Notes under the pieces: generated by a model | What the model saw: only the letters and a program-made list of their open reading frames with translations | Databases searched by the model: none | Told to the model about the DNA's origin: nothing | Position numbers and translations under genes: made by a program | Part shown: one piece after another, positions 1-64,000 of the stretch | How positions within the stretch are numbered: the stretch's first letter is position 1 | How the letters are laid out: the number at the start of each line of letters is the position of its first letter | From: a virus | Strand: one strand, 5' to 3' | Virus record (IMG/VR): IMGVR_UViG_3300017752_000004 | Coordinates: 9,135-73,134 of that record | Length of the DNA: 64,000 bases

Positions 1-162
1 CAGCACGATATCCCAATATTTGTACACAGCCCCAGGCATCTTATTGGAAGATTGTATGGTGATATACTTATCAGGCAGACCTGGAAAAAAATGGTCAGTT
101 ATTTGTGGGCGGCCAATTTTAACCCCCAAATCTTTTGCGTAAACTTCAGCTATATGACTCAT
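1..162 (-). CDS. N-terminal part of a probable glycosyltransferase (GT9/heptosyltransferase-like); runs off the window edge
   Basis: Manual translation from ATG at 162: MSHIAEVYAKDLGVKIGRPQITDHFFPGLPDKYITIQSSNKMPGAVYKYWDIVL, open to base 1; overlaps the stop of the upstream gene; glycosyltransferase context. Confidence 0.45.
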   Translation of the reverse strand, partial: MSHIAEVYAKDLGVKIGRPQITDHFFPGLPDKYITIQSSNKMPGAVYKYWDIVL

Positions 163-559
163 ATGATTTTACCTCTTTGATTTCTGAATCCGAAAGCATG
201 TTTATTTCGCTCTTAAAAGAAAAACGCATGTCGTTGGCGTGATAAACGTCTCTGGCCAATCTAATAAACTCTGGGCCAAAATCTTTTTCACGTTCCATTT
301 TTCTTATACTATCTTCGATGATCCATAATGACCTATTAAGTTCAAAGAGGTCAGCTTTCAAACTGATAAGTTTGAGAGGGTCCAGATTTGCAAATTCTTC
401 ATTTTTTAATATAAGACGTTCGTAGAGTTCTTTTAATTGGTTATACTCAACTGTAATATTTTTGAGCTTTTTGGGATCGAAAATCATTTGCATTTTAATC
501 TCCAAAATAGTTAGTTTATCAATCAACTCTCCAACTGATATAGGTATTTTAATTTTCAT
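146..559 (-). CDS. DUF6165-like protein
   Basis: IPISVGELIDKLTILEIK ... LWIIED ... LARDVYHANDMR pattern; start moved to ATG 559, overlapping the upstream stop. Confidence 0.7.
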   Translation of the reverse strand: MKIKIPISVGELIDKLTILEIKMQMIFDPKKLKNITVEYNQLKELYERLILKNEEFANLDPLKLISLKADLFELNRSLWIIEDSIRKMEREKDFGPEFIRLARDVYHANDMRFSFKSEINMLSDSEIKEVKSYESYS

Positions 560-2237
560 GTAATTTAAATTGTGTTTTTGCTTTGCCGTTATGGTGGTAA
601 TTGATAAGAACCTGAGTTCCATAATGAGGCAAGAAAGCCATATCAAATAACCCTTTATATTCGCCCTTTCCTTCTAGAAAATGCAGGTTATCAATTTCTT
701 TTGTGTAGGGTAATACTTTATAAACTTTTGGGTGGTCCTCAATGTAGTCAAAGAATTGGTTTTTTGTGAAAACGTAAATGTCGTGATCGGGGTAGAGATC
801 TTTGAGGTTATCCATTAAAGAGTTCAACCATAGAACGTCACCAGCAGATCCAGGCATTACGACAGCTATTCGTTTTCCACTATCAAGAAGGTCTTCTAAA
901 TTTAAACCATTTTTTTCTCCACCAAAATCATAATCATAATCTATACTAGGCATAGCATCAAGGATTGATTCTAATTTTTTACCAACAGCGGTTGTTGAAT
1001 AATTCTCAACAGTCCACTCTCTGGCTTTTTTACCCATTTCACGAAGCTTGTTTTTGTCCATTTGCCAAACTTTTTTAAGTTGCTTTGCTATGCTTGATGG
1101 ATAGGTGGAGGCTTTAATAAATTGCGTACCTGGCTCTCTGTATTCTGACCAATCAAGAGCAAAGCTACCACATTCTCGGCTAGAGGAATCTTCGCCACAG
1201 GAATAGTTAGTGACAAGAGTAACTAGTTCGGTCATCTTAGCTTCAAAGATGGGTATTTCCATACCGCCACTAGTAAATGGGTGGCAATAAACATCCATTA
1301 GGTTGTAAATTTCATTAAGCTGAGATTCGTTGACTCCAGCTTTGACGTTGGTAGTGTTAAGAGATTTCTCGGTTCCGCAAAATCTGCATTTCTGTCCCTG
1401 CCCAACGAAAGATTTAACTTCATACCGACCACAAGCAGAACAAAAATAAGTAGTAAGGATATCATTTGGGTTAATATCTTTTTCTTTTATAAGTCTAGGG
1501 ATATCCCAACCTTCTGACCAGTGAGTATGCAGAAGGAGTTTTGCTTTAGGGCAATCTTTTTTAAATATTTTAAAACCCTCCAGCAAATTGGGTACGCTTT
1601 TTCTAAGTTGATTTCTAAATACAAAGCCAATAATAAATTCATCAGACAATTTGAATTTATTCCTAAGTTCTTTGCGATACACTTCGCTGTGTCTATAAAA
1701 ATCCTCAGTGTTTACAGTGCCGTGTAAAGTGTCAACGTGATCGTGACCCATTTCTTTTAAGTCTTTCTCTGCGAAGGAAGACCATGTATAAAAGTTTTTT
1801 GTTTTACTCGCCGCTTCAATAGCTTGTGGCAATATGGGTTGGCTATCTAAGGTAGTCCAGATCATATTATTGATCTTATTCCACCAAGGCTTTTCCCAGA
1901 ACTTACCAAAAGCCCAAATATCTTCTACGCCTAAATAGATGTCTGGTTTGTATTGCTTTATAGCTTGGTCTATTGTCCCTCCGCCATAGCCAGCTTCGCG
2001 AGCCTTTTGGGGGTCTGCATTAAGCTGACGTAACGCTGCTTGGTTATTGGTAAGAGAACCTTGCGCTTGCCACGGCCTTGTTTTTAAAGATGGATCATCC
2101 CACTGAGTACCATTAGCAAATTCAATCAGCTCATACTTTTTTGTTGAATAAAGGTGGCGGAGTATATTCTTTGCGTTTTTGCCAAATCCTGTAAACGCTT
2201 TAGCTCCATTTGAGTGGAATAATACCTTCTTTTTCAT
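549..2237 (-). CDS. GT-B glycosyltransferase (GT4-like) with Zn-ribbon insertion and C-terminal GT9-like segment
   Basis: TGFG N-terminal motif, RNQLRK, LNEIYNLMDVYCHPFTSGGMEIPIFEA; CSAC...CRFC insert; C-terminal GSAGDVLW. Confidence 0.8.
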   Translation of the reverse strand: MKKKVLFHSNGAKAFTGFGKNAKNILRHLYSTKKYELIEFANGTQWDDPSLKTRPWQAQGSLTNNQAALRQLNADPQKAREAGYGGGTIDQAIKQYKPDIYLGVEDIWAFGKFWEKPWWNKINNMIWTTLDSQPILPQAIEAASKTKNFYTWSSFAEKDLKEMGHDHVDTLHGTVNTEDFYRHSEVYRKELRNKFKLSDEFIIGFVFRNQLRKSVPNLLEGFKIFKKDCPKAKLLLHTHWSEGWDIPRLIKEKDINPNDILTTYFCSACGRYEVKSFVGQGQKCRFCGTEKSLNTTNVKAGVNESQLNEIYNLMDVYCHPFTSGGMEIPIFEAKMTELVTLVTNYSCGEDSSSRECGSFALDWSEYREPGTQFIKASTYPSSIAKQLKKVWQMDKNKLREMGKKAREWTVENYSTTAVGKKLESILDAMPSIDYDYDFGGEKNGLNLEDLLDSGKRIAVVMPGSAGDVLWLNSLMDNLKDLYPDHDIYVFTKNQFFDYIEDHPKVYKVLPYTKEIDNLHFLEGKGEYKGLFDMAFLPHYGTQVLINYHHNGKAKTQFKLHEN

Positions 2238-2698
2238 TAATAGTTAAAATATTTAAACAGGAATAGGTCAAATAAACCTTTAAGTGTTCTAGCTTCACCA
2301 AGTTCCATTCCCATGCCGAATTTTAATGTAGAATTTTTTACGACGCTCAATGAGAAAGCTTTCTTGCCATCCTTCTTTGTGTAAGGTTTAAATGAAATTA
2401 TAGTCTTATCATCGTTGTAACTATGGAAGGCAGAAAATTCACCATAGTTTTCGATAGCGTTTAGCATGCCGCCAACTTCATTCTCGCTTAGTTTAAAATA
2501 AATATTTTTCTCTGGGTCTTTAGCATTAGCACTAAATGATCCATTTTTAGTTTTATCGTTCCACGACGCTTGCTTGATAGATTGCACAAGTAGACTCGGT
2601 TTCATTTTATTACCCTCTTTATCTTGCTCTAAGATTTTAAAAGAGAAGGCGCATCCTGTATTAAAGGAGTTCGGTTTGTAAATATCGTGCTGTTTCAT
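2237..2698 (-). CDS. Whirly/PC4-like ssDNA-binding protein
   Basis: Colinear motifs HDIYK, YFKLSENEVG, FSAFH, DGKKAFSLSV, GEARTL resemble the Whirly domain (by recall). Confidence 0.55.
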   Translation of the reverse strand: MKQHDIYKPNSFNTGCAFSFKILEQDKEGNKMKPSLLVQSIKQASWNDKTKNGSFSANAKDPEKNIYFKLSENEVGGMLNAIENYGEFSAFHSYNDDKTIISFKPYTKKDGKKAFSLSVVKNSTLKFGMGMELGEARTLKGLFDLFLFKYFNY

Positions 2699-2750
2699 TT
2701 GCACTATTATATAGCTAACTACAGCAAATTCTATAAACTTAACTACATAA

Positions 2751-3893
2751 TTACATGTTTTTAATAATTTCCAACTGCTCTATATCGTAAGTTTCGACAG
2801 TAGGCATTACAGTAAAGAATAGTTTATCAAAAGACTTAATATATTCTGGGAAAACCTCTTCGACGACTGGTTTTAAATTTAAGTACGTATTCATGTATTT
2901 GATTAAATACTCTGATTTGTAGTAAGCCCCATAAACTATAAAATGAAATAAAATTTTATGCAATAAATCTTGAAACAATAAAAGCATATTAAGCTCTCTC
3001 TTTTCTCGAAAGTTATGTAGGAATTCATCAAGGGTTATATCTCCCAATATTCTAGACGAGTTGTAGTATTTTTGCAAAAACTCCTTTACGGTTTTCTCGT
3101 TATGGTACAAGTACAGGTCGGTCACCGTCTTCAAGAGGCTGTAATACAAATCACAACTATGGCAGTTCTCAAAATTAATCAACTTTATATGGCCCTTTAA
3201 ATATAAGACATTAGAGTTTTTTATATTTCCATGAGATAGCACAAGTATATCTTCTTTATATTTTGGTAGGTATTCTTTTTTGATTTTTAAAAAGATTTTT
3301 TGGAGATCTTGTGTATTTAAATTGACCAACTTTTCAAAAATAAGTATTTCTTTTGGGTCTACCATCTCGAATAAGGATGAGATGGATTCGTTTTGAAGAA
3401 ATTTGCTTTTAAAGCTCGCGGCATCTTCGTTTTTGCTTTCATGAACGCCGTCCATGACAGAACAAAGAGTGCCTAAATTATATATCAAATCATCAATTCC
3501 AAAATCTTCAAAATTATCTCCATTTTCCCATGTTGTTAGCAAAAATTCAATACCGTCTTTCTCGTCGCTCTTGTGAGCTATGATGCTAGGGCTTATATTA
3601 TTGGGGATGTGTTGTAGGGCGTTTTTTTCTGCAGATAGTTTTTGGTTCTCTGGGTCTAGGCTAATTTTTAGTAAAAACTTATTATTATCAATAACTAAAC
3701 CGTAGCTCTCATAGAAAAAATTAGAAGACACTTTTGAAACCTCGATTTCCGCCACTTTATTCTTGTAAACTTCATTGATGAACTTTTTAATTAAATCTTT
3801 TTCAAATCTCGAAGCTTCTATAGAATTTTCATTTGGATTAGTATCTACAACTGAATAATTATTCAATTTAACCTGTTTGCTTGCTATTGCCAT
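2751..3893 (-). CDS. APH/choline-kinase-fold protein with degenerate catalytic motifs
   Basis: FLLKIS, SHGNIKNSNV (canonical HGDxxxxN), LINFE (canonical IDFE); start at ATG 3893 downstream of GTGTATAA. Confidence 0.65.
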   Translation of the reverse strand: MAIASKQVKLNNYSVVDTNPNENSIEASRFEKDLIKKFINEVYKNKVAEIEVSKVSSNFFYESYGLVIDNNKFLLKISLDPENQKLSAEKNALQHIPNNISPSIIAHKSDEKDGIEFLLTTWENGDNFEDFGIDDLIYNLGTLCSVMDGVHESKNEDAASFKSKFLQNESISSLFEMVDPKEILIFEKLVNLNTQDLQKIFLKIKKEYLPKYKEDILVLSHGNIKNSNVLYLKGHIKLINFENCHSCDLYYSLLKTVTDLYLYHNEKTVKEFLQKYYNSSRILGDITLDEFLHNFREKRELNMLLLFQDLLHKILFHFIVYGAYYKSEYLIKYMNTYLNLKPVVEEVFPEYIKSFDKLFFTVMPTVETYDIEQLEIIKNM

Positions 3894-3908
3894 GACAATA
3901 TTATACAC

Positions 3909-3938
3909 AAAAAAGGCGGTATTTCTACCGCCTTTTGT
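3909..3938. terminator. Intrinsic terminator hairpin
   Basis: AAAAGGCGGT-ATTTCT-ACCGCCTTTT, perfect stem with A/T tracts on both sides. Confidence 0.75.
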
Positions 3939-3939
3939 T

Positions 3940-4158
3940 TTAGATCTGAGTCTTCCCCATTGAGAGCTTTTTGAGGCTCGTCTTAGCGAATTTTCGCATT
4001 ACACTTGCGTTTCGATCTCGAACCACCACATACTTAGGGGTCTCGCGCACAAATTGCGCGTTAAGTGTTTCGCCTTGCCGAGTGGTGAGGCCAAAAAAAC
4101 GGCCCTTACTTTCGCTGATTGCTTTTACGATACGGTTTATCTTATTCATTTTGTTCAT
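3940..4158 (-). CDS. Small basic hypothetical protein
   Basis: 72-aa ORF in operon orientation, followed by a terminator. Confidence 0.6.
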   Translation of the reverse strand: MNKMNKINRIVKAISESKGRFFGLTTRQGETLNAQFVRETPKYVVVRDRNASVMRKFAKTSLKKLSMGKTQI

Positions 4159-4166
4159 TTTATTTA

Positions 4167-5663
4167 TTAAAATCCTATTCTTCCAGAAGAAGATATATTT
4201 TTATTCTGTTTGATGCTCTCTTTTGGAGCATTTAGTTTGCTCGCAAATATATCGTATACTGTCTCCATGTCAACATTAAAAACTTTATTTTCTAAACTTT
4301 TTCCCCATTTTTGTATGATCTTAGAATACTTCTTTTCTAATTTGTCGTACGCAGGAGTTTGTTGAAAATCTTGATCAGATAATTTTGCCTCCATATCTTT
4401 TGCTTTTTGAGGCCGCACGATGTTTATTTTTTTTGTTTTTGCTCCCGATTCATCTAAGATATCAAAAGCTTTGTCTGGAAATTTTTTATCGCTTAAATAA
4501 ATATCACAGAGTTCTACAATTTTTTCTACTAATTCGTCCGTATACCCTACTTGGTGAAATTTTTCATAAGACTTCTTTGCTGTTTTTAACAATTGAAAAG
4601 TTTCTTCCTTGGTTGGTTCGCAGACGTCTATCTTTTCAAACCTGCGATTTAAAGCTGAATCTTTTTTGAAAAAGCGATCATATTCATCTTTCGTAGTAGC
4701 GCCAACACAAGATATGTTTCCTCTTGATAAGGCTGGCTTCAGTATATTAGCAAGATCCAAACTACCCTCCGAGCTGCCAGCTCCAACTATAGTATGAATT
4801 TCGTCGATAAACAAAATATAGTGATCTTCTTTCGATAAGCAGTCTAGAATCTTTTTTAATTTTTCTTCCATCTGCCCTCTGTAAATAGTTCCAGCTAAAA
4901 CAGAAGTAAGATCTAAGCATAGAATTTGTTTATGGAGCAAAAGGTCTGGGCATTCTCTTTTTATAATTTTTTCTGCCATACCTTCTACGATAGCGGTTTT
5001 TCCTACACCCGCTTCGCCGACCAGAATGACATTGCTTTTGTTTCTGCGGAGCAGTACTTCAAAAATCCTTTCAATCTCTTCATCTCTGCCAAAAATTTCA
5101 AATTCATTTTTTTCAGTTATTTTTTTATTCAGATTTTCGCACCACTCATCCATTTCAGATGAAGGAGCTTCTTGTTGTTTCCCATTTGAACCAATAGTCG
5201 ATGGAACCTTTTCTCTAGGAATACCTTCTTTTATAATTTCTTTTAAATCGTCAACAAGCTTGGATAAGTCTACATCTAAATGAATCAAAAATTCAGCAAT
5301 TTCTACTCTGGTGCTGAGTATGGAAACCAAGATGTGATCTATACCAATAAACTCGTCTTTGAATCTGGAGGCTAATTTTTGTGAGTTCTCCAAGATTTCA
5401 TATATCTCTGGAGCAAGTATGGCTTTTTTTCTTTTTGGCTCTTTATATGACGTAATTGCGTGTTCGATGCCCTCAGCAACGCCATCTTTAATTAAGCCAT
5501 TAGAGGAAAAAGCAAAGTCGATACTGCTGTGTGTTAATCTCAGTATAGACAGAGTTAGATGCAAGTCTATAACCTTCAGGTGGCTAAAGTCTTTGGCAAT
5601 AGTAGCTGAATCGCTAATTGCTTTTTTTGCAGAAGGAGTTAGGTTAAAGTTAGATAAGTCCAT
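4167..5663 (-). CDS. ClpA/ClpC-like ATPase: Clp N-domain plus one AAA+ module, ending in IGF
   Basis: Clp N repeats (IGIDHIL), GRDEE, Walker A GEAGVGKT, Walker B LFIDEIH, GATT, DSALNRRF, FPDKAFDILDE; no second AAA module. Confidence 0.9.
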   Translation of the reverse strand: MDLSNFNLTPSAKKAISDSATIAKDFSHLKVIDLHLTLSILRLTHSSIDFAFSSNGLIKDGVAEGIEHAITSYKEPKRKKAILAPEIYEILENSQKLASRFKDEFIGIDHILVSILSTRVEIAEFLIHLDVDLSKLVDDLKEIIKEGIPREKVPSTIGSNGKQQEAPSSEMDEWCENLNKKITEKNEFEIFGRDEEIERIFEVLLRRNKSNVILVGEAGVGKTAIVEGMAEKIIKRECPDLLLHKQILCLDLTSVLAGTIYRGQMEEKLKKILDCLSKEDHYILFIDEIHTIVGAGSSEGSLDLANILKPALSRGNISCVGATTKDEYDRFFKKDSALNRRFEKIDVCEPTKEETFQLLKTAKKSYEKFHQVGYTDELVEKIVELCDIYLSDKKFPDKAFDILDESGAKTKKINIVRPQKAKDMEAKLSDQDFQQTPAYDKLEKKYSKIIQKWGKSLENKVFNVDMETVYDIFASKLNAPKESIKQNKNISSSGRIGF

Positions 5664-8233
5664 TATTTAATTTCAGATAGTTTTGTGTAGATTTTTTCGT
5701 CAAGAATAGAAATTCTCTCTCCGAAAATGACATCGTCGCCTTTGCTTCCATAGATAAAAACAATTTGATCTTCTTTTGGTTTTTTGCCTCCATTATTTAG
5801 ATAATTATCTAGTGTGGAGGCTCGCCTGTTATTCATAAGCATGAAATTAATTTTACCGAAGTCATCTTGCACTTCTACTCTCATATACTTATTTCCCGCT
5901 GCGCTTGTTCTAGAAATACAGTCAGTGACCACGCCGACAAGCTTTACTCTGTCATTATTGTTTATTGATTTTAATTCAAGACTATTGTTTAAGTCCTCAG
6001 ATTCCTTGAAGACATCTTTGATTTGAGTGGAGTGGCTGTAGCCGAGATACTTGCGTTCAAAAAACCAGTTCGCAAACTTGAGGTGATCTTTGTTTTTGTC
6101 GTAAATTTTTCTGTAAGAAGAGTATTTTCTTTTGAATGTTTCAAAACGGGATGGCTTCATTATTGGTTTAGAGTCGTCGGCAACCAAGCTGTCTTTGACA
6201 ATAGAATGAATAGCTTTCAAGACGTCGTGATCGAACTTTTCGCCAAGCTGTATTATATTGCGCTTCTCTCTTTCAGTTAGGATATTAAAAGATTGAGCTT
6301 CCAATACCAAGCGGCAACGGTTTGGTATGGCTTGATTATCATCGCAAAAGGAATCCATCATGCCTCCTTGAATCAATCCAGACAGAACTCCGATATTAAC
6401 TCCAGCTTGCTTTGCTGTTAGAAAGATGTCGTATTTGTTTTGATTCGTTTCTTGAGCTTTTCTAAACTCAACTAAGCTTTCTAGTGTTTTCTCAGACACC
6501 CCCTTGATACTGTTAACGCCGAATCTGATGTTTCGACCTTCTTTCTCAAAATACACATCAGATTTAGATAGGTCGGGCGGTAGCAACTTCATATTAAATA
6601 GGCAAAATTCTTGGTTGATTAACGCTATTTCTGCATGAGAGTCTGGCTCATGCTTTGTCATCTTTAATAAACTCAAGAAGAACTCTTGTGGGTATTTGAA
6701 CTTTAGATAAGTTGTTATTGCAGCTAAGATAGCATAACTAATTGAGTGCGATTTATTAAACGAATAGTTGGCTGAGTCTTCTGCCACTTTCCATAAAACA
6801 TCTCCAACTTGGCCGTCTAGGCCGTTTTCTTTGATCTTGTCCTCAATTTTAATCTTCCAAGCAGCCATCTGGTCAACTTTCTTCTTACCCACAATACGTC
6901 TCAGTTGCTCTGATTCGTCTAAAGTGAAGCCTACCTTAACAGCCATTTTCATCAACTGCTCTTGGTATAGTGGGATGCCACCAGTGTAAGATAGAATGTC
7001 GTCAAAATATTCATTAACAGACTGGAACTCGCCAGTGCTGGTATAATCTCCATACACATCAAGATAGTCAAGTGCGCCAGGGCGAGCAATAGCAACAACG
7101 GCTGAAAGCTCCTCCAAATTCCTTGGAGATATTTTTTTGCATACCTTAAAATTTGTGTCTGCTTCAATTTGAAACAACCCTTTCGGGGCTTCAATATTTT
7201 TAAAGTTTTCATAAATTTCTGGTAGTTCCACGTCTACGTCTTCCATGTTAATACCTAATTGCTTGCAGGTTTCATGCACGACCGAAAGAGTACGTAATCC
7301 AAGGATATCGAACTTAACCATCAGAGATGCGACATCGTTCATGTCATAAGCTGATATAAGATCGCCATCACTTGTCCTCTGCATTGGCATAATTTCTTCA
7401 ATATTATAGAAGCTAATAGCGATGCCTGATGGGTGGACTCCTGTGTTTTTATTTAATCCTTCTAGCTTTTTGGCTATTTTGAATACTTTTGGATTTTTAT
7501 CTGCAAATTCTTTAAATTTTTCACTCTCTTCGTAAGCCTTATCTAACTTAGCTACCTTGCCGAATTGTTTTGGAATATGAGTTCCAATACTATTTACATC
7601 GTCTTCCGACAACTCTCCGACAATTTTACCACACTCTTTTATGCACAGCTTGCTGCTCAAAGTATTCAAGGTGAGAATTTTGCAAGTTCTACCTTCGTGC
7701 TTTTTCTCAATATACTTGATGACCTCCTTTCTTCGGTCATAAGAAATATCATTATCGACATCAGCCAGAAGCGATCCGTCGAGATATGTAATACCATCAG
7801 ATACTATTTGTTTGGCTCGGCTCTTGGATACAAATCGCTCAAAAAACAAATCGTACTTAATTGGATCAACATTTGTAACGCGAAGAAGATACAAGACCAG
7901 TGAGCCAGCAGCGGAGCCGCGACCTGGGCCTGTAGGTATGCCATTTTCATGGCAATAATTAAGAACGTCCCAGTTGAGCAGTATATACTCAACAAAACCA
8001 AGCTCTTTTAATACAGCAAGCTCCATCTTCACTCTATCGTAATACTTTTGCTTATTATCTAAAGAGCTAATCCCTCTATCTTTCACGCCTTTTAAGCAAA
8101 GCTCTCTTAGGAGATCAAAATTAGATGCGCTAGTAGGTATACCTAGTTCTTTGTAGAATTTCTCATCTACTTCGATTTCGGGCAGTCTCACCCCTACTGG
8201 CATAGGCTGGTTGTATTGCTTTAATTCTAACAT
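5663..8233 (-). CDS. dnaE: DNA polymerase III alpha, catalytic core without the PHP domain
   Basis: GPGRGSAAGSL, FERF, ADVDND, HPSG, KFDILGLRTL, YQEQ, YSFNKSHS, C-terminal OB fold. Confidence 0.95.
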   Translation of the reverse strand: MLELKQYNQPMPVGVRLPEIEVDEKFYKELGIPTSASNFDLLRELCLKGVKDRGISSLDNKQKYYDRVKMELAVLKELGFVEYILLNWDVLNYCHENGIPTGPGRGSAAGSLVLYLLRVTNVDPIKYDLFFERFVSKSRAKQIVSDGITYLDGSLLADVDNDISYDRRKEVIKYIEKKHEGRTCKILTLNTLSSKLCIKECGKIVGELSEDDVNSIGTHIPKQFGKVAKLDKAYEESEKFKEFADKNPKVFKIAKKLEGLNKNTGVHPSGIAISFYNIEEIMPMQRTSDGDLISAYDMNDVASLMVKFDILGLRTLSVVHETCKQLGINMEDVDVELPEIYENFKNIEAPKGLFQIEADTNFKVCKKISPRNLEELSAVVAIARPGALDYLDVYGDYTSTGEFQSVNEYFDDILSYTGGIPLYQEQLMKMAVKVGFTLDESEQLRRIVGKKKVDQMAAWKIKIEDKIKENGLDGQVGDVLWKVAEDSANYSFNKSHSISYAILAAITTYLKFKYPQEFFLSLLKMTKHEPDSHAEIALINQEFCLFNMKLLPPDLSKSDVYFEKEGRNIRFGVNSIKGVSEKTLESLVEFRKAQETNQNKYDIFLTAKQAGVNIGVLSGLIQGGMMDSFCDDNQAIPNRCRLVLEAQSFNILTEREKRNIIQLGEKFDHDVLKAIHSIVKDSLVADDSKPIMKPSRFETFKRKYSSYRKIYDKNKDHLKFANWFFERKYLGYSHSTQIKDVFKESEDLNNSLELKSINNNDRVKLVGVVTDCISRTSAAGNKYMRVEVQDDFGKINFMLMNNRRASTLDNYLNNGGKKPKEDQIVFIYGSKGDDVIFGERISILDEKIYTKLSEIK

Positions 8234-8239
8234 ATACCT

Positions 8240-8268
8240 TTATTATAGGCATACTCTTTAAAATTGCA
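8240..8268 (-). promoter_or_regulatory. sigma70-type promoter of dnaE
   Basis: TTGCAA-N17-TATAAT on the minus strand just upstream of the ATG. Confidence 0.5.
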
Positions 8269-8270
8269 AG

Positions 8271-8909
8271 CTAAAAGTACTTATTAAATGGAACAAAGAT
8301 ATTCAAAAGAATTCTAATAATTTTTTTAAATTTTGGATGCTTCGCAATCACTTTAGTACAAAAAGACGTAACTGGGTACGCATAATACTTAATATAACTT
8401 ATAAAAAAGATACTACACATTAGTTTATCGCGGATTTTTGCGGTTCGATCAAACTTATCTTTTGTGGCTTTGGTTTGTTTTTTTCTTGCCTTATTGTTTA
8501 TTGACTTTGCAGAGATGCAGCAAACTTTTTGCAAAACACCGTCGAAAAAAAACAATTCAAATACGACACTCCAGTCTTTATCAATAACATCTATGCCTGT
8601 GCGTGGGCTAATTGTGATTGACCCTTGGAAATCTTCATCCATCCAATATTCGCCTTTTTTATTGATTGACATTTTTTGAGAAACCTCATCATTTCCCAGA
8701 TATTCGTACTGTTCAAAATGCTGCGATTTGAGGTTTCCCCCTAGAGAAACTAGGTAATTTGACAATGACCCATCTAAACTATCCGTTTTAAAGGAATTTA
8801 GACGCTTGATTATAGAAACGACCTCTTTTGGTAGGTTTATTTTACCCCACTCAACGGTTTGGATGAATTTTTCTATACTCTCAAATGAAACAATATCGGG
8901 TCTTCTCAT
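8271..8909 (-). CDS. Hypothetical protein
   Basis: 212-aa ORF with GTGTAA 8 nt before the ATG; no recognised motif. Confidence 0.6.
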   Translation of the reverse strand: MRRPDIVSFESIEKFIQTVEWGKINLPKEVVSIIKRLNSFKTDSLDGSLSNYLVSLGGNLKSQHFEQYEYLGNDEVSQKMSINKKGEYWMDEDFQGSITISPRTGIDVIDKDWSVVFELFFFDGVLQKVCCISAKSINNKARKKQTKATKDKFDRTAKIRDKLMCSIFFISYIKYYAYPVTSFCTKVIAKHPKFKKIIRILLNIFVPFNKYF

Positions 8910-8925
8910 AAGAAGTATTACACCG

Positions 8926-9558
8926 TTATATATCTAATTCCCAGATCTGTTTTTGAAAAATTTCAAAATTCTTTTCGATATCGTACAAAGCATCGTGCAG
9001 TTGGTTTTCATCGAAAGGAATATCGTAATGCTGCAACAAGAACTTCTGATTAGTCTTTAATTTCCTTTCTCTATAATTTAGGTATCTTAGCTGCCAAGTT
9101 AGAAACTCGTCCTTGTCGGGCGTCTTATTGCCCTTGGCGATAGCCGTGGCGATAGCCTTCGTATCGAAACACCTACTAGCGAAAGAGTAATCCATTTTTA
9201 GATTCAGGTTCCGAGCAATCACGCCCAGCATATACAAATCATATCCCAAAATATTTTGGCCGACGACAATAACGTCATCTTGGTTAATCAACTCAATAAA
9301 CTCTTTGAATACAGAAGCTGGATCTTCAGCTTTGGACTCGTAGTCTCGTCTGTCGAATCCTGTGATTCTAGCCGCACCTTCTGAAACGTTTAAATCATTC
9401 CATTTTAGAAATCTATTGTGTTTCTTTGTTATTTTTTTGCCAGTAGCTTCGACATAAGCTAACTGCCAAGGTTTTGACGACACAAGGTTTAAGCCTTCGG
9501 TTTCTGTGTCGAAAATAACATATTTTTGATCGAATTTAAATCTAAGTAATTCTTCCAT
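8926..9558 (-). CDS. DEDDh 3'-5' exonuclease (DnaQ/epsilon-like)
   Basis: FDTETEG, GQNILGYD, FDT, HDALYD; TAATG overlap with the PHP gene places the start at 9558. Confidence 0.9.
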   Translation of the reverse strand: MEELLRFKFDQKYVIFDTETEGLNLVSSKPWQLAYVEATGKKITKKHNRFLKWNDLNVSEGAARITGFDRRDYESKAEDPASVFKEFIELINQDDVIVVGQNILGYDLYMLGVIARNLNLKMDYSFASRCFDTKAIATAIAKGNKTPDKDEFLTWQLRYLNYRERKLKTNQKFLLQHYDIPFDENQLHDALYDIEKNFEIFQKQIWELDI

Positions 9559-10238
9559 TATTTGTCCTCCTTCCATGCTTCTACGCAAAAACGATCACTG
9601 CCAAAATGGTCAAGTCGTGGGTTAGATAAACTGGCTTGCCTGCCAGGCTGACGATTGCAGATGCATTTATATGTTTGAAATGCATCGATATCTTCTTTGT
9701 TTTCATAATAAATAGATTTGGCTTTTATTATTCTCTTTTTGGGGCTGATGTTAGCGTACTCCTTAACTTTTTCTTTGAGTAAAAAGTCAAAGGGGAGATT
9801 ATTGTCTTCCATAATAAAATCGATCTCGTTTGGCAGGCGCGGCATGCAGTTAGCAAAACTAGTAAGGTTTTTATGCAAGAATGAATCATAAAATGGAATT
9901 GCAAACTTTAGATTATCGTAGTCGAACCAAGGCGTTTTCAATTTTTTACTGAAGCTTTCGGTATGTAACTTGTATAGATCCTTACATCCTTTATCTCCAT
10001 CTGCAAAAGCCAACACCTTACTTTCTGATTCTTCGCTTTCATCATCATTGTATATGGACACACGAAGGCCGAATTTAAGACGACTCCCGAACGATCTAAA
10101 AGCTTCTGGAAACCCAGTCATAGAGTCTTCTACTATGAATACGTCTTCAATCTTGTTATCTGTGCAGATGCGATCAATATCATTGACTCGCAAAATACTA
10201 CGACCAATTGAAAAATGAGTTTTGAATAATGGAATCAT
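9558..10238 (-). CDS. Stand-alone PHP domain of DNA polymerase III alpha
   Basis: LFKTHFSIGRSIL..D, VEDSMTGF, GCKDLYKLHTES resemble the DnaE N-terminal PHP; the core dnaE lacks this domain. Confidence 0.8.
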   Translation of the reverse strand: MIPLFKTHFSIGRSILRVNDIDRICTDNKIEDVFIVEDSMTGFPEAFRSFGSRLKFGLRVSIYNDDESEESESKVLAFADGDKGCKDLYKLHTESFSKKLKTPWFDYDNLKFAIPFYDSFLHKNLTSFANCMPRLPNEIDFIMEDNNLPFDFLLKEKVKEYANISPKKRIIKAKSIYYENKEDIDAFQTYKCICNRQPGRQASLSNPRLDHFGSDRFCVEAWKEDK

Positions 10239-10255
10239 TTAGCTACGCTATTCTA

Positions 10256-11257
10256 TTAATATCGCTTTGTCAAGTGTTTTGGGCAGCCTCCATAGTGTTT
10301 TACTTCATGACTGCCGCCCTCTGGAACCATCTCCTTGTCAAAATCATCTTGGAAGCATGAAGAAGCAAATTCTCCATCTTTGTTTTTAATTTCAACGTAG
10401 AAAAAATCAAACTTATACGGACAATGCCACATCACAGTGCCATCTTTTTTGAGTTGTCCTTTTTCTTTTGCAAAGCCGCATTGAAGTTTGCCGCCGAAGG
10501 AGCCGTCGGAAGGGAAGCCTTTATCTAAAGCAAAGTTAGATACCGCATTTTTTTCATCAAAATTTTCCAAATAATCTTGGATTGATGCCAATTGCAATTC
10601 AAAACCTTCTAGATCGTCTTCTTCAATAGGGTCCATCTTCATTAGTCCGTTTTTGTTTAAGTCAAACTTTAAAAACAAGAATTCTGAAGTTCTATTCGCG
10701 TATTCTGGGAATAGGTGCTTGATGGCCAAGCAATACATATAGTCTTGTAGGTTGTCTTCTTTTTCTTTACCTTCAAACATCTTTTTGCTTGTTTTGTAAT
10801 CTCGGATAATAGCTATCTTTTTATCCTTATACAGAAAGAGTTGGTCAATAAAGCCTCGGATATGGTATCCGTTTTTCTCGATGTCAAAGCCTAACTCGGA
10901 ATGAGCTTCGTCTGGCACGCCCAAGTCTTCCCCGTGGAAATTACAACTAAGGCCATTGAGAATCATCTCTTTGATCATAGTCATGTTGTCTTCGTCTGTC
11001 ACCCCTAGTTCTGTAGCATCTGACATGATCAAATCCTTGACAGCTTTAGCGGCAAAAGGATCTTGAGCTTTTACAACTTTATTAAAGTGAGTCTTCGTCT
11101 TTTCCTTTGAAAGAAATTCAAAAACATTGTGACACACAGTGCCTCGTCTAGCTCCATCATTATTAGTGTCTGGTAGTTTTTGCTTGTATTTTGTCCAGTA
11201 GATCCAACTACACGATTGCGCCGTCTTAATGCGACTTGCTGATAATTTAACTTCCAT
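10256..11257 (-). CDS. PD-(D/E)XK exonuclease (RecB/Cas4-like)
   Basis: LSASRI..C, GTVCH, RGFIDQL, IRDYKT, QDYMY, C-terminal Cys residues. Confidence 0.85.
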   Translation of the reverse strand: MEVKLSASRIKTAQSCSWIYWTKYKQKLPDTNNDGARRGTVCHNVFEFLSKEKTKTHFNKVVKAQDPFAAKAVKDLIMSDATELGVTDEDNMTMIKEMILNGLSCNFHGEDLGVPDEAHSELGFDIEKNGYHIRGFIDQLFLYKDKKIAIIRDYKTSKKMFEGKEKEDNLQDYMYCLAIKHLFPEYANRTSEFLFLKFDLNKNGLMKMDPIEEDDLEGFELQLASIQDYLENFDEKNAVSNFALDKGFPSDGSFGGKLQCGFAKEKGQLKKDGTVMWHCPYKFDFFYVEIKNKDGEFASSCFQDDFDKEMVPEGGSHEVKHYGGCPKHLTKRY

Positions 11258-12290
11258 TTAAAATTTTGATTAATTTTTTGCAGTGAGTGTTTTTTGATAA
11301 CGCCTCGTTTGATTTAATTTGCTTCAAGACATACTGTTGAAATTTGTCATCTCCCAGGCTCCATTTGTTGCATCGTCCGTGCCATTCCGTAAAGCCGCTA
11401 AGTTTGCCTGTGTCGGATTCTAGCATATCTCCAAAATCATTACATAGAGGCGGGTTTATTTTAATCACCGAAAGATCAAACACAGAAGCCAGCTTTGAAG
11501 CTATCTTAATTGACGCCAAGGCCCCAGAGTTTGTTTGCTTGGTGTTATCATTGTTTGTCGCTATAACAATCCTATGAAGATCAAAAGAATTTAAATAAGA
11601 TATAAGCGCTGGCGAAGCGTCCAGCCCAAAAGTAACCAATACGTTTTTAAAACCAGCTTCATATAGAGCAAGGCAGTCCCCGATACTCTCCACTAAGATA
11701 ACTTCGTTAAGGTCTTCTATCGGCTTGTGAGAGAGCTGGTGAGGGTAGACCCATCCACTCTTACGTCCCATGTGTTTCCATTTTGGAATATGCTCATCGT
11801 TAGTGACTGAGCGGCCAGAAAAGCCATGAATTTGTCCATCTAGGTTATGGATAGGAAAAACTATACGGCGGTACATCTTACCTCCCCCAGCGTAGCCGCA
11901 TTTAAATTCATCTTGAATAGATGAAGATACCCCCCTTTTCTCGTAGAAGGTTTTCATTGGCAGTAGTTTTTCTAAATGTGATTCTGGGTAAATTTTTTCC
12001 ATTTCTATAACGTCTTCTTTCTTTGTCTCAAACCCTTTTTGGTCTGGATTATTGACCATATACTCTTTGAGAGCTTTAGGGTCTTCTGTTTTTAAAGTCT
12101 CCTTGATTAGAGCGGTAAAAGGTTTTGCTTGGTCATCTCCGCCAAAATCCCTCCATACTCCAGAGTCTTTATATATTATAAGGGAAGTATTTGTTTTTCC
12201 ATTGCGGAAGGTTGCGCGAGTTCTCCAGTGAGAGCCGCAATCTTGCAAGACATAACCTAACTTCTCTAATGAATGTTTGTACTCACTCAT
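11247..12290 (-). CDS. dnaG: DNA primase (TOPRIM)
   Basis: RIVFPI, GFSGR, PKWKH, LVESIGD, NNDN, NDFGD; adjacent to dnaB. Confidence 0.85.
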   Translation of the reverse strand: MSEYKHSLEKLGYVLQDCGSHWRTRATFRNGKTNTSLIIYKDSGVWRDFGGDDQAKPFTALIKETLKTEDPKALKEYMVNNPDQKGFETKKEDVIEMEKIYPESHLEKLLPMKTFYEKRGVSSSIQDEFKCGYAGGGKMYRRIVFPIHNLDGQIHGFSGRSVTNDEHIPKWKHMGRKSGWVYPHQLSHKPIEDLNEVILVESIGDCLALYEAGFKNVLVTFGLDASPALISYLNSFDLHRIVIATNNDNTKQTNSGALASIKIASKLASVFDLSVIKINPPLCNDFGDMLESDTGKLSGFTEWHGRCNKWSLGDDKFQQYVLKQIKSNEALSKNTHCKKLIKILNGS

Positions 12291-13804
12291 AGATCATCGA
12301 AGGATGGAATGTCAGAAGAATCACTTGAGGCTAAATTGCCCCCATGATTTCTGAAACTCATAATGTCTCGCAAGTCTCCACATTCTGTAATGTTGAAATT
12401 ATGGAACGAAAGGTTCATGAAATTCTTACGAAGGGTGTCGTCTACCTGCACGGGCTCTACTGCCCCAGCAATATCCTTACCTAAGTGTCGGGACTTAACA
12501 TTGATTAATTTATGAGTTCCAAACTGAGGTCCCTCTTCTGCAATTTCATCGTTTGTTTTTTGACGAAGAATAAACATATGCGAGCAAAATTGAGTGATTC
12601 GGTCTGAAAGAGAAACGATAGATTCGTCGTCAACGATATTAGCGCTCTGTCTGTTAGTTGTAATACCGCTTCTGTTGGATTGTACAGAAGTGATCATTGG
12701 TATCACTGGATTGCCATCTTCAAGTATTTCTTTTTGGATGCATTTTTTAAATTTGTCTACCATTTCACCGACTGTTTGCCATTCGCTTTTACTCCCGCCC
12801 CCGCTATCTGAAGAAGTTTTAATGTAGTCAAAGGAAAAAATCATTTTATTGCCTCGACCAACTTTTGAATAGTAAAACCTTTTAAGACTATTAATCATTG
12901 AATCAACATCCATTCCACCAACATTGTAGTAGTAGAATTTTAAATTTTTAACCTTCTTCCACACTGCTCTTACTTTTTGAACAGTTTCCGCTCCAGCCTG
13001 TCTCCACTTGCCGCTTTCTAGTAAATAGGATGGCACGCCAGATAGTGCAGCACATTGCCGAATAATCAATTCTTCCTTGCTCATCTCGCCATTATCAAAA
13101 TGAAGAACTGGGACATCGTATTTTGCTGAAACCTTGGTGGAGTAATCCATGCAGTACTGCGTCTTACCCACACCAGAGCGAGCAACAATAACCGTAATAT
13201 TTCCTGGACGGAGAAGAGAGCCGTAAATATCATTGATTTTTTCGTGAGGCCCCATCATGCCAAATTCCTCTAGTGGGTTATTGCCGCGCTCTTCAATGAA
13301 CTCTTCCATTCCTTCGAAAATGTTTTCTGGAACATCAGATCCAATTTCGAACATATTGATGTTCTCGTTATAAATCTGATCAGCAGACTCGATGATCTTT
13401 AGGTAAGGCATGTCCGCAGAAAGAGCCTTCATAGAATCAGCTATTTTCTTGGCAGTCTTACTGATTTCTCTGCGAACGCTATACTTCTTCAACTCCTTGA
13501 TTGACGACTCAATCTTTCCTTCAGAGTGGATCTTGCGCATGGATAACGAGCGAACGTAATCTATCAATGAAATGTTTTCTTCAAACTTAATCCCAAGATC
13601 TTGGATTCTTTGGACTAAGACGATATCGTCAATTTGCTCGTCTCGCTCAGAAGCTCTCTTTAGAACGGCGAACAGCGTTCTATGCAAAAGAGAATTGTCA
13701 TAAAAATCAGACTCTCCAATAAGATGCATGAAATTAAACAGAACCTTTGGTTTTTGAATAAAGGCTGCTAGGACTTGCTTTTCTATTTCGAGACTATATA
13801 TCAT
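12287..13804 (-). CDS. dnaB: Replicative helicase
   Basis: EIEKQVLAA, Walker A ARSGVGKT, GEMS, FDYI, QSNR, KSRH; start set at 13804 because a promoter covers the upstream ATG. Confidence 0.92.
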   Translation of the reverse strand: MIYSLEIEKQVLAAFIQKPKVLFNFMHLIGESDFYDNSLLHRTLFAVLKRASERDEQIDDIVLVQRIQDLGIKFEENISLIDYVRSLSMRKIHSEGKIESSIKELKKYSVRREISKTAKKIADSMKALSADMPYLKIIESADQIYNENINMFEIGSDVPENIFEGMEEFIEERGNNPLEEFGMMGPHEKINDIYGSLLRPGNITVIVARSGVGKTQYCMDYSTKVSAKYDVPVLHFDNGEMSKEELIIRQCAALSGVPSYLLESGKWRQAGAETVQKVRAVWKKVKNLKFYYYNVGGMDVDSMINSLKRFYYSKVGRGNKMIFSFDYIKTSSDSGGGSKSEWQTVGEMVDKFKKCIQKEILEDGNPVIPMITSVQSNRSGITTNRQSANIVDDESIVSLSDRITQFCSHMFILRQKTNDEIAEEGPQFGTHKLINVKSRHLGKDIAGAVEPVQVDDTLRKNFMNLSFHNFNITECGDLRDIMSFRNHGGNLASSDSSDIPSFDDL

Positions 13805-13813
13805 ATATAACGC

Positions 13814-13841
13814 ATAATACATGCGCCGTAGACATTGTCAA
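13814..13841 (-). promoter_or_regulatory. sigma70-type promoter of dnaB
   Basis: TTGACA-N16-TATTAT. Confidence 0.6.
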
Positions 13842-13844
13842 GGG

Positions 13845-14087
13845 TTAATCTAGCTCTTCCGCTTCAATTATATTTTGAGAATACTCTTTAGTGTAGTTTT
13901 CAATAGATTTTATCAACCCAGACTCTGTTATTTGGGATTCGCAATTTGTATAAATAATTGGGGTTCCATCCTCGTTACAATAAGCCATTATAAAGCCTTT
14001 GTAGCACTCCGCAGAACCAGTAAGTTCATATAATTGTCGTAAAATTTTATCTGGAAGCTCGAATTGCTTGAATTTTGGTTTATCCAT
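13845..14087 (-). CDS. Hypothetical protein
   Basis: 80-aa ORF, GTGTAA 10 nt before the ATG. Confidence 0.65.
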   Translation of the reverse strand: MDKPKFKQFELPDKILRQLYELTGSAECYKGFIMAYCNEDGTPIIYTNCESQITESGLIKSIENYTKEYSQNIIEAEELD

Positions 14088-14102
14088 GTGAATTATTTTA
14101 CA

Positions 14103-14504
14103 CTACCCCAAAAGTTTTGCGAAAAATTCTTCTGACAATTCATCATCTGGGTATATTTGGAGTAGTTCTATTTTATTTATCTCACAAAAATCCATTTTTT
14201 TATCATCTCTACGTATTTGGCTTAAAAAATTAGCTCTAGTTCTATGAAAAAACGCAACAAACTTCAAGTGTTGTGCGCCTTGCACTTCTATAGCTATACC
14301 TTTAGTGTGGTTGTAAAAATCTAGAGAGAGTTGAGTGCCAACCACCTTAAATTCTTCGTACACGGCGTCATATTTCCAGTATTGATAAAGATACTTTCTA
14401 ACTTCGGCCTGAAACTTACTACGGCACTTGCCATTCCACTTTATTTTATACTTATGAGCGTTTCTTAAGTTTTTTTCTTTGCCATGTAGGGTTTTAAATT
14501 TCAT
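14103..14504 (-). CDS. Vsr/DUF559-like PD-(D/E)XK endonuclease
   Basis: SKFQ, LSLDFY, IAIEVQGAQH, RRDDKK. Confidence 0.8.
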   Translation of the reverse strand: MKFKTLHGKEKNLRNAHKYKIKWNGKCRSKFQAEVRKYLYQYWKYDAVYEEFKVVGTQLSLDFYNHTKGIAIEVQGAQHLKFVAFFHRTRANFLSQIRRDDKKMDFCEINKIELLQIYPDDELSEEFFAKLLG

Positions 14505-14564
14505 AAACGAGTAACCCTCCTGGTGCGCATCGTGGAGTGGCGTGGAGGGTGTTGTTAGGGTTAT

Positions 14565-15677
14565 TTACACCAATTCTGTAATATTGGATTTAAAATAATT
14601 TATCAAAAACTCAGACAAACTTTTGTTTTCTTCAATAAAATTGAATACATTGGCTTCTCCATGAATTTTTTCTGGAACATCTGGGCAAAAATCTTTAACC
14701 ATTTCTTTCAACTCTTCGCCAACGGTAATCCATGCTCCTTTTTTACTGATAAACTCCCACATATACAACAAATCTACAAGTTCTTTTTCAACCCAGATTG
14801 ACGTGCCGTTAGTTCTTCCGTAGCGAATTGGGTAAGGTATTGTGTTGTTTGTCTTTTCGTTAGGGGATTTTTTGATAGAAGCTTTGGCCCAATGCCCAAT
14901 AATTGGATTAGTTTTAGGGCAGGGTTGCTTTTTAGATGGATCTTGCAAAATCATATCCCCCCTATACCTAGGTTCAAATTCAATAATATAATTAGCGAAG
15001 TGAAGTAAGGCGTTGCCTCCAGTTGCGGATGTCTGACGCACAGGAGCCTTTGAGTATGGGTCAATCTTAATGTCTGCCCTCACTTGGCTGATGAAGATGG
15101 CCATATGGCCCCTTTTTGTGAGTTTAATAGACATTCTCTTCATAAAGTTGGCTGCGATGACCGCACCGCCAGCAACTTTGTTAGAATCGTAAAACGATTT
15201 TTCTATATCCTGCTTAGAAATCAACCCATCCACTGAGTCTAGAATAAAACAATATTTAAATTTATCTTCGTTTTTCTCGACCAAAGTATGTATTGCGTCA
15301 ACTACAACCTCATAAATATTACTCTCAAAAACAAAACAAGTTCCTTGTACCCAGTCTTTAGCTGAAAAAACAAATCTTACGCCAGATCTTTTCATCATTT
15401 CATTCGAAAGCCGACCTTCAGCTTTGATATAAAACCCTTTAGACCCTGGAACGTCATTTAGCATATTTTTCATAACCTCCAATGAGGCCGATGTTTTGCC
15501 TCCCTCGTTCATTCCAACGAAACGATGTAGGCCAGGGCCGAATCCCCCATTAAGCATTAAATCAAGTTGCAGGGAGCCGCTCGAAGCTTTATAATCGATA
15601 GCATCTTCGAAGTTGTAATGATCTTCCTTTTTGTCTTTAAGAAATTTTTCTAGTAGTTCTGAATCTTTATCGCTCAT
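14565..15677 (-). CDS. recA: RecA/UvsX-family recombinase
   Basis: SGSLQLD, GMNEGGKT, ILDSV, FISQVR, TGGNALLH. Confidence 0.9.
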   Translation of the reverse strand: MSDKDSELLEKFLKDKKEDHYNFEDAIDYKASSGSLQLDLMLNGGFGPGLHRFVGMNEGGKTSASLEVMKNMLNDVPGSKGFYIKAEGRLSNEMMKRSGVRFVFSAKDWVQGTCFVFESNIYEVVVDAIHTLVEKNEDKFKYCFILDSVDGLISKQDIEKSFYDSNKVAGGAVIAANFMKRMSIKLTKRGHMAIFISQVRADIKIDPYSKAPVRQTSATGGNALLHFANYIIEFEPRYRGDMILQDPSKKQPCPKTNPIIGHWAKASIKKSPNEKTNNTIPYPIRYGRTNGTSIWVEKELVDLLYMWEFISKKGAWITVGEELKEMVKDFCPDVPEKIHGEANVFNFIEENKSLSEFLINYFKSNITELV

Positions 15678-16030
15678 TTAAATAGTTCTTTTGTGTTCTT
15701 TGGTTTATTATCCACTGGAACGTAGTCGTTTCCAGTCTTTTCTCCTAAATCGAACGTACCGTATTTAGATAGATCAGCTTTAAAATTGAAATTTCTCCAT
15801 TTTCTGTCCATCGGCTTTACTAATGGTTGGGAAACGATGTACGCGAGACTGTCGTACTTCTTGGGGAATGTAGCTACCTCTAAGAACTCCAATGAGTATC
15901 TATCTTCAAGGTCCTTCAAAAGCTTCATTTCTCTAGCCCAAAAAAACCTTTTACCGTTTTTTGGTACATCCACCAATCTTTCAATGACGGCCTGTCTTCT
16001 TTTATGCGGAGTTAGCTTTTTTGATGTCAT
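15674..16030 (-). CDS. Hypothetical protein
   Basis: ORF coupled to recA (ATGA overlap) and overlapping the gmd end. Confidence 0.6.
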   Translation of the reverse strand: MTSKKLTPHKRRQAVIERLVDVPKNGKRFFWAREMKLLKDLEDRYSLEFLEVATFPKKYDSLAYIVSQPLVKPMDRKWRNFNFKADLSKYGTFDLGEKTGNDYVPVDNKPKNTKELFK

Positions 16031-18086
16031 TTTCAACCATCCTACGAACTAGTGTAGCAAAGTCAACACTTTTTTCCCAATTTAAATCTTTTTGAGCTTC
16101 AGATGGATCTCCCAGTAAAAGTTCAACCTCCGCTGGCCTATAAAAGTCTGGGTTTACCTTAACTAAAGAAATCTCAGATGTAGATTTTCCAAGAAGATTA
16201 AATTTTTCATCTACCCCGCTGCCGCTCCAAGAGCCTTTAATGCCAGCGTTTTCGAAAGCTAACTCTACAAACTCACGCACCGTATGGGTTTCCCCAGAAG
16301 CCAGAAGATAGTCTTTTGGCTCATCTCCGTTCAGCATTAACCAAACCGCACTCACGAAGTCTTCTGCGTGGCTCCAATCTCTCTTGGCGTCCATATTGCC
16401 TAACTCAAGTAAATCAAAGTCGAGATCACCTTCAGATAGACATTTAGAAATTCTAGCCACAGCTTTGGTAATTTTTCTAGTTACAAACTCTTCTCCCCTA
16501 CGCTCTGAATTGCCAACTTTAATTTTACCCACTCCGCCAGAAAAGTAACCCGTCTCAGTTTCAATATCATATACAAAGCAGTCTTCCACATCTCTAGCTA
16601 TTGTTTTTTTAATTTCTTTCTTATTTTTTAGTAAATGGACGCCCTTTTTAGAACCACTTAATAAATTGACTTGATAATAAATTTTTTCATTTTGTTCAAA
16701 AACATTTATATTAAAATCTTTATTAGTTATTTCTTCAAAAATTAAAATTAACCCATGAGCCAAAATTGGAGAATTAGTCTTAAAGGATGCCCAATTAACG
16801 TCCAGAAAATCGGGTTCTCCATTTTTTAAGCCATCACAAGCGTAATACGCCTTAAAGAACTCTTCTTTGCAATGTTTTCCACTGTTTAAAATATTATCTG
16901 GAACTTTTTTGTGCTTAGTCTTTTTGTCATATATCTCCTCCCTGTATGTTTTGCAAACTTTTGATATGCCAGATACTGTAACTCTTTTAGAACCTTCTCC
17001 ACCAAAACCAGATGGAGCATTTTCAATTCTGCATTTTGCATTAGAATGAGTTTGCTCTATACATTCAATAAAATCGTTCAAGATTTCAACGCTTTGATTT
17101 ACAAACTGTATTTCATATTCGCTTACATAGCCATCGCCAACAAGATACCCTAGTATTTTGCATTGTTGAGGGGTTAAATTTATTTTTGAGAAAAGATTGG
17201 GTAATGATAAATGATCAATTTCGTCTTTGATTTTTAGTTTTTTGACTTGAGTTTTTTCTGCATTTAAAAACAAAGAATGATTAGGGGTCGTCTCTACGAC
17301 TCCGTTTCTAGTGTTTGTTAAGACTAATTTTTGATTAGTTTTTTCTAGCGTATTTATTTTTTTTCTAGAAATAGCTTTGATGTTCACAAAAGATTCTCCA
17401 TCCCAAATCTTTAAATTATCAAATTCTTTGGTAAGGATAGAATTTTCTTTCGATATATCTGCCCTTTCTGGCATTAAATTTCTAATATAATCTATTCTTA
17501 TTTTTCCTTCCTTTGAAATCAATACAGGTGTATTTGCTGACAGGCATTCATGATTAAACAAATAACCCTGAACAGCAAAAAGATCATAGGAATCCCGCCA
17601 AACTTTGACAATTTGTCTAGCTGCAACTTTTGACGCCCCATAGGGGCTTCTAGGTCTAGACGGGTGATTTAAATCTTGCGGGCTATACGCAACATCGCCA
17701 AACTCTTCCGATGAACCAGCATTATAGTATTTACAATCAGGGCAGTACTTACGGATTGCTTCAAGTTGATGAAGGACTCCCATTGTATTGTTTTGAAAAT
17801 GATTAACTGGCATTCTCCAGCTATTACCAACAAAAGAATTAGCAGCAAAATTAATAAAATAATCTGGCTTAATCTCCTCAACACAGGATCTAATGCTATG
17901 CTCATCCCCGAGATCCATTTCGACAAGCTCAAAGTTTGGGTCTTTAATATGCTTAATATTATCGTGATTTGGAACACTTAATCTACGGATAGCTCCATAA
18001 ACCTTACAGTCAGTGAATTTCAAAAGAAAGTCTGCCATGTATGATCCGACTTGCCCCGTTACGCCTGTTACTATTACTTTTTTCAT
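16002..18086 (-). CDS. gmd: GDP-mannose 4,6-dehydratase, intein-containing
   Basis: TGVTGQVGSY, SSEEFG, PRSPYGASK, LFNHE/SERRGEEFVTRKIT, LGNMDAKRDW, RPAEVELLLGD. Confidence 0.95.
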   Translation of the reverse strand: MKKVIVTGVTGQVGSYMADFLLKFTDCKVYGAIRRLSVPNHDNIKHIKDPNFELVEMDLGDEHSIRSCVEEIKPDYFINFAANSFVGNSWRMPVNHFQNNTMGVLHQLEAIRKYCPDCKYYNAGSSEEFGDVAYSPQDLNHPSRPRSPYGASKVAARQIVKVWRDSYDLFAVQGYLFNHECLSANTPVLISKEGKIRIDYIRNLMPERADISKENSILTKEFDNLKIWDGESFVNIKAISRKKINTLEKTNQKLVLTNTRNGVVETTPNHSLFLNAEKTQVKKLKIKDEIDHLSLPNLFSKINLTPQQCKILGYLVGDGYVSEYEIQFVNQSVEILNDFIECIEQTHSNAKCRIENAPSGFGGEGSKRVTVSGISKVCKTYREEIYDKKTKHKKVPDNILNSGKHCKEEFFKAYYACDGLKNGEPDFLDVNWASFKTNSPILAHGLILIFEEITNKDFNINVFEQNEKIYYQVNLLSGSKKGVHLLKNKKEIKKTIARDVEDCFVYDIETETGYFSGGVGKIKVGNSERRGEEFVTRKITKAVARISKCLSEGDLDFDLLELGNMDAKRDWSHAEDFVSAVWLMLNGDEPKDYLLASGETHTVREFVELAFENAGIKGSWSGSGVDEKFNLLGKSTSEISLVKVNPDFYRPAEVELLLGDPSEAQKDLNWEKSVDFATLVRRMVENDIKKANSA
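16509..17546 (-). mobile_element. Intein (346 aa) with LAGLIDADG homing endonuclease in gmd
   Basis: Starts CLSANT, block B TPNH, LGYLVGDG and AYYACDG, VYDIET, ends KVGN before Ser; removal restores NHE-S. Confidence 0.92.
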
Positions 18087-18087
18087 A

Positions 18088-18900
18088 TTAAATAAATCTA
18101 TTTTCTATATAGTAATTTGTTGGATGGTATATTTCTAGTTCTTTGTCTAAAAGTATTTTACCCCCATTAGATATGATTTGAGAGCATAGCCCTTTAAAAG
18201 CTTCATTATCAAAATTCAAATCTTTAACATCAGAAGCTCTAACCAGGCAGCAAGATCCCACGGAATCCATTTCCATATATCTTTCTTTCGTTAAATAATA
18301 TTCTATATTATATGGGGGTTGGTTTGTCCAAGTTGATCCATTTTTGTTTTTGTAGGCCCATGTATCATAGAAAACTTTTTCACTATTTAGTAATTTTCCA
18401 TCTTTGCTTTTGACAAACCCACCTGGTCTCATAACCAATTTGGCAAATATTATTGGGGAAATTGCGGAGATTGTTTTATCTGATTCCATTTTTTCAACCA
18501 ACTGATTTATGGTATCTTTTTGTGGAAAAATCAAATCCGATTCTGTCCATAAAATATAATCGGGGTTGAAATTTTTAGCAAAGGAAAAAAGCAGATTGGC
18601 TAAAAACCCAAGAGCATTAATTCTTTTAGCGGACGAAACAGACCTTACTGGACCAAAATCTAAATCGTCACTTAATTTCAAGAAATTGACATTCTTGTTC
18701 TTTTTTTGGTTAATTCTGATATGCCTCTCTGTCTCATCTTGAGAGTCGTTTTCTAGGACATTTATAGATAGATTAAAATTTTTATTTAAATTTTGTTTTT
18801 GCTCCTCAATCGTATTAAAAAAACGATTAACTTGATCCGTTTCTATGCTGTGCCAACGAACAGAGTCTTTAAAGAGGGAGCATATGGCTATATTTTTCAT
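18088..18900 (-). CDS. GT-A fold glycosyltransferase (GT2/Anp1-like)
   Basis: LENDSQDET, ILWTESDL, FYDTWA, MDSVGSCCLV, IYHP. Confidence 0.7.
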   Translation of the reverse strand: MKNIAICSLFKDSVRWHSIETDQVNRFFNTIEEQKQNLNKNFNLSINVLENDSQDETERHIRINQKKNKNVNFLKLSDDLDFGPVRSVSSAKRINALGFLANLLFSFAKNFNPDYILWTESDLIFPQKDTINQLVEKMESDKTISAISPIIFAKLVMRPGGFVKSKDGKLLNSEKVFYDTWAYKNKNGSTWTNQPPYNIEYYLTKERYMEMDSVGSCCLVRASDVKDLNFDNEAFKGLCSQIISNGGKILLDKELEIYHPTNYYIENRFI

Positions 18901-18911
18901 ATCAACGTATA

Positions 18912-19334
18912 CTAATTGCTGCCAATGAAAAGTCTAGAAAAATAATAACTCTTATCGCATTCTGATGTTTTTGTGAATCTAAATTTTTTATACAAACCAA
19001 CTGCTTCTGGGTTAAGCTTATGTACTGATAATTTTAAATTTATTTTACACTGGTCGGCGTAATTGGTTAAATAGCTCATTAGTTTTGTCCCATAACCTAA
19101 TTTAACTTTAGATTCAACAATACATATTCCAAGCCAAACCGTTTCTCCATCTTTATCTAGGTGGCCATAGCCAACTGGATTGTCGTCTTCATATAAAAGA
19201 ATTGTAATTATATGGTTATTTAAAGAACCCAAATCTCTTGTATTGAAATATGTAAATGTATCAGATGAGCTACCCATCTGTTCTATAAAAAGTTTTATGT
19301 CTTTATTGTTTTTGCCTACCTCTTTAAGCATCAT
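18912..19334 (-). CDS. GNAT N-acetyltransferase
   Basis: VGYGHLD, LGYGTKLM, NPEAVGLYKKFRF. Confidence 0.8.
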   Translation of the reverse strand: MMLKEVGKNNKDIKLFIEQMGSSSDTFTYFNTRDLGSLNNHIITILLYEDDNPVGYGHLDKDGETVWLGICIVESKVKLGYGTKLMSYLTNYADQCKINLKLSVHKLNPEAVGLYKKFRFTKTSECDKSYYFSRLFIGSN

Positions 19335-20404
19335 AGTACTTTTTTAACAACGTCGCAAATTTGTTTAATTTCGGCATCTTTTAATTCTGGAAAAGACGGA
19401 AGCATAATAACTTTTTTATTAACATCTGCGGCATTTTCGTACACCTCGTTTGAAGCGTAAGGTTTCATAGAGTTGACTGGATAAAACATCGGCCTTGTGT
19501 CTATGCCTTTTTTATTTAAATTTTCTTTTATTTCCTTAATTTTTGAGGAGTATATGGCAAACATCCAATTGGAGTGTTTTGCACCAACTGTCGTTTCTTG
19601 TAATTTTAAATTTTCTCCAATAGAGGAATTAAGGTTTTCTCTGTATGTATTGAATACTCTATCTTTTTCTGATAAAATTTCTTTGATTCTAAGCATTTGA
19701 GCATAGCCTAGAGCAGCTTGTATATTAGTCATTCTATAGTTATATCCAATATCACCGTGAATGTAAGTCTCATCTTGAGCTTGCCCTTTTAGGTATTTAA
19801 CTTTTTCAAAAATACTAGCGTCATTTGTGGTGATCATGCCGCCTTCGCCAGTAGTCAGATTTTTATTGCCAAAAAAACTAAACGCCGCACACTTGCCAAG
19901 TATGCCTGTTTTTTCACCATTTAAAGATGCCCCAATAGATTCGCATGCATCTTCTATGCATAATATGTTATTTTCTTTGCACCACTCATATATTTCTTTG
20001 CCACATGGGTTACCTAACATATGAACCAAGAAAACAGCTTTTGTTTTTTTTGTTACCTTCTTTTTGATTTCGTTAAGAGATATGTTCCATGTATTTTTGT
20101 CTATGTCGGCTAGAATTGGCGTAGCGTTACAGTACTTAACTGCATTTGCGCATGCAATAAAAGTTGAAGCTGGGATTATAACTTCGTCCCCCCTCTTAAT
20201 TCCATTGCTGAGTAGGGATAAATGACAAGCCGATGTTCCGCTATTCAAGGATACAGAGTATTTAGATCCAATAAATTTACTAAATTCATTTTCAAATAAA
20301 TTTACATACTCTCCTATGGAAGAAAACCAACCTGAGTCAACGGCATCTTGGAGAACGTCTCTTTCTACTTTTGTTATCCAGGGTTTGTAAATTGGTATTC
20401 TCAT
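19331..20404 (-). CDS. per: DegT/DnrJ/EryC1 PLP aminotransferase, GDP-perosamine synthase-like
   Basis: SGTSACHL, IEDACESIG, SFFGNKNLTTGEGGM, GYNYRMTNIQAA, RPMFYP; two genes upstream of gmd in the same run. Confidence 0.85.
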   Translation of the reverse strand: MRIPIYKPWITKVERDVLQDAVDSGWFSSIGEYVNLFENEFSKFIGSKYSVSLNSGTSACHLSLLSNGIKRGDEVIIPASTFIACANAVKYCNATPILADIDKNTWNISLNEIKKKVTKKTKAVFLVHMLGNPCGKEIYEWCKENNILCIEDACESIGASLNGEKTGILGKCAAFSFFGNKNLTTGEGGMITTNDASIFEKVKYLKGQAQDETYIHGDIGYNYRMTNIQAALGYAQMLRIKEILSEKDRVFNTYRENLNSSIGENLKLQETTVGAKHSNWMFAIYSSKIKEIKENLNKKGIDTRPMFYPVNSMKPYASNEVYENAADVNKKVIMLPSFPELKDAEIKQICDVVKKVL

Positions 20405-20658
20405 TTTTTATATTTAAACCATACAGCAAGCATTACTATAGCTGATAGTAAACTAAGTCCGTAATTAATCAACCACCAAAAATCAAACCCAATTCTTAGG
20501 ATAGTATAATATATGGCAGAAATATAACCCACAATAGAAAGTATAAAAAGAGAAAGGCTTACATCTTCTACTTTTTTTGTTTTGATACTTTTTATTATTT
20601 GAGGCCAAATGCAAGTGCTAAAACAAACAGTATAAACTAACCCTAAGAATTGTTCCAT
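20401..20658 (-). CDS. SemiSWEET/PQ-loop three-helix transporter
   Basis: WPQIIKSIKTKKVEDVS, three hydrophobic segments, conserved N in the third helix. Confidence 0.8.
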   Translation of the reverse strand: MEQFLGLVYTVCFSTCIWPQIIKSIKTKKVEDVSLSLFILSIVGYISAIYYTILRIGFDFWWLINYGLSLLSAIVMLAVWFKYKK

Positions 20659-21320
20659 TCAAGCGCCTCCGATAACGTGGGAAATTTATCCAAGAAAATA
20701 CGCTTGCAGCCTTCGGCTATTTGACGGTGTTCTTTTTGTGTTTCTTCTTGAGCGCGGAGATCAATGTAATGAATCCAGCTGCGCAGAGAACCAGACATAT
20801 ACATTGTTGTCTCTGTAGATAGCGGCAAAAGCATTCTAGCGCTTTCTCTAGCGACTCCAGCGTTTATTAGCCTTTCGTAGGTTTTAAAAGCAAAATCAGT
20901 AAAGTCTTCAATGATGTAAGAAGCTGGCCGACTCATTTCGGCGAAGCATTCATCCATGATAACTGGGTCAACTGTCTCGTTACCAACCTGTCTATTCGTT
21001 TCTCCTTGTTTTCTAAGCTCAATAGGACAGAAATTTAAGGCTTCGGAATATCTTTGACTAAACTCTTGGAAGGAAAAAGATCGGTGTCTAAGAATTTGAG
21101 CAGCGATAGCTCGACTCGTTTTGATTTCCAATGTCATTGATGCCATTTCAAATGGCGACCAATGCTTATGCTTGATTAAGTATTTTAAAAGCTTCGGTGC
21201 TGTTTCTGTGTTTAGCTGATTGCTTGGGTTGCTGACGCGAGCGCAATAAGCGACAAGGTCTTCTGCGTTTTTTACCCCTTTAATTTCAGGCTTAGAAATG
21301 GATATTAATTTTACTGACAT
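20643..21320 (-). CDS. thyX: Flavin-dependent thymidylate synthase
   Basis: HWSPFE, RHRSFSFQEFSQRY, ESARMLLP, RSWIHY, TQKEH. Confidence 0.96.
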   Translation of the reverse strand: MSVKLISISKPEIKGVKNAEDLVAYCARVSNPSNQLNTETAPKLLKYLIKHKHWSPFEMASMTLEIKTSRAIAAQILRHRSFSFQEFSQRYSEALNFCPIELRKQGETNRQVGNETVDPVIMDECFAEMSRPASYIIEDFTDFAFKTYERLINAGVARESARMLLPLSTETTMYMSGSLRSWIHYIDLRAQEETQKEHRQIAEGCKRIFLDKFPTLSEALEWNNS

Positions 21321-21334
21321 CCATATATGCTATC

Positions 21335-21544
21335 TTAAGTATGGTTTTTGTCAATAGATATATACGCATCTCTAGATTTTTTCCACTCAGATCTATGCTT
21401 TTTTATCCAAGTTAGCAGTGCTACTTCAAACCCTATATCTTTTCCTTTTTTTTTAGACTCTATCCATTTAAGTTCTAAAATTTCATCTCTTTCTGCTAGA
21501 AACTCCTTATATAGACTAGACCCTGTTGGAAAATTATAATTCAT
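21335..21544 (-). CDS. DUF4032-like small protein
   Basis: EILELKWIESKKKGKDIGFEVALLTW. Confidence 0.65.
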   Translation of the reverse strand: MNYNFPTGSSLYKEFLAERDEILELKWIESKKKGKDIGFEVALLTWIKKHRSEWKKSRDAYISIDKNHT

Positions 21545-22428
21545 TAATCTTCATCCTGAATTTCTTTGACTTCAGCGAGGGAAGGGTTGATTTCAAGTAG
21601 GAAGGCATCGGATTCTAATTCTGCTTGTACTTTCTTGCCCGCTCTCCACTGCCTACAGGACCAATATCTCGCTTTATATTTAGGCCCAGGATTTGTATCG
21701 CATTGATGTCTAGCTCTAAATGATTTACGTCTCGCTGGGTCGTCTCTTTTGATTTCCATATTTGGATCTCCAAAGGTGACTTTTACAACATTGCCTTTGT
21801 CATTTTTTACATATACGCCAAATTTCTTTTTAGAACCTTTTGGAAGTCTGAATGGTTTATTTAAAGTTTTATTTTCCGCTTCTGTTTCGCACTCCCAATC
21901 TTCAGATTCTGAGTATTCTAATATTTCTGTGTCTGATATTTTCGAAGCTAAAAGGTCTATCTTGGCTAAGGCTAATTCTACTTTTGAATAATCGTCAAAC
22001 ATCGACTCGATTGTCAGGTCTAAAATTTCTTCTTCTGATGCTTTAGCTACGTCTTGGTCTGCCTTACGATAAGAGTCTTTTACCTTTCCGCCTTTTACCA
22101 TTTTTAAGAACATATTAACACGAGCCATCGCCCAGCTACCTCTTGTTTGTCCTGGTCTGTGTGAAGTGGAAAAAGCCCCTGCGCCCCTGCGATAAATCTT
22201 TTTAAGCATACCTAGGGTGACTTTTTTGCTAGATTTTTCGTTATGCTCTTTTACTTTGTTTTTGAGTGAAACTGTAACTTTCTCGCTAAAGGTGATTGCG
22301 CCAGCCGCAGAACCTGGCTCGTTTACGGAGGAGCCTCTTTTTTTTTCTTCTTTTTCCGCTGGTGTTTGTGCGGCGCTTTTGGGGCCTGAGCGATCAGCTT
22401 GAAGTTGTTTTGAGAAATCTAGTTCCAT
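21544..22428 (-). CDS. Basic two-domain phage protein, possibly head-associated and DNA-binding
   Basis: RRGAGAFSTSHRP...WAMARVN domain plus KFGVYVK...FGDP...RKSFRARH.C...YWSC domain, both recurrent in viruses; GTGTAA upstream. Confidence 0.6.
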   Translation of the reverse strand: MELDFSKQLQADRSGPKSAAQTPAEKEEKKRGSSVNEPGSAAGAITFSEKVTVSLKNKVKEHNEKSSKKVTLGMLKKIYRRGAGAFSTSHRPGQTRGSWAMARVNMFLKMVKGGKVKDSYRKADQDVAKASEEEILDLTIESMFDDYSKVELALAKIDLLASKISDTEILEYSESEDWECETEAENKTLNKPFRLPKGSKKKFGVYVKNDKGNVVKVTFGDPNMEIKRDDPARRKSFRARHQCDTNPGPKYKARYWSCRQWRAGKKVQAELESDAFLLEINPSLAEVKEIQDED

Positions 22429-22457
22429 ACCTATATATTACACTTTTTTTAAAAAAT

Positions 22458-22745
22458 CTAACCCCATATTTTGTAAGCTATAATTGCGGCAACAGATGTC
22501 AGCAGTCCGCTCATAAAGACCCAAGTTATTTTACTGAACCCATTCATAAATGCCCTAGTCTCAGCGGTTGATTTTTCCATTTCCATTATCCTTGAGTTCA
22601 TATCTTCGATTTTTTTAAAAAGAACATCGGTTAAAGTCCCTAGTTGAATTAGCTTCTCTTCGGCTCTAGCTATAGAGATGATGGCGTCTGATAATTTATC
22701 AACCTTTTCCTCTATTCGGGTTAGTCTATCTGATTTTTCTGTCAT
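22458..22745 (-). CDS. XhlA-like or holin-like coiled-coil protein with a C-terminal TM helix
   Basis: RLTRIEEKVDKL coiled coil, hydrophobic C-terminus. Confidence 0.5.
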   Translation of the reverse strand: MTEKSDRLTRIEEKVDKLSDAIISIARAEEKLIQLGTLTDVLFKKIEDMNSRIMEMEKSTAETRAFMNGFSKITWVFMSGLLTSVAAIIAYKIWG

Positions 22746-22891
22746 TAATATTAATTACACTAAATTATTGAAAATCTTTTAGAAAAGAAGTATTATAAGT
22801 GCCTGCTGCCGCACAAGTGTTTACACTTTTTAATCGATTGGCATTAAAATAAAAAATTTATGATTTTGACGTTTTATAAGCAGTTAGAAAC

Positions 22892-22931
22892 ACAAAAAAA
22901 CGATTGAGCATATAGCAGCAATCGTTTTGTG
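22892..22931 (-). terminator. Intrinsic terminator after nrdA
   Basis: ACGATTG...CAATCGT stem followed by a T-run on the minus strand. Confidence 0.55.
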
Positions 22932-22954
22932 TTATTTTATGTTAAAGGGCTGTA

Positions 22955-24601
22955 TTAGCCAGAGCAAGATTCACATTCGAGTAGATTTCTACTCAACTCT
23001 TGTGACGGATTTGTGCCTCTCTGGTAATAAAGGCTTTTGATACCTTGTTCCCAAGCAAAAATCATCAGTTGGCTTACATCCTTTGGTGATGATTTGGGAT
23101 GAATCATAATATTTAAGCTTTGAGCTTGGTCAATGAACTTTTGGCGTTGAGCAGCTTGGATTAAAACTTCTTTTTGGCTGATTTCTCCAAATGTTTTGAA
23201 TACGTCTTTTTCCTCTTCGTTTAGGAAGTCCAAGTGTTGGACTGAGCCTCCGCTCACCAATACTGATTTCCATATTTCTGGGGTATTTTTTTCGTATTTT
23301 TCTAGCAAATTTTCTAGGTGTGGGTTTTTATAAGTGAACTTTCCCTTAGCCAAATCCTTTACAAAATAATTACTGTTCAGGGGTTCGATGCTAGGCGAAA
23401 CTTGACCAAGAATAAAAGAACTGGATGTAGTTGGGGCAATAGCCATTGTAGTTACATTCCTCATTCCATACCCCTTTAGTAGTTCTGGTTCGCCATAAAC
23501 TAAAGCCAATTGTTTGGATGCTTCTTGGGTTTTTTCAAAAATTAATTTATGAATTTCTGAGTTTAATAGTTTTGCGTCGAAAGACTCAAACGGGATCATC
23601 TTAGATTGTAGGAACGAATGCCAGCCAAGCACACCAATACCAAGCGCTCTTTGGCGTTCTCCAAATTTAGCTGGAGCCTCCATGAATGGTAGTTTCTCAC
23701 ATTTTTCAATAAACTCAGTCATAACCGAATCAAGGAAATATGTTAAAATTTCTGGAGCATCAGTATCTTTCCATTCGTCGTAGTGAAGCAAATTCATCGA
23801 GGAAAGGTTACAAACAAAAGACTCGTCTTCGTTTGAATGCAGTGCTATCTCCGAACAAAGATTACTGGCATGAATTTTCAATCCTTTGTCTTGATAGACT
23901 TGTGGGGAGTTGTTATTCATGTTATCTGAAAAGAAAATATAAGGATACCCGCTCTCGAAACGCTTCTTAATGATTGCGCCCCAAATTTTTCTCTTGTCTT
24001 TGTCTCCAGCCAGCATTTCCTTCATCCATTCGTCGGTAATAGTTACCCCAATAGAGAGATTTTGAATAGTGTTGCCGTCACCCCTGATCTTCAAAAATTC
24101 CAAAACATCTGGGTGCTCAACGGGAAGGTACGCAGCAAAACTACCCCTACGAACGTTTGACTGGGAAACAACATTTGAGATTGTTTCAAAGATCTCCATG
24201 AAGTGTACGGGGCCGTTAGACTTACCGCCGCTATTGATATCTGCGCCCCTTTCTCTTAGATCGCCAAAGTAGCCAGACGTTCCTCCTCCAGCTTTTGTCA
24301 TCATTCCAACTTCAGCGGCTTTGTCCAAAATTCCATCCATCTTATCTGAGATGTATGAGCCAAAACAAGAGATAGGAAGCCCACGCTCTAGTCCGAAGTT
24401 TGCCCAGATTGGGCTAGATAAACTAAACCAACCTCTTGACATATAATCTTCAAACTTATCAGCAAAGCCTGGGATGCCTAGCGTTTTTTGGGCAGCCCCC
24501 GCTATCTCTTTAATTCTCCCCTCTGGCGTTTGGTCGCCTTGAAGGTAACCGCGCTTGAGAAAAGTTTTTGAATCTTTGTTTAACCAGTAATATTTTTGCA
24601 T
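22955..24601 (-). CDS. nrdA: Class I ribonucleotide reductase alpha subunit, no ATP cone
   Basis: PISCF, GGGTS, RRGS, SNLCSE, VCNLSS, IAPTTSS, SLYY, CESCSG; probable start MQKYYWLN at 24601. Confidence 0.95.
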   Translation of the reverse strand: MQKYYWLNKDSKTFLKRGYLQGDQTPEGRIKEIAGAAQKTLGIPGFADKFEDYMSRGWFSLSSPIWANFGLERGLPISCFGSYISDKMDGILDKAAEVGMMTKAGGGTSGYFGDLRERGADINSGGKSNGPVHFMEIFETISNVVSQSNVRRGSFAAYLPVEHPDVLEFLKIRGDGNTIQNLSIGVTITDEWMKEMLAGDKDKRKIWGAIIKKRFESGYPYIFFSDNMNNNSPQVYQDKGLKIHASNLCSEIALHSNEDESFVCNLSSMNLLHYDEWKDTDAPEILTYFLDSVMTEFIEKCEKLPFMEAPAKFGERQRALGIGVLGWHSFLQSKMIPFESFDAKLLNSEIHKLIFEKTQEASKQLALVYGEPELLKGYGMRNVTTMAIAPTTSSSFILGQVSPSIEPLNSNYFVKDLAKGKFTYKNPHLENLLEKYEKNTPEIWKSVLVSGGSVQHLDFLNEEEKDVFKTFGEISQKEVLIQAAQRQKFIDQAQSLNIMIHPKSSPKDVSQLMIFAWEQGIKSLYYQRGTNPSQELSRNLLECESCSG

Positions 24602-24715
24602 TAGATTTTTTTCTTTTTGTAAATTAGCTTTTGCCCAAAGAGGCTGTAAGTTTGTATAGTTAAAGCATAATAACTGATCTTGTTCTTTTGTCAAGATAAA
24701 GAATGCGCAGGGTTT
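24602..24715 (-). pseudogene. Remnant of an HNH (endonuclease VII-like) homing endonuclease
   Basis: Translates as KPCAFFILTKEQDQLLCFNYTNLQPLWAKANLQK, the C-terminal motif of this HNH family, without the upstream HxDH. Confidence 0.7.
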
Positions 24716-24744
24716 TTCTTTTTTTGCATTTATTGCGCCGCTTC

Positions 24745-25716
24745 TTAAAACAGGTCATCTTCGTTGAAACTTCTATCCTTTTTTGAGTATTCTACTGGGC
24801 GTTTAAAAAAGAAGTCTGTCGCGCTGTTTCCCAAAACATCTTCCGAAAACCAAATTGTTTTATCTACGACTTCCTTATCAACGTCAAAAACCTCATCCAC
24901 GCCAATTTGTTTTAATGATTCGTTGAGTCTGTTTTTAATAAATTCTTTCAAGATGTCGGCGCTGATATTTTCTTTTGAGTAATCGCCCACAATCCAGTCA
25001 ATAATTTTTGACTCAGCCTCAAAAGCGCAAACGGCTTCTTCTTTTAATCGAGAAATAAGATCGTCATCAAAAATCTCTGGATATTCTTCCCTTAAAACAT
25101 TAACTATTTTTGTGCCTACCTTTGCGTGGATATCTTCTTCTTTGCTTGTGTACGCAACTTGCTGAGCTGTGTCTTTTAGTAGGTTTTCGTATCGATTAAA
25201 CCAGTTGATGACATAAAATTGACTAAACAATGATACGTTTTCCACGAACAAAGTAAATAAAATCAAAGAATATACATACTGTTTCTTTTCGTCTTTGTAA
25301 CATTTATCGAGATACTTTCTCAAGTAATCAACTCTTCCTTTGATGATGTCGAGTTTAAGGTTTTCTTCAAAGGAGTCTTCTAACCCAAGAACGCTTAAAA
25401 GTCTTTCGTAAGCATTATTATGAATAACCTCAATGTTAGCCATAACGTAACCAAGATCAGTAATTCCTGGGTGTGGGAGATGTTCTCCAAGGTTTGCCCA
25501 AAACTTTTTAACAGAGACCTCGACCTGGCCAATAGCGGAAAGAGTTCTTTTCACCATCTCTCTTTCTTGGTCATTCATGGTTACCTTAAAATCTTGAACA
25601 TCTGATTGGAAATTAAATTCCTTGTCTGTCCAAAATCCATTATGCATGGCGTTTACAAAGTCCTCTGTCCAGGGATAGAGGTTCGGTTTTCTAGAGATTT
25701 GTTCTTCGAATAACAT
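24745..25716 (-). CDS. nrdB: Ribonucleotide reductase beta subunit
   Basis: FWTDKE, EVIHNNAY, VENVSLFSQF, EEDIH, DFFFKRPVEY; start MLFEEQ at 25716. Confidence 0.95.
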   Translation of the reverse strand: MLFEEQISRKPNLYPWTEDFVNAMHNGFWTDKEFNFQSDVQDFKVTMNDQEREMVKRTLSAIGQVEVSVKKFWANLGEHLPHPGITDLGYVMANIEVIHNNAYERLLSVLGLEDSFEENLKLDIIKGRVDYLRKYLDKCYKDEKKQYVYSLILFTLFVENVSLFSQFYVINWFNRYENLLKDTAQQVAYTSKEEDIHAKVGTKIVNVLREEYPEIFDDDLISRLKEEAVCAFEAESKIIDWIVGDYSKENISADILKEFIKNRLNESLKQIGVDEVFDVDKEVVDKTIWFSEDVLGNSATDFFFKRPVEYSKKDRSFNEDDLF

Positions 25717-25726
25717 ATGAATCAAT

Positions 25727-25969
25727 TTACACGATTGGGGCGGCATGTCAATTATTTTTAACAAATTTGCAAAAATATTTTTTTGTACTTGACTTTCCGT
25801 GTACTCGATGTAAAATAGAGTATGATTACGAATGAGCGGACGAAGGACGCGAATGAGTAATTATATAAGTATATATTAAATATTTAAAATATTTATAAGA
25901 TATTTAATAAATATATACAAGAACAAGCCAAAAGATTTGTCTTGACTTTTTTTTATTTTTAGGTATTCT
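25727..25969. promoter_or_regulatory. Divergent promoter region with a very AT-rich core
   Basis: Minus strand TTGACA(25746-25751)-N16-TAAATT; plus strand TTGACT-N16-TAAAAT (25789-25816) and TTGACT-N16-TATTCT (25942-25969). Confidence 0.6.
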
Positions 25970-25977
25970 CGTTAGAA

Positions 25978-26268
25978 ATGATTAAATTGGATAGTTCTAA
26001 AGAGAGTTTTTATTTCTGCACTACGGCTGGCTGGTCTACCGTAGTTCAAGCTAGCGATGAAAACAAAGCCGCAAGCGAGGCTATTACTAAGGGGATCGAC
26101 GTGCTAGAGGATCTAGCAGAAGTTTCTCCGTGCATAAGAGTAAAGAAAATTGAAGAAAGTTTTGAAGATAAAGACTTTCTGATTAGAATAGATAAAGTAT
26201 TCGCGGACATTGGGATGCATAAAGAATCTCGGTCGATTATAGAAATAATCAAAAACTTAAAAGGATGA
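25978..26268 (+). CDS. Hypothetical protein
   Basis: First ORF after the promoter, ATGA-coupled to the next gene. Confidence 0.6.
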   Translation: MIKLDSSKESFYFCTTAGWSTVVQASDENKAASEAITKGIDVLEDLAEVSPCIRVKKIEESFEDKDFLIRIDKVFADIGMHKESRSIIEIIKNLKG

Positions 26269-26849
26269 TTGGAATAGGCGGACTAGCTCGATCTGGCAAG
26301 GATACCCTTGCTAGTAATTTAAAGGAAATAATTAAAGAAGATTGGGAAATTGATGTAAAAATATTTTCTTTTGCTTTGCCTATGAAGTGCCAGTTGAATG
26401 ATTTGCTTAAAAGTCATTATCACCTTTCACCATTCACGGAAGACTCGGAAGAAAAAAAGATCATCAGACCAATTTTGGTTGCTCACGCAGAGCAAATGAA
26501 GCAAAGATTTGGAAAAGATATTTGGCTTAAAGAATTGTTAGGTACGATTCATAAAGATCTAAGATATAAGAATTTTTTCCCCATCATTTCTGATATAAGA
26601 TTTGATTTTGAGGTAGAGGCTATAAAAAACGAAAATGGTCAAGTTATTCACATAGCAAAAGAAGGCAGTGAGCCGCCAAATGAAATTGAAGCACTGAACA
26701 GCCCTCTAGTAGCCAAAGAGGCCGATTTAAACCATACTTGGCCAGCCTATGATTTAGATCAAGTAGATAAATGTATGGATCACGCGCATATTTTGTGGCA
26801 GATGTTAAAACAAACCCACGAAGAAAAATGGAAGAAGATCTATACTTAA
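26265..26849 (+). CDS. Deoxynucleoside monophosphate kinase
   Basis: GLARSGKDT, SFA..K, ISDIRFDFE. Confidence 0.85.
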   Translation: MIGIGGLARSGKDTLASNLKEIIKEDWEIDVKIFSFALPMKCQLNDLLKSHYHLSPFTEDSEEKKIIRPILVAHAEQMKQRFGKDIWLKELLGTIHKDLRYKNFFPIISDIRFDFEVEAIKNENGQVIHIAKEGSEPPNEIEALNSPLVAKEADLNHTWPAYDLDQVDKCMDHAHILWQMLKQTHEEKWKKIYT

Positions 26850-27385
26850 TAAATAAAGTAAAAGACGATAACGATACAGATTCAATTAACGAATTGATTG
26901 AAAGACATTCTGGGATTTACATCGACATGGTAAACAAATACATCCCAGACGCTATGGAGGGGCTTCATAAGGAAGATATTATGCAAGACAGGTCGTTTTG
27001 CATTTATGATGCCGCCCTTAATTTTGATCAAAAAAAGAACACTAAATTCAGCACTTACATTGGTAATTTAGCTAGATGGAAATGCTTGAATATTTACAAT
27101 AAAAACATCAAGTTTCCGCAGTCTTGTATTTCTGATGTTTTTGATGAACGAATTTCTTGCAGCTCTGAAATAAATAATATAGAAAAAAGAGAAAATATCG
27201 AAAACATCTTTAAAGCGCTAAATAAAATACCAGACAAAAGAGCTAGAAAAATTTTCAAAATGAGATACAAGGATAGTGAAAAACTAACACCTTGGAGAAA
27301 AATTGCGAAAAAACTTGACTTATCAATTCAAGGGTGTATAAACATACACAATAAAAATTTAACAGAAATAAAAAAATATGTATAG
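26828..27385 (+). CDS. sigma70-family sigma-like factor (regions 2 and 4)
   Basis: ELIERH, FDQKKNTKFSTY, C-terminal HTH WRKIAKKLDLSIQG. Confidence 0.8.
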   Translation: MEEDLYLINKVKDDNDTDSINELIERHSGIYIDMVNKYIPDAMEGLHKEDIMQDRSFCIYDAALNFDQKKNTKFSTYIGNLARWKCLNIYNKNIKFPQSCISDVFDERISCSSEINNIEKRENIENIFKALNKIPDKRARKIFKMRYKDSEKLTPWRKIAKKLDLSIQGCINIHNKNLTEIKKYV

Positions 27386-27782
27386 CAAAACAGTACTAGT
27401 AGGAAACCTCGCAAGAGATCCAGAATCACGCCAAGCAGGGGAAACGACTGTTACCCGTCTTGTTGTAGCAATTAACGACGCCTATTCTAAGGACAAGGTA
27501 TCTTATGTGGACGTAGAAGCCTGGGGCAAACTTGGTGAGATTTGCCAAAAGTATCTAACTAAGGGGCGACAAGCTCTGGTAGATGGTCGGCTAGTCCAAG
27601 ATGTATGGGTGAAGGATGGTCAAAAGCAGTCAAAGCTTTATGTAAAGGCTGACAATGTCCAATTTCTCGGAGGAAAGGGGGATAATCAAAAGGATGCGCC
27701 CCAAAGCTCAGCGCCATCAACTCCATCAACTCCATCAGCCCCAGCCTCACAATCAGGCTCGGACGAAGATATCCCATTCTAA
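27378..27782 (+). CDS. ssb: Single-stranded DNA-binding protein
   Basis: LVGNLARDPE, WGKLGE, KGRQALVDGRL, acidic tail DEDIPF. Confidence 0.95.
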   Translation: MYSKTVLVGNLARDPESRQAGETTVTRLVVAINDAYSKDKVSYVDVEAWGKLGEICQKYLTKGRQALVDGRLVQDVWVKDGQKQSKLYVKADNVQFLGGKGDNQKDAPQSSAPSTPSTPSAPASQSGSDEDIPF

Positions 27783-28870
27783 TGGATCTGATTGTAGAAT
27801 CGCCGATTAATTCTCTATCTTTCGGTAACGTGTCATACAACATCCTCCGCCAACTCTGGCGGAAGGGTGTTAACGTTATGTGGTTCCCGTTGGGCGGGAA
27901 TTCCGACTTTGGAGCTTTCGATAAAATTGATCCTGAATTTGGAAAATGGCTCCAATATTCAGCGAATAAAGCTAGTTCAAAAATTGACCCAGAAATGCCG
28001 TCTCTTAAACTTTGGCATTTGAACGGGTCTCAAAGTAGAATTGGCTCAAAACAAGCTTTGTATACTTTCTACGAACTTGATCAACCTACTGAAGCAGAGA
28101 TCAACTTAGCAAAATTCCAAGACTTAGTTTATTTTTCTAGCAATTATTCAGCTAATAAATTCAAAGAATTTGGCGTTAACGCTAAAGTTCTTCCAGTCGG
28201 GTTTGACGAGGATCTGCATAAAACAGGCAAACGATATCTAGACGCAAGCGTGACCCATTTCGGTTTAATGGGTAAGTTTGAAAAGAGGAAACATACAGAA
28301 AAAATCATTAAACTTTGGATCTCTAAGTTTGGAAACAATAATGCTTACCAGCTAAGCGTTTGCGTTACCAATCCTTTCTTTAAACAAGAAGAGATGAATA
28401 ACATGCTCTCTAACTGCTTAGGCGGCAAAAGATGTACTAATGTTAATTTTCTTCCTTACTTGAAAACAAATTCAGAGGTAAATGATTTTCTCAATGCAAT
28501 TGATATTGATTTAACTGGTTTGAGTGGCGCGGAGGGTTGGAATCTTCCAGCATTTAATGCCACCTGTTTAGGAAAGTGGTCTATTGTATTAAATGCAACA
28601 GCCCACAAAGACTGGGCTAATAATTCTAACTCAATTATTGTTGACTCAAATGGAATTGAGCCATGCTATGACGGAAAGTTTTTTCAAGAAGGCTCTGCCT
28701 TTAATCAAGGAAATATCTACACCTGGGATAGCGACGTTGTGGCACAAGCTATGGATGATGCTGTCTCAAAAAAGGGACAAAATAACACTAATGGAGAGCT
28801 TTTAAAAGAAGAGTTTTCGTACAGTCGCTCTGTAGACCGCTTGCTTAAAGGGGTTGAGGGTATTGCGTAA
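27782..28870 (+). CDS. GT4-like glycosyltransferase
   Basis: GKFEKRK, SGAEGWNLPAFNA. Confidence 0.8.
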   Translation: MDLIVESPINSLSFGNVSYNILRQLWRKGVNVMWFPLGGNSDFGAFDKIDPEFGKWLQYSANKASSKIDPEMPSLKLWHLNGSQSRIGSKQALYTFYELDQPTEAEINLAKFQDLVYFSSNYSANKFKEFGVNAKVLPVGFDEDLHKTGKRYLDASVTHFGLMGKFEKRKHTEKIIKLWISKFGNNNAYQLSVCVTNPFFKQEEMNNMLSNCLGGKRCTNVNFLPYLKTNSEVNDFLNAIDIDLTGLSGAEGWNLPAFNATCLGKWSIVLNATAHKDWANNSNSIIVDSNGIEPCYDGKFFQEGSAFNQGNIYTWDSDVVAQAMDDAVSKKGQNNTNGELLKEEFSYSRSVDRLLKGVEGIA

Positions 28871-28873
28871 TAT

Positions 28874-28889
28874 TGGCACGCGCTTTGCA
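28874..28889 (+). promoter_or_regulatory. sigma54 (-24/-12) promoter upstream of hsp20
   Basis: TGGCACG-CGCT-TTGCA, exact match to TGGCACG-N4-TTGCW. Confidence 0.75.
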
Positions 28890-28902
28890 AATAGAAAAGC
28901 CT

Positions 28903-29268
28903 ATGAACACAGAATTAATAAATCAAATTGAAAAAGCATTCTACGAAGGTTTTAGCGATAGCTCTTTCCGTAAGCACGGAAAGGGTTATGTTGGGCCATT
29001 GGAAATAGTAGAGAATGAAAACCATTACATTGTAACAAAAGTTATAGTTGGATTCGAGTCGGCTGAAATAACAGCTAACGTTCGAAAAAGCATTTTAAAA
29101 GTTTTTGTAAACGATGAAAAAGAAAAACCCGCCAATGTGGTCAGCATAAAACTAGACGCCGACTATATTAACGCTTTTAAAATCTCCTCTAAATTAAAAA
29201 ATGGGATTCTGAAAATTAAACTTCCAAAATCCGAAAATTCCAAAACAGTTAAAATTTCTGTAGAATAA
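28903..29268 (+). CDS. Small heat-shock protein (Hsp20-like)
   Basis: ISSKLKNGILKIKLPK and C-terminal ISV (IxI) motif; start ATG 28903. Confidence 0.75.
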   Translation: MNTELINQIEKAFYEGFSDSSFRKHGKGYVGPLEIVENENHYIVTKVIVGFESAEITANVRKSILKVFVNDEKEKPANVVSIKLDADYINAFKISSKLKNGILKIKLPKSENSKTVKISVE

Positions 29269-29272
29269 ATTC

Positions 29273-29306
29273 AAGCCCTCGATTGAAAAGATCGGGGGCT
29301 TTTTTA
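29273..29306 (+). terminator. Intrinsic terminator
   Basis: AAGCCCTCGAT-TGAAAAG-ATCGGGGGCTT followed by a T-run. Confidence 0.75.
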
Positions 29307-29315
29307 TTATTTATT

Positions 29316-29729
29316 ATGCCATTATATTTATACGAAAACAAAGAAACCAAAGAAGTTGTAGAGGTCTTTCAAGGCATGAACGATACTCATGAGTATGACG
29401 GCGAGGATGGTAGCGAGAAAAGCCTCTGGAGACGTGTTTATGTCAATCCTGGGTTATCATTTGACACTAAGATGGATGCGTTTGACTCTAAATCTTTTGT
29501 AGCTTCAACTATCAACAAAAATGATACGTTTGGAGATTTGCAAAATAGAGCAGCAGAAGCGTCAGAAATTCGAGCGCAAAAAAACGGAGGCAAGGACCCA
29601 GTCAAAGAAAAGTATTACAATGATTATAAGAAAAAAACAAACGGAAAGCTGCACCCCAACGAACAAAAAGAAAAGTTTAAATCAGCTATAAAAAAAGCAG
29701 AAAAAAAAGGTCTTAACGTAGAGCTTTAA
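29316..29729 (+). CDS. FmdB-like small protein without Zn-binding Cys
   Basis: MPLYLY...EV.Q.MND...RVY pattern; start ATG 29316. Confidence 0.55.
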   Translation: MPLYLYENKETKEVVEVFQGMNDTHEYDGEDGSEKSLWRRVYVNPGLSFDTKMDAFDSKSFVASTINKNDTFGDLQNRAAEASEIRAQKNGGKDPVKEKYYNDYKKKTNGKLHPNEQKEKFKSAIKKAEKKGLNVEL

Positions 29730-29731
29730 CT

Positions 29732-30862
29732 TTATTCTAATGCTGTAAAATCTCCATTAGACAACAACAAGCGTCTTGAGTTTTCTAACAACAACAGCCC
29801 ATCAATTTCAGGAAATTGCACTTCGCAGTTATTAATATCAAAATCAAAAGATAGCTCTGAGTTTAATTCTTGGCCAATTGATGAAGAATTGTTTTGTGAT
29901 TTAAACTTAGCTTCGTTTATTTGTATATTGAATGCTTCATTGCTATAGTTTTGCCCACTTATATTTAAAGTGTAAGACTCCTCTGAATTTAAAAAATCTT
30001 TTAAGTTCGCTCGAACACCACTAACCTCAAATGTCGAAACTTTATTAGAAAAATTAAAGCTTCCCTTGTTGGGGTATGTAGCTTTTCTTATTATTGGGTA
30101 TCTCTTGCCTATTCCGTAAATAGTTTTTCTATTAATCGGCAGGTCTAGACTAAAATCTTGAATACAGTCGGATTCAATTAAAAAATTTCCAACAGAGCTG
30201 TTGCCGCTAATCAAAACATTGGTTGAATAATATGGTATAATATTATCGATTTCACTCAAATAGTAGTCGCCCATTTCGGAAAACTGAACAGTCCCACTTT
30301 GCAATTGATTTCCTGTTAGGTTTATTGCTGGAGAATGCCCGCTGAAAATATTATTATCCTGCACCAACTCCTGGGCCTGAACATTACTTCCAACAAAAGA
30401 ATATGCTGAATTTATTATTCCATTAACAGATTGAGACATGGAGATGTTATCTAAAAAACAATTTCCAAAACCGATAACAGTCTTTCCAGATAAGTTTGCA
30501 TAAGAAGCGTCAACTCCTCTCTGATCACCAATCACTGCATAAAAATTTCTGTCTAAATCAAGATTGTTTTTTACTCCACTTGAAGAAAACACAGAAGAGA
30601 ACAAATCTCCAAAATTTTCTATAGCATTGACTGTAAGATTTACGTCTGGAGCATTTTTGATAGATTGGTTTACGAAACCCTTTGTCCCTAGCGCGGCTAC
30701 GTCTGTCCTTTGAATATCAAAAGAAAAATCCACGCCCTGCACTAAAGGCAAAAATGAAATATTGCTACCACTATTTGATTCAGCTCCGCAAGCGGGCGTA
30801 CTGCTCTGCAAAAGGGCAATATTTTCATAAGTTATTATCGGTCTATTTATATTTATAGGCAT
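29732..30862 (-). CDS. Tail-tube-like protein (paralog of 44032..45162)
   Basis: VQGVDFSFDIQRTDVAALG vs VQSANYSFNITRQDINQFG; FGNCFL vs IGNAFL; SSSIG in both. Confidence 0.65.
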   Translation of the reverse strand: MPININRPIITYENIALLQSSTPACGAESNSGSNISFLPLVQGVDFSFDIQRTDVAALGTKGFVNQSIKNAPDVNLTVNAIENFGDLFSSVFSSSGVKNNLDLDRNFYAVIGDQRGVDASYANLSGKTVIGFGNCFLDNISMSQSVNGIINSAYSFVGSNVQAQELVQDNNIFSGHSPAINLTGNQLQSGTVQFSEMGDYYLSEIDNIIPYYSTNVLISGNSSVGNFLIESDCIQDFSLDLPINRKTIYGIGKRYPIIRKATYPNKGSFNFSNKVSTFEVSGVRANLKDFLNSEESYTLNISGQNYSNEAFNIQINEAKFKSQNNSSSIGQELNSELSFDFDINNCEVQFPEIDGLLLLENSRRLLLSNGDFTALE

Positions 30863-30870
30863 AATTGTAT

Positions 30871-33800
30871 TTACGCAGGGCCTCCATCAAAAATGGTCCA
30901 TAAATCGCCTGTATTGAGATTTGTTCTGGCCGCCTCTGCGGCTCCACCAGCCGTGTATAAGCTACCTCCAAAACTAACGTTACTCATTGAGCTCCTTACG
31001 CTCTGAGCGTCCCACGCTATCAGCAAAGAATCATAGCGGGATGTAGGTAGAGTCACGCCTCTGCAAAAATATCCCAGTCCATATATTGAGTCAAGAGCCT
31101 CTATATTGAATTGATCTACACCAATTATATCGCTTAAGCTACTGCAACCATCAAACATTCCATACATATCGGTAGCAGACGATGTGTCAAAACTCGACAC
31201 ATCTAAACCTGTTAAACTATTACAATCCTCAAACATTCGATTCATATCAGTAGCAGACGATGTGTTAAAATTAGATACATCTAAACTTGTTAAGTCGTAG
31301 CACCTGTTAAACATTGAGCCTAGATCAACAACGGAAGAAGTGTCAAAATTAGACGAATCTAAACCTGTTAAGCTGCGGCAATCATCAAACATTCGACCCA
31401 TTCTAGTGACCGAGGAAGTGTCAAAACTAGACAAATCCAAACTTGTTAAGTCAGTACAATTTCTAAACATGCTGGTTGTTTCTGTAAGCAAAGGGGTGTT
31501 GAAGTTGGATAGATCTACACTAGTTAAGTCGTAACATCGATAAAACATCAAAGATGTGTCAAGAACAGAAGACCCATCAAAATTAGACAAATCTAAACCC
31601 GTTAAATCAGAACAATTCTGAAATACTCCATACATATTGATTACCAAGGAAGTGTTAAAATTAGATACATCTAGACTTGTTAAGCTGTGGCAATTTTCAA
31701 ACATTTGATACATGATGGTGACCGAGGAAGTGTCAAAACTCGACAAATCTAAACTTGTTAATTCGCGGCAATCTCTAAACATTTGTTGCATATCGGTAGC
31801 AGACGATGTGTCAAAACTCGACACATCTAAACCTGTTAAACTATTACAATCTTCAAACATTCGATTCATATCAGTAGCAGACGATGTGTTAAAATTAGAT
31901 ACATCTAAACTTGTTAAGTCAAAGCACCTGTTAAACATTGCGCTTAGATTAATAACAGAAGAAGCGTCAAAATTAGACAAATCCAAACCTGTTAATTTAT
32001 AGCAGTTTCTAAACATTTCATACATGCTAGTGACCGAGGAAGTGTCAAAACTAGACAAATCCAAACTTGTTAAATCATAGCAATATCCAAACATTCCGCC
32101 TAGATCAACAACGGAAGAAGTGTCAAAACTAGACAAATCTAAACCCGTTAAATCATAGCAACTGTTAAACATTCCACCTAGATCAACAACGGAAGAAGTG
32201 TCCAAATTAGACAAATCCAAACCTGTTAAGTTAGAGCAGCTTCTAAACATTTCATACATGTCAGTGACCGAGGAAGTGTCAAAACTAGACAAATCCAAAC
32301 TTGTTAAGTCGCGGCAATTTTCAAACATTTGTTGCGTACCAGTAGCAGACGATGTGTCAAAATTAGACAAATCTAAACCTGTTAAGCTATAGCAACTGTT
32401 AAACATTCCTCCTAGATCAACAACAGAAGAAGTGTCCAAATTAGATACATCTAGACCTGCTAAGCTAGAGCAGTTTCTAAACATTTCATACATGCTAGTG
32501 ACCGAGGAAGTGTCAAAACTAGACAAATCTAAACCCGTTAAATCATAGCAATATCCAAACATTCCGCCTAGATCAACAACGGAAGAAGTGTCCAAATTAG
32601 ATACATCTAGACCTGCTAAGCTAGAGCAGCTTCTAAACATTTCATACATGCTGGTAACCGAGGAAGTGTCAAAATTAGACAAATCCAAACCTGTTAAGTC
32701 GGAGCAACTGTTAAACATTCCGCCTAGATCAACAACGGAAGAAGTGTCCAAATTAGATACATCTAGACCTGTTAAGTTGCGGCAATCTTCAAACATTCGA
32801 TTCATATCAGTAGCAGACGATGTGTTGAAATTAGATACATCTAAACTTGTTAAGTCGTAGCACCTGTTAAACATTGCGCCTAGATTAATAACAGAAGAAG
32901 TGTCAAAATTAGACAAATCCAAACCTGTTAAGTTAGAGCAGTTGCTAAACATTTCATACATGCCAGTGACCGAGGAAGTGTTAAAATTAGATAAATCTAA
33001 ACTTGTTAAGCTGGAGCAATTGCTAAACATTTGTTGCATATCCATAACCGAAGATACATCAAAATTAGAAACATTTAACCCTGTTGACGCAGAAGAGCAA
33101 GAATCAAACATAGAACGCATACCAGTTACAGAAGATGTATCAAAACTAGACAAATCCAGATCAACTACACTATAGCAGCCGCTAAACATACAATTCATGT
33201 CAACAGAAGAAGAAGTGTTTAATTTAGAAAAATCTGTGTTTTGGCTATCTAATGACTGACAGTTCCTAAACATATTCTGCATACCAGTAACGCCAGAAGA
33301 AGTTAATCCAGCCATGTCTAGCCCCGTTAAATTGACACAATCCCGAAACATTCCATCCATGTTGGTTACCAAGGAAGTATTTGTGTTTCCCGCCCTGAAA
33401 CTAACCATATTGGTCCATCCATAAAAAGCCTCGCTCAGATCACCCCAACCTACATCACCAAGCTGATTGACTGACGTAACCTTTTCCTTATGACCTAAAA
33501 TAGGTAGGCTAATATTTGGTATGTAGCCGCCTACCGTTATGTTGTAATTTCCAGTGGTTGCGTATACATGTCTCATCTCAGGGTCGTTATACCCAGTAAT
33601 AATGCTTGTCTGTCCATCTCCCCACCCAATCCTTACATTATTTCCACTTTCATTTTCCCCAGAAATTTGTATTAGCTGATTGTTAACCGTAGTCAATACA
33701 TTCATAGAGAATCTATTTTTTTCGAGATTTGCTCTATAATTATCAAAAAGATCAGGTTTTTTAAATAAAAATATTTCATCAAGAGTCAACTCTAAGTCAT

Positions 33801-34779
33801 TGCAATCCTTATATACAAATTTATGATCCAAAGATTTTATTACAAAAAATTTCTTCTTATTATACAACTGGGGTAGGGTTAACTCAAAAGGTCTGTAATC
33901 TTCATGTTTTTCCATAAAGTGTATAATTGACCTAACCTCTTTGTTCGATCTATTCTTCAAAGATAAAGACAAATCCTTTATCAATCCGCCGTTTTGATCC
34001 TGCTTAATAAAAGAAGAAAAAGAGTCCTTTATCTCAAAAATATTAATTGACCTATCTGACCCTATAGATATATCATCATCTATTTCATAAAAAAAAGATC
34101 TCGACCATGCTGAGCCTGACCCAGTAGGGCTGTTTTCTGATTCGGATGCATGACCAGAGTTGCAGTAGTAAAAGTTTTCTCTTCTGTCTGCTATTTTATA
34201 ATAACTTCCAGTTTCAAAATAATCAGAATTTTGTTCGACATATCCTGAGTAGTAAATTACATCGAATTCCTTGTAATCAATCCCAGTTTCCCATTCCGAA
34301 TAAAAATTTGCAGTATTTAAATAAGAAGATCCTCTCCAATTAAATAATGATGAGTATCCATTTTTTAATAAATTTAAATCTATATCAAAAAGGCCGTTAT
34401 GAAATTTAAAGTCATAATCTTGTATTAATAACTCGTCTATGTTTTTGTATATAGACCCAGTTGGGAAAGCTATCTCTACTCCACTAGAACCTGTTGTATT
34501 AAAATTAAAATCGCCATCACTAGAAGCTAGAGTTTCTTCTATAAAATGCAAAAACGACCTAGCCTCATCCTCTGTTTTGTTGGAGAACTTTAAATTAAAT
34601 TTTAAATTAGTTCCGTTTACGCCTTTTGAGAATTTTTTGTAATAATTATCCGCTGTGTTAAAATGAACGTTTTTATTTTCGAAAGATACTTTTGATCCAT
34701 ATTCTGGTACAAAAGTAAATGGCAAAACAGGACCGTCTATATTGTGGTCTCTATCGTATCTGTTTGTAGATTGACTCAT
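30871..34779 (-). CDS. Minor tail protein fused to a PKD-like domain and a BspA/DUF285-type LRR array
   Basis: Follows the tape measure; IGWGDG PKD-like motif; about 29 repeats of LTxLDxSxFDTSSVxxMxxMFxxC. Confidence 0.8.
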   Translation of the reverse strand: MSQSTNRYDRDHNIDGPVLPFTFVPEYGSKVSFENKNVHFNTADNYYKKFSKGVNGTNLKFNLKFSNKTEDEARSFLHFIEETLASSDGDFNFNTTGSSGVEIAFPTGSIYKNIDELLIQDYDFKFHNGLFDIDLNLLKNGYSSLFNWRGSSYLNTANFYSEWETGIDYKEFDVIYYSGYVEQNSDYFETGSYYKIADRRENFYYCNSGHASESENSPTGSGSAWSRSFFYEIDDDISIGSDRSINIFEIKDSFSSFIKQDQNGGLIKDLSLSLKNRSNKEVRSIIHFMEKHEDYRPFELTLPQLYNKKKFFVIKSLDHKFVYKDCNDLELTLDEIFLFKKPDLFDNYRANLEKNRFSMNVLTTVNNQLIQISGENESGNNVRIGWGDGQTSIITGYNDPEMRHVYATTGNYNITVGGYIPNISLPILGHKEKVTSVNQLGDVGWGDLSEAFYGWTNMVSFRAGNTNTSLVTNMDGMFRDCVNLTGLDMAGLTSSGVTGMQNMFRNCQSLDSQNTDFSKLNTSSSVDMNCMFSGCYSVVDLDLSSFDTSSVTGMRSMFDSCSSASTGLNVSNFDVSSVMDMQQMFSNCSSLTSLDLSNFNTSSVTGMYEMFSNCSNLTGLDLSNFDTSSVINLGAMFNRCYDLTSLDVSNFNTSSATDMNRMFEDCRNLTGLDVSNLDTSSVVDLGGMFNSCSDLTGLDLSNFDTSSVTSMYEMFRSCSSLAGLDVSNLDTSSVVDLGGMFGYCYDLTGLDLSSFDTSSVTSMYEMFRNCSSLAGLDVSNLDTSSVVDLGGMFNSCYSLTGLDLSNFDTSSATGTQQMFENCRDLTSLDLSSFDTSSVTDMYEMFRSCSNLTGLDLSNLDTSSVVDLGGMFNSCYDLTGLDLSSFDTSSVVDLGGMFGYCYDLTSLDLSSFDTSSVTSMYEMFRNCYKLTGLDLSNFDASSVINLSAMFNRCFDLTSLDVSNFNTSSATDMNRMFEDCNSLTGLDVSSFDTSSATDMQQMFRDCRELTSLDLSSFDTSSVTIMYQMFENCHSLTSLDVSNFNTSLVINMYGVFQNCSDLTGLDLSNFDGSSVLDTSLMFYRCYDLTSVDLSNFNTPLLTETTSMFRNCTDLTSLDLSSFDTSSVTRMGRMFDDCRSLTGLDSSNFDTSSVVDLGSMFNRCYDLTSLDVSNFNTSSATDMNRMFEDCNSLTGLDVSSFDTSSATDMYGMFDGCSSLSDIIGVDQFNIEALDSIYGLGYFCRGVTLPTSRYDSLLIAWDAQSVRSSMSNVSFGGSLYTAGGAAEAARTNLNTGDLWTIFDGGPA
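31140..33400 (-). repeat. Coding tandem repeat, about 29 units of about 78 nt
   Basis: 29 MFxxC-type motifs at about 26-aa spacing; near-identical DNA blocks at 31168-31296 and 31792-31920. Confidence 0.9.
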
Positions 34780-37700
34780 TTATTTTTTATATAAGTAGTT
34801 TAATGTCCCGCCAGTTCTGGATTCCTCTTGAACAACCGTGGTAACCGCTGCCTTGACTTTCTGCGCAAAATCGCGCTGTTGGTCGTCATCGCCTTTTTCG
34901 CCCGCTTGCTCTGCCTTGCCACCTTGAATATTAAAAGTAAAGTCAGAAGTGTTTGTGACCTGAGATGCAGAATTGGACGCAGTCCCAGCCTCGACAGAAA
35001 CAGGGCTAACAACGCCACCGTTCTGAAATCCTCGCATTGGCATAACGCCCTCATTTATGCTTGATAAAAAACCAGATCCATATTTCTCGACCGCAGATTT
35101 TTTCATAACAAATTCCCCAGGAGTTAACATAGCTGGTATGGTATCGGTTGGGCCAACTGATCCGCCATTAGCAAATCCCACTGGACCTCCATTTGCAAAA
35201 CCAAAACCAAAAGCACTTAATGCCATCTTAGCAATTCCGCCAATTCCCCCGCCGCCGCCGCTATCTCCAGAGAAGAAGCTGCCCAAATTAGTGGTAAGTC
35301 CTTTAAAAATAGTACCAAGCCCATCTTTTAATTTTCCAAACAAATCGCCAAATGTGGTTTTCAACCCTCTAAAAGATTCCATCAGGGTGTCTTTGAGTTT
35401 TGAAAAAATTCCTTCGCCCTTTCCTTCTCCAGCTAAAGCATCAACTGGATTAGTGGCCGAAGCAGAGCTTACTGTATATATTGGATTGCCAGCAGTGCCA
35501 TCTGGAGAAGCTGCGCCGCTTTTGCCTCCAAACAGGCTTTTTACTCCTCCTAATATACCGCCGTCTGATTCTGCAGACCCGCCACCAAACAAGCCTCCTT
35601 TGCCTTCCGAACTCCCAAACAATGCAGATGTAGCTTGGTCTGCTGCTTGCTGCAAAAATGCATCTTTTATAAACCCTAAAAAGTTTCTTCCAGCATCGGA
35701 CAAAGCCTCATCTAAAGTTTTTGCCTGGCTGACCGCTTCCTGAAGAGCTGACCCCAAGTTGCTAGAAAATTGTGCTGGTATATTTTCGCCCAACTCATCA
35801 CGAAAGAAAGCTATATCGTTCTCTAAATTACCAAGACCCTTCCTTATTCCTCCGCCAAATCCTTGCGGTTTACTAAGGTCATTTATTTTCTGTTGTAATT
35901 TTACTTCTTCGAGCTTGTTGTCCAATATTTTCTCTTGAATTAATGCCTTCTCTACAGCGAGGTCAAAATCTATTTTGGCGTCTTTAGTTAGTTCTATGCC
36001 AGCTTCGACAAGCCCCTTTTCAATTAAAAGTAAGCTAGATCCTGCCTCAACCTGGCCCTCTATAAATTCTTTCTGCTCTTCAGAAAAAATAGTAGCATCT
36101 CTGATTGATTTTACGTAGTCTTCTGTGATTCTGAATTCTTCTTTAGCTTTTTCTACGAGAAATTTCTTTAAAGCTATCTCATTTTCTAGACCTACTTTTC
36201 TTATTGTTGTGGCAGCTTCAGCTAAATCAAGTTCTTTGTTTCTTATCTCGGATAAAGCTCCGCTTTGAAATATAGTCTCTATTTGTCCAGTCTTCGTAGA
36301 TTCTAACTGCTTTGTTGTATCAAACCCACCAGCCGCAAATCTTCCTTGACCTAATCTGTCTTTAAAATCTTTTTTTGCCTTACCTCCTGTAAAAGCGCCT
36401 TCGCCAAAACCAGCTGCAACTTTTAGCGCTGTATCGGCGGCTTTTTCGGCGGCGGCATCAATAAGATCAATCGCCTTGATCATGTTTTCGGCAAACAGAT
36501 CCGCATCAAACTGCTTGACGGTTTCGGTTTTGATTTGTATTCCAGTTCCTGTCCTAATTTTTACGTCTTTTTGACTCGCGTTTACTATGTCTTGCAAAGC
36601 GTTTTTGTCTCCAACCTTTGCCAAAGACGCACTTAATGTGCTTTTATCTTTTATGCCGCCAAAAAACCCTTTATTAATTCCAGTTAATCCACCTAACTGT
36701 TCTTCGAGCAAGTCTTCTATACTTTTCTTTTTATCCTCCTCAATGCCTAATTTTTCTTTAAGCTCTGCTTGTTTCTGAGCCGCCTTTAAGTCGGCGACAA
36801 ATGCCGACCTTAAAGCTGAGGAAGCTTCTTTTGACCCAGACGACAATTCTCCCAGATCAATATTTTTGAGTTCTTCGTTTAGTTTTTCAAATCCTGTTTT
36901 TGTTTTTGTTAACTCTAAAACTAATGGAGCTAAGACAGTGCCAATTGCAACTGCAGTACCGATGCCAGGAAGCGCACCACCAACTCCAGCTATACCTCTG
37001 CCTAATTTACCTTTAGCTCCTACGAGTTTACCCTCTGAGTATTTCATTGGATTCCCCGTCTTCGGACTACGATATGTAGCCAACTCTACTCCAAAGCTAC
37101 TCAACTTAGCCCCAATCTTTTCCACTGGCCCTTTCAATAAAGTGAGCGAGGTTAGAGCAGAAGCAGCAAAAGCTATTTCACTAATAAATTTGCCAATACC
37201 ACCTTCTGCAGTACTGAACGCACTGCTCAAGAAATAAAGCCCAGTAGAAGCAGCTAAAATCCCACCACCAAGGCCCCCATCAGAAGAACCTCCTGGCGTT
37301 GCTGGCGTCGATCTTCCTCCAGAAGCGAAATTTGGAATAGCCCCAGTTGGCTCATCTCTGGTATTTGTAACAGCAAGACCCATTGGGTTTTGCGAGTTAC
37401 GTAGTTTGCCGCTTTGATTAATTCTTATTTGGTTTATTGGAAGACCAGCAGCTTGCTCTCTTGCGACTGCTTCGTCTAAAGCTCCGCCAGCAAAATTTGG
37501 GATATAACCTCCAGCAGCGTTACCTGTGTCCTTCAACACCTTATCAAACATGCTCTTTTTGCTGTCTGGACTGAGTCTTATCTTAGCTTCTATTTGTGTG
37601 GCTTTTCCCAATTGTGGAAAAAGTTTTTTTAATTGCGAATTTGCATTACTTCCAGAAAAATCAAAAGCAGCAATTTCGGACCTTGAATCAAAATCCTTTG

Positions 37701-40041
37701 AAGATAATAAAGAGCTGACCGCTGTTTCAAAAATAGTTCCAGACAAAGCTGATATTGCTCCAGAATTTGCTAATTTTAAAATTTTATCTGCTTTAGGTGG
37801 GCCGCCCATTAGTTTTGCCTGTTGATTTGCTAAACCCAATGCAAATTTTCTAGTAGATTGATCTAACTGCTCGTCATTTTTAACCCTAGAATCAACACCA
37901 GGCTCATAGCCAACCAGATCAAAAGCTACTTTCTTGCCTTTTCTGATTCCTTGTATTTGTTGCTTAGGCCCCAAAACTTGTGGAACTACCATAGCAAAAC
38001 GAGGATTGTATATAAGTTTTTGAGAAGATTTTTGTTTTTCTCTTTTTTCTAATTCTGATTTAGCTGCAAGAGCTTCTGGACCCCGACCCTTTGCTATACC
38101 CCTCAACCTTTCCAAGCTTCTTGGTGCAGCAAAATTCGGAATAAACCCACCAGCAGCATTCAACTTCTTAGCTCCAGCAGGAAGACCCATAGTCTTAACC
38201 ATATCCTGATTAAATATAGCATCTCCACCTCCAGCGTAATTTGGCACAACGTATTCGCTGGTATTAGCAACCATCGTCCCGCGCTTGCCGCCACCAAAAG
38301 CAAAATTAGGAATTGAAACAACCTTAGCGCTGGACGGTGCGCCACCCACCCCGCGAGAAACATCATTGGCTTCTGCAGCTATGTATCCACCAGCAGCTCT
38401 TTTCCCCTTCGGAGCAACGCCCTCAGATCCTCCCCTTAGCCCAGCGCCAAACAATCCAGGAGTCACTACTGCTGCAGCTTTTTGAACTCTAGCTAAAGCG
38501 GCAGCTTGTTGATTATAAATTTTTAAAAGTAATTGTTCTTGGGCAACCTTATTACCCTCAAGAGCTAAAATCTCTCTTTGGATACTTTCGTTTTGAAAAA
38601 GAGTCTGCAAAACAGATTGTTGCAAAGCATTCTGTTGCTGCACTGACTTATTAATACCAAGCAAACTAGCCAGAGAAGATGCGCCAAATTTAGCTAAGTC
38701 TACAAATAGTTTTATAAATATACCGCCAATAAGAGCCAGACCAGGTACTGTTAAAACCCCACCGATTCCCCTAACTATGCCTTGGGCAAACTTAGCACCA
38801 AGAGATTCTCCTTGTAAAAGGTCAGTGATTCCGTTGACAACAGAACTAAAAAATTCCAGTATATCCCCTACTTTGTCTGTAAAACCAAGTTCACCCAAAA
38901 CGGACGCTAACTTTTGCCCACCTACAACCAAGTTATTTATTAAGGCTTCCAGGGTTTGATTGAGTGAGCTGTTTTTCGAATCCAATGCTCCAGCAGCGGT
39001 CGCTGAAGTTTGTAAAGCTTTTGTAAATTGGCTTTGGTTTGAATTTAAATCCTCAACCAAACTAATTAAAATATCTCTCTGGCGAACACCAGCGACCTTT
39101 TGAATAATATCCCCAGCCTCAACGCTTTTTAATCCAAGCTTGTTTAGTTCTACAGCTAACTCTTGGAACAGTGGGATAGCTGATTTAACATTGCCCTGAG
39201 CATCCAAAACATTAATACCTAGGTCTTCTAGTGCAACCAGAGTATCTGTCCTACCTAGTCTAGCAAAAATTGTTTTAAACGCATTACCAATAACAGCGCC
39301 ACCACGTTGAGTTCTTTCCTGTACCGTCGTAACAACAGCCAAAAGCTCGTCAAAGGAAACACCAGCTACACGAGCAGATGCCGACGCTCGCTCAAGACCA
39401 TTAATTAAATCTTCAGTAGATACAGCAAATTTTGTATCAACTTCCGATAGCTTGTCGCCAATAGCGGCAACGGTTAAGCCAGCACCTTCGAAACCCTTGA
39501 TAGCTGCAGTTAAACCAGCGACCGCTTGCTCTGAGCTAACCCCAGCGACACGAACAAGCTTCAAGGCTGTCTCTACTCTAGAAAGAGATTCTTCGACACT
39601 CAAGCCTTGACGAGCTAATTCAAGAGCGCCCTCAGCCACATCATCGAATGACGTGGCCGTTTTCTGGGCTACAGCAAAAATGCCATTACCAAATTGCTGT
39701 AATTGTTTTTCAGTGCCGCCAAGAATGGTGTTGATTTTAGCAAAGGTAGCTTCTACTTTAATTGTGTTTGCAACAAGAGCGCCAAATGCTTGAGAAAGCT
39801 TGTTTATGACAGCCACAGAAGCGCCGAAAGCCAAAACACGAGCATTGGAAGCTTCCAAAGATTTTTGGAATTCTGTAGCCTGCCCTGTTATCTTTCCCAA
39901 TGGCCGCGATAGTTTTTCGAGCGATCTGGCTCCACCGCCAAAATCAACACCTTTAGCCTTGGATTGTATTCTAGCCAATGCCGCATCGACCTTGGAAGTC
40001 ACTACTGGATCAAACTCTACTGGTATTCTTGCCTTTGCCAT
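34780..40041 (-). CDS. Tail tape measure protein (TP901-type core)
   Basis: 1753 aa, ELARQG, GNAFKTIFARL, C-terminal FANGG...DTIPAMLTPGEFV. Confidence 0.9.
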   Translation of the reverse strand: MAKARIPVEFDPVVTSKVDAALARIQSKAKGVDFGGGARSLEKLSRPLGKITGQATEFQKSLEASNARVLAFGASVAVINKLSQAFGALVANTIKVEATFAKINTILGGTEKQLQQFGNGIFAVAQKTATSFDDVAEGALELARQGLSVEESLSRVETALKLVRVAGVSSEQAVAGLTAAIKGFEGAGLTVAAIGDKLSEVDTKFAVSTEDLINGLERASASARVAGVSFDELLAVVTTVQERTQRGGAVIGNAFKTIFARLGRTDTLVALEDLGINVLDAQGNVKSAIPLFQELAVELNKLGLKSVEAGDIIQKVAGVRQRDILISLVEDLNSNQSQFTKALQTSATAAGALDSKNSSLNQTLEALINNLVVGGQKLASVLGELGFTDKVGDILEFFSSVVNGITDLLQGESLGAKFAQGIVRGIGGVLTVPGLALIGGIFIKLFVDLAKFGASSLASLLGINKSVQQQNALQQSVLQTLFQNESIQREILALEGNKVAQEQLLLKIYNQQAAALARVQKAAAVVTPGLFGAGLRGGSEGVAPKGKRAAGGYIAAEANDVSRGVGGAPSSAKVVSIPNFAFGGGKRGTMVANTSEYVVPNYAGGGDAIFNQDMVKTMGLPAGAKKLNAAGGFIPNFAAPRSLERLRGIAKGRGPEALAAKSELEKREKQKSSQKLIYNPRFAMVVPQVLGPKQQIQGIRKGKKVAFDLVGYEPGVDSRVKNDEQLDQSTRKFALGLANQQAKLMGGPPKADKILKLANSGAISALSGTIFETAVSSLLSSKDFDSRSEIAAFDFSGSNANSQLKKLFPQLGKATQIEAKIRLSPDSKKSMFDKVLKDTGNAAGGYIPNFAGGALDEAVAREQAAGLPINQIRINQSGKLRNSQNPMGLAVTNTRDEPTGAIPNFASGGRSTPATPGGSSDGGLGGGILAASTGLYFLSSAFSTAEGGIGKFISEIAFAASALTSLTLLKGPVEKIGAKLSSFGVELATYRSPKTGNPMKYSEGKLVGAKGKLGRGIAGVGGALPGIGTAVAIGTVLAPLVLELTKTKTGFEKLNEELKNIDLGELSSGSKEASSALRSAFVADLKAAQKQAELKEKLGIEEDKKKSIEDLLEEQLGGLTGINKGFFGGIKDKSTLSASLAKVGDKNALQDIVNASQKDVKIRTGTGIQIKTETVKQFDADLFAENMIKAIDLIDAAAEKAADTALKVAAGFGEGAFTGGKAKKDFKDRLGQGRFAAGGFDTTKQLESTKTGQIETIFQSGALSEIRNKELDLAEAATTIRKVGLENEIALKKFLVEKAKEEFRITEDYVKSIRDATIFSEEQKEFIEGQVEAGSSLLLIEKGLVEAGIELTKDAKIDFDLAVEKALIQEKILDNKLEEVKLQQKINDLSKPQGFGGGIRKGLGNLENDIAFFRDELGENIPAQFSSNLGSALQEAVSQAKTLDEALSDAGRNFLGFIKDAFLQQAADQATSALFGSSEGKGGLFGGGSAESDGGILGGVKSLFGGKSGAASPDGTAGNPIYTVSSASATNPVDALAGEGKGEGIFSKLKDTLMESFRGLKTTFGDLFGKLKDGLGTIFKGLTTNLGSFFSGDSGGGGGIGGIAKMALSAFGFGFANGGPVGFANGGSVGPTDTIPAMLTPGEFVMKKSAVEKYGSGFLSSINEGVMPMRGFQNGGVVSPVSVEAGTASNSASQVTNTSDFTFNIQGGKAEQAGEKGDDDQQRDFAQKVKAAVTTVVQEESRTGGTLNYLYKK

Positions 40042-40055
40042 ACAAAGTATTACAC

Positions 40056-41027
40056 TTAAACTCCGTGCAATTCCATCATTTCTTTCATGTTCATTGAGCC
40101 TCCTCTTTTCTTAATTTCCTCCGATAAGTCCACGGCGTCTTCATTTTCAGACCTCAGCATTTCTATATCTTTTTCGTCTGCACCGAAATAGGTAGATGCC
40201 CCTTCACCGCTTTTAGTCTTACTGTTTGAGTCTTCTTTCTGATTTTGATAAAACCCAATCAAAAGCTCTGGGTCTCTCGCAACGTTTTCAGGTATCTTCT
40301 TGTTGCAATTTTTAAATATATTTAGAAAGTACCTTCCGTACGATATTAGTTTTAATTGATAGTTAGTAAGCTCCTTAAGAGGCTTACCAAAAACACCAAT
40401 CACGTCTTCGCAAAAAGGTAAATACATAGAAAAGTAATCGCTTAGCACGGCCCTAGAAATACTATCGTCACTAAATTTTTCAAAAAACTCTTTTTGGAGT
40501 CTATATATCTCAACCTCTTTAAAGGGTTCGTTTATATATAAATCTTCGAAAACCTTTTCTGTATACCCCTGATCATAATATAGTATATCATTTATAATAG
40601 ATTTTTGGATATGAGAGTCTACATACTTTTCAATAGTCAAACCAAGTATCTGTTTTTTTTCTGATTGTAAATGGGCAAGTTTTTCCCTCTTAATCTCTAA
40701 TTTTTCTTGAGCCTGCTTCTTTTTTGAAGGTAGTATTATTTGAGATATTATTTTAAACAAGCTGTCTATCTCTTCTTCATAAGTTTTTATTTCTTCTTCC
40801 TCTTCTTTGCTCCACATGTCTTGCTCGAAAAGATTCAGTAGAACTTCTTCTTCTGACTGTAAGCCTTTCTTTTTAGCTTCCTGCTCGTACACTTTCTTTT
40901 TAGATAGTATGGCCCTCTGCTCGTTTTGAGATAGATGCTTAAAGTATAAAACACCAAAGGTACTACTAGTGACAGTAGTACCTTGTAATATTTCAGAAAT
41001 AATTTCTAAATTTTTATCGTTATCCAT
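40056..41027 (-). CDS. Probable tail assembly chaperone
   Basis: Acidic helical protein directly upstream of the tape measure; positional inference. Confidence 0.45.
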   Translation of the reverse strand: MDNDKNLEIISEILQGTTVTSSTFGVLYFKHLSQNEQRAILSKKKVYEQEAKKKGLQSEEEVLLNLFEQDMWSKEEEEEIKTYEEEIDSLFKIISQIILPSKKKQAQEKLEIKREKLAHLQSEKKQILGLTIEKYVDSHIQKSIINDILYYDQGYTEKVFEDLYINEPFKEVEIYRLQKEFFEKFSDDSISRAVLSDYFSMYLPFCEDVIGVFGKPLKELTNYQLKLISYGRYFLNIFKNCNKKIPENVARDPELLIGFYQNQKEDSNSKTKSGEGASTYFGADEKDIEMLRSENEDAVDLSEEIKKRGGSMNMKEMMELHGV

Positions 41028-41754
41028 CGTCTTCGATGAATTTCTCTATATCTTCCTTGGTGGACTCTTGAGCGTAAAACCAATAACCAATGATCTTGGA
41101 AACTTTAGAGACGACGTCGAAGTCAAAACCTTCATTTAATTCGTACTTATCGTAAAAATCTTCAAGCTGCTCCTCAAAATCCATACCTTCAAAAAAGCTT
41201 ACGAGCCCCCTGTCTTTGTCTTCCTGCTTTGTCAGGTTGATGACATACCACATCAACGTAGACCTTTCTGCCTTAGCGTCTGCGGTATGCTGATAAACGG
41301 ATTGCAAGGAAGACTCTAGAGCCTGCAAATCTCTCTTTAGCAAAATAATCTCTGCTTCGAGTTCTTTAGACCTACTTTTGTTTGCTTTGTCCTTTGTGCT
41401 GGTGGCGATTAATTTGTACTCGTTTTCTAGCTCATTCAGCTTCTTAAGGGATCTTAAAAGCTCTCTCGATTCATCTTCGGTCAAAGCTCCGCCGTTGTCT
41501 GCATACTTCTTAATAAGCATCGCTTTTGTCACGATGCCCATTTTAATAGCCTTACTAAGTTGTATAGAGTAGTGGACTTCGGCGTCGTCAGCCATTCTCC
41601 TTGTTGGTTTTTGGACCACAATTTTTACTGGAGATTTTACTGTCTTATTAGACAGGACTGTCTCTAGTTCGCCAGCTTTATTTTTTCTTTGAGTTTCGAC
41701 CTGTTTTACTTCAGGTTTCTCAATCGTGAATTCGTAAATAGTTTCCTTAGCCAT
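41020..41754 (-). CDS. Probable tail assembly chaperone
   Basis: Coiled-coil protein overlapping the next gene by 8 nt; positional inference. Confidence 0.45.
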   Translation of the reverse strand: MAKETIYEFTIEKPEVKQVETQRKNKAGELETVLSNKTVKSPVKIVVQKPTRRMADDAEVHYSIQLSKAIKMGIVTKAMLIKKYADNGGALTEDESRELLRSLKKLNELENEYKLIATSTKDKANKSRSKELEAEIILLKRDLQALESSLQSVYQHTADAKAERSTLMWYVINLTKQEDKDRGLVSFFEGMDFEEQLEDFYDKYELNEGFDFDVVSKVSKIIGYWFYAQESTKEDIEKFIEDDG

Positions 41755-41757
41755 ATT

Positions 41758-42048
41758 TTATTGTTTAAATCTAAATTCTACCGTTAGATTATCTAACTCA
41801 CTATTATAATCCCGCAAAACGGAATTTCCAATATCTAGAATTTTTTTTCTATACAATTCATAATGCTCTTGGTCGAAATAATCTGCCATTTCGATTATTG
41901 GGTGATTTTCTGCAGGCAGGTTATCGTAAAGTTTGGCGAAATTAATTTCGTGAATTGACTGCATTTCCTCTAAGGTCTGTAAAAAATATTTAAACAGAAA
42001 CCTGATATGATGATCTGACCGATCATTTAAAAACTCTTTTGCAATCAT
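41758..42048 (-). CDS. Hypothetical protein
   Basis: 96-aa ORF, first gene of the leftward tail operon. Confidence 0.6.
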   Translation of the reverse strand: MIAKEFLNDRSDHHIRFLFKYFLQTLEEMQSIHEINFAKLYDNLPAENHPIIEMADYFDQEHYELYRKKILDIGNSVLRDYNSELDNLTVEFRFKQ

Positions 42049-42071
42049 AATAATCCTTACCTATGATATGC

Positions 42072-42093
42072 TTTACACTAAAAATAGTGTAAA
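42072..42093. promoter_or_regulatory. Palindromic back-to-back GTGTAA elements at the strand switch
   Basis: TTTACACTA-AAAA-TAGTGTAAA between divergent operons. Confidence 0.7.
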
Positions 42094-42100
42094 AAGAGAT

Positions 42101-42559
42101 ATGGCCATCTCTCTAATATCAGACTCACAAAAAAACACAATCAAAGCTATAATAGATGATATCCACGAAACCTTTGCCAGAAATATCACAGTATACGAAG
42201 AGGGCGAAAAAATCTTAATCGCCGCTAGTCCCGAATTTAATGGAATTTACAGCAGAACTTCGAGCGGCCAGAAAACCACGAGCAAGGTGATCGTATCCCA
42301 CACGCTTAATGTAAGAATTAAATATATCAACGCGAAAGAGCAAGGGGTCTCAGATTCAAAAATAAGAAGCCAGTTAGGCGTAGACCTAATAGCTGGGTCA
42401 GTAAGAATCACTGTAGATTTAGCTGGATTTGAAATAATGAAAAAAGCAAAAAGCTGCGAGTTTGAAGGAAGAAAATATACAATAAATAGCAAAGGCAACC
42501 CAACTGGAATGTTTGGCCCTCAATACTATCAGTTTTACCTATCCCCGATTGAAGATTAA
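42101..42559 (+). CDS. Probable head-closure/neck protein
   Basis: beta-rich, CEFEGRKY motif, position before tail completion genes; ATG 42101 is 8 nt after GTGTAA. Confidence 0.5.
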   Translation: MAISLISDSQKNTIKAIIDDIHETFARNITVYEEGEKILIAASPEFNGIYSRTSSGQKTTSKVIVSHTLNVRIKYINAKEQGVSDSKIRSQLGVDLIAGSVRITVDLAGFEIMKKAKSCEFEGRKYTINSKGNPTGMFGPQYYQFYLSPIED

Positions 42560-43143
42560 TGGCTTTAGATCCTAATATAATAAATAGCCTAACAAAACAA
42601 ATCCCGAGCCTGGCTAGGCCACAAGCTGATAAGCGGTTTAGGGCGGCATTCCAAAGAGTTAAAAACGAAATGATTGCGGAATTTCTCAATCATCCAGTCA
42701 CCATAGAAATAAAAGGGGGGATTGAGGCTAAAAATTTAAGCGGTACATTGGACAATATCACAAATCTTTTTTCGTTTATAGGGTTCGACAGTGCGTCTGA
42801 CCCGACAGGCGACATAGAAAGTATGCTGTACAAAACAGAGTTCAAGTTTGATAGGTACACGAACAAATCAATAGAATACTCTGTGTATATGCCAGACGCG
42901 AAGGAGATTTTTGCGGCAACCCCCATGCCTTGGGCCTCTGGAAGAAGCTGGGCGAAAGGGATTGAAACAGGAATCTCTGGTTTGGGCTACTACCTAAAAG
43001 TAGATAGAGAAAACAGTAGATCTGGATTAGGCATTCAATCGTCACGCAAAACAAGAAAAAAAGGTGTAAAGTTTAATAACATATCCTACATATCTGCATT
43101 AATAAAAAAATATAAAATTAAATTTCAAAATCTAGAAATATGA
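42559..43143 (+). CDS. Probable neck protein
   Basis: TAATG-coupled, in the head-tail joining cluster. Confidence 0.45.
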   Translation: MALDPNIINSLTKQIPSLARPQADKRFRAAFQRVKNEMIAEFLNHPVTIEIKGGIEAKNLSGTLDNITNLFSFIGFDSASDPTGDIESMLYKTEFKFDRYTNKSIEYSVYMPDAKEIFAATPMPWASGRSWAKGIETGISGLGYYLKVDRENSRSGLGIQSSRKTRKKGVKFNNISYISALIKKYKIKFQNLEI

Positions 43144-43988
43144 AAGCCCAATACCAACACGAATTAATGACCAGTTTTTTGCTTTGGTTCGACAATCAAT
43201 TGCTGCAAAAGGGCGAAGCATACTCTAACCAAACTGGTGTACTTTGTTATTCTGAAGATTCAAGACTGCCAACCTCTTTTAAATCTTATTCAAGCTCGTA
43301 CAAACAATGGGTAACGGATTCTTCAGTCACTGGCGACATCAACCCAATCATCCCAACTTCGTTTAACGGTTTCGATAGATCAGACGACCTTGTTTTTGAT
43401 TTTGAAAATGGAAGAGTTGTCGAAACTGGGGGCAACTTTCAACCAGATCAAGTTTTAACTGGGACATTTGCTGTTAAAGATTTTAATGTATACTTCACTA
43501 ACGAAACAGAAGAAGACCTTGTTCTTGAAAATGCATTCGAATTAAACAGTAGGTATGGAGAATCTCTAAGCGGCATTGCCCCTTACGATCAGGTAGTGCC
43601 AGCCGTCTTTTTGAATTGCGAGTACATGAGAAACCAGGGCTTTGCTTTTGGAGGAGAAGACAAGACAACAAATACCGTCAAAGGCGTAGTCTTCGCAGAG
43701 AATTCTTATCAGCTAGATGGAGTTTTATCAATTTTCGCCGATTCGGCGCGTAAGGTCATAGCCAAAATACCATTCTCAGAATACCCATCCACAGAGTATG
43801 GAGACCTAAAAGGAGGATCATACAGCTACACAGATCTTTCTAACACCTATTTAGATACCAATCCTTATTACATTGAGGACGTTACGGTGTCTAAATTTTC
43901 AGAAAAAACAACCTCAAAAACACCCAAGGGCTTGAAAATAGGCTTCATAGACTTCGAAGTCTGTACAAGTAGATTTCCCCGCTCTTAA
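43140..43988 (+). CDS. Probable tail terminator/completion protein
   Basis: PAVFL, immediately before the major tail protein. Confidence 0.45.
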   Translation: MKAQYQHELMTSFLLWFDNQLLQKGEAYSNQTGVLCYSEDSRLPTSFKSYSSSYKQWVTDSSVTGDINPIIPTSFNGFDRSDDLVFDFENGRVVETGGNFQPDQVLTGTFAVKDFNVYFTNETEEDLVLENAFELNSRYGESLSGIAPYDQVVPAVFLNCEYMRNQGFAFGGEDKTTNTVKGVVFAENSYQLDGVLSIFADSARKVIAKIPFSEYPSTEYGDLKGGSYSYTDLSNTYLDTNPYYIEDVTVSKFSEKTTSKTPKGLKIGFIDFEVCTSRFPRS

Positions 43989-44031
43989 TTTCACATTCAA
44001 ACCTTTTAACTGTAAACAATATTAAAATATC

Positions 44032-45162
44032 ATGGCTAAAAATAGAGTTATTTATCAATCCGACGCGCTGTTCGCCAGCCAAACAGTAAATTCTACTGGA
44101 AGCAACGAACACGCCCAACTTCGCAGAGTACAATCTGCTAATTATTCATTCAATATCACACGACAAGATATTAACCAATTTGGTCAGCTTTCAAGAATTG
44201 AGTCTATCATTCTTGAGTCACCCACAGTGTCGTTCGATACATCTTATTATCTTGGAGACGGCTACAACGAACAAGGTCTCGCATTCAAAAATGGTTCTAA
44301 CTTTGATGCTGGTTTTGTTTCTGGCCAAATCTCTTCAACAAGCGGTCAGAATCTTTATATTTTGACAGCCCCAGAAGGCGTAGATGCTAATTTCAACACG
44401 ACGTCCAGCAACTACAGCACAATCGGCATAGGTAATGCGTTTCTAACAGACTACTCCCTTGAAGCGTCTGTAGGTGGCATCCCAACCGTTAGTGTTTCTC
44501 TTGAAGGCACAAACATGAACGCCACTGCCGATATCTCTGGTTCTTCAGCTGGTTTCTCTGGAATCTCTGGTGCTGGTATTGACCCAGAAGCAGGAACAGT
44601 TCTCCCGTCTCAAAGTTCTGGTGTAAGATTCCCAGCAGCTTCTGAAGGTACTGGAGCAGCTATCCCTTCTGCTCTTCGCCCAGGAGATATTAGCCTATCT
44701 TTTGCAAATGCAGATAACAGCACTATTGTTAATCTAGATGGCGCAGGTAGCGCTCACGTACAAAGTATTTCAATGAGCATCCCTCTTGGAAGAACGCCGA
44801 TTGACAGACTTGGAACTCGTTTCTCGTTTGCTCGTGTCGTTGATTTTCCAATCACACCGACCATCTCCGTTTCTGCTATTGTTTCTGAGACTCAAACTAG
44901 AGCTTTGACTGACATCATTAATAATGATGCATTTATCTCTGACCTTCAGTTCACATTCAAAGATTCAAATAGTGTCCCTAGAGCATCTTATAAAATGACA
45001 AATCTTAAGCTTGATAGCGAATCATTTAGTTCGAGCATCGGTCCAAATAAGACTGTTGATCTTTCGTTCTCGCTTTCAGTTGGTGGACCAGCCGATACCG
45101 TTAATAACATCTTCTTCTCTGGATCAAACACTAGCACAGTTCTTGGTAACCCTGCTTCTTAA
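44032..45162 (+). CDS. Major tail tube protein
   Basis: Ser/Thr/Gly-rich beta protein, own upstream CTGTAAA element and a strong terminator; two paralogs in the window. Confidence 0.65.
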   Translation: MAKNRVIYQSDALFASQTVNSTGSNEHAQLRRVQSANYSFNITRQDINQFGQLSRIESIILESPTVSFDTSYYLGDGYNEQGLAFKNGSNFDAGFVSGQISSTSGQNLYILTAPEGVDANFNTTSSNYSTIGIGNAFLTDYSLEASVGGIPTVSVSLEGTNMNATADISGSSAGFSGISGAGIDPEAGTVLPSQSSGVRFPAASEGTGAAIPSALRPGDISLSFANADNSTIVNLDGAGSAHVQSISMSIPLGRTPIDRLGTRFSFARVVDFPITPTISVSAIVSETQTRALTDIINNDAFISDLQFTFKDSNSVPRASYKMTNLKLDSESFSSSIGPNKTVDLSFSLSVGGPADTVNNIFFSGSNTSTVLGNPAS

Positions 45163-45223
45163 GAATAGTTGGTATAATTTCGGGGTGGAGCTAACGCTAA
45201 GAAGCCCCTATATTTAAAACTAA

Positions 45224-45250
45224 TCCCGTCGAATTCGACGGGGTTTTTTT
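45224..45250 (+). terminator. Intrinsic terminator
   Basis: CCCGTCG-AATT-CGACGGG followed by G and T7. Confidence 0.8.
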
Positions 45251-45314
45251 ATGCCCACAAAAAAGCGCAACCCCTTTCGAGGTCACGCTATCAGAGTTAG
45301 GCTCTGAGGTAAAT

Positions 45315-45758
45315 CTACAAAGATTCAATACCGCCAACCTGCCTTGGGCCAGCCTGGAAACTATTGTAATTAGCAGCTAAGTCCTGCAGCTCGTTGTAGG
45401 CATCTTGAGCAAGAGTTTTGTATACTTTGGACACTTCGTTCTTATTGATAAAGGTAATAGAGTTGTCGCCATCCTTAACGCTTAGAATATTGCCGTTTGT
45501 ATCGTTAGCGATACCACGAATAGTGCTGCGTGTCTGCTTTGTATAATAATGATACAAATACATCTGCTTGTATACGGATTGTTCTTCTAGGTAAAGGCCA
45601 GAAACATCCCCACTTACTCCAGAAAAACTAGTGTATAACACATTATTGAGTTGGCCTATATTGCTATCTAGCCACCCAGAAATAGATTCAACTGTTACTC
45701 CAGTCGAATCAAATTCGTTTATATATATAGAAGTTGCTAAATTGCCGATATTACTCAT
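45315..45758 (-). CDS. Probable head-tail adaptor
   Basis: 147 aa, helical with a short beta hairpin, downstream of the capsid genes; GTGTAA upstream. Confidence 0.45.
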   Translation of the reverse strand: MSNIGNLATSIYINEFDSTGVTVESISGWLDSNIGQLNNVLYTSFSGVSGDVSGLYLEEQSVYKQMYLYHYYTKQTRSTIRGIANDTNGNILSVKDGDNSITFINKNEVSKVYKTLAQDAYNELQDLAANYNSFQAGPRQVGGIESL

Positions 45759-45779
45759 TATAGTATATTACACTAAAAA

Positions 45780-46397
45780 CTACCCACGTTTTAAATACTC
45801 CTGCCTTAGCGCTGAGATTAATCTGATTCTGTCGAAACTAGGAGTAAAGCCCAACTTCATTGCCATTTCCTGAAGCTCCGAAAGGGTTTTTCTTTTTAGC
45901 TTGCCTTCAAACTTTTCCACAGAATCCGATGCAAGTACATTGATCCTAGCTTCAGTTTGGCTGCCCATAGAACTCCAATTACCACCTCTCCACTGATTGA
46001 AAGCTGTGATTAAGGCTTTGTCCTGCGCTTCTGCATCTGCAAAAACTCTCGTACCTGTCCTTTCTGCTAGTCTGGCTTTTTTAACATGACCCATAGACTC
46101 TAGCTTTCTTTTAAAAACCCTAGGATTGCCCGTACCAAATGGGGAAATAACGTCTGCTCCCATAAGCTTTTCTTTAGCTTCTATTGCATCAACATCATCC
46201 CTTTCCTTGCCGTCAGCATATTCCAAATCAGAAATGTTTGGTTTTTTAACTTCTGACGCACGGGTTTCCTGGCTCACCTCTTCTTCTATTAGCTCTAATT
46301 CATTGCCCTCTCCGCAGCTAACTTCATTATTCACAATAGCGGTTGCAACGTAATCTGTAATTTGCTTTTCCTCAGTATCTTTATTTAATTCGTCCAT
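45780..46397 (-). CDS. Hypothetical head-associated protein
   Basis: 205 aa after the capsid gene; C-terminal LSELQEMAMKLG...LISAL resembles a Rho-N/HeH motif. Confidence 0.5.
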   Translation of the reverse strand: MDELNKDTEEKQITDYVATAIVNNEVSCGEGNELELIEEEVSQETRASEVKKPNISDLEYADGKERDDVDAIEAKEKLMGADVISPFGTGNPRVFKRKLESMGHVKKARLAERTGTRVFADAEAQDKALITAFNQWRGGNWSSMGSQTEARINVLASDSVEKFEGKLKRKTLSELQEMAMKLGFTPSFDRIRLISALRQEYLKRG

Positions 46398-46435
46398 ATG
46401 TGTTATATATTAAAATAAACAATACAAAATTAAAC

Positions 46436-46474
46436 AAAAAAAGCCGCCCCAAATAAATGGGACGGCTTCCTTTT
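46436..46474 (-). terminator. Intrinsic terminator after the major capsid gene
   Basis: AAGCCGTCCCA...TGGGGCGGCTT followed by a T-run on the minus strand. Confidence 0.7.
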
Positions 46475-46490
46475 AAGGGTTTAATCTGAA

Positions 46491-47582
46491 CTAGACAGTC
46501 ACACCAACAAGAGCGCGGTTGTCAAGAACAACGCGACCTTCTTCAAGACCACCAAAGTAGCCGATCTTGTTTTGGCGGATGCTGTACTGATCGTCAGCGA
46601 TAAGGCTGAGCTCTCCACCGTTTTCGCTGTCAACAGCTACAGGGCGGATAAGAGACTCACGGCTACGGTCGATACCAACAACGATTTGATCTGAGGCAGG
46701 AGTGAAACCACCACCAGCGGCTGCGCCGTAGATAGCGTTAAACTTCTGTCCGTCACCAAACTCATTAAGCTCAATAACATTGATGCCATAGAACTCAGGA
46801 GCGCCAGCAGCACGGAATGCTTGTTCAGCAATAACGTCAGCAGTTTGTACGCTGTCTTGTGTAGAGACACCAGGAGCAGCTTTAGTGTTAATAGGATTGT
46901 AAGCGATTGCACGAAGCTCTTCAACGATTTCAGGAGAAACGATGATGTCAGTCATGCCACGGCCTTGACGAGCGTCAGCAGTACCACCTACAAAAGAAGT
47001 AACAATTCTCTTAGAGCGGGTCATAAGAGCATTGAGGTCAGCCAATGTGAAACGATTTGCTGTCTGAGCTGCGATAACGTGATTATAGCCATTTGTACTC
47101 GCATTAGCAAGAGCTTTCATAACTACGTTAGCGGAGATAGTGTTCTGCTTAAGAAGGATTTCTTGAGCAACGCGAGTCATTGTCTTAGCGACAACATCCA
47201 TGCGGCTCTTAGCAGCATAGCGGCGATCAAAGCTTACTGCAGAGTCAAGGCTATAAGTAGCGATCTTAAGTTCGGCAGATGTTGGAAGAACTTCCGAAGT
47301 AGGAAGGCCACCAGCACGGCTTTGGCTGAATACTTGAACATAATCTTCATCAGAAACGTCGAAGTACAGATCCAACGGAATCGAAGGATTGTCATCAGCG
47401 TTGTACTGAAGAGTAGTGAAGAGGTTAGACAGTGCTGGAGCATTGTTGATAACTTCTGAGAGAACAGGGCCGATAAATTCAGCAAGAGCGGTTTGTGCTT
47501 CATAAGCAACATCGCGGTTGCGAGAAGCCATTGCCTTTACCAGTTCGACTTGTTCGGGAGTGTTTTTTAAAGTGATTTTCAT
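46491..47582 (-). CDS. Major capsid protein (probable HK97 fold)
   Basis: Size and position after protease/scaffold and decoration genes; biased codon use; terminator follows. Confidence 0.75.
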   Translation of the reverse strand: MKITLKNTPEQVELVKAMASRNRDVAYEAQTALAEFIGPVLSEVINNAPALSNLFTTLQYNADDNPSIPLDLYFDVSDEDYVQVFSQSRAGGLPTSEVLPTSAELKIATYSLDSAVSFDRRYAAKSRMDVVAKTMTRVAQEILLKQNTISANVVMKALANASTNGYNHVIAAQTANRFTLADLNALMTRSKRIVTSFVGGTADARQGRGMTDIIVSPEIVEELRAIAYNPINTKAAPGVSTQDSVQTADVIAEQAFRAAGAPEFYGINVIELNEFGDGQKFNAIYGAAAGGGFTPASDQIVVGIDRSRESLIRPVAVDSENGGELSLIADDQYSIRQNKIGYFGGLEEGRVVLDNRALVGVTV

Positions 47583-47601
47583 ATTATTAAATTCCTTTGA
47601 A

Positions 47602-48222
47602 TTAACCAAGCTTAACGACTACATAGTCACCAGCAAATTGATCAGTGAGTCCGCCTTGAGAGACGCGTGAGCCAGTTCCAAGAATGACACCTAGAGAGCT
47701 AGCAGCATTTGCAGCGACTGGACCAATTGTTCCAGCGCCAGCAATTTCAAATCCAGCGCCGACTGTGAATCCAGCGGCAGCGCCTGCTTGAAGAGCGTTT
47801 TTGCTCAGAGTGAAAATACCTTTAGTTACAACAGGAACGCTTTGACCAGGAAGAATAGCTTGAAGCTCCTCTTTTTTTGTTGCGTTATAAAGGAGTTTCT
47901 CTCCATTTTCATCAGCCTTGGCAGTTTGATTCAAAGTGAGTCCTAGAGGAGCATCACCAGAAGCGCATACATTGACTTCGAGAGGGTTAGTTGGGTACAT
48001 ATCGCCGCCAACGAAAGGGTAATCTGTTTTACCAAGATAAGAGTCACTACCATAAGTAATGGTCTCTTGATTAAGATTGCCGTTTGTTACTTTAACGAAA
48101 ACGCCATTGGAACCTGCGCCGTCACCAGTGGTGGACTCAAGAACCGAAGCGGAGTTAAGAGCAAACATATTTACTACGTCATGCTCGTTATATTGTCTGA
48201 ATGGGAGTAATCTTAATGCCAT
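47602..48222 (-). CDS. Probable capsid decoration protein
   Basis: Gly/Ala-rich 206-aa protein between scaffold and capsid genes. Confidence 0.55.
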   Translation of the reverse strand: MALRLLPFRQYNEHDVVNMFALNSASVLESTTGDGAGSNGVFVKVTNGNLNQETITYGSDSYLGKTDYPFVGGDMYPTNPLEVNVCASGDAPLGLTLNQTAKADENGEKLLYNATKKEELQAILPGQSVPVVTKGIFTLSKNALQAGAAAGFTVGAGFEIAGAGTIGPVAANAASSLGVILGTGSRVSQGGLTDQFAGDYVVVKLG

Positions 48223-48245
48223 AATTTTTTTTTATTTAAATGTTT

Positions 48246-49796
48246 TTATCCAAGGACGTTTTCGCGGCTAAACGCAGCAGCGAATTTTTCCTTCAAAGTT
48301 GTTTTTGAAGCCTGAGCTTCGTTATTGTTGGGTAGAGTAGCGTCGGTAGCTTTTGCATTTTCAAGAGCTTGCTCAACATCCACTTTCTCAGCAGTAGTTT
48401 CTGCAGCAACCTCAGAGGCTTTTGCTGTGCTGAGGCGCTTTTCAATTTCTGCGTCAACGCGAGCTTTGATCTCTTGTTCAATTTCAGCTTTAGCTTCTTT
48501 GTTTTTAGATGACCAGAAAACAGCCAGCTCACTTTTAAAGGAGGCAAAGGATTCTTCAGTTTCGTCTAGGCCCTTGATTTTTTCAGCGATAAAAGAACTG
48601 TCGCTTTCTTCGATGTCGTAAATAGAATCTACTTCTTCCATGCGTGCATTAAAACGAGCGATAGCTTCTTCAGCTTTCTTCTCTGTTTCAAAACAGCCAA
48701 TGCGCTCTTGAGCTACCTTGAGTTCCTCTTTGATAGATTCTACAGATTTTTCAAGCTTTTCTCTCGCGGATGCGATTTCAGTCTTTTCTTTTTCTGCAGC
48801 CTCAAGAGAAGCTTGGTACTCACTATCTTTTTGTTTAATGGCTTCGGCAAAAGTCGAAGTCATGCCAGCGACCGCTTCTTCGGAGAATTTCTTTTCCGCG
48901 AGAGAGTCCTTCAATTCTGATAAGAGTGTTTCTAAGTCCATGATTTTAGTGTTATTTACAGTATTTTTTAAATTTTGTGAAATTTCGGCGGATATTTTTT
49001 TTAAATGAGCCGCCTGGGTTTTGTTGGAGTTGCCAACAAGTTGATCTTTATCTTGTTTAATGCCTTCTTCTTTGTACTCGTTGCTGATAACGCCTTTGAC
49101 ATTGGCCGCAGGTTTCATAGTAAAACCAATACCAAGGGGATATACTTTTCCAGTAATTAATCGGTAAACTGGGCGACCGTCCTCGGTCACTCCTTTACCC
49201 CCAAAGCTCTTAAGAACACCCTTCATTTCTTTCACTTTTTCGGGATCAGAAATAATCTCGGCATCCTTTAAATTCTTACTGCCAATAGCAATGCTGTACT
49301 CACTAAACCCTATTTCCCAACTTGCAGAGATTGTGTTATGCATTTTGTTTTTTGGGTTGGTGCTATTTTCAAGCATTGTAGCAAAATCCTTATCAGCGGT
49401 TTTATAAACAACAGCGCCAAGAGCAATATTGAATGCATCTTTTTGGTTTTCATCTAAATTGATCAAAACAGTGCTGTCTGAATAGTCGCTAAACCCAGCG
49501 TTAACAATATGGCCCACAACTTTTTTCTTATTGTGCTCTATATTAGTTGGCTTATGAATGAATTGTTGCACTGATTCAATTGCGGTTTTAGTATCAATGC
49601 CATCTCCGTTTTTATTGAACTCGTTTACAACAGCAGCGTTAAATGCGACACCAATCAAGTCGATATTTTTTTCTAGATCTACCCATGTCGGTATTAAAGA
49701 TCTAAGATTTTCAATATTAGCTTCGCTTACGTTAACTCCTGCTATTTCTTCACAGGCTTTAACTTCAAATTCGAAAGTTGTGGTATACTTATGCAT
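48246..49796 (-). CDS. Prohead protease fused to a coiled-coil scaffold
   Basis: NKNGD, KPTNIEH, SASWEIGF, PAA in the N-half; Glu/Lys/Ala coiled coil in the C-half. Confidence 0.75.
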   Translation of the reverse strand: MHKYTTTFEFEVKACEEIAGVNVSEANIENLRSLIPTWVDLEKNIDLIGVAFNAAVVNEFNKNGDGIDTKTAIESVQQFIHKPTNIEHNKKKVVGHIVNAGFSDYSDSTVLINLDENQKDAFNIALGAVVYKTADKDFATMLENSTNPKNKMHNTISASWEIGFSEYSIAIGSKNLKDAEIISDPEKVKEMKGVLKSFGGKGVTEDGRPVYRLITGKVYPLGIGFTMKPAANVKGVISNEYKEEGIKQDKDQLVGNSNKTQAAHLKKISAEISQNLKNTVNNTKIMDLETLLSELKDSLAEKKFSEEAVAGMTSTFAEAIKQKDSEYQASLEAAEKEKTEIASAREKLEKSVESIKEELKVAQERIGCFETEKKAEEAIARFNARMEEVDSIYDIEESDSSFIAEKIKGLDETEESFASFKSELAVFWSSKNKEAKAEIEQEIKARVDAEIEKRLSTAKASEVAAETTAEKVDVEQALENAKATDATLPNNNEAQASKTTLKEKFAAAFSRENVLG

Positions 49797-50109
49797 CCTT
49801 TTTCATTTTTTCAAGGATTGTTTTTTGCAAAGCTGCGGGGAGTTTTTTTTGTTTTTCTGTCAATCCGCCCTCACCGACTTCGTTCATCATAGCCCTCATT
49901 TTGTCATACTGCATCCCACAACTTTTTGCAGTGGCTCCTTCATCCATGCCTGAAGTGTCAATCAGAGCTTTGTCGTCCATAGAACAAACACTCATATATG
50001 ATTTGTACACAGATTCCTCTGTTTCGCTGTATTTTTTAGCAATCGAGATTTCTAAATCTCCGTTAGAGCGATTTATATTCGCCACGAGTGGGGTTTTAAT
50101 TTCTTTCAT
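49789..50109 (-). CDS. Hypothetical protein
   Basis: Translationally coupled between portal and protease. Confidence 0.6.
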   Translation of the reverse strand: MKEIKTPLVANINRSNGDLEISIAKKYSETEESVYKSYMSVCSMDDKALIDTSGMDEGATAKSCGMQYDKMRAMMNEVGEGGLTEKQKKLPAALQKTILEKMKKDA

Positions 50110-52058
50110 TTTGAATGGTGTAAAATTGCTGAAGGGTAAATCTCTAATCTGTGCGCTTCTGAAATACTAAGTACGCCTTCCAGTGAGCCTAGTTTTTCGA
50201 TTTCACTAAAATCATTTACACAAGAAGCAACGGTTTCTGTCCAATTTTCTTTTTCCGATGCGCAAATAACAGATTCGCATAATTGGCTTATCATTTTTTC
50301 TTGGTTTTCGTTAAGAGATTCTATGTTTAGTTTTTCTAGCATTTTTTCTTTAGCTATAGAGTTCAATGCTTCTATTTCATAAATAGTGCCTTGTATATTT
50401 TCCCTAGAAAACTGATCTTTTGAACCTTCTGGGCGACCCGACATACCTTTTGTTGGGTTGCTGTTTTTTGCTGACTCCTCTTCATCAGTTTCTGGATCAA
50501 TCATAGGAACTCCGCCAACTATTGGGTTGAAATAACCCTTTTCTCTTTGTTCTACAAATTTTTGTTGAGCTTTTTCTAGATTTTCCGCTAATGGAAATTT
50601 ACCAGTTTGAAAGAGTTCCATTCCTTGTTCTGCGGTAATAAGACCAAGCTCCATAAGCCTTGTGGCGACTCTCATTAATTGAGTTTCGTCACGCAAATCT
50701 ATATCTTTAAACTTGACAGTTGGGTAGGATCTAAAACCCAAGTCTAAAGCAATTCTACGAATTTCTGGCTGCAAAAAGTCTTGGATAAATGCCTCACGAG
50801 CTTCCTTGAGTCTGTCCAGAAATACACGAGTTTTCATTTCAGCGCCATTGTACTTATCGTCATTCAGCGCTATATTTTGTAAGCCATCTTTGATGTCTTG
50901 ATTGATAACTTCGTACTTGCCAGGACCAACCACCTTATTAATATCTGGAATAACAAAATCTGCTTTTGTTGTGTAGTCGGAAACTAAAACGCGGCCAACA
51001 GATTCGTTTTGAAAAAGAGTCTGCATGGCCTTCACGTTATTGGGATTAATGCCTCCTTTATCTGGCTCCGCACCCATTGTGATCATAAGGATTACGTTTT
51101 CAACCGTCCTCATGATAGCTTGGTCCATCTTCTTCATTTCCATCTTTGCGTTTATGTCTTCAAGAACTGGATAACCGAACGGGATAGCAAATGGTTCGTA
51201 ATCTTGTTTCTTGTAAAAACTATAAGACATTTTTTCGCTTTTTAAATTTATCTGAAGCCCGTCTTTAAAATAAGCGCCGCCCTTAATTTGCTCTTTGACT
51301 TCTGGGTCTAAGGCGTCAAAAACAGCCTTGTCATAATCGTTTTTAGGACTAGCTAATCTTTCTATATCGAACTCAGAGAGGATTTTTGCGTAACCTCCAT
51401 CTTTTGTGTTGAATACGGTGCTGCGCTTGGCTACTATTTCGAAAGGATTCAAAACAACATATTTTAATGGGAACTTATTTAAAGAAGGCCCATCTGACAT
51501 GGTTTGAGAAAACTTTTTATAATCTTCTATATTGAATTTGCCGTCCACTCTATATAGGAAAATATTTCCACTTCTATAATACTCTCTAAAGTACTGATCT
51601 TTAAGATCCCAAATTTTAATCCGATCAAGAAGCTTTTCGAAAAATTTTCTAGAAGTTGAGTTGCCTCCTTCTAAATAGAGTTCTGCGTTCGCGAACTCAG
51701 ACATCATATCAATAGTATTTCTAAAGATAGGCACATTAGCATAAGCCTTTTGGCAGAGTTCAATAGCGTCCCTAACATTAGCTCCATCAGAAGCCATTTC
51801 GTAGGGGAGCATCCCAGCTCTTATTTGACTAAACTTGTTCATGGGAGCCGTAACAGAAGACCTGTTTATTCTTGCGCTTGTAGTGGACGATGAGAGATTA
51901 CTCACAGAGCCAGATCGATTGTACGACCCCTGAGAAACATGGTATGCCTCGCCCATTGTAGCAGGCTCGACCACTTCTTGAAAATTTGGAGCCTCTGGGG
52001 CAACCCTTTTAAAGTTGTTCCAATAATCGGATTTTTTTGTGTATTTTCTTTTGGGCAT
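50106..52058 (-). CDS. Portal protein
   Basis: 650 aa directly after terL; FRNTIDMM, REYYRSGNIF, YEPFAIP. Confidence 0.75.
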   Translation of the reverse strand: MPKRKYTKKSDYWNNFKRVAPEAPNFQEVVEPATMGEAYHVSQGSYNRSGSVSNLSSSTTSARINRSSVTAPMNKFSQIRAGMLPYEMASDGANVRDAIELCQKAYANVPIFRNTIDMMSEFANAELYLEGGNSTSRKFFEKLLDRIKIWDLKDQYFREYYRSGNIFLYRVDGKFNIEDYKKFSQTMSDGPSLNKFPLKYVVLNPFEIVAKRSTVFNTKDGGYAKILSEFDIERLASPKNDYDKAVFDALDPEVKEQIKGGAYFKDGLQINLKSEKMSYSFYKKQDYEPFAIPFGYPVLEDINAKMEMKKMDQAIMRTVENVILMITMGAEPDKGGINPNNVKAMQTLFQNESVGRVLVSDYTTKADFVIPDINKVVGPGKYEVINQDIKDGLQNIALNDDKYNGAEMKTRVFLDRLKEAREAFIQDFLQPEIRRIALDLGFRSYPTVKFKDIDLRDETQLMRVATRLMELGLITAEQGMELFQTGKFPLAENLEKAQQKFVEQREKGYFNPIVGGVPMIDPETDEEESAKNSNPTKGMSGRPEGSKDQFSRENIQGTIYEIEALNSIAKEKMLEKLNIESLNENQEKMISQLCESVICASEKENWTETVASCVNDFSEIEKLGSLEGVLSISEAHRLEIYPSAILHHSK

Positions 52059-52110
52059 GATGTATTATAAGTTACTTTACACAATTTAAAAGTCACTTTT
52101 TTAACTTTTT

Positions 52111-55100
52111 TTAAATAAACATAGGAGTGAAGCCGTAATTGGTTTCCTCTGGCGTGTCCATCATGTCGTAATATATGTTCATTCCCCAGTTGCCTAATAC
52201 TAGAGCTGAATAAGAATCCTTTCTTGGTCTATCCACCCCCTTCTGTCTTTTTAAGTTGCTTGGTAAATCAAAACTTTGAGTACCGCCATTAGAACTAGAA
52301 ACTTGAATCAAAGCACATTCAGCCTTCGTTAAGTCGATCATGTCTTTCTGGTGTTCGATAAATTCAATCATTTTTGCGCCAGCATTCTTTTCATCTTCGT
52401 ATTTAGAGAATTTTAAATCTTTTATTGGTATTTTTTTAGCTCTCTGCATCGAATAATTGTCATCCATAGCTGTGGCTGCAAAATAAAGTTTTTTCCTATC
52501 GAAAGCGGTCTGCAACATTTCGTTACCATTTCTAATCCAAACAGAAGTTGGTTTTCTTAAGTAACAAATAGTTTTATTTGATACATTATAACCTCTCCTC
52601 GCCTCTTTTAGATCTTTTACATAATCATGCGGGTTATCTAAACCAGCATCAAACATACCTATTTCTAGTTTATCTTTCTTAAATAAATCGCTTTCGTTAC
52701 AAGAATTCATAAATTGTACGCCGCCGTTATAGTCACCCACAATCATAATTACATTAAAATGATCAATAATGTATTTAAAGTAAGTCATATGCTTTTTTAA
52801 GTTCGTTCCAGGAAGAGCGTAGCTATGTACTACAACGCCTTTTTTCGTTTCTGGTATTAGCTTAATAACCTGCATAGCAAAATCATCAGAAGCTTCAGAT
52901 TCGGACCATGATGGGTCAAACGCTAGTATGTATTCGGAACCCTCTTCTCCCGCTACCTCAACTGCTGGAGATTCACCATCTTCGATAGTGCATTCAGACA
53001 TCTTACTTATCTTGAAATAACCAGCGCTGTCATCTGTAAATTGAGCATTAAACTCTCGATCAATTTGAGACTGACTCATAGTTCCCCTTGCTTGGGTGAT
53101 AAGATTTTCATCATACAAAGCCTTTGGAGCGCAATCATAGCTAAACTGCATAATACATCTTCTGCCTTGGTTTTTAGCACCAGGATTAAAGATCATATTT
53201 TCATAAGCCTGATACATTTTATATAAATATTCAAACTTGTAAGATGCTGACGAAAGCCCTATCATTTTATTAGAAGGCCATTCTGTGCGTTCCTCCTCTG
53301 TCATTTTGCCAGCAGCAATCATAGCATCTTCCGCATCGCTAATTTTTTGTCTTTCTTGTGGGTTTTCTACAACAGCCAAGAAAGGCATAATAACTTCGTT
53401 CAAAACTTTTTCTGGCATAAGCAAAAGCTCATCAACAATGATTCTTTGAAAACGGAAACCACGAAGTTTTTCGCCATCGCCAAGAGGTAGGGCTGTGATT
53501 CTGCTCTTGCCGATCTGCATCGACCACTCATCATTTGATTTGCTAACCTTACCTATACATTGTCTAAATAATTCTGCTTTTTTATCTAGAGATATATCTT
53601 CAATTTTACGGAAAATCATTTTTGATTGCCGAAAAGATTTAGAGATAATACCTATATGAACCCCTTGGTTTAGCATAGCGTCTAGCAAGGCAAAAATACC
53701 CGTAGAAAATGAATTATGATTAACGATTCCATCGCTAATGTAACAATGTTTATTTTCGACAGTGATATCTACCGTTACAGCTTTTGACTCTTCTATAGAT
53801 TCCACTTTGGATAAAAACAAATTATCCTCCAAAACCCATTCCAAGTCTTTTTCTAGTAGTTCGCGGTCAATAGCTTGTTTGATTTTAAGCTTAGACATAT
53901 TAGGCGTAAATACAACACCTTCTTTTGATTTAGCTTTATGTAATTTTGCTAAATAGCACCCTACAAGCGGCAAATACTCACAAGGCTCAAAGGTTTTATT
54001 GTCCAATAATTCTTTTAGCTTGGCTTGTTTTCTATTTATGTTGAATCCAATTCTTTCATAAAATGCTCGGACATCTAAAGAATTTGTTACTCTGACAGAC
54101 CACGCTTTGCGACATTCATGTTCTCCTGTTTGAAATTTGGAAACACCACCCTTAAAACTAATTTTATTAGTTCCAACAATACTGAATTGCAGAAGTAGAT
54201 TGTGAACTTGGTTTGCTAATGTTTTACTCGTGCTTGTGAATCCAATCCTACCAGTAATTGAATTTTTCTTTTTATTTCTTGTTATAGAGGAATAACCATC
54301 AGTGTCAAACAGACCCTTAATTAACTCAGCCAAACATTCCTGAGAATTATCTAATAAAATTTCGGGTATAATTTTTTCATAAGCTAAAACTTTTTTAAAT
54401 CCTAAATGAGTTAGTAAAAAATACAATTCCTTAGAATATAATCTAAAGTCTTTATTATTGCCTATTTTAGACAAATGAATATTTAGTCTTTCAGAAAACT
54501 TTGAAAGAAATGTTTTAGTTTCTTCGTCTATGGATGTTATATTAATGCCGTAAGGTTTTTCTAACATACATCCATCTCCTATAAGCAATCCAAAAAAGTA
54601 GTACCACTCTTTTAAGCTAGGGCCATAAATATTGAGTTCTTTAGGCTTGTTGTTGTTTTTAACATCATTTTGAAATTTAAACCCATCGAATATATTTTTT
54701 TGAATTTTATTAAGACCAAAGTCTTTTCTACACATCAAGTGCTCTCCTTCGGCGATATCCTTAGAGAATTTCCACACCTTTTCCAAGTCCTTTGTTAAAA
54801 CCAAAACTCTGTGATAATCTAATCCCTCTGAAATAAACCCATGCTGAGTAGTTATTTTATATGTCTTGTCTTCATCGTTTACCGTTTTGTTGATAACTTT
54901 TTGAAGGCTGCCATCTTCTGTATAAACCTTATCTCCAATGTTTAAATCTATGATTTTTTTTAATCCCCGCTCTGACCACACTAAAGATTCGTAATGGCTG
55001 CACTTAGACATACCACGCGACCATATACCTAAAAAGTAATCATTCTCCATCATAGCCTTTACAGCCATGTGTTGGAAAGGGAACAATTCAACGCCAGTCA

Positions 55101-55251
55101 TAAGCTCTGTTGTGAATGTAACGTTCTCTTTTAAAAACTTGTACAAGTAATACTTAGCCTTGTTATCCTCAAGATAGCCATCAAGATCTAAAATCTGTTT
55201 ATTTGTATCCTCCCTATCTAGCGGTTTTTGATTTCCCGTATCCCAACTCAT
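52111..55251 (-). CDS. terL: Terminase large subunit, intein-containing
   Basis: LFPFQ, Walker A SRGMSK/S, RGFR, IIVDE, LSSA, AFDPS, RKDSYSA. Confidence 0.92.
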   Translation of the reverse strand: MSWDTGNQKPLDREDTNKQILDLDGYLEDNKAKYYLYKFLKENVTFTTELMTGVELFPFQHMAVKAMMENDYFLGIWSRGMSKCSHYESLVWSERGLKKIIDLNIGDKVYTEDGSLQKVINKTVNDEDKTYKITTQHGFISEGLDYHRVLVLTKDLEKVWKFSKDIAEGEHLMCRKDFGLNKIQKNIFDGFKFQNDVKNNNKPKELNIYGPSLKEWYYFFGLLIGDGCMLEKPYGINITSIDEETKTFLSKFSERLNIHLSKIGNNKDFRLYSKELYFLLTHLGFKKVLAYEKIIPEILLDNSQECLAELIKGLFDTDGYSSITRNKKKNSITGRIGFTSTSKTLANQVHNLLLQFSIVGTNKISFKGGVSKFQTGEHECRKAWSVRVTNSLDVRAFYERIGFNINRKQAKLKELLDNKTFEPCEYLPLVGCYLAKLHKAKSKEGVVFTPNMSKLKIKQAIDRELLEKDLEWVLEDNLFLSKVESIEESKAVTVDITVENKHCYISDGIVNHNSFSTGIFALLDAMLNQGVHIGIISKSFRQSKMIFRKIEDISLDKKAELFRQCIGKVSKSNDEWSMQIGKSRITALPLGDGEKLRGFRFQRIIVDELLLMPEKVLNEVIMPFLAVVENPQERQKISDAEDAMIAAGKMTEEERTEWPSNKMIGLSSASYKFEYLYKMYQAYENMIFNPGAKNQGRRCIMQFSYDCAPKALYDENLITQARGTMSQSQIDREFNAQFTDDSAGYFKISKMSECTIEDGESPAVEVAGEEGSEYILAFDPSWSESEASDDFAMQVIKLIPETKKGVVVHSYALPGTNLKKHMTYFKYIIDHFNVIMIVGDYNGGVQFMNSCNESDLFKKDKLEIGMFDAGLDNPHDYVKDLKEARRGYNVSNKTICYLRKPTSVWIRNGNEMLQTAFDRKKLYFAATAMDDNYSMQRAKKIPIKDLKFSKYEDEKNAGAKMIEFIEHQKDMIDLTKAECALIQVSSSNGGTQSFDLPSNLKRQKGVDRPRKDSYSALVLGNWGMNIYYDMMDTPEETNYGFTPMFI
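53713..55002 (-). mobile_element. Intein (430 aa) with LAGLIDADG endonuclease in the terL Walker A
   Basis: Starts CSHYES, FGLLIGDG, IKGLFDTDG, TVDITV, ends NHN before Ser. Confidence 0.92.
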
Positions 55252-56165
55252 ATTTGCTCCTTATCTAAAAAATATTGTACATCTACATCCCAAAGCTTGT
55301 CACCTAAATACAAAAGCTTTGGAATAATTTCTTCGCTATGCGCCCTGTTGTTAGTAAAAATAAATTGACAATTCCCAGCGAACTCGTGCTGGATTGAAAT
55401 CATATTAGAGAATACCCAACTCAGTTTTGGCGCTCTTCTACCTCTTGTAAAAACAGCTTCCTTTTCAATTGCTTTTATTGATTTTTCTATAACTATATAC
55501 ATGTAACTATCAAGCTCTACGCATCTTTTCATTTCTTTCCTGAACCTATCAACCTGCCCACCAAAGGTGGATAAAAAATCGCCAGAACTCTTTCTGTCTA
55601 CAAATGTATTAGAAAAATCCTTACCACCTAATGTATAATCTCCAAAATCTAATTTTAAAATTTGGGATTTGGGAAATTCTAATGGCTGTTGCTCTCTAGT
55701 GTCGATTAACACTTCGACATCAACATCTTCTTTAAATTCTTTAGGCATACCTTTGTAAAATATTGGTTTAGCCCCCATTGCATCGCAAGCTTTTGTGTAT
55801 GTGCCAAAATGCTCTTTAAAAACATCTAAGTCTGGCAATTGTTTTTTTAAAAGTTCAAGATGGAATGGTGCATTTTTATAATTCTTTTGTTTGATTCTTC
55901 TTTTGGTTAATTCAATTATATATTTTTTAACCTCAGTGGGGTCGGATTTTTTGCACCAAGCAACTAATTGAGACCTATTAATAAAATCATTCTCAAAATA
56001 TTCTTCTTTCTTCTTAAACGGGAGAGGGTTACCATTAAGCTTATTGAAACGCGGGTAATGTTTCACATAGTAATCTGCCACATAAATTTTATGAGCTTTG
56101 AGATGTCCATGTAGGGATTTTTCAGAAGTGAATTCTAATCCGCATTCTTTGCATTTATAAGACAT
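55248..56165 (-). CDS. C2H2 zinc finger plus ERCC4 nuclease
   Basis: CKECG..F.....L..HLKAH; IDTREQQP, GDY, DRKS, VIE. Confidence 0.85.
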   Translation of the reverse strand: MSYKCKECGLEFTSEKSLHGHLKAHKIYVADYYVKHYPRFNKLNGNPLPFKKKEEYFENDFINRSQLVAWCKKSDPTEVKKYIIELTKRRIKQKNYKNAPFHLELLKKQLPDLDVFKEHFGTYTKACDAMGAKPIFYKGMPKEFKEDVDVEVLIDTREQQPLEFPKSQILKLDFGDYTLGGKDFSNTFVDRKSSGDFLSTFGGQVDRFRKEMKRCVELDSYMYIVIEKSIKAIEKEAVFTRGRRAPKLSWVFSNMISIQHEFAGNCQFIFTNNRAHSEEIIPKLLYLGDKLWDVDVQYFLDKEQI

Positions 56166-57198
56166 CTTCAATTCCAATCCCTAGGACTCTCGCCTTCCAA
56201 GCAGCCATTCCTTCTAGACGCTCGGCTTCTTTTTTGATTACTTGTTTTTGCATTTCAGCTATCTTGACCATGTTTTTTCTTTCTTCTTCTTCTTGGAATA
56301 ATTGGACAATAGCTAAAAACGAAGCTGTATCCTTTTGTTGATTTGCTAAACGCGCACCACGGTCGCCCTGAAGCTTCTTTGTTAAGTTTTCGATGCGAGT
56401 TTCACACTGGTGGTATTCAGAGCTTTTAGCTTTAATAATTTCAGCTAATCTGACTGTCATCTCATCTTGGTCAGCATTATCAAACATTTCGTTTAACTTC
56501 TGCAAATGGCCAGTGATTAATTCTAGATTAATGATTTCCTTAGCCACATTCATATACAGATTTAATTCGTCCGCAGTTAAGTCTGGCTTATCCCAAGTAA
56601 GTCGTATAAATTCCTGCTCAAACAGCTCTTTATCTCTGGGGTTGATATAATTATTAACAATAGCAACAAATCTAGAATTACTAAGATTTATTCGCAACTT
56701 ATCGCAACAAGTGCGCGCTGTTCTAGATAGCTTTCCGTCTTCCAGCCCGAAGCCAGTTGAGTCGTTGATCTTTTTAATTAATCTGGAGATAGCTTGTGGT
56801 GCAATGTAGTTTCCAGAAGAATCTTGGCCTTTTTCTTTTTCCTCTTCTCTTTCTTGGTTGACCAGCTCGTTAATAACACGCCACTCCTTAGATAGCCTCT
56901 TGGTTTTTCTATTGAATATTATATCAGCTATTTCGGACGTATTCATGCCGTCCATCTTGAGTTCTTCGATTTCAGATAATTGCTCTTCTGTAAGATTTAT
57001 GTCTTCCGCCTTATTGTGCTTCGTTGTTTTTGCTTGGTAGCCGTTTTTTGCTAGAAACTTTGTAACCGTACGACCTTCTTTGGATCGCCCATCAAGCTTA
57101 TCATCTTTAAACACAGCTCTCGTTATATTTATGATATTAGGGTCAGACCTAAAACTTTTTAATATTAAATCTTTTTGTTCTTCGGATAAATCTATCAT
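56155..57198 (-). CDS. HTH/coiled-coil protein, possible terminase small subunit
   Basis: GMNTSEIADIIF HTH-like segment, coiled-coil C-terminus, two genes upstream of terL. Confidence 0.4.
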   Translation of the reverse strand: MIDLSEEQKDLILKSFRSDPNIINITRAVFKDDKLDGRSKEGRTVTKFLAKNGYQAKTTKHNKAEDINLTEEQLSEIEELKMDGMNTSEIADIIFNRKTKRLSKEWRVINELVNQEREEEKEKGQDSSGNYIAPQAISRLIKKINDSTGFGLEDGKLSRTARTCCDKLRINLSNSRFVAIVNNYINPRDKELFEQEFIRLTWDKPDLTADELNLYMNVAKEIINLELITGHLQKLNEMFDNADQDEMTVRLAEIIKAKSSEYHQCETRIENLTKKLQGDRGARLANQQKDTASFLAIVQLFQEEEERKNMVKIAEMQKQVIKKEAERLEGMAAWKARVLGIGIEDVL

Positions 57199-57866
57199 AA
57201 TATATCTTTTTCTTCTAAAATTTGCTTAGCCTTAACGTGAAATATTTTCTTTAAGTTTTTGATTTGCTTGTAACCAGCTGACCTTTTCTTTTCGTTTGTT
57301 TTAAACCCCAAATATTTAGCCACCTCTTCGTCGCTTTTATTTTGAACAAACAGCATTTTAAAAGCTTGAAAAAGTCTATCGTTTAAATGCGGCCTCATGG
57401 CGTTAGTTAGTTTTTTTGTAGCCTCTTCTAAATCTAAAAAAGTATCCTGCTTTGATTTCATTTCGCAATAATGATTTTCCATCGTAACAGCAAGTTTGAT
57501 ATCGTATGCTGACTTTTTCTTTTGTTCCCACTGTCTGTATTCCCCGCAACTGCTTTCCTGAATACCGCTTCTTGTTTTTGAGCATCCGTCACTGCCATTG
57601 TTAAATTCGCACCTCAAGCACGGACGCACAAAATTACCATAATGATTACGTAGTAAGTTTTTAAATTGATTAGATACAACCCTATTCAACCAAGGTTCTA
57701 CAGATTTAGACTGATCCCACAAATGCCATTTTTTATATATGTGAGCCATGATGATTTGTTTTATATCATCATAATCTATATAAGCTACGGCATCTAAATC
57801 CCATTTTGATCTTTTTCTTTCTAACGCAACTTCTATCTCTTGTATTTTATCTTCAAAGGAATGCAT
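57195..57866 (-). CDS. Sigma-factor-like protein with a Cys-cluster insertion
   Basis: DDIKQ..HIYKKW, PWLNRVVSNQFKN (region 2-like), CLRC..C..C, SDEEVAKYLG HTH. Confidence 0.7.
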   Translation of the reverse strand: MHSFEDKIQEIEVALERKRSKWDLDAVAYIDYDDIKQIIMAHIYKKWHLWDQSKSVEPWLNRVVSNQFKNLLRNHYGNFVRPCLRCEFNNGSDGCSKTRSGIQESSCGEYRQWEQKKKSAYDIKLAVTMENHYCEMKSKQDTFLDLEEATKKLTNAMRPHLNDRLFQAFKMLFVQNKSDEEVAKYLGFKTNEKKRSAGYKQIKNLKKIFHVKAKQILEEKDIL

Positions 57867-58180
57867 TATAGATCATCAATACTTTTCACACTATTGAGGC
57901 GACGCTTAGGGACTGATTTGCCGCCAAGAGAGCCAATTGTTTGTTGGGTACTAGATCCAAAATCTTCAATCTCATATTCTAACTTAGAGATGCTTGGTAT
58001 GTATTCTGAGTTGGTATAACCTTCTGAGTCTTCTGACGCTCTTGTCACAACAGGCTTTAAAGAAGGTTTTTGTTTTTTTACACCTTTAGCCCCTGTTTCT
58101 TGCCCGCAATGAGAGCAAAAATTAGGGGGGCTGAAAGAGTACTCTAGCTTACCTCCACAATGAAAACAAAATTTAGTCAT
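57866..58180 (-). CDS. Zinc-ribbon protein
   Basis: CFHCG...FCSHCG. Confidence 0.7.
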   Translation of the reverse strand: MTKFCFHCGGKLEYSFSPPNFCSHCGQETGAKGVKKQKPSLKPVVTRASEDSEGYTNSEYIPSISKLEYEIEDFGSSTQQTIGSLGGKSVPKRRLNSVKSIDDL

Positions 58181-58215
58181 ACCCTATGATACAATAAGAT
58201 ATTATTTTTTAAAAT

Positions 58216-58905
58216 TTATTTTTTTTCTAGTTTGGAAACTATAAATTTCAGTATTTCGCTTCTTTTGATGTCTTCAGTTCCAAGTCTTGTGGTGTGAATT
58301 CCATTGTCCTTGGATTCTTGATCATCGAAAGAGTCAAATATATTAGCGAATCCACTATTGCGAATATCACTCTGCATCATGTCGCCACAAATAATAATTT
58401 TCGAATCTTCTCCAATTCTTGTTAGGACTGTCATTAATTCGTTATGGCAAAAGTTCTGAGCTTCATCAATAATAACAATAGTGTCATTCCAATTAGACCC
58501 TCTAACAAAATTAACTGGGATGCAGTCAAATAAATTCTTCTCTTTTAGTGTTTTTACATCGGATGGATGCATCATTTCCTCTAGCTTGTCGTAAAATGGC
58601 CCAGCAAACACCCCAAACTTTTCTTCGATAGATCCAGGAAGAGAACCAAGGCCCTTTTGAGAGCTCTCAGCTATGCTCCTGATGTACAGAATTTCTTTTT
58701 CGAGGTTAGCGTCCATTAACAACTGCAAAGCCGAATAAACGGCCATGTAGGTTTTTGCAGTACCAGCTGGTCCAGCCAAAAACATGAGCTTCGTTTCTGG
58801 GTCTAGAGTTGTTTTTAAGAAATCGACCTGATTTTGAGTAAATTTAAATTTACGCTCCTTGAATCTTACTTTATGACTCAACTGTTTGAATTCTAAATTT
58901 GGCAT
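58216..58905 (-). CDS. phoH: PhoH-family ATPase
   Basis: GPAGTAKT, LGSLPG, RGS, IIDEAQN, TRIG, GDMMQSD, RS. Confidence 0.92.
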   Translation of the reverse strand: MPNLEFKQLSHKVRFKERKFKFTQNQVDFLKTTLDPETKLMFLAGPAGTAKTYMAVYSALQLLMDANLEKEILYIRSIAESSQKGLGSLPGSIEEKFGVFAGPFYDKLEEMMHPSDVKTLKEKNLFDCIPVNFVRGSNWNDTIVIIDEAQNFCHNELMTVLTRIGEDSKIIICGDMMQSDIRNSGFANIFDSFDDQESKDNGIHTTRLGTEDIKRSEILKFIVSKLEKK

Positions 58906-59028
58906 TCGATATATATTACACTTCAAAAACCTTCATGCTCTGCTAGATGCGTTAAAATACAAAAAATTTAAACTAAAGTATTTGAATATTAGCTGCAGAC
59001 AGACCTGCTTCTGTTATGCAGGCGAAGC

Positions 59029-59853
59029 TTAAGAGGGGTAGTTTGCGGCAATCCCTGTTGGTATATTTAAACCATATCCGACGTAATCTAAAGACACTTG
59101 AATAGTATCTGACGGCGCTGCGCTAATCTTTTGTGATTTTAAGCTAGCGTTTGGCACAGAAAAGCTATTTAAAACAACGCCATTATTATCGATCAAAGAA
59201 AAAGATACATCCCTATTAAATTCTTCGTTCTGCAGCAGTCCTGTCATATTTTCAAACTCCTGCTCTATCATTTCGATATCTGCTGAAGCTGAATACTTTA
59301 TAGGTGTGAGTATTTTAGATGACGAAGATTTCACTGAATCTATCTCATAAGTCGGCCTGGAGTCAAAGTCCACAGAGTAAGAGAATCTAGTGACCGCCGA
59401 TATAGTGTCGTCTAAATTAAAAACAATACTGGTCGGGTCAAAATTTTCTCCAGTATTATCCGTGTATGAAGAATTTAACCTCAACCCTGTGGCGGGCTTT
59501 AAATCCCCATAAATTTTCAAATCCACCGAGAGTGTTGGTATGTCTTGAGAAGCTAAAGAGATCTTATAGTTTGTGATCGTTGCTTGGTCAAAATTCAAAC
59601 CGCCCGTACCATAGATAAATTGCCCAGAAAGATTAGCGTACCCAGTCAGCTCCTGAATAAAATCTCTACCTATGCATTTTTTAGATATAGAGCATGAGGC
59701 TAAGCTAGCCTTGTTTATTTTTCTATTGATACCTCTGTTAGCTAATAACAACACAGCCTCTTCCTCTACTTGATAGTCAAATGAGACATTGGTAATCCCC
59801 GTCAACAGAGTGTCTTGTAAAATAATATTTGTTTCTTCCGAGCCGTTGAACAT
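59029..59853 (-). CDS. Tail-tube-like structural protein (third, more distant paralog)
   Basis: ITNVSFDY, ITNYKIS, IPTLSVDL vs IPTVSVSL in 44032; GTGTAA upstream. Confidence 0.5.
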   Translation of the reverse strand: MFNGSEETNIILQDTLLTGITNVSFDYQVEEEAVLLLANRGINRKINKASLASCSISKKCIGRDFIQELTGYANLSGQFIYGTGGLNFDQATITNYKISLASQDIPTLSVDLKIYGDLKPATGLRLNSSYTDNTGENFDPTSIVFNLDDTISAVTRFSYSVDFDSRPTYEIDSVKSSSSKILTPIKYSASADIEMIEQEFENMTGLLQNEEFNRDVSFSLIDNNGVVLNSFSVPNASLKSQKISAAPSDTIQVSLDYVGYGLNIPTGIAANYPS

Positions 59854-59990
59854 AATTTTCTTTACACTTTTTTGGTATTTTAGCTCTTAGATTTCTTTTT
59901 CTTTTTTTTATATTTTAAGTGTAACACATATCGCCCCCATTTAGCTTGATCGCGTGGAGTGCTTTTACTATATAGGTCGTACAAAATTTT

Positions 59991-60029
59991 GCCCCAAAGT
60001 CTAATATTATGTCTTTGGGGCTTTTTTTT
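59991..60029 (+). terminator. Intrinsic terminator
   Basis: GCCCCAAAG-N13-CTTTGGGGC followed by T8. Confidence 0.75.
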
Positions 60030-60047
60030 GTGTAAAAGAGGTTATCC

Positions 60048-60374
60048 ATGAGTATAAAAAACCCTCACCTTTTAGAGAAAGAAATACACGGAACATTTAA
60101 TTGGGATGTTAACACCGCACACTCTTTTAAAAATGAGATAGTTTCGCTGTTAGGCTCATACCCAATCAGCCAATCTCAAAACTTTCACATGCTCGTTCAT
60201 GTAGTTCAGGAGTTTAATAGGAAAGCGGATAAGTTTGGATTATTCTCAAGTATTATTGGCCCTATTGATGCTGGGTTTAGACCTCTGAGCCTCGATGATT
60301 TATTGCGCGACTTTTTGTTGCTTGAAAACAGTTCTCACCTACTTCAAGAAAATTCATCCAAAATAGAACTATAG
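60048..60374 (+). CDS. Hypothetical, probably virion-associated protein
   Basis: GTGTAA 12 nt upstream; C-terminal LLLENSSHLLQEN resembles the end of 29732..30862. Confidence 0.55.
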   Translation: MSIKNPHLLEKEIHGTFNWDVNTAHSFKNEIVSLLGSYPISQSQNFHMLVHVVQEFNRKADKFGLFSSIIGPIDAGFRPLSLDDLLRDFLLLENSSHLLQENSSKIEL

Positions 60375-60422
60375 GGAGTCTAGGTTTTTTTGAAAACAGA
60401 CCTGTCTGATGTAACATAAAAC

Positions 60423-60635
60423 ATGTGGAAATTCAGAATCAAAGAACAGACAACTCTATCAGGCAGTTCAACATTTTTTGTACAGAAAAGATTTTTTCTG
60501 TTGTTTTGGCGGGATCTTAAACACGCAACGATTAATAAAGGTGGTTATGCCTCAAAGAAAACCGCTGTTGGCAAATTAAAGCAAATCCCTCTTTTAAAAA
60601 CCAAAAAAATAAAATACCACAAGATTGCCGACTAA
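60423..60635 (+). CDS. Small basic hypothetical protein
   Basis: 70-aa ORF with ATG start. Confidence 0.5.
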   Translation: MWKFRIKEQTTLSGSSTFFVQKRFFLLFWRDLKHATINKGGYASKKTAVGKLKQIPLLKTKKIKYHKIAD

Positions 60636-60712
60636 CCCAAAGCCACCCTCAGAAATAACAGTTGATCATAATCAGGGGTAAAGACGTTTTTTTAAATAAA
60701 ATACATTTTCCC

Positions 60713-60740
60713 TTGACAATTGCATATATGTATGTAGTAT
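60713..60740 (+). promoter_or_regulatory. sigma70-type promoter
   Basis: TTGACA-N16-TAGTAT. Confidence 0.6.
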
Positions 60741-60747
60741 TCGTTGT

Positions 60748-60981
60748 ATGGTAATCGAAAGGATACGGCATTTGTTAGACGAGGAAGCTATTATACTTGA
60801 TGGTTTAGATGAAGCTGTAATGGGCCACACCCAAGATGGGCTGTTGGTTTATAATTATGAATTGATGCTTGATCTTTTTATGAAACAAAATAAATGGACT
60901 TGGTTTGAAGCTGAAGAGTGGGTTGATTTCAATGTTTTGGGGCTTCTGGGTAATGGTTCAGGTTTTATTGTTTGTTTTTGA
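60748..60981 (+). CDS. Conserved phage hypothetical protein
   Basis: LDGLDEAVMG...VY.Y...EAEEWVDFN pattern seen in aquatic phages (by recall). Confidence 0.6.
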   Translation: MVIERIRHLLDEEAIILDGLDEAVMGHTQDGLLVYNYELMLDLFMKQNKWTWFEAEEWVDFNVLGLLGNGSGFIVCF

Positions 60982-60990
60982 GTTTTGTGG

Positions 60991-61019
60991 TTGACATTTC
61001 TTTTTTGTATTTGTAGTAA
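60991..61019 (+). promoter_or_regulatory. sigma70-type promoter of the tRNA cluster
   Basis: TTGACA-N17-TAGTAA. Confidence 0.5.
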
Positions 61020-61048
61020 TGTTGTTGGTCTTTGATAGTTTATTTTTA

Positions 61049-61136
61049 GGAGGAATGGCTGAGCGGCTTAAGGCGGCTGACTTGAAATCAGTTGACGTGA
61101 AAGCGTCCGTGGGTTCAAATCCTACTTCCTCCGCCA
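61049..61136 (+). tRNA. tRNA-Ser(TGA)
   Basis: GGAGGAA/TTCCTCC acceptor, loop CTTGAAA, long variable arm, GTTCAAATC, G73 and CCA. Confidence 0.95.
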
Positions 61137-61138
61137 AA

Positions 61139-61321
61139 TTTGATTCATGCAGAAGTTCTATTAGCGAGAATGAAAGAAGGCACGGCATCATAGGGTTCGC
61201 GGCCTAAACGATGGTGAATGACCCGTGTCATACTGCAAGATTACCTGCTCTGTAAGCGCTTACATCAGGAGGCAATTAATTATTGTCTGTAAAAAATCAA
61301 CCATTTAATGGGTGAATCAAA
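61139..61321 (+). ncRNA. Candidate structured ncRNA, about 180 nt
   Basis: Closing stem TTTGATTCA/TGAATCAAA; nested TGCAG/CTGCA, GGCACGG/CCGTGTC, CATC/GATG, TAGG/CCTA. Confidence 0.55.
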
Positions 61322-61377
61322 ACTTTTAAAGTGTATAGCCCAGGGCGCACTATAAAGATACCTGGGCGCATTTTAAT

Positions 61378-61453
61378 GCTTCCTTAGCTCAGTTGGTAGA
61401 GCGCGAAATTTGTAATTTTGAAGTCGTCAGTTCGAATCTGACAGGAAGCTCCA
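61378..61453 (+). tRNA. tRNA-Thr(TGT)
   Basis: GCTTCCT/AGGAAGC acceptor, loop TTTGTAA, GTTCGAATC, CCA. Confidence 0.93.
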
Positions 61454-61458
61454 TTTTA

Positions 61459-61533
61459 TGCGAAGTAGTTCAGTGGTAGAACAGCGGTCTGTTAAACCGC
61501 CCGTCGCAGGTTCGATCCCTGCCTTCGCAGCCA
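61459..61533 (+). tRNA. tRNA-Asn(GTT)
   Basis: TGCGAAG/CTTCGCA acceptor, loop CTGTTAA, GTTCGATCC, G73 and CCA. Confidence 0.93.
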
Positions 61534-61716
61534 TTTTTAACAACTCTAATATTCTTAACCTGCCATGCCACTGATACAAGCACAAATGGGCGAAAAGTCT
61601 AAGAATCTGATCTACTCTTGGATTGGTATTTAGATCGAGTTTGTAATTCCTCTGCGACGGCGGGGGTTGATAATGAGGATAAGGATTGCGTAGCGGTCGA
61701 CTCCCTTGCACTTTAT

Positions 61717-61792
61717 GCATCCTTAGCTCAATCGGTAGAGCAGTTGACTTTTAATCAATTGGTTCTGGGTTCAAGTCCCAGAGGGTGTACCA
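61717..61792 (+). tRNA. tRNA-Lys(TTT)
   Basis: GCATCCT/AGGGTGT acceptor, loop CTTTTAA, GTTCAAGTC, CCA. Confidence 0.95.
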
Positions 61793-61814
61793 TTTTTATA
61801 TTTTTCGTATTTTG

Positions 61815-61842
61815 TTGACAAAGCCCCAAAATACCGTATATT
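61815..61842 (+). promoter_or_regulatory. sigma70-type promoter
   Basis: TTGACA-N16-TATATT upstream of tRNA-Arg. Confidence 0.55.
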
Positions 61843-61855
61843 GCTTATTATATAA

Positions 61856-61932
61856 GCTCCGATAGCTCAGACGGATAGAGCAACGGTTTTCTAAACCGTG
61901 GGTCGCAGGTTCAAGTCCTGCTCGGAGCACCA
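61856..61932 (+). tRNA. tRNA-Arg(TCT)
   Basis: GCTCCGA/TCGGAGC acceptor, loop TTTCTAA, GTTCAAGTC, CCA. Confidence 0.95.
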
Positions 61933-61954
61933 CTTTAAACAAAAATTCAAAATA

Positions 61955-62030
61955 GGACGCATAGCTTAATGGTTAAAGCAGCGGATTCATAATCCGTTGA
62001 GTCTGGGTTCAAGTCCCAGTGGGTCCACCA
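61955..62030 (+). tRNA. tRNA-CAT (elongator Met or Ile2)
   Basis: Loop TTCATAA, G1-C72 paired so not an initiator, one G-G mismatch in the acceptor stem, CCA. Confidence 0.88.
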
Positions 62031-62083
62031 ATTTAAAAAGACGAACTGCACAACAGTGATACTAAATCAAAAAAAGAAACAAT

Positions 62084-62599
62084 ATGAAAACGATCAAAAC
62101 TAGACAAATGGAGAAGGAGATGAGCGAGATCGGCGAGATCAGCGAGCTAAGAACTGCACTGAAGGTCATACACACTTGGACATCCTGCGATGAATGGAGT
62201 CGTCAGGAACGGACTGAGGCGATGAAAGACATACGCGAACACTCAAAAAAAGCACTCTTTTCCGCTGGAGAGAGGTCAAGTTCTGGAACTCCGACAAGAC
62301 ACAAACAAACCACGAATACAAAAGAAAACCCCGAACAGGGTTCTGCTGAAGCCCACCGACTTGTTTTGCGCGATGGGATTAGACCAGCCATCAAGTATTT
62401 GCAGGACTACATCAACACGTATGAGAAGCAGAGCGGGATTGATAACTATACCGTTGAAACGTTCGTGAACGACATAATCTACGGACTTGGAATGTCGCTC
62501 GATCCAGACGCTCACAAATGGGCAAAAGGTCACCTCGAATTTGAGGGAAAACTGCGGGAATTTCTTGATCAGAATACCGTTCAATCGCCCAGTAGATAA
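62084..62599 (+). CDS. Hypothetical protein, more GC-rich than its neighbours
   Basis: 171-aa ORF; no recognised motif. Confidence 0.55.
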   Translation: MKTIKTRQMEKEMSEIGEISELRTALKVIHTWTSCDEWSRQERTEAMKDIREHSKKALFSAGERSSSGTPTRHKQTTNTKENPEQGSAEAHRLVLRDGIRPAIKYLQDYINTYEKQSGIDNYTVETFVNDIIYGLGMSLDPDAHKWAKGHLEFEGKLREFLDQNTVQSPSR

Positions 62600-62607
62600 C
62601 ACATATT

Positions 62608-62820
62608 ATGAAACTAGCAACAGCAACATGGTGCGCTCCATGCAAAACATTAAAAGCCAGAATCGAAAGTTCTGGGGTAAAGGTCGAATTTAAAGATATG
62701 GATGTTGATCCCGATTTTTTTACTCAAAATAACATTCGCACAGTACCCACGCTGGTAACGGACGGCGGCGAACTTATTTTTGGGGCAAACGAAATCGCAC
62801 AGAAGTTGGGCTTAAATTGA
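62608..62820 (+). CDS. Glutaredoxin/thioredoxin-like protein
   Basis: WCAPC and TVPTL cis-Pro motif. Confidence 0.88.
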   Translation: MKLATATWCAPCKTLKARIESSGVKVEFKDMDVDPDFFTQNNIRTVPTLVTDGGELIFGANEIAQKLGLN

Positions 62821-63260
62821 TCGTGAGGTATAGAATGGGAGACCCACACCCCGACAAATCTTTAGTTTTTTATAAATATAGAGGTGAAAGGGAAAGGTGG
62901 GTCTCTCATGAGTGGTTGCGCGAACAAAGATTGAGGGCTAACAGGTCAAACCGCAGACACTACAACAAGGAAAAAGCATATTACATTGAGAAAGCACAAA
63001 TGAGAAAAGGAAGAACCAAAAACATCCTTCTTTCTGATTTTCATAAGAATGAAATTAAAAAAATATATGCCCGCGCCCAAGATAATCACGTTGACCACAT
63101 CTTTCCTTTGGTTCATTCGTTCTTTTGCGGTTTGCACGTACCTTGGAACCTGCAGCACCTTGGCGCAAGGGAAAATAGGTCTAAGGGTAATAGGATCGAA
63201 GACAAGTATTATAGTATTCTCGGAGACGAGACATTAAGGTTTGAGAAAAAGAGGTGGTGA
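62817..63260 (+). CDS. HNH endonuclease
   Basis: HVDHIFPL...CGLHVPWNLQHL...N..K.N. Confidence 0.88.
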   Translation: MIVRYRMGDPHPDKSLVFYKYRGERERWVSHEWLREQRLRANRSNRRHYNKEKAYYIEKAQMRKGRTKNILLSDFHKNEIKKIYARAQDNHVDHIFPLVHSFFCGLHVPWNLQHLGARENRSKGNRIEDKYYSILGDETLRFEKKRW

Positions 63261-63485
63261 TTTTTTTTATTTTTTTTATTTGCCCGCAAGAAAGAAGTAC
63301 GTCTGTTTTCTGAGAAAAGGGGGGTGCTTGCGCGGACGCTCCGCCGTTGTTTCCAATCGTGAAAATGTGTTTGGAGATTGAAGAAAGTCTCCCCCCCGCT
63401 TGTTCTGTGTTTTCTTAGGTTGTATTTTTTGACAATGGTAGGGGGGGTATCCTAGAAAAATATTTTATTTTTTTTCGGTTAGGGG

Positions 63486-63514
63486 TTGACTTGGTGACTT
63501 GCCGCCACTATACT
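63486..63514 (+). promoter_or_regulatory. Strong sigma70-type (early) promoter
   Basis: TTGACT-N17-TATACT with an upstream A/T tract. Confidence 0.7.
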
Positions 63515-63523
63515 TAAAGCATA

Positions 63524-63700
63524 ATGAAGGACACAGAAAAACTAATTGCCGACGCAGTCGATCACCTCACTTATTCTAGCTACATTCATAACCGTAAGCT
63601 TAGCCCTGAAATCGAACCCTCCAGCTGGGGATTGGTCTACGGTGCAAAAAAAGTTGAAATAATGGAAAAAAACTTCAAGAAAGCCTTGACAATCGCATAA
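63524..63700 (+). CDS. Small hypothetical early protein (58 aa)
   Basis: Manual translation MKDTEKLIADAVDHL...ALTIA*, directly after the promoter. Confidence 0.55.
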   Translation: MKDTEKLIADAVDHLTYSSYIHNRKLSPEIEPSSWGLVYGAKKVEIMEKNFKKALTIA

Positions 63701-63722
63701 AAATAAATACACTATAAACATA

Positions 63723-63863
63723 ATGACAAACGAAAAACTACAAGACCTATCGCGCGAATACTGGAATGCTATTGACCTTCAAGATTATGAATGGGCTGAC
63801 TTTATAGATTCATGCTTGGACTTTCAAGGCATGAAGCGCCTCCCTCTCGATCAAATCAAATAA
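63723..63863 (+). CDS. Small hypothetical early protein (46 aa)
   Basis: MTNEKLQDLSREYWN...QIK*; preceded by TTGACA-N16-TACACT (63686-63713). Confidence 0.5.
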   Translation: MTNEKLQDLSREYWNAIDLQDYEWADFIDSCLDFQGMKRLPLDQIK

Positions 63864-63877
63864 CCGTTAGAAAAATC

Positions 63878-64000
63878 ATGACAAATCAAAAAAGAGAAGA
63901 ACTCGCCTACGAACTCCGCCACGAAGAACCAGCTGCTACAGCTTCGCGCTACTATCGCGAAGAGCGTGCAGCCTCTTTAGATCGCCGCTTGGATGAGCTA
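63878..64000 (+). CDS. Hypothetical protein, truncated at the window edge
   Basis: MTNQKREELAYELRHEE..., open to the end. Confidence 0.45.
   Translation, partial: MTNQKREELAYELRHEEPAATASRYYREERAASLDRRLDEL

Follow-up and report, generated by a model that had tools for sequence, protein, structure and literature searches.

A directional Ser/Thr-Gly bias in the tail and neck proteins of an aquatic phage family, weighed as a turn motif and as a candidate glycosylation signal

Chloroviruses and mimiviruses carry out autonomous glycosylation, using their own sugar-nucleotide pathway and several glycosyltransferases (GTs). The acceptor of proteoglycan xylosylation is Ser followed by Gly. HMW1C-type cytoplasmic N-glycosyltransferases are described as hyperglycosylating adhesins at NX[ST]. 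TibC/AAH is a soluble GT-B that lies beside a β-rich adhesin (TibA/AIDA-I) and adds many O-sugars to it; according to an account of TibC, the sugars are placed on Ser in inter-strand loops, and a Cys4 "iron finger" grips the β-helix substrate (PMC4358343). Among phages, the capsid and tail tube proteins of mycobacteriophages Che8, Corndog, and Myrna carry C-terminal glycans, according to a passage citing Freeman 2023 (PMC12619734).

The window analyzed here is the whole 64,000-nt stretch at record positions 9,135 to 73,134 of IMGVR_UViG_3300017752_000004 (Table 1); the phage family to which it belongs is aquatic. The motif considered is [ST]G, Gly with Ser or Thr before it, which was picked after the sequence had been read and not beforehand. 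Observed numbers were compared with those expected from shuffled sequences, and the reverse pair G[ST] served as a control for direction. The original prediction held that phage GTs and a perosamine-type pathway may O-glycosylate tail and neck proteins at [ST]G. Such genes are present by profile matches, some of them below cut-off.

Table 1. Features of the window, with [ST]G counts (observed vs expected) in the window and across the phage family
Position	Strand	Feature	Basis	[ST]G, window	[ST]G, family
1..162	-	GT9-like gene, last 54 codons, cut by window start	PF01075 E=2.8e-4		
549..2237	-	GT-B glycosyltransferase (GT1/GT4-type)	PF00534 27.7 bits (cut-off 26.4); phrog_2170 2.5e-20		
16002..20658	-	Sugar operon	PF16363 1.2e-97, PF01041 3.5e-101, PF00583, PF04193; NCBIfam matches		
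27782..28870	+	Second glycosyltransferase	phrog_2170 1e-14, phrog_4356		
29732..30862	-	Tail-tube-like paralogue, end of tail-tip module	BLASTP to 44032..45162 E=2e-11	9 vs 4.63, p=0.025	
30871..34779	-	Distal-tail protein	PF03382, PF13306, PF05939, phrog_14	13 vs 4.6 (residues 1-440); 20 vs 13.6 (LRR array)	
34780..40041	-	Tape measure protein	PF10145 and many tape-measure PHROGs	23 vs 28.7	
42068..42559	+	Neck-position gene, no known family	Role from gene order only	2 vs 1.9	0.82
42559..43143	+	Neck-position gene, no known family		6 vs 1.85, p=0.004	386 vs 156.4
43140..43988	+	Neck or tail-terminator position, no known family		5 vs 3.66	515 vs 252.6
44032..45162	+	Probable major tail tube	Phage_tube_2/Phi812-tube look-alikes (ESM Atlas look-alike search); weak phrog_365, PF09393	9 vs 8.17, z=0.35	
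45315..45758	-	Small protein, head-tail connector position	Contains FSGVSGDVSG	5 vs 2.38, p=0.066	343 vs 158.8; G[ST] 0.43
46491..47609	-	Probable major capsid protein	Mu GpT, Phage_capsid_4 look-alikes (ESM Atlas look-alike search)	0 vs 3.38, p for so few = 0.022	100 vs 238.3 (0.42); G[ST] 1.24
48246..49796	-	516-aa head-module protein, no known family		1 vs 3.3	52 vs 156.3
59029..59853	-	Second tube-like paralogue	BLASTP to 44032..45162 E=4e-6	8 vs 3.37, p=0.011	

The locus shares with the mycobacteriophages GTs encoded by the phage itself and structural virion proteins as proposed targets, and that precedent favors a role for glycosylation. However, the glycosylation described in the passage is proven and lies at the C-termini, whereas the sites here are internal candidates distributed among fibre, tail-tip, and neck proteins, in a virion whose capsid avoids the motif and whose tube is barely enriched; this difference counts against the same role. 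The Che8 C-termini (capsid ...NKTGS, tube ...SDGS) bear a merely loose likeness to [ST]G. As in the TibC system, the fibre genes have a GT-B gene as neighbor, here together with a GT9-like one, and the invariant Cys4 insertion of the GT-B recalls the iron finger (PMC4358343). Nevertheless, a sequence link to TibC or to any solved protein-GT is not detectable (E up to 1), the GT9 matches fall below cut-offs, the predicted donor is of the GDP-mannose/perosamine type rather than ADP-heptose, and the candidate substrates are FN3-like and spike-like domains rather than β-helices. HMW1C enzymes offer a parallel in a short motif that recurs many times in an adhesin modified by a soluble cytoplasmic GT, but their sugars are described as N-linked on Asn and the enzyme as GT41-type, a family not found here. 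An [ST]G acceptor motif does not appear in the sequon and motif passages of a 2025 review of bacterial O-glycosylation, which counts against glycosylation. Chloroviruses and mimiviruses resemble the locus in their virus-encoded sugar pathway and in GT sets that vary between relatives, but they are eukaryotic giant viruses with proven capsid or fibril targets, and the capsid here is without the motif. The analogy with proteoglycan xylosylation, part of the original prediction, did not hold: among 109 [ST]G sites Thr is about as frequent as Ser (49 and 60), position -1 favors hydrophobic residues (V 2.3x, I 1.7x, L 1.6x, F 1.5x), and acidic residues flank the sites with at most a mild excess (Asp up to 1.6x). 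A GT14-type enzyme was not found in Pfam and NCBIfam profile searches.

The GT-B protein carries an inserted Cys4 knuckle (C266, C269, C284, C287; invariant in 10/10 homologues) and a C-terminal extension. It belongs by synteny to a GT1-like/GT9-like cluster that converges on the genes for the J fibre and a 297-aa protein wherever the region is seen in relatives. The complete GT9-like gene (record positions 8169..9296) matches PF01075 with 20.7 bits, short of the 22-bit cut-off, and the RfaQ model with E=1.9e-5, far under its cut-off. The second GT is separated by two small genes from the tail-tip module, which is directed towards it, and a homologue occupies the same place in eight relatives (L001, L002, G003, G005, G008, G009, G011, G013). 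The sugar operon encodes an intein-bearing GDP-mannose 4,6-dehydratase, a 270-aa protein (18088..18900) with a weak match to CAP59 mannosyltransferase (PF11735 E=0.0027, below cut-off), a GNAT protein, a DegT-type aminotransferase, and a SemiSWEET/PQ-loop protein. With these genes, [ST]-G that follows a hydrophobic residue at an exposed strand end would be a candidate acceptor motif for phage-encoded cytoplasmic O-glycosylation, in which the Cys4-knuckle GT1-like, GT9-like, and 27782-type enzymes, given a GDP-perosamine-type supply, may modify proteins of the fibre and tail tip and perhaps the tube-like ones. The motif would have been purged from head proteins because sugars there would disturb assembly. 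This explanation is rather unlikely, yet a serious contender. It is favored by the convergence of the GT cluster on the J and 297-aa genes, by the invariance of the Cys4 insertion, by the position of the second GT beside the tail-tip module, and by the variation of GT sets among relatives (GT11, GT47, GT2, GT34-like, FkbM methyltransferases), which is like that of surface-glycan loci. GT genes are present in 11/11 related contigs examined, with no GT-less relative among them, so that the association rests on one lineage.

The [ST]G excess in tail and neck proteins is confirmed as a real, directional, protein-level bias. Across the phage family, tail, tail-tip, and neck proteins contain about twice the [ST]G expected from composition, and head proteins less than half. 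In the window, the tail/neck set (seven proteins and the 440-aa N-terminus of the distal-tail protein) keeps its enrichment after composition correction (57 vs 30.6; 0/5000 shuffles reach 57), and G[ST] is flat (29 vs 30.6). Shuffles that preserve local composition (20- or 40-aa windows) still leave 110 vs 64 (0/1000). The hand counts from which the idea arose were reproduced exactly (Gly after Ser or Thr in 8/17 and 9/28 cases in the second and first tube-like paralogues, 5/13 in the connector-position protein, and 0/25 in the capsid), and the quoted motifs sit where they were said to be; the three enriched proteins pooled give 22 vs 10.4, with 1/5000 shuffles as high. With Bonferroni correction for the 67 in-window proteins none passes singly, and the pooled tests pass. 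The non-structural GDP-mannose dehydratase also has p=0.006. The bias persists across 80 related viral contigs, with neck families at 2.0-2.5x and the capsid at 0.42x.

The reading preferred here, tentatively and at somewhat less than an even chance, is that the bias is mainly a structural turn motif inherited across the phage family. A β-strand would finish with a hydrophobic residue and then Ser or Thr, after which Gly would open a tight turn or Gly-rich loop, probably capped by the hydroxyl of the Ser or Thr. The β-rich tail-tip, fibre, tube-like, and neck families would be heavy users of such turns and head proteins hardly so, and the neighboring GTs would be a separate feature of the family. 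The hydrophobic position -1 counts for this. Against it, the pairs classically found in turns show no excess in the tail set (NG 18 vs 27.9, DG 22 vs 23.0), and the shared direction in about eight unrelated tail/neck families is left unexplained. In the tail set TG ranks first (z=4.9) and SG third (z=3.4) of 400 dipeptides for enrichment. The tail proteins of seven control phages also count against a turn motif: a directional excess was not found in Lambda (1.12), T1 (1.19), Dina (1.00), Pmp14 (0.79), T4 (1.03), SPP1 (1.08), or 11b, in which [ST]G and the reverse pair both stand at 1.32. The bias is thus not a general property of β-rich tail proteins, and this lineage specificity favors glycosylation. 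Both the control tails and the composition correction could have refuted the original prediction, and neither did.

Head proteins of the family stand at 0.25-0.42, with [ST]G scarcely used in the capsid, portal, and 516-aa proteins, whereas control heads (five major capsid proteins and T4 gp24) are at or above 1 and pool at 32 vs 21.2 (1.51). This opposition speaks against a turn motif and for the purging that glycosylation would bring, although non-structural proteins show no avoidance (82 vs 88.5). The depletion, together with the lack of conserved [ST]G site columns in head-module proteins, would also suit another process that reads the motif: a prohead or environmental protease that cuts [ST]-G and so purges it from heads, or a different modification of Ser/Thr preceding Gly. 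A protease would account for the depletion but not for the tail enrichment, and neither a protease nor a kinase was found in the head module by Pfam, PHROG, and further profile searches. Selection for chemical stability, with deamidation-prone Asn-Gly turns swapped for Ser/Thr-Gly in long-lived virions, agrees with low NG beside high SG and TG in the tail set, but NG is avoided neither in heads (7 vs 8.1) nor in other proteins (51 vs 44.3). Taken together, processes of this kind are very unlikely to be the cause.

Three proteins of the original prediction, the probable tail tube and its two tube-like paralogues, are not independent samples because they are paralogues, and internal repeats make up the LRR array and occur in the L023-type J C-terminus. 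Since all 80 loci belong to one viral family and the motif was chosen post hoc, the pattern might reflect inheritance and selective noticing, in which a few ancient sites are counted many times over through paralogues, repeats, and homologues of co-inherited families, with no common cause. This is improbable: non-repeat, non-paralogous families agree (three neck families, the gpM/L-like N-terminus, the 297-aa protein, several J C-termini), head families run opposite, and the dipeptide ranking and flat reverse pair also tell against it. The distal-tail protein, which consists of a gpM/gpL-like N-terminus, a weak PKD match, and a DUF285/BspA-type LRR array, was correctly noted as [ST]G-dense in its non-repeat N-terminus, and the L003 homologue retains 12 vs 5.1 although the array is absent. 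In the array the expected replacement holds for LTGLD (13 times vs 9 for LTSLD) but not for VTGM, found in just 3/10 VTxM positions, and repeated units inflate its count.

The tail tube, with more than 3900 metagenome homologues, is rich in Ser, Thr, and Gly and has a Ser/Thr-rich C-terminal tail with an invariant FFSG, but its [ST]G, proposed to be dense, is not enriched once composition is removed. The tube and its homologues reach only 1.1-1.3 (homologues about 1.2-1.3), which for so exposed and abundant a protein favors a turn motif. Homologues of the first tube-like paralogue in L001-L003 give 11/5.0, 9/5.4, and 8/5.5; the second paralogue adjoins phoH, apart from the tail module. The tape measure protein lacks enrichment in the shuffle test, and the tape-measure chaperone family has 1.68.

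Among the neck-position genes the first lacks enrichment. The second, in which 6/13 Gly follow Ser or Thr, has no relative in Pfam, PHROG, or PDB searches, and its family contains the invariant Ser-only motifs NISGTL, GISGLG, and SRSG in Gly-rich conserved loops (alignment A7). In the neck families 18-53% of all sites fall in one to three nearly invariant columns, and most of the excess lies at few invariant positions in Gly-rich loops, which appears to favor a turn motif. So does the enrichment of neck and chaperone families, which are poorly exposed and not obvious surface targets. Many other neck sites lie in variable columns, which is not what a turn motif would give, and Ser and Thr swap at site columns of the 43140..43988 family, an interchangeability that suits glycosylation.

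The signal is strongest beyond the window, elsewhere on the same 73-kb record, in the J fibre (53 vs 32.1) and the 297-aa protein (13 vs 4.5). J C-terminal regions with no BLAST relation to one another show the excess repeatedly (48/20.4, 19/7.6, and 29/12.4 in one family; 18/10.7 and 15/9.4 in another), which supports glycosylation and counts against a turn motif. J-like proteins adjoining the GT cluster reach at least 1.5 in 12/17 cases, again as glycosylation would have it, but two of the 17 are not enriched beside the same cluster: L035 (14/20.0, 0.70) and G014 (17/27.2, 0.63), whose GT1-like gene has stop codons within. Fibres of G003 (74/69.5, 39/35.9) and G009 (73/80.1, 78/92.3), relatives that carry GTs, are likewise not enriched, which favors a turn motif; in G003 the cluster is missing from the syntenic place and the fibres stand at 1.02-1.08, which instead fits glycosylation.

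The 297-aa protein, as modeled by AlphaFold2 (mean pLDDT 70), has domains resembling FN3/Ig and phage spike (9ny6_C, Z=11.2, rmsd 2.4 over 93 residues), and its [ST]G sites are predicted at strand ends or hairpins, as a turn motif would require. Conservation within this protein family seems to point the same way: Gly after Ser or Thr is retained at 0.89 vs 0.60 for other Gly (p=0.009), and Ser/Thr at the sites at 0.82 vs 0.55 for other Ser/Thr (p=0.003).

Glycine directly preceded by serine or threonine ([ST]G) is over-represented in the tail and neck proteins of this virus and under-represented in its head proteins; the bias is real, directional, lineage-specific and located at the protein level. 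The original prediction took such pairs, present in tail and neck proteins and missing from the capsid protein, as a candidate sequon for phage-encoded virion O-glycosylation. Its hand counts were right on recounting (8 of 17, 9 of 28 and 5 of 13 glycines follow Ser or Thr in 59029..59853, 29732..30862 and the protein at 45315, and none of the capsid protein's 25 Gly is part of an SG or TG), and the motifs quoted were found in place. Single-protein shuffles of these three proteins gave p = 0.011, 0.025 and 0.066, none of which passes correction for 67 proteins; pooled, they hold 22 [ST]G against 10.4 expected, a count reached by 1 of 5000 shuffles. The pooled excess persists under composition-corrected shuffling of seven in-window tail and neck proteins together with the repeat-free N-terminus of the LRR protein (57 versus 30.6 expected; 0 of 5000 shuffles), and the reverse pair G[ST] numbers 29 versus 30.6 in the same set. 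Addition of the lambda gpJ-like central fibre, J (53 versus 32.1), and a 297-aa protein (13 versus 4.5) yields a nine-protein tail set with 110 versus 64.0, compared with 10 versus 16.5 in head proteins and 82 versus 88.5 in all other proteins. When all 400 dipeptides are ranked in the tail set, TG is first (50 versus 25.2 expected) and SG third (60 versus 38.8). Several details of the prediction needed correction. Two of the proteins that it counted, 29732..30862 and 59029..59853, are paralogues of each other and of the tube. The tail tube, described as dense in such pairs, is rich in Ser, Thr and Gly, yet its 9 [ST]G against 8.17 expected represent no enrichment. In the LRR array, most of the excess is due to a repeated unit, LTGLD (13 copies versus 9 of LTSLD), and VTGM makes up just 3 of 10 VTxM.

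The window comprises bases 9135–73134 of a 73,134-base virus record that is itself a fragment: its first base lies inside a gpI-like gene (phrog_32), and it lacks 3.1 kb that a close relative has further upstream. The gpL-like gene and its neighbours, located upstream of the record start in relatives, are absent from it. Complete relatives are 120–194 kb in length (CheckV-rated complete: 140 and 194 kb). The first 9.1 kb, outside the window, contain the gpI-like gene, J and the gene for the 297-aa protein; J is a J-like central fibre with a Phage-tail_3 domain, as in lambda-type tail tips. The genes of the window include a replication module (DnaE-type polymerase, DnaB, primase, RecA-like protein, ribonucleotide reductase, ThyX and SSB), alongside those for a terminase, a tape measure and a DUF285/LRR protein with a gpM/L-like N-terminus. 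Most structural proteins have no Pfam or PHROG family match at E up to 1, a result that includes the neck proteins, which also lack a PDB profile match; structural roles were assigned from gene order, paralogy and ESM Atlas look-alike leads. The probable tube and two further tube-like proteins are paralogues of one another encoded at separate sites, and relatives carry the same three-gene set, with extra copies in some. In a collection of cultured phages, neither the DNA nor the capsid protein found a match, and J was matched only across its conserved middle part.

Features of the record and of related contigs (window numbering unless stated)
Feature	Position	Matches and remarks
J fibre, 1879 aa	461..6100 (record positions)	PF13550 4.3e-16; VWA domain; phrog_31 8.2e-108
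GT1-like gene	549..2237	PF00534 above cut-off; phrog_2170
GDP-mannose 4,6-dehydratase	16002..18086	Split by an intein with LAGLIDADG-type endonuclease domain
SemiSWEET/PQ-loop-type membrane protein, 85 aa	20401..20658	In sugar operon, between aminotransferase and ThyX
Small protein	26771..27385	Sigma-70 region 2
Second glycosyltransferase	27782..28870	phrog_2170
Tube-like paralogue	29732..30862	At end of tail-tip module
Protein with gpL/M-type N-terminus	30871..34779	PF05939 and phrog_14 (N-terminus)
Probable tube	44032..45162	Phage_tube_2 look-alikes (ESM Atlas); by neck genes
Probable capsid	46491..47609	Mu-GpT/Phage_capsid_4 look-alikes (ESM Atlas)
516-aa head protein	48246..49796	
Large terminase	52111..55251	Intein with LAGLIDADG-type endonuclease domain
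Small protein	57195..57866	Sigma-70 region 2
Tube-like paralogue	59029..59853	Beside phoH
Fibre-like protein(s), related contig L007	2788..4744	Starts MADKKIS(E/Q)LTELTSA
Fibre-like protein(s), related contig L009	1..1616	Starts MADKKIS(E/Q)LTELTSA
Sugar and glycosyltransferase genes, related contig G003	28259..33887	GT11, GT47 (exostosin-like), GT2, three FkbM-type methyltransferases

Metagenomes contain more than 3900 homologues of the tube, and 80 viral contigs with tube identities of 41–95% were fetched. The [ST]G bias is a family trait across these 80 related contigs: at every locus (80 of 80), the observed/expected ratio (O/E) is 1.2–3.0 for the three neck families combined and 0–0.8 for the head proteins. 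Between 18 and 53% of the sites in the neck families fall in one to three near-invariant columns, the remainder being spread over many rare columns, and the alignment of the capsid family has no conserved [ST]G column. The invariant sites of the 42559 family (NISGTL, GISGLG and SRSG) lie within Gly-rich loops, and site columns of the 43140 family alternate between Ser and Thr. Relatives also encode extra, S/T/G-rich fibre-like proteins with a shared N-terminus (MADKKIS(E/Q)LTELTSA), in which [ST]G is below expectation (4/8.8, 5/7.6, 3/4.0 and 4/6.2); the bias is thus not common to every fibre-like protein.

Dipeptide bias in protein families of the relatives (neck and connector families are named by window position)
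Family	Homologues	[ST]G observed/expected	[ST]G O/E	G[ST] O/E
42559, neck position	73	386/156.4	2.47	0.77
43140, neck position	75	515/252.6	2.04	1.08
45315, connector position	69	343/158.8	2.16	0.43
Tube	86	898/683.2	1.31	1.03
Capsid	61	100/238.3	0.42	1.24
516-aa head protein	57	52/156.3	0.33	0.70
Portal	8	5/20.0	0.25	1.10

Several simple causes were rejected. Regional clustering of Ser, Thr and Gly does not explain the excess, which is kept in shuffles confined to 20- or 40-aa windows, with the reverse pair flat. Nor does a general β-turn preference, as NG (18 versus 27.9 expected) and DG (22 versus 23.0) are not enriched in the tail set. CTGG is the most frequent DNA word at [ST]G sites, and 85 of the 89 CTGG words of the tail genes lie in a single codon frame, which places the bias at the protein level and excludes a DNA motif. 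T-ending codons (ACT, TCT) dominate at the sites; ACC, TCC and TCA never precede GGN in the tail genes, and ACC-GGN and TCC-GGN do not occur because CCGG is wholly missing from the record. A general property of tail proteins is excluded by seven control phages, whose tails show no such bias (O/E: lambda 1.12, T1 1.19, Ralstonia phage Dina 1.00, Pasteurella phage Pmp14 0.79, T4 1.03, SPP1 1.08 and the low-GC Flavobacterium phage 11b 1.32, in which G[ST] is as high as [ST]G). Control J proteins have O/E values of 0.71–1.27, and six control head proteins pooled (five major capsid proteins and T4 gp24) contain 32 versus 21.2 expected.

CCGG occurs 0 times in the 73-kb record, where about 141 copies are expected over both strands, and the DNA fetched for ten related contigs (G002–G009, G011 and G014; 36–120 kb each) likewise has none; G013, with 19 copies in 60 kb, is an exception. 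The whole family seems to avoid a restriction system that cuts CCGG. Other low words include GGCC, CATG and several 6-base palindromes (CCATGG, GGCGCC and GGATCC at 0). In the genes of the nine tail proteins, TCA precedes a Gly codon in 0 of 82 cases, yet the record has 62 copies of TCAGG (both strands), and ACA-GGN is scarce (11 of 102); avoidance of AGG or Shine-Dalgarno-like words in late genes may account for both.

The premise that the phage carries its own glycosyltransferase (GT) genes was borne out by the GT1-like gene and the second GT. Further candidates are a weak CAP59-like gene and a weak GT9-like gene, the latter below the cut-offs of both PF01075 (20.7 bits versus 22) and the RfaQ model (23.7 bits versus 467). 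Comparison of the GTs with PDB chains including TibC, a bacterial autotransporter heptosyltransferase, gave no match at E up to 1 for single sequences or profiles. The GT1-like protein has a CxxC-14-CxxC knuckle (C266, C269, C284 and C287) inserted in its C-terminal half, invariant in 10 of 10 homologues. It is extended at the C-terminus by about 115 aa (GKRIAVVMPGSAGDVLW...), which we take to resemble the beginning of GT9 heptosyltransferases; of the GT9 model itself, the next-but-one gene matches the second half alone. The GDP-mannose 4,6-dehydratase step of a putative GDP-perosamine (N-acetyl) pathway is present (PF16363 1.2e-97; TIGR01472 304.8 bits, below the cut-off of 415), together with a DegT aminotransferase (PF01041 3.5e-101; best NCBIfam model LegC-type, 322 bits, below the cut-off of 420), a GNAT protein and SemiSWEET. 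The cut-off is not attained for any equivalog model, and assignment of the amino sugar is therefore provisional. Pfam and NCBIfam scans detected no genes for a heptose pathway, ADP-heptose being the donor in the TibC family; the pathway present is GDP-mannose-based.

In the focal record, an opposite-strand cluster (GNAT, a 252-aa protein, GT9-like, DUF6165 and GT1-like genes) points at the genes for J and the 297-aa protein; in all relatives covering that region, the GT1-like/GT9-like part of the cluster points at J genes. For 17 J-like proteins beside this cluster, [ST]G O/E is at least 1.5 in 12, 1.26–1.33 in three (L041, L045 and G013) and below 1 in two (L035, 14/20.0; G014, 17/27.2); the GT1-like gene of G014 has stop codons. 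Enrichment also holds for J C-termini that BLAST does not link with the focal one, with 48/20.4, 19/7.6 and 29/12.4 in a first family and 18/10.7 and 15/9.4 in a second; one of these C-termini is internally repeated. Searched against Pfam at E up to 1, J C-termini gave no match. In the contig G003 the cluster is missing from the syntenic position, and the large fibres have O/E values of 1.02–1.08; its neck, tube-like and gpM/L-like proteins are nonetheless enriched. The giant fibres of G009 have values of 0.85–0.91, on a contig that stops within the last fibre gene, before the cluster position. The 27782-type GT adjoins the tail-tip module in eight relatives. This association of GTs with the bias comes from one lineage alone, in which all 11 related contigs examined, several of them fragments, bear GT genes, so that the family offers no GT-less comparison. 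GT sets vary: in G003, GT11, GT47, GT2 and methyltransferase genes adjoin a GDP-mannose dehydratase gene, and G004 has a GT34-like gene. Such variation of glycan genes is like the turnover of surface-polysaccharide loci.

The 297-aa family (28 sequences, identity down to 43%) has an O/E of 1.4–3.6 in every member. Ser or Thr preceding Gly is more conserved than other Ser or Thr (0.82 versus 0.55; p = 0.003), as is the site Gly relative to other Gly (0.89 versus 0.60; p = 0.009). An AlphaFold2 model (mean pLDDT 70) is all-β, with sites at hairpins or strand ends. According to VIA-align 2, its middle domain is FN3-like and its C-terminal domain is like a phage capsid spike (9ny6_C; Z = 11.2, rmsd 2.4 over 93 residues); Foldseek found no match at E of 0.001 or better. 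Position −1 is hydrophobic across 109 [ST]G sites. On the strength of this hydrophobic position, of how well the site Gly is conserved and of the invariant loop motifs found in neck proteins that are poorly exposed, a structural motif at strand ends or turns is tentatively favoured; the tube, whose O/E is close to normal, and some GT-bearing relatives, whose fibres lack enrichment, point the same way.

That [ST]G serves as a glycosylation acceptor motif is rather unlikely. Real points in favour of such a motif are nevertheless the lack of bias in control phages, the depletion in heads, the recurrence in unrelated fibre domains, two GT loci situated next to tail-tip genes, and TibC and mycobacteriophage virions as precedents. 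Mycobacteriophages, too, have GT genes in the genome; their glycans, however, are placed at the C-termini of capsid and tail tube in one article (PMC12619734, citing Freeman 2023), whereas the candidate sites here are internal. The Che8 capsid terminus reads ...NKTGS; the capsid protein here has neither [ST]G nor an S/T-rich tail, and the tube has an S/T-rich C-terminal tail and an invariant FFSG. TibC is described as a GT-B enzyme with an iron finger that hyper-O-glycosylates an adjacent β-rich adhesin (PMC4358343). The GT cluster here similarly adjoins the β-rich J and 297-aa genes, but the invariant CxxC...CxxC that recalls the Cys4 iron finger is in the GT1-like and not the GT9-like protein, and TibC has no detectable sequence relation to these GTs. 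The proposed analogy with Ser-Gly xylosylation failed: the 109 sites comprise 49 Thr and 60 Ser, the residue before them is hydrophobic, acidic residues nearby are at most mildly over-represented (Asp up to 1.6-fold), and the domain-family scans showed no GT14 enzyme. The article listings and passages searched, including the sequon and motif passages of a 2025 review, contained neither an [ST]G acceptor motif nor glycosylated phage tail fibres.

A fuller scheme, which we consider unlikely, is that these abundant aquatic tailed phages have a cytoplasmic protein O-glycosylation system reading hydrophobic-[ST]-G at strand ends. Supplied by the perosamine-type pathway, the GT1-like (Cys4 knuckle), GT9-like and 27782-type enzymes would put a variable glycan on fibre and tail-tip proteins, and the sites would have been purged from capsid and portal. 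Such a system would give phage virion glycosylation its first acceptor motif and its first case beyond actinobacteriophages, extending this modification from mycobacteriophages to a widespread aquatic family and supplying a sequence rule that predicts sites. The shielded or tuned surface would then be the tail fibres, not the capsids, with bearing on adsorption, host range, stability and glyco-engineering. If the strand-end motif is structural, the family represents a well-controlled case of lineage-wide dipeptide bias, with tails enriched and heads purged. A bias of this kind can pass for an acceptor motif, and claims built on motifs should wait until it has been checked. For either reading, the 297-aa protein, with 13 candidate sites and adjoining the candidate enzymes, makes the test concrete.

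Two small proteins of the window match sigma-70 region 2, one weakly (E = 9.5e-4) and the other at 1.2e-6; judging from these matches, they may be phage sigma factors for middle and late genes.
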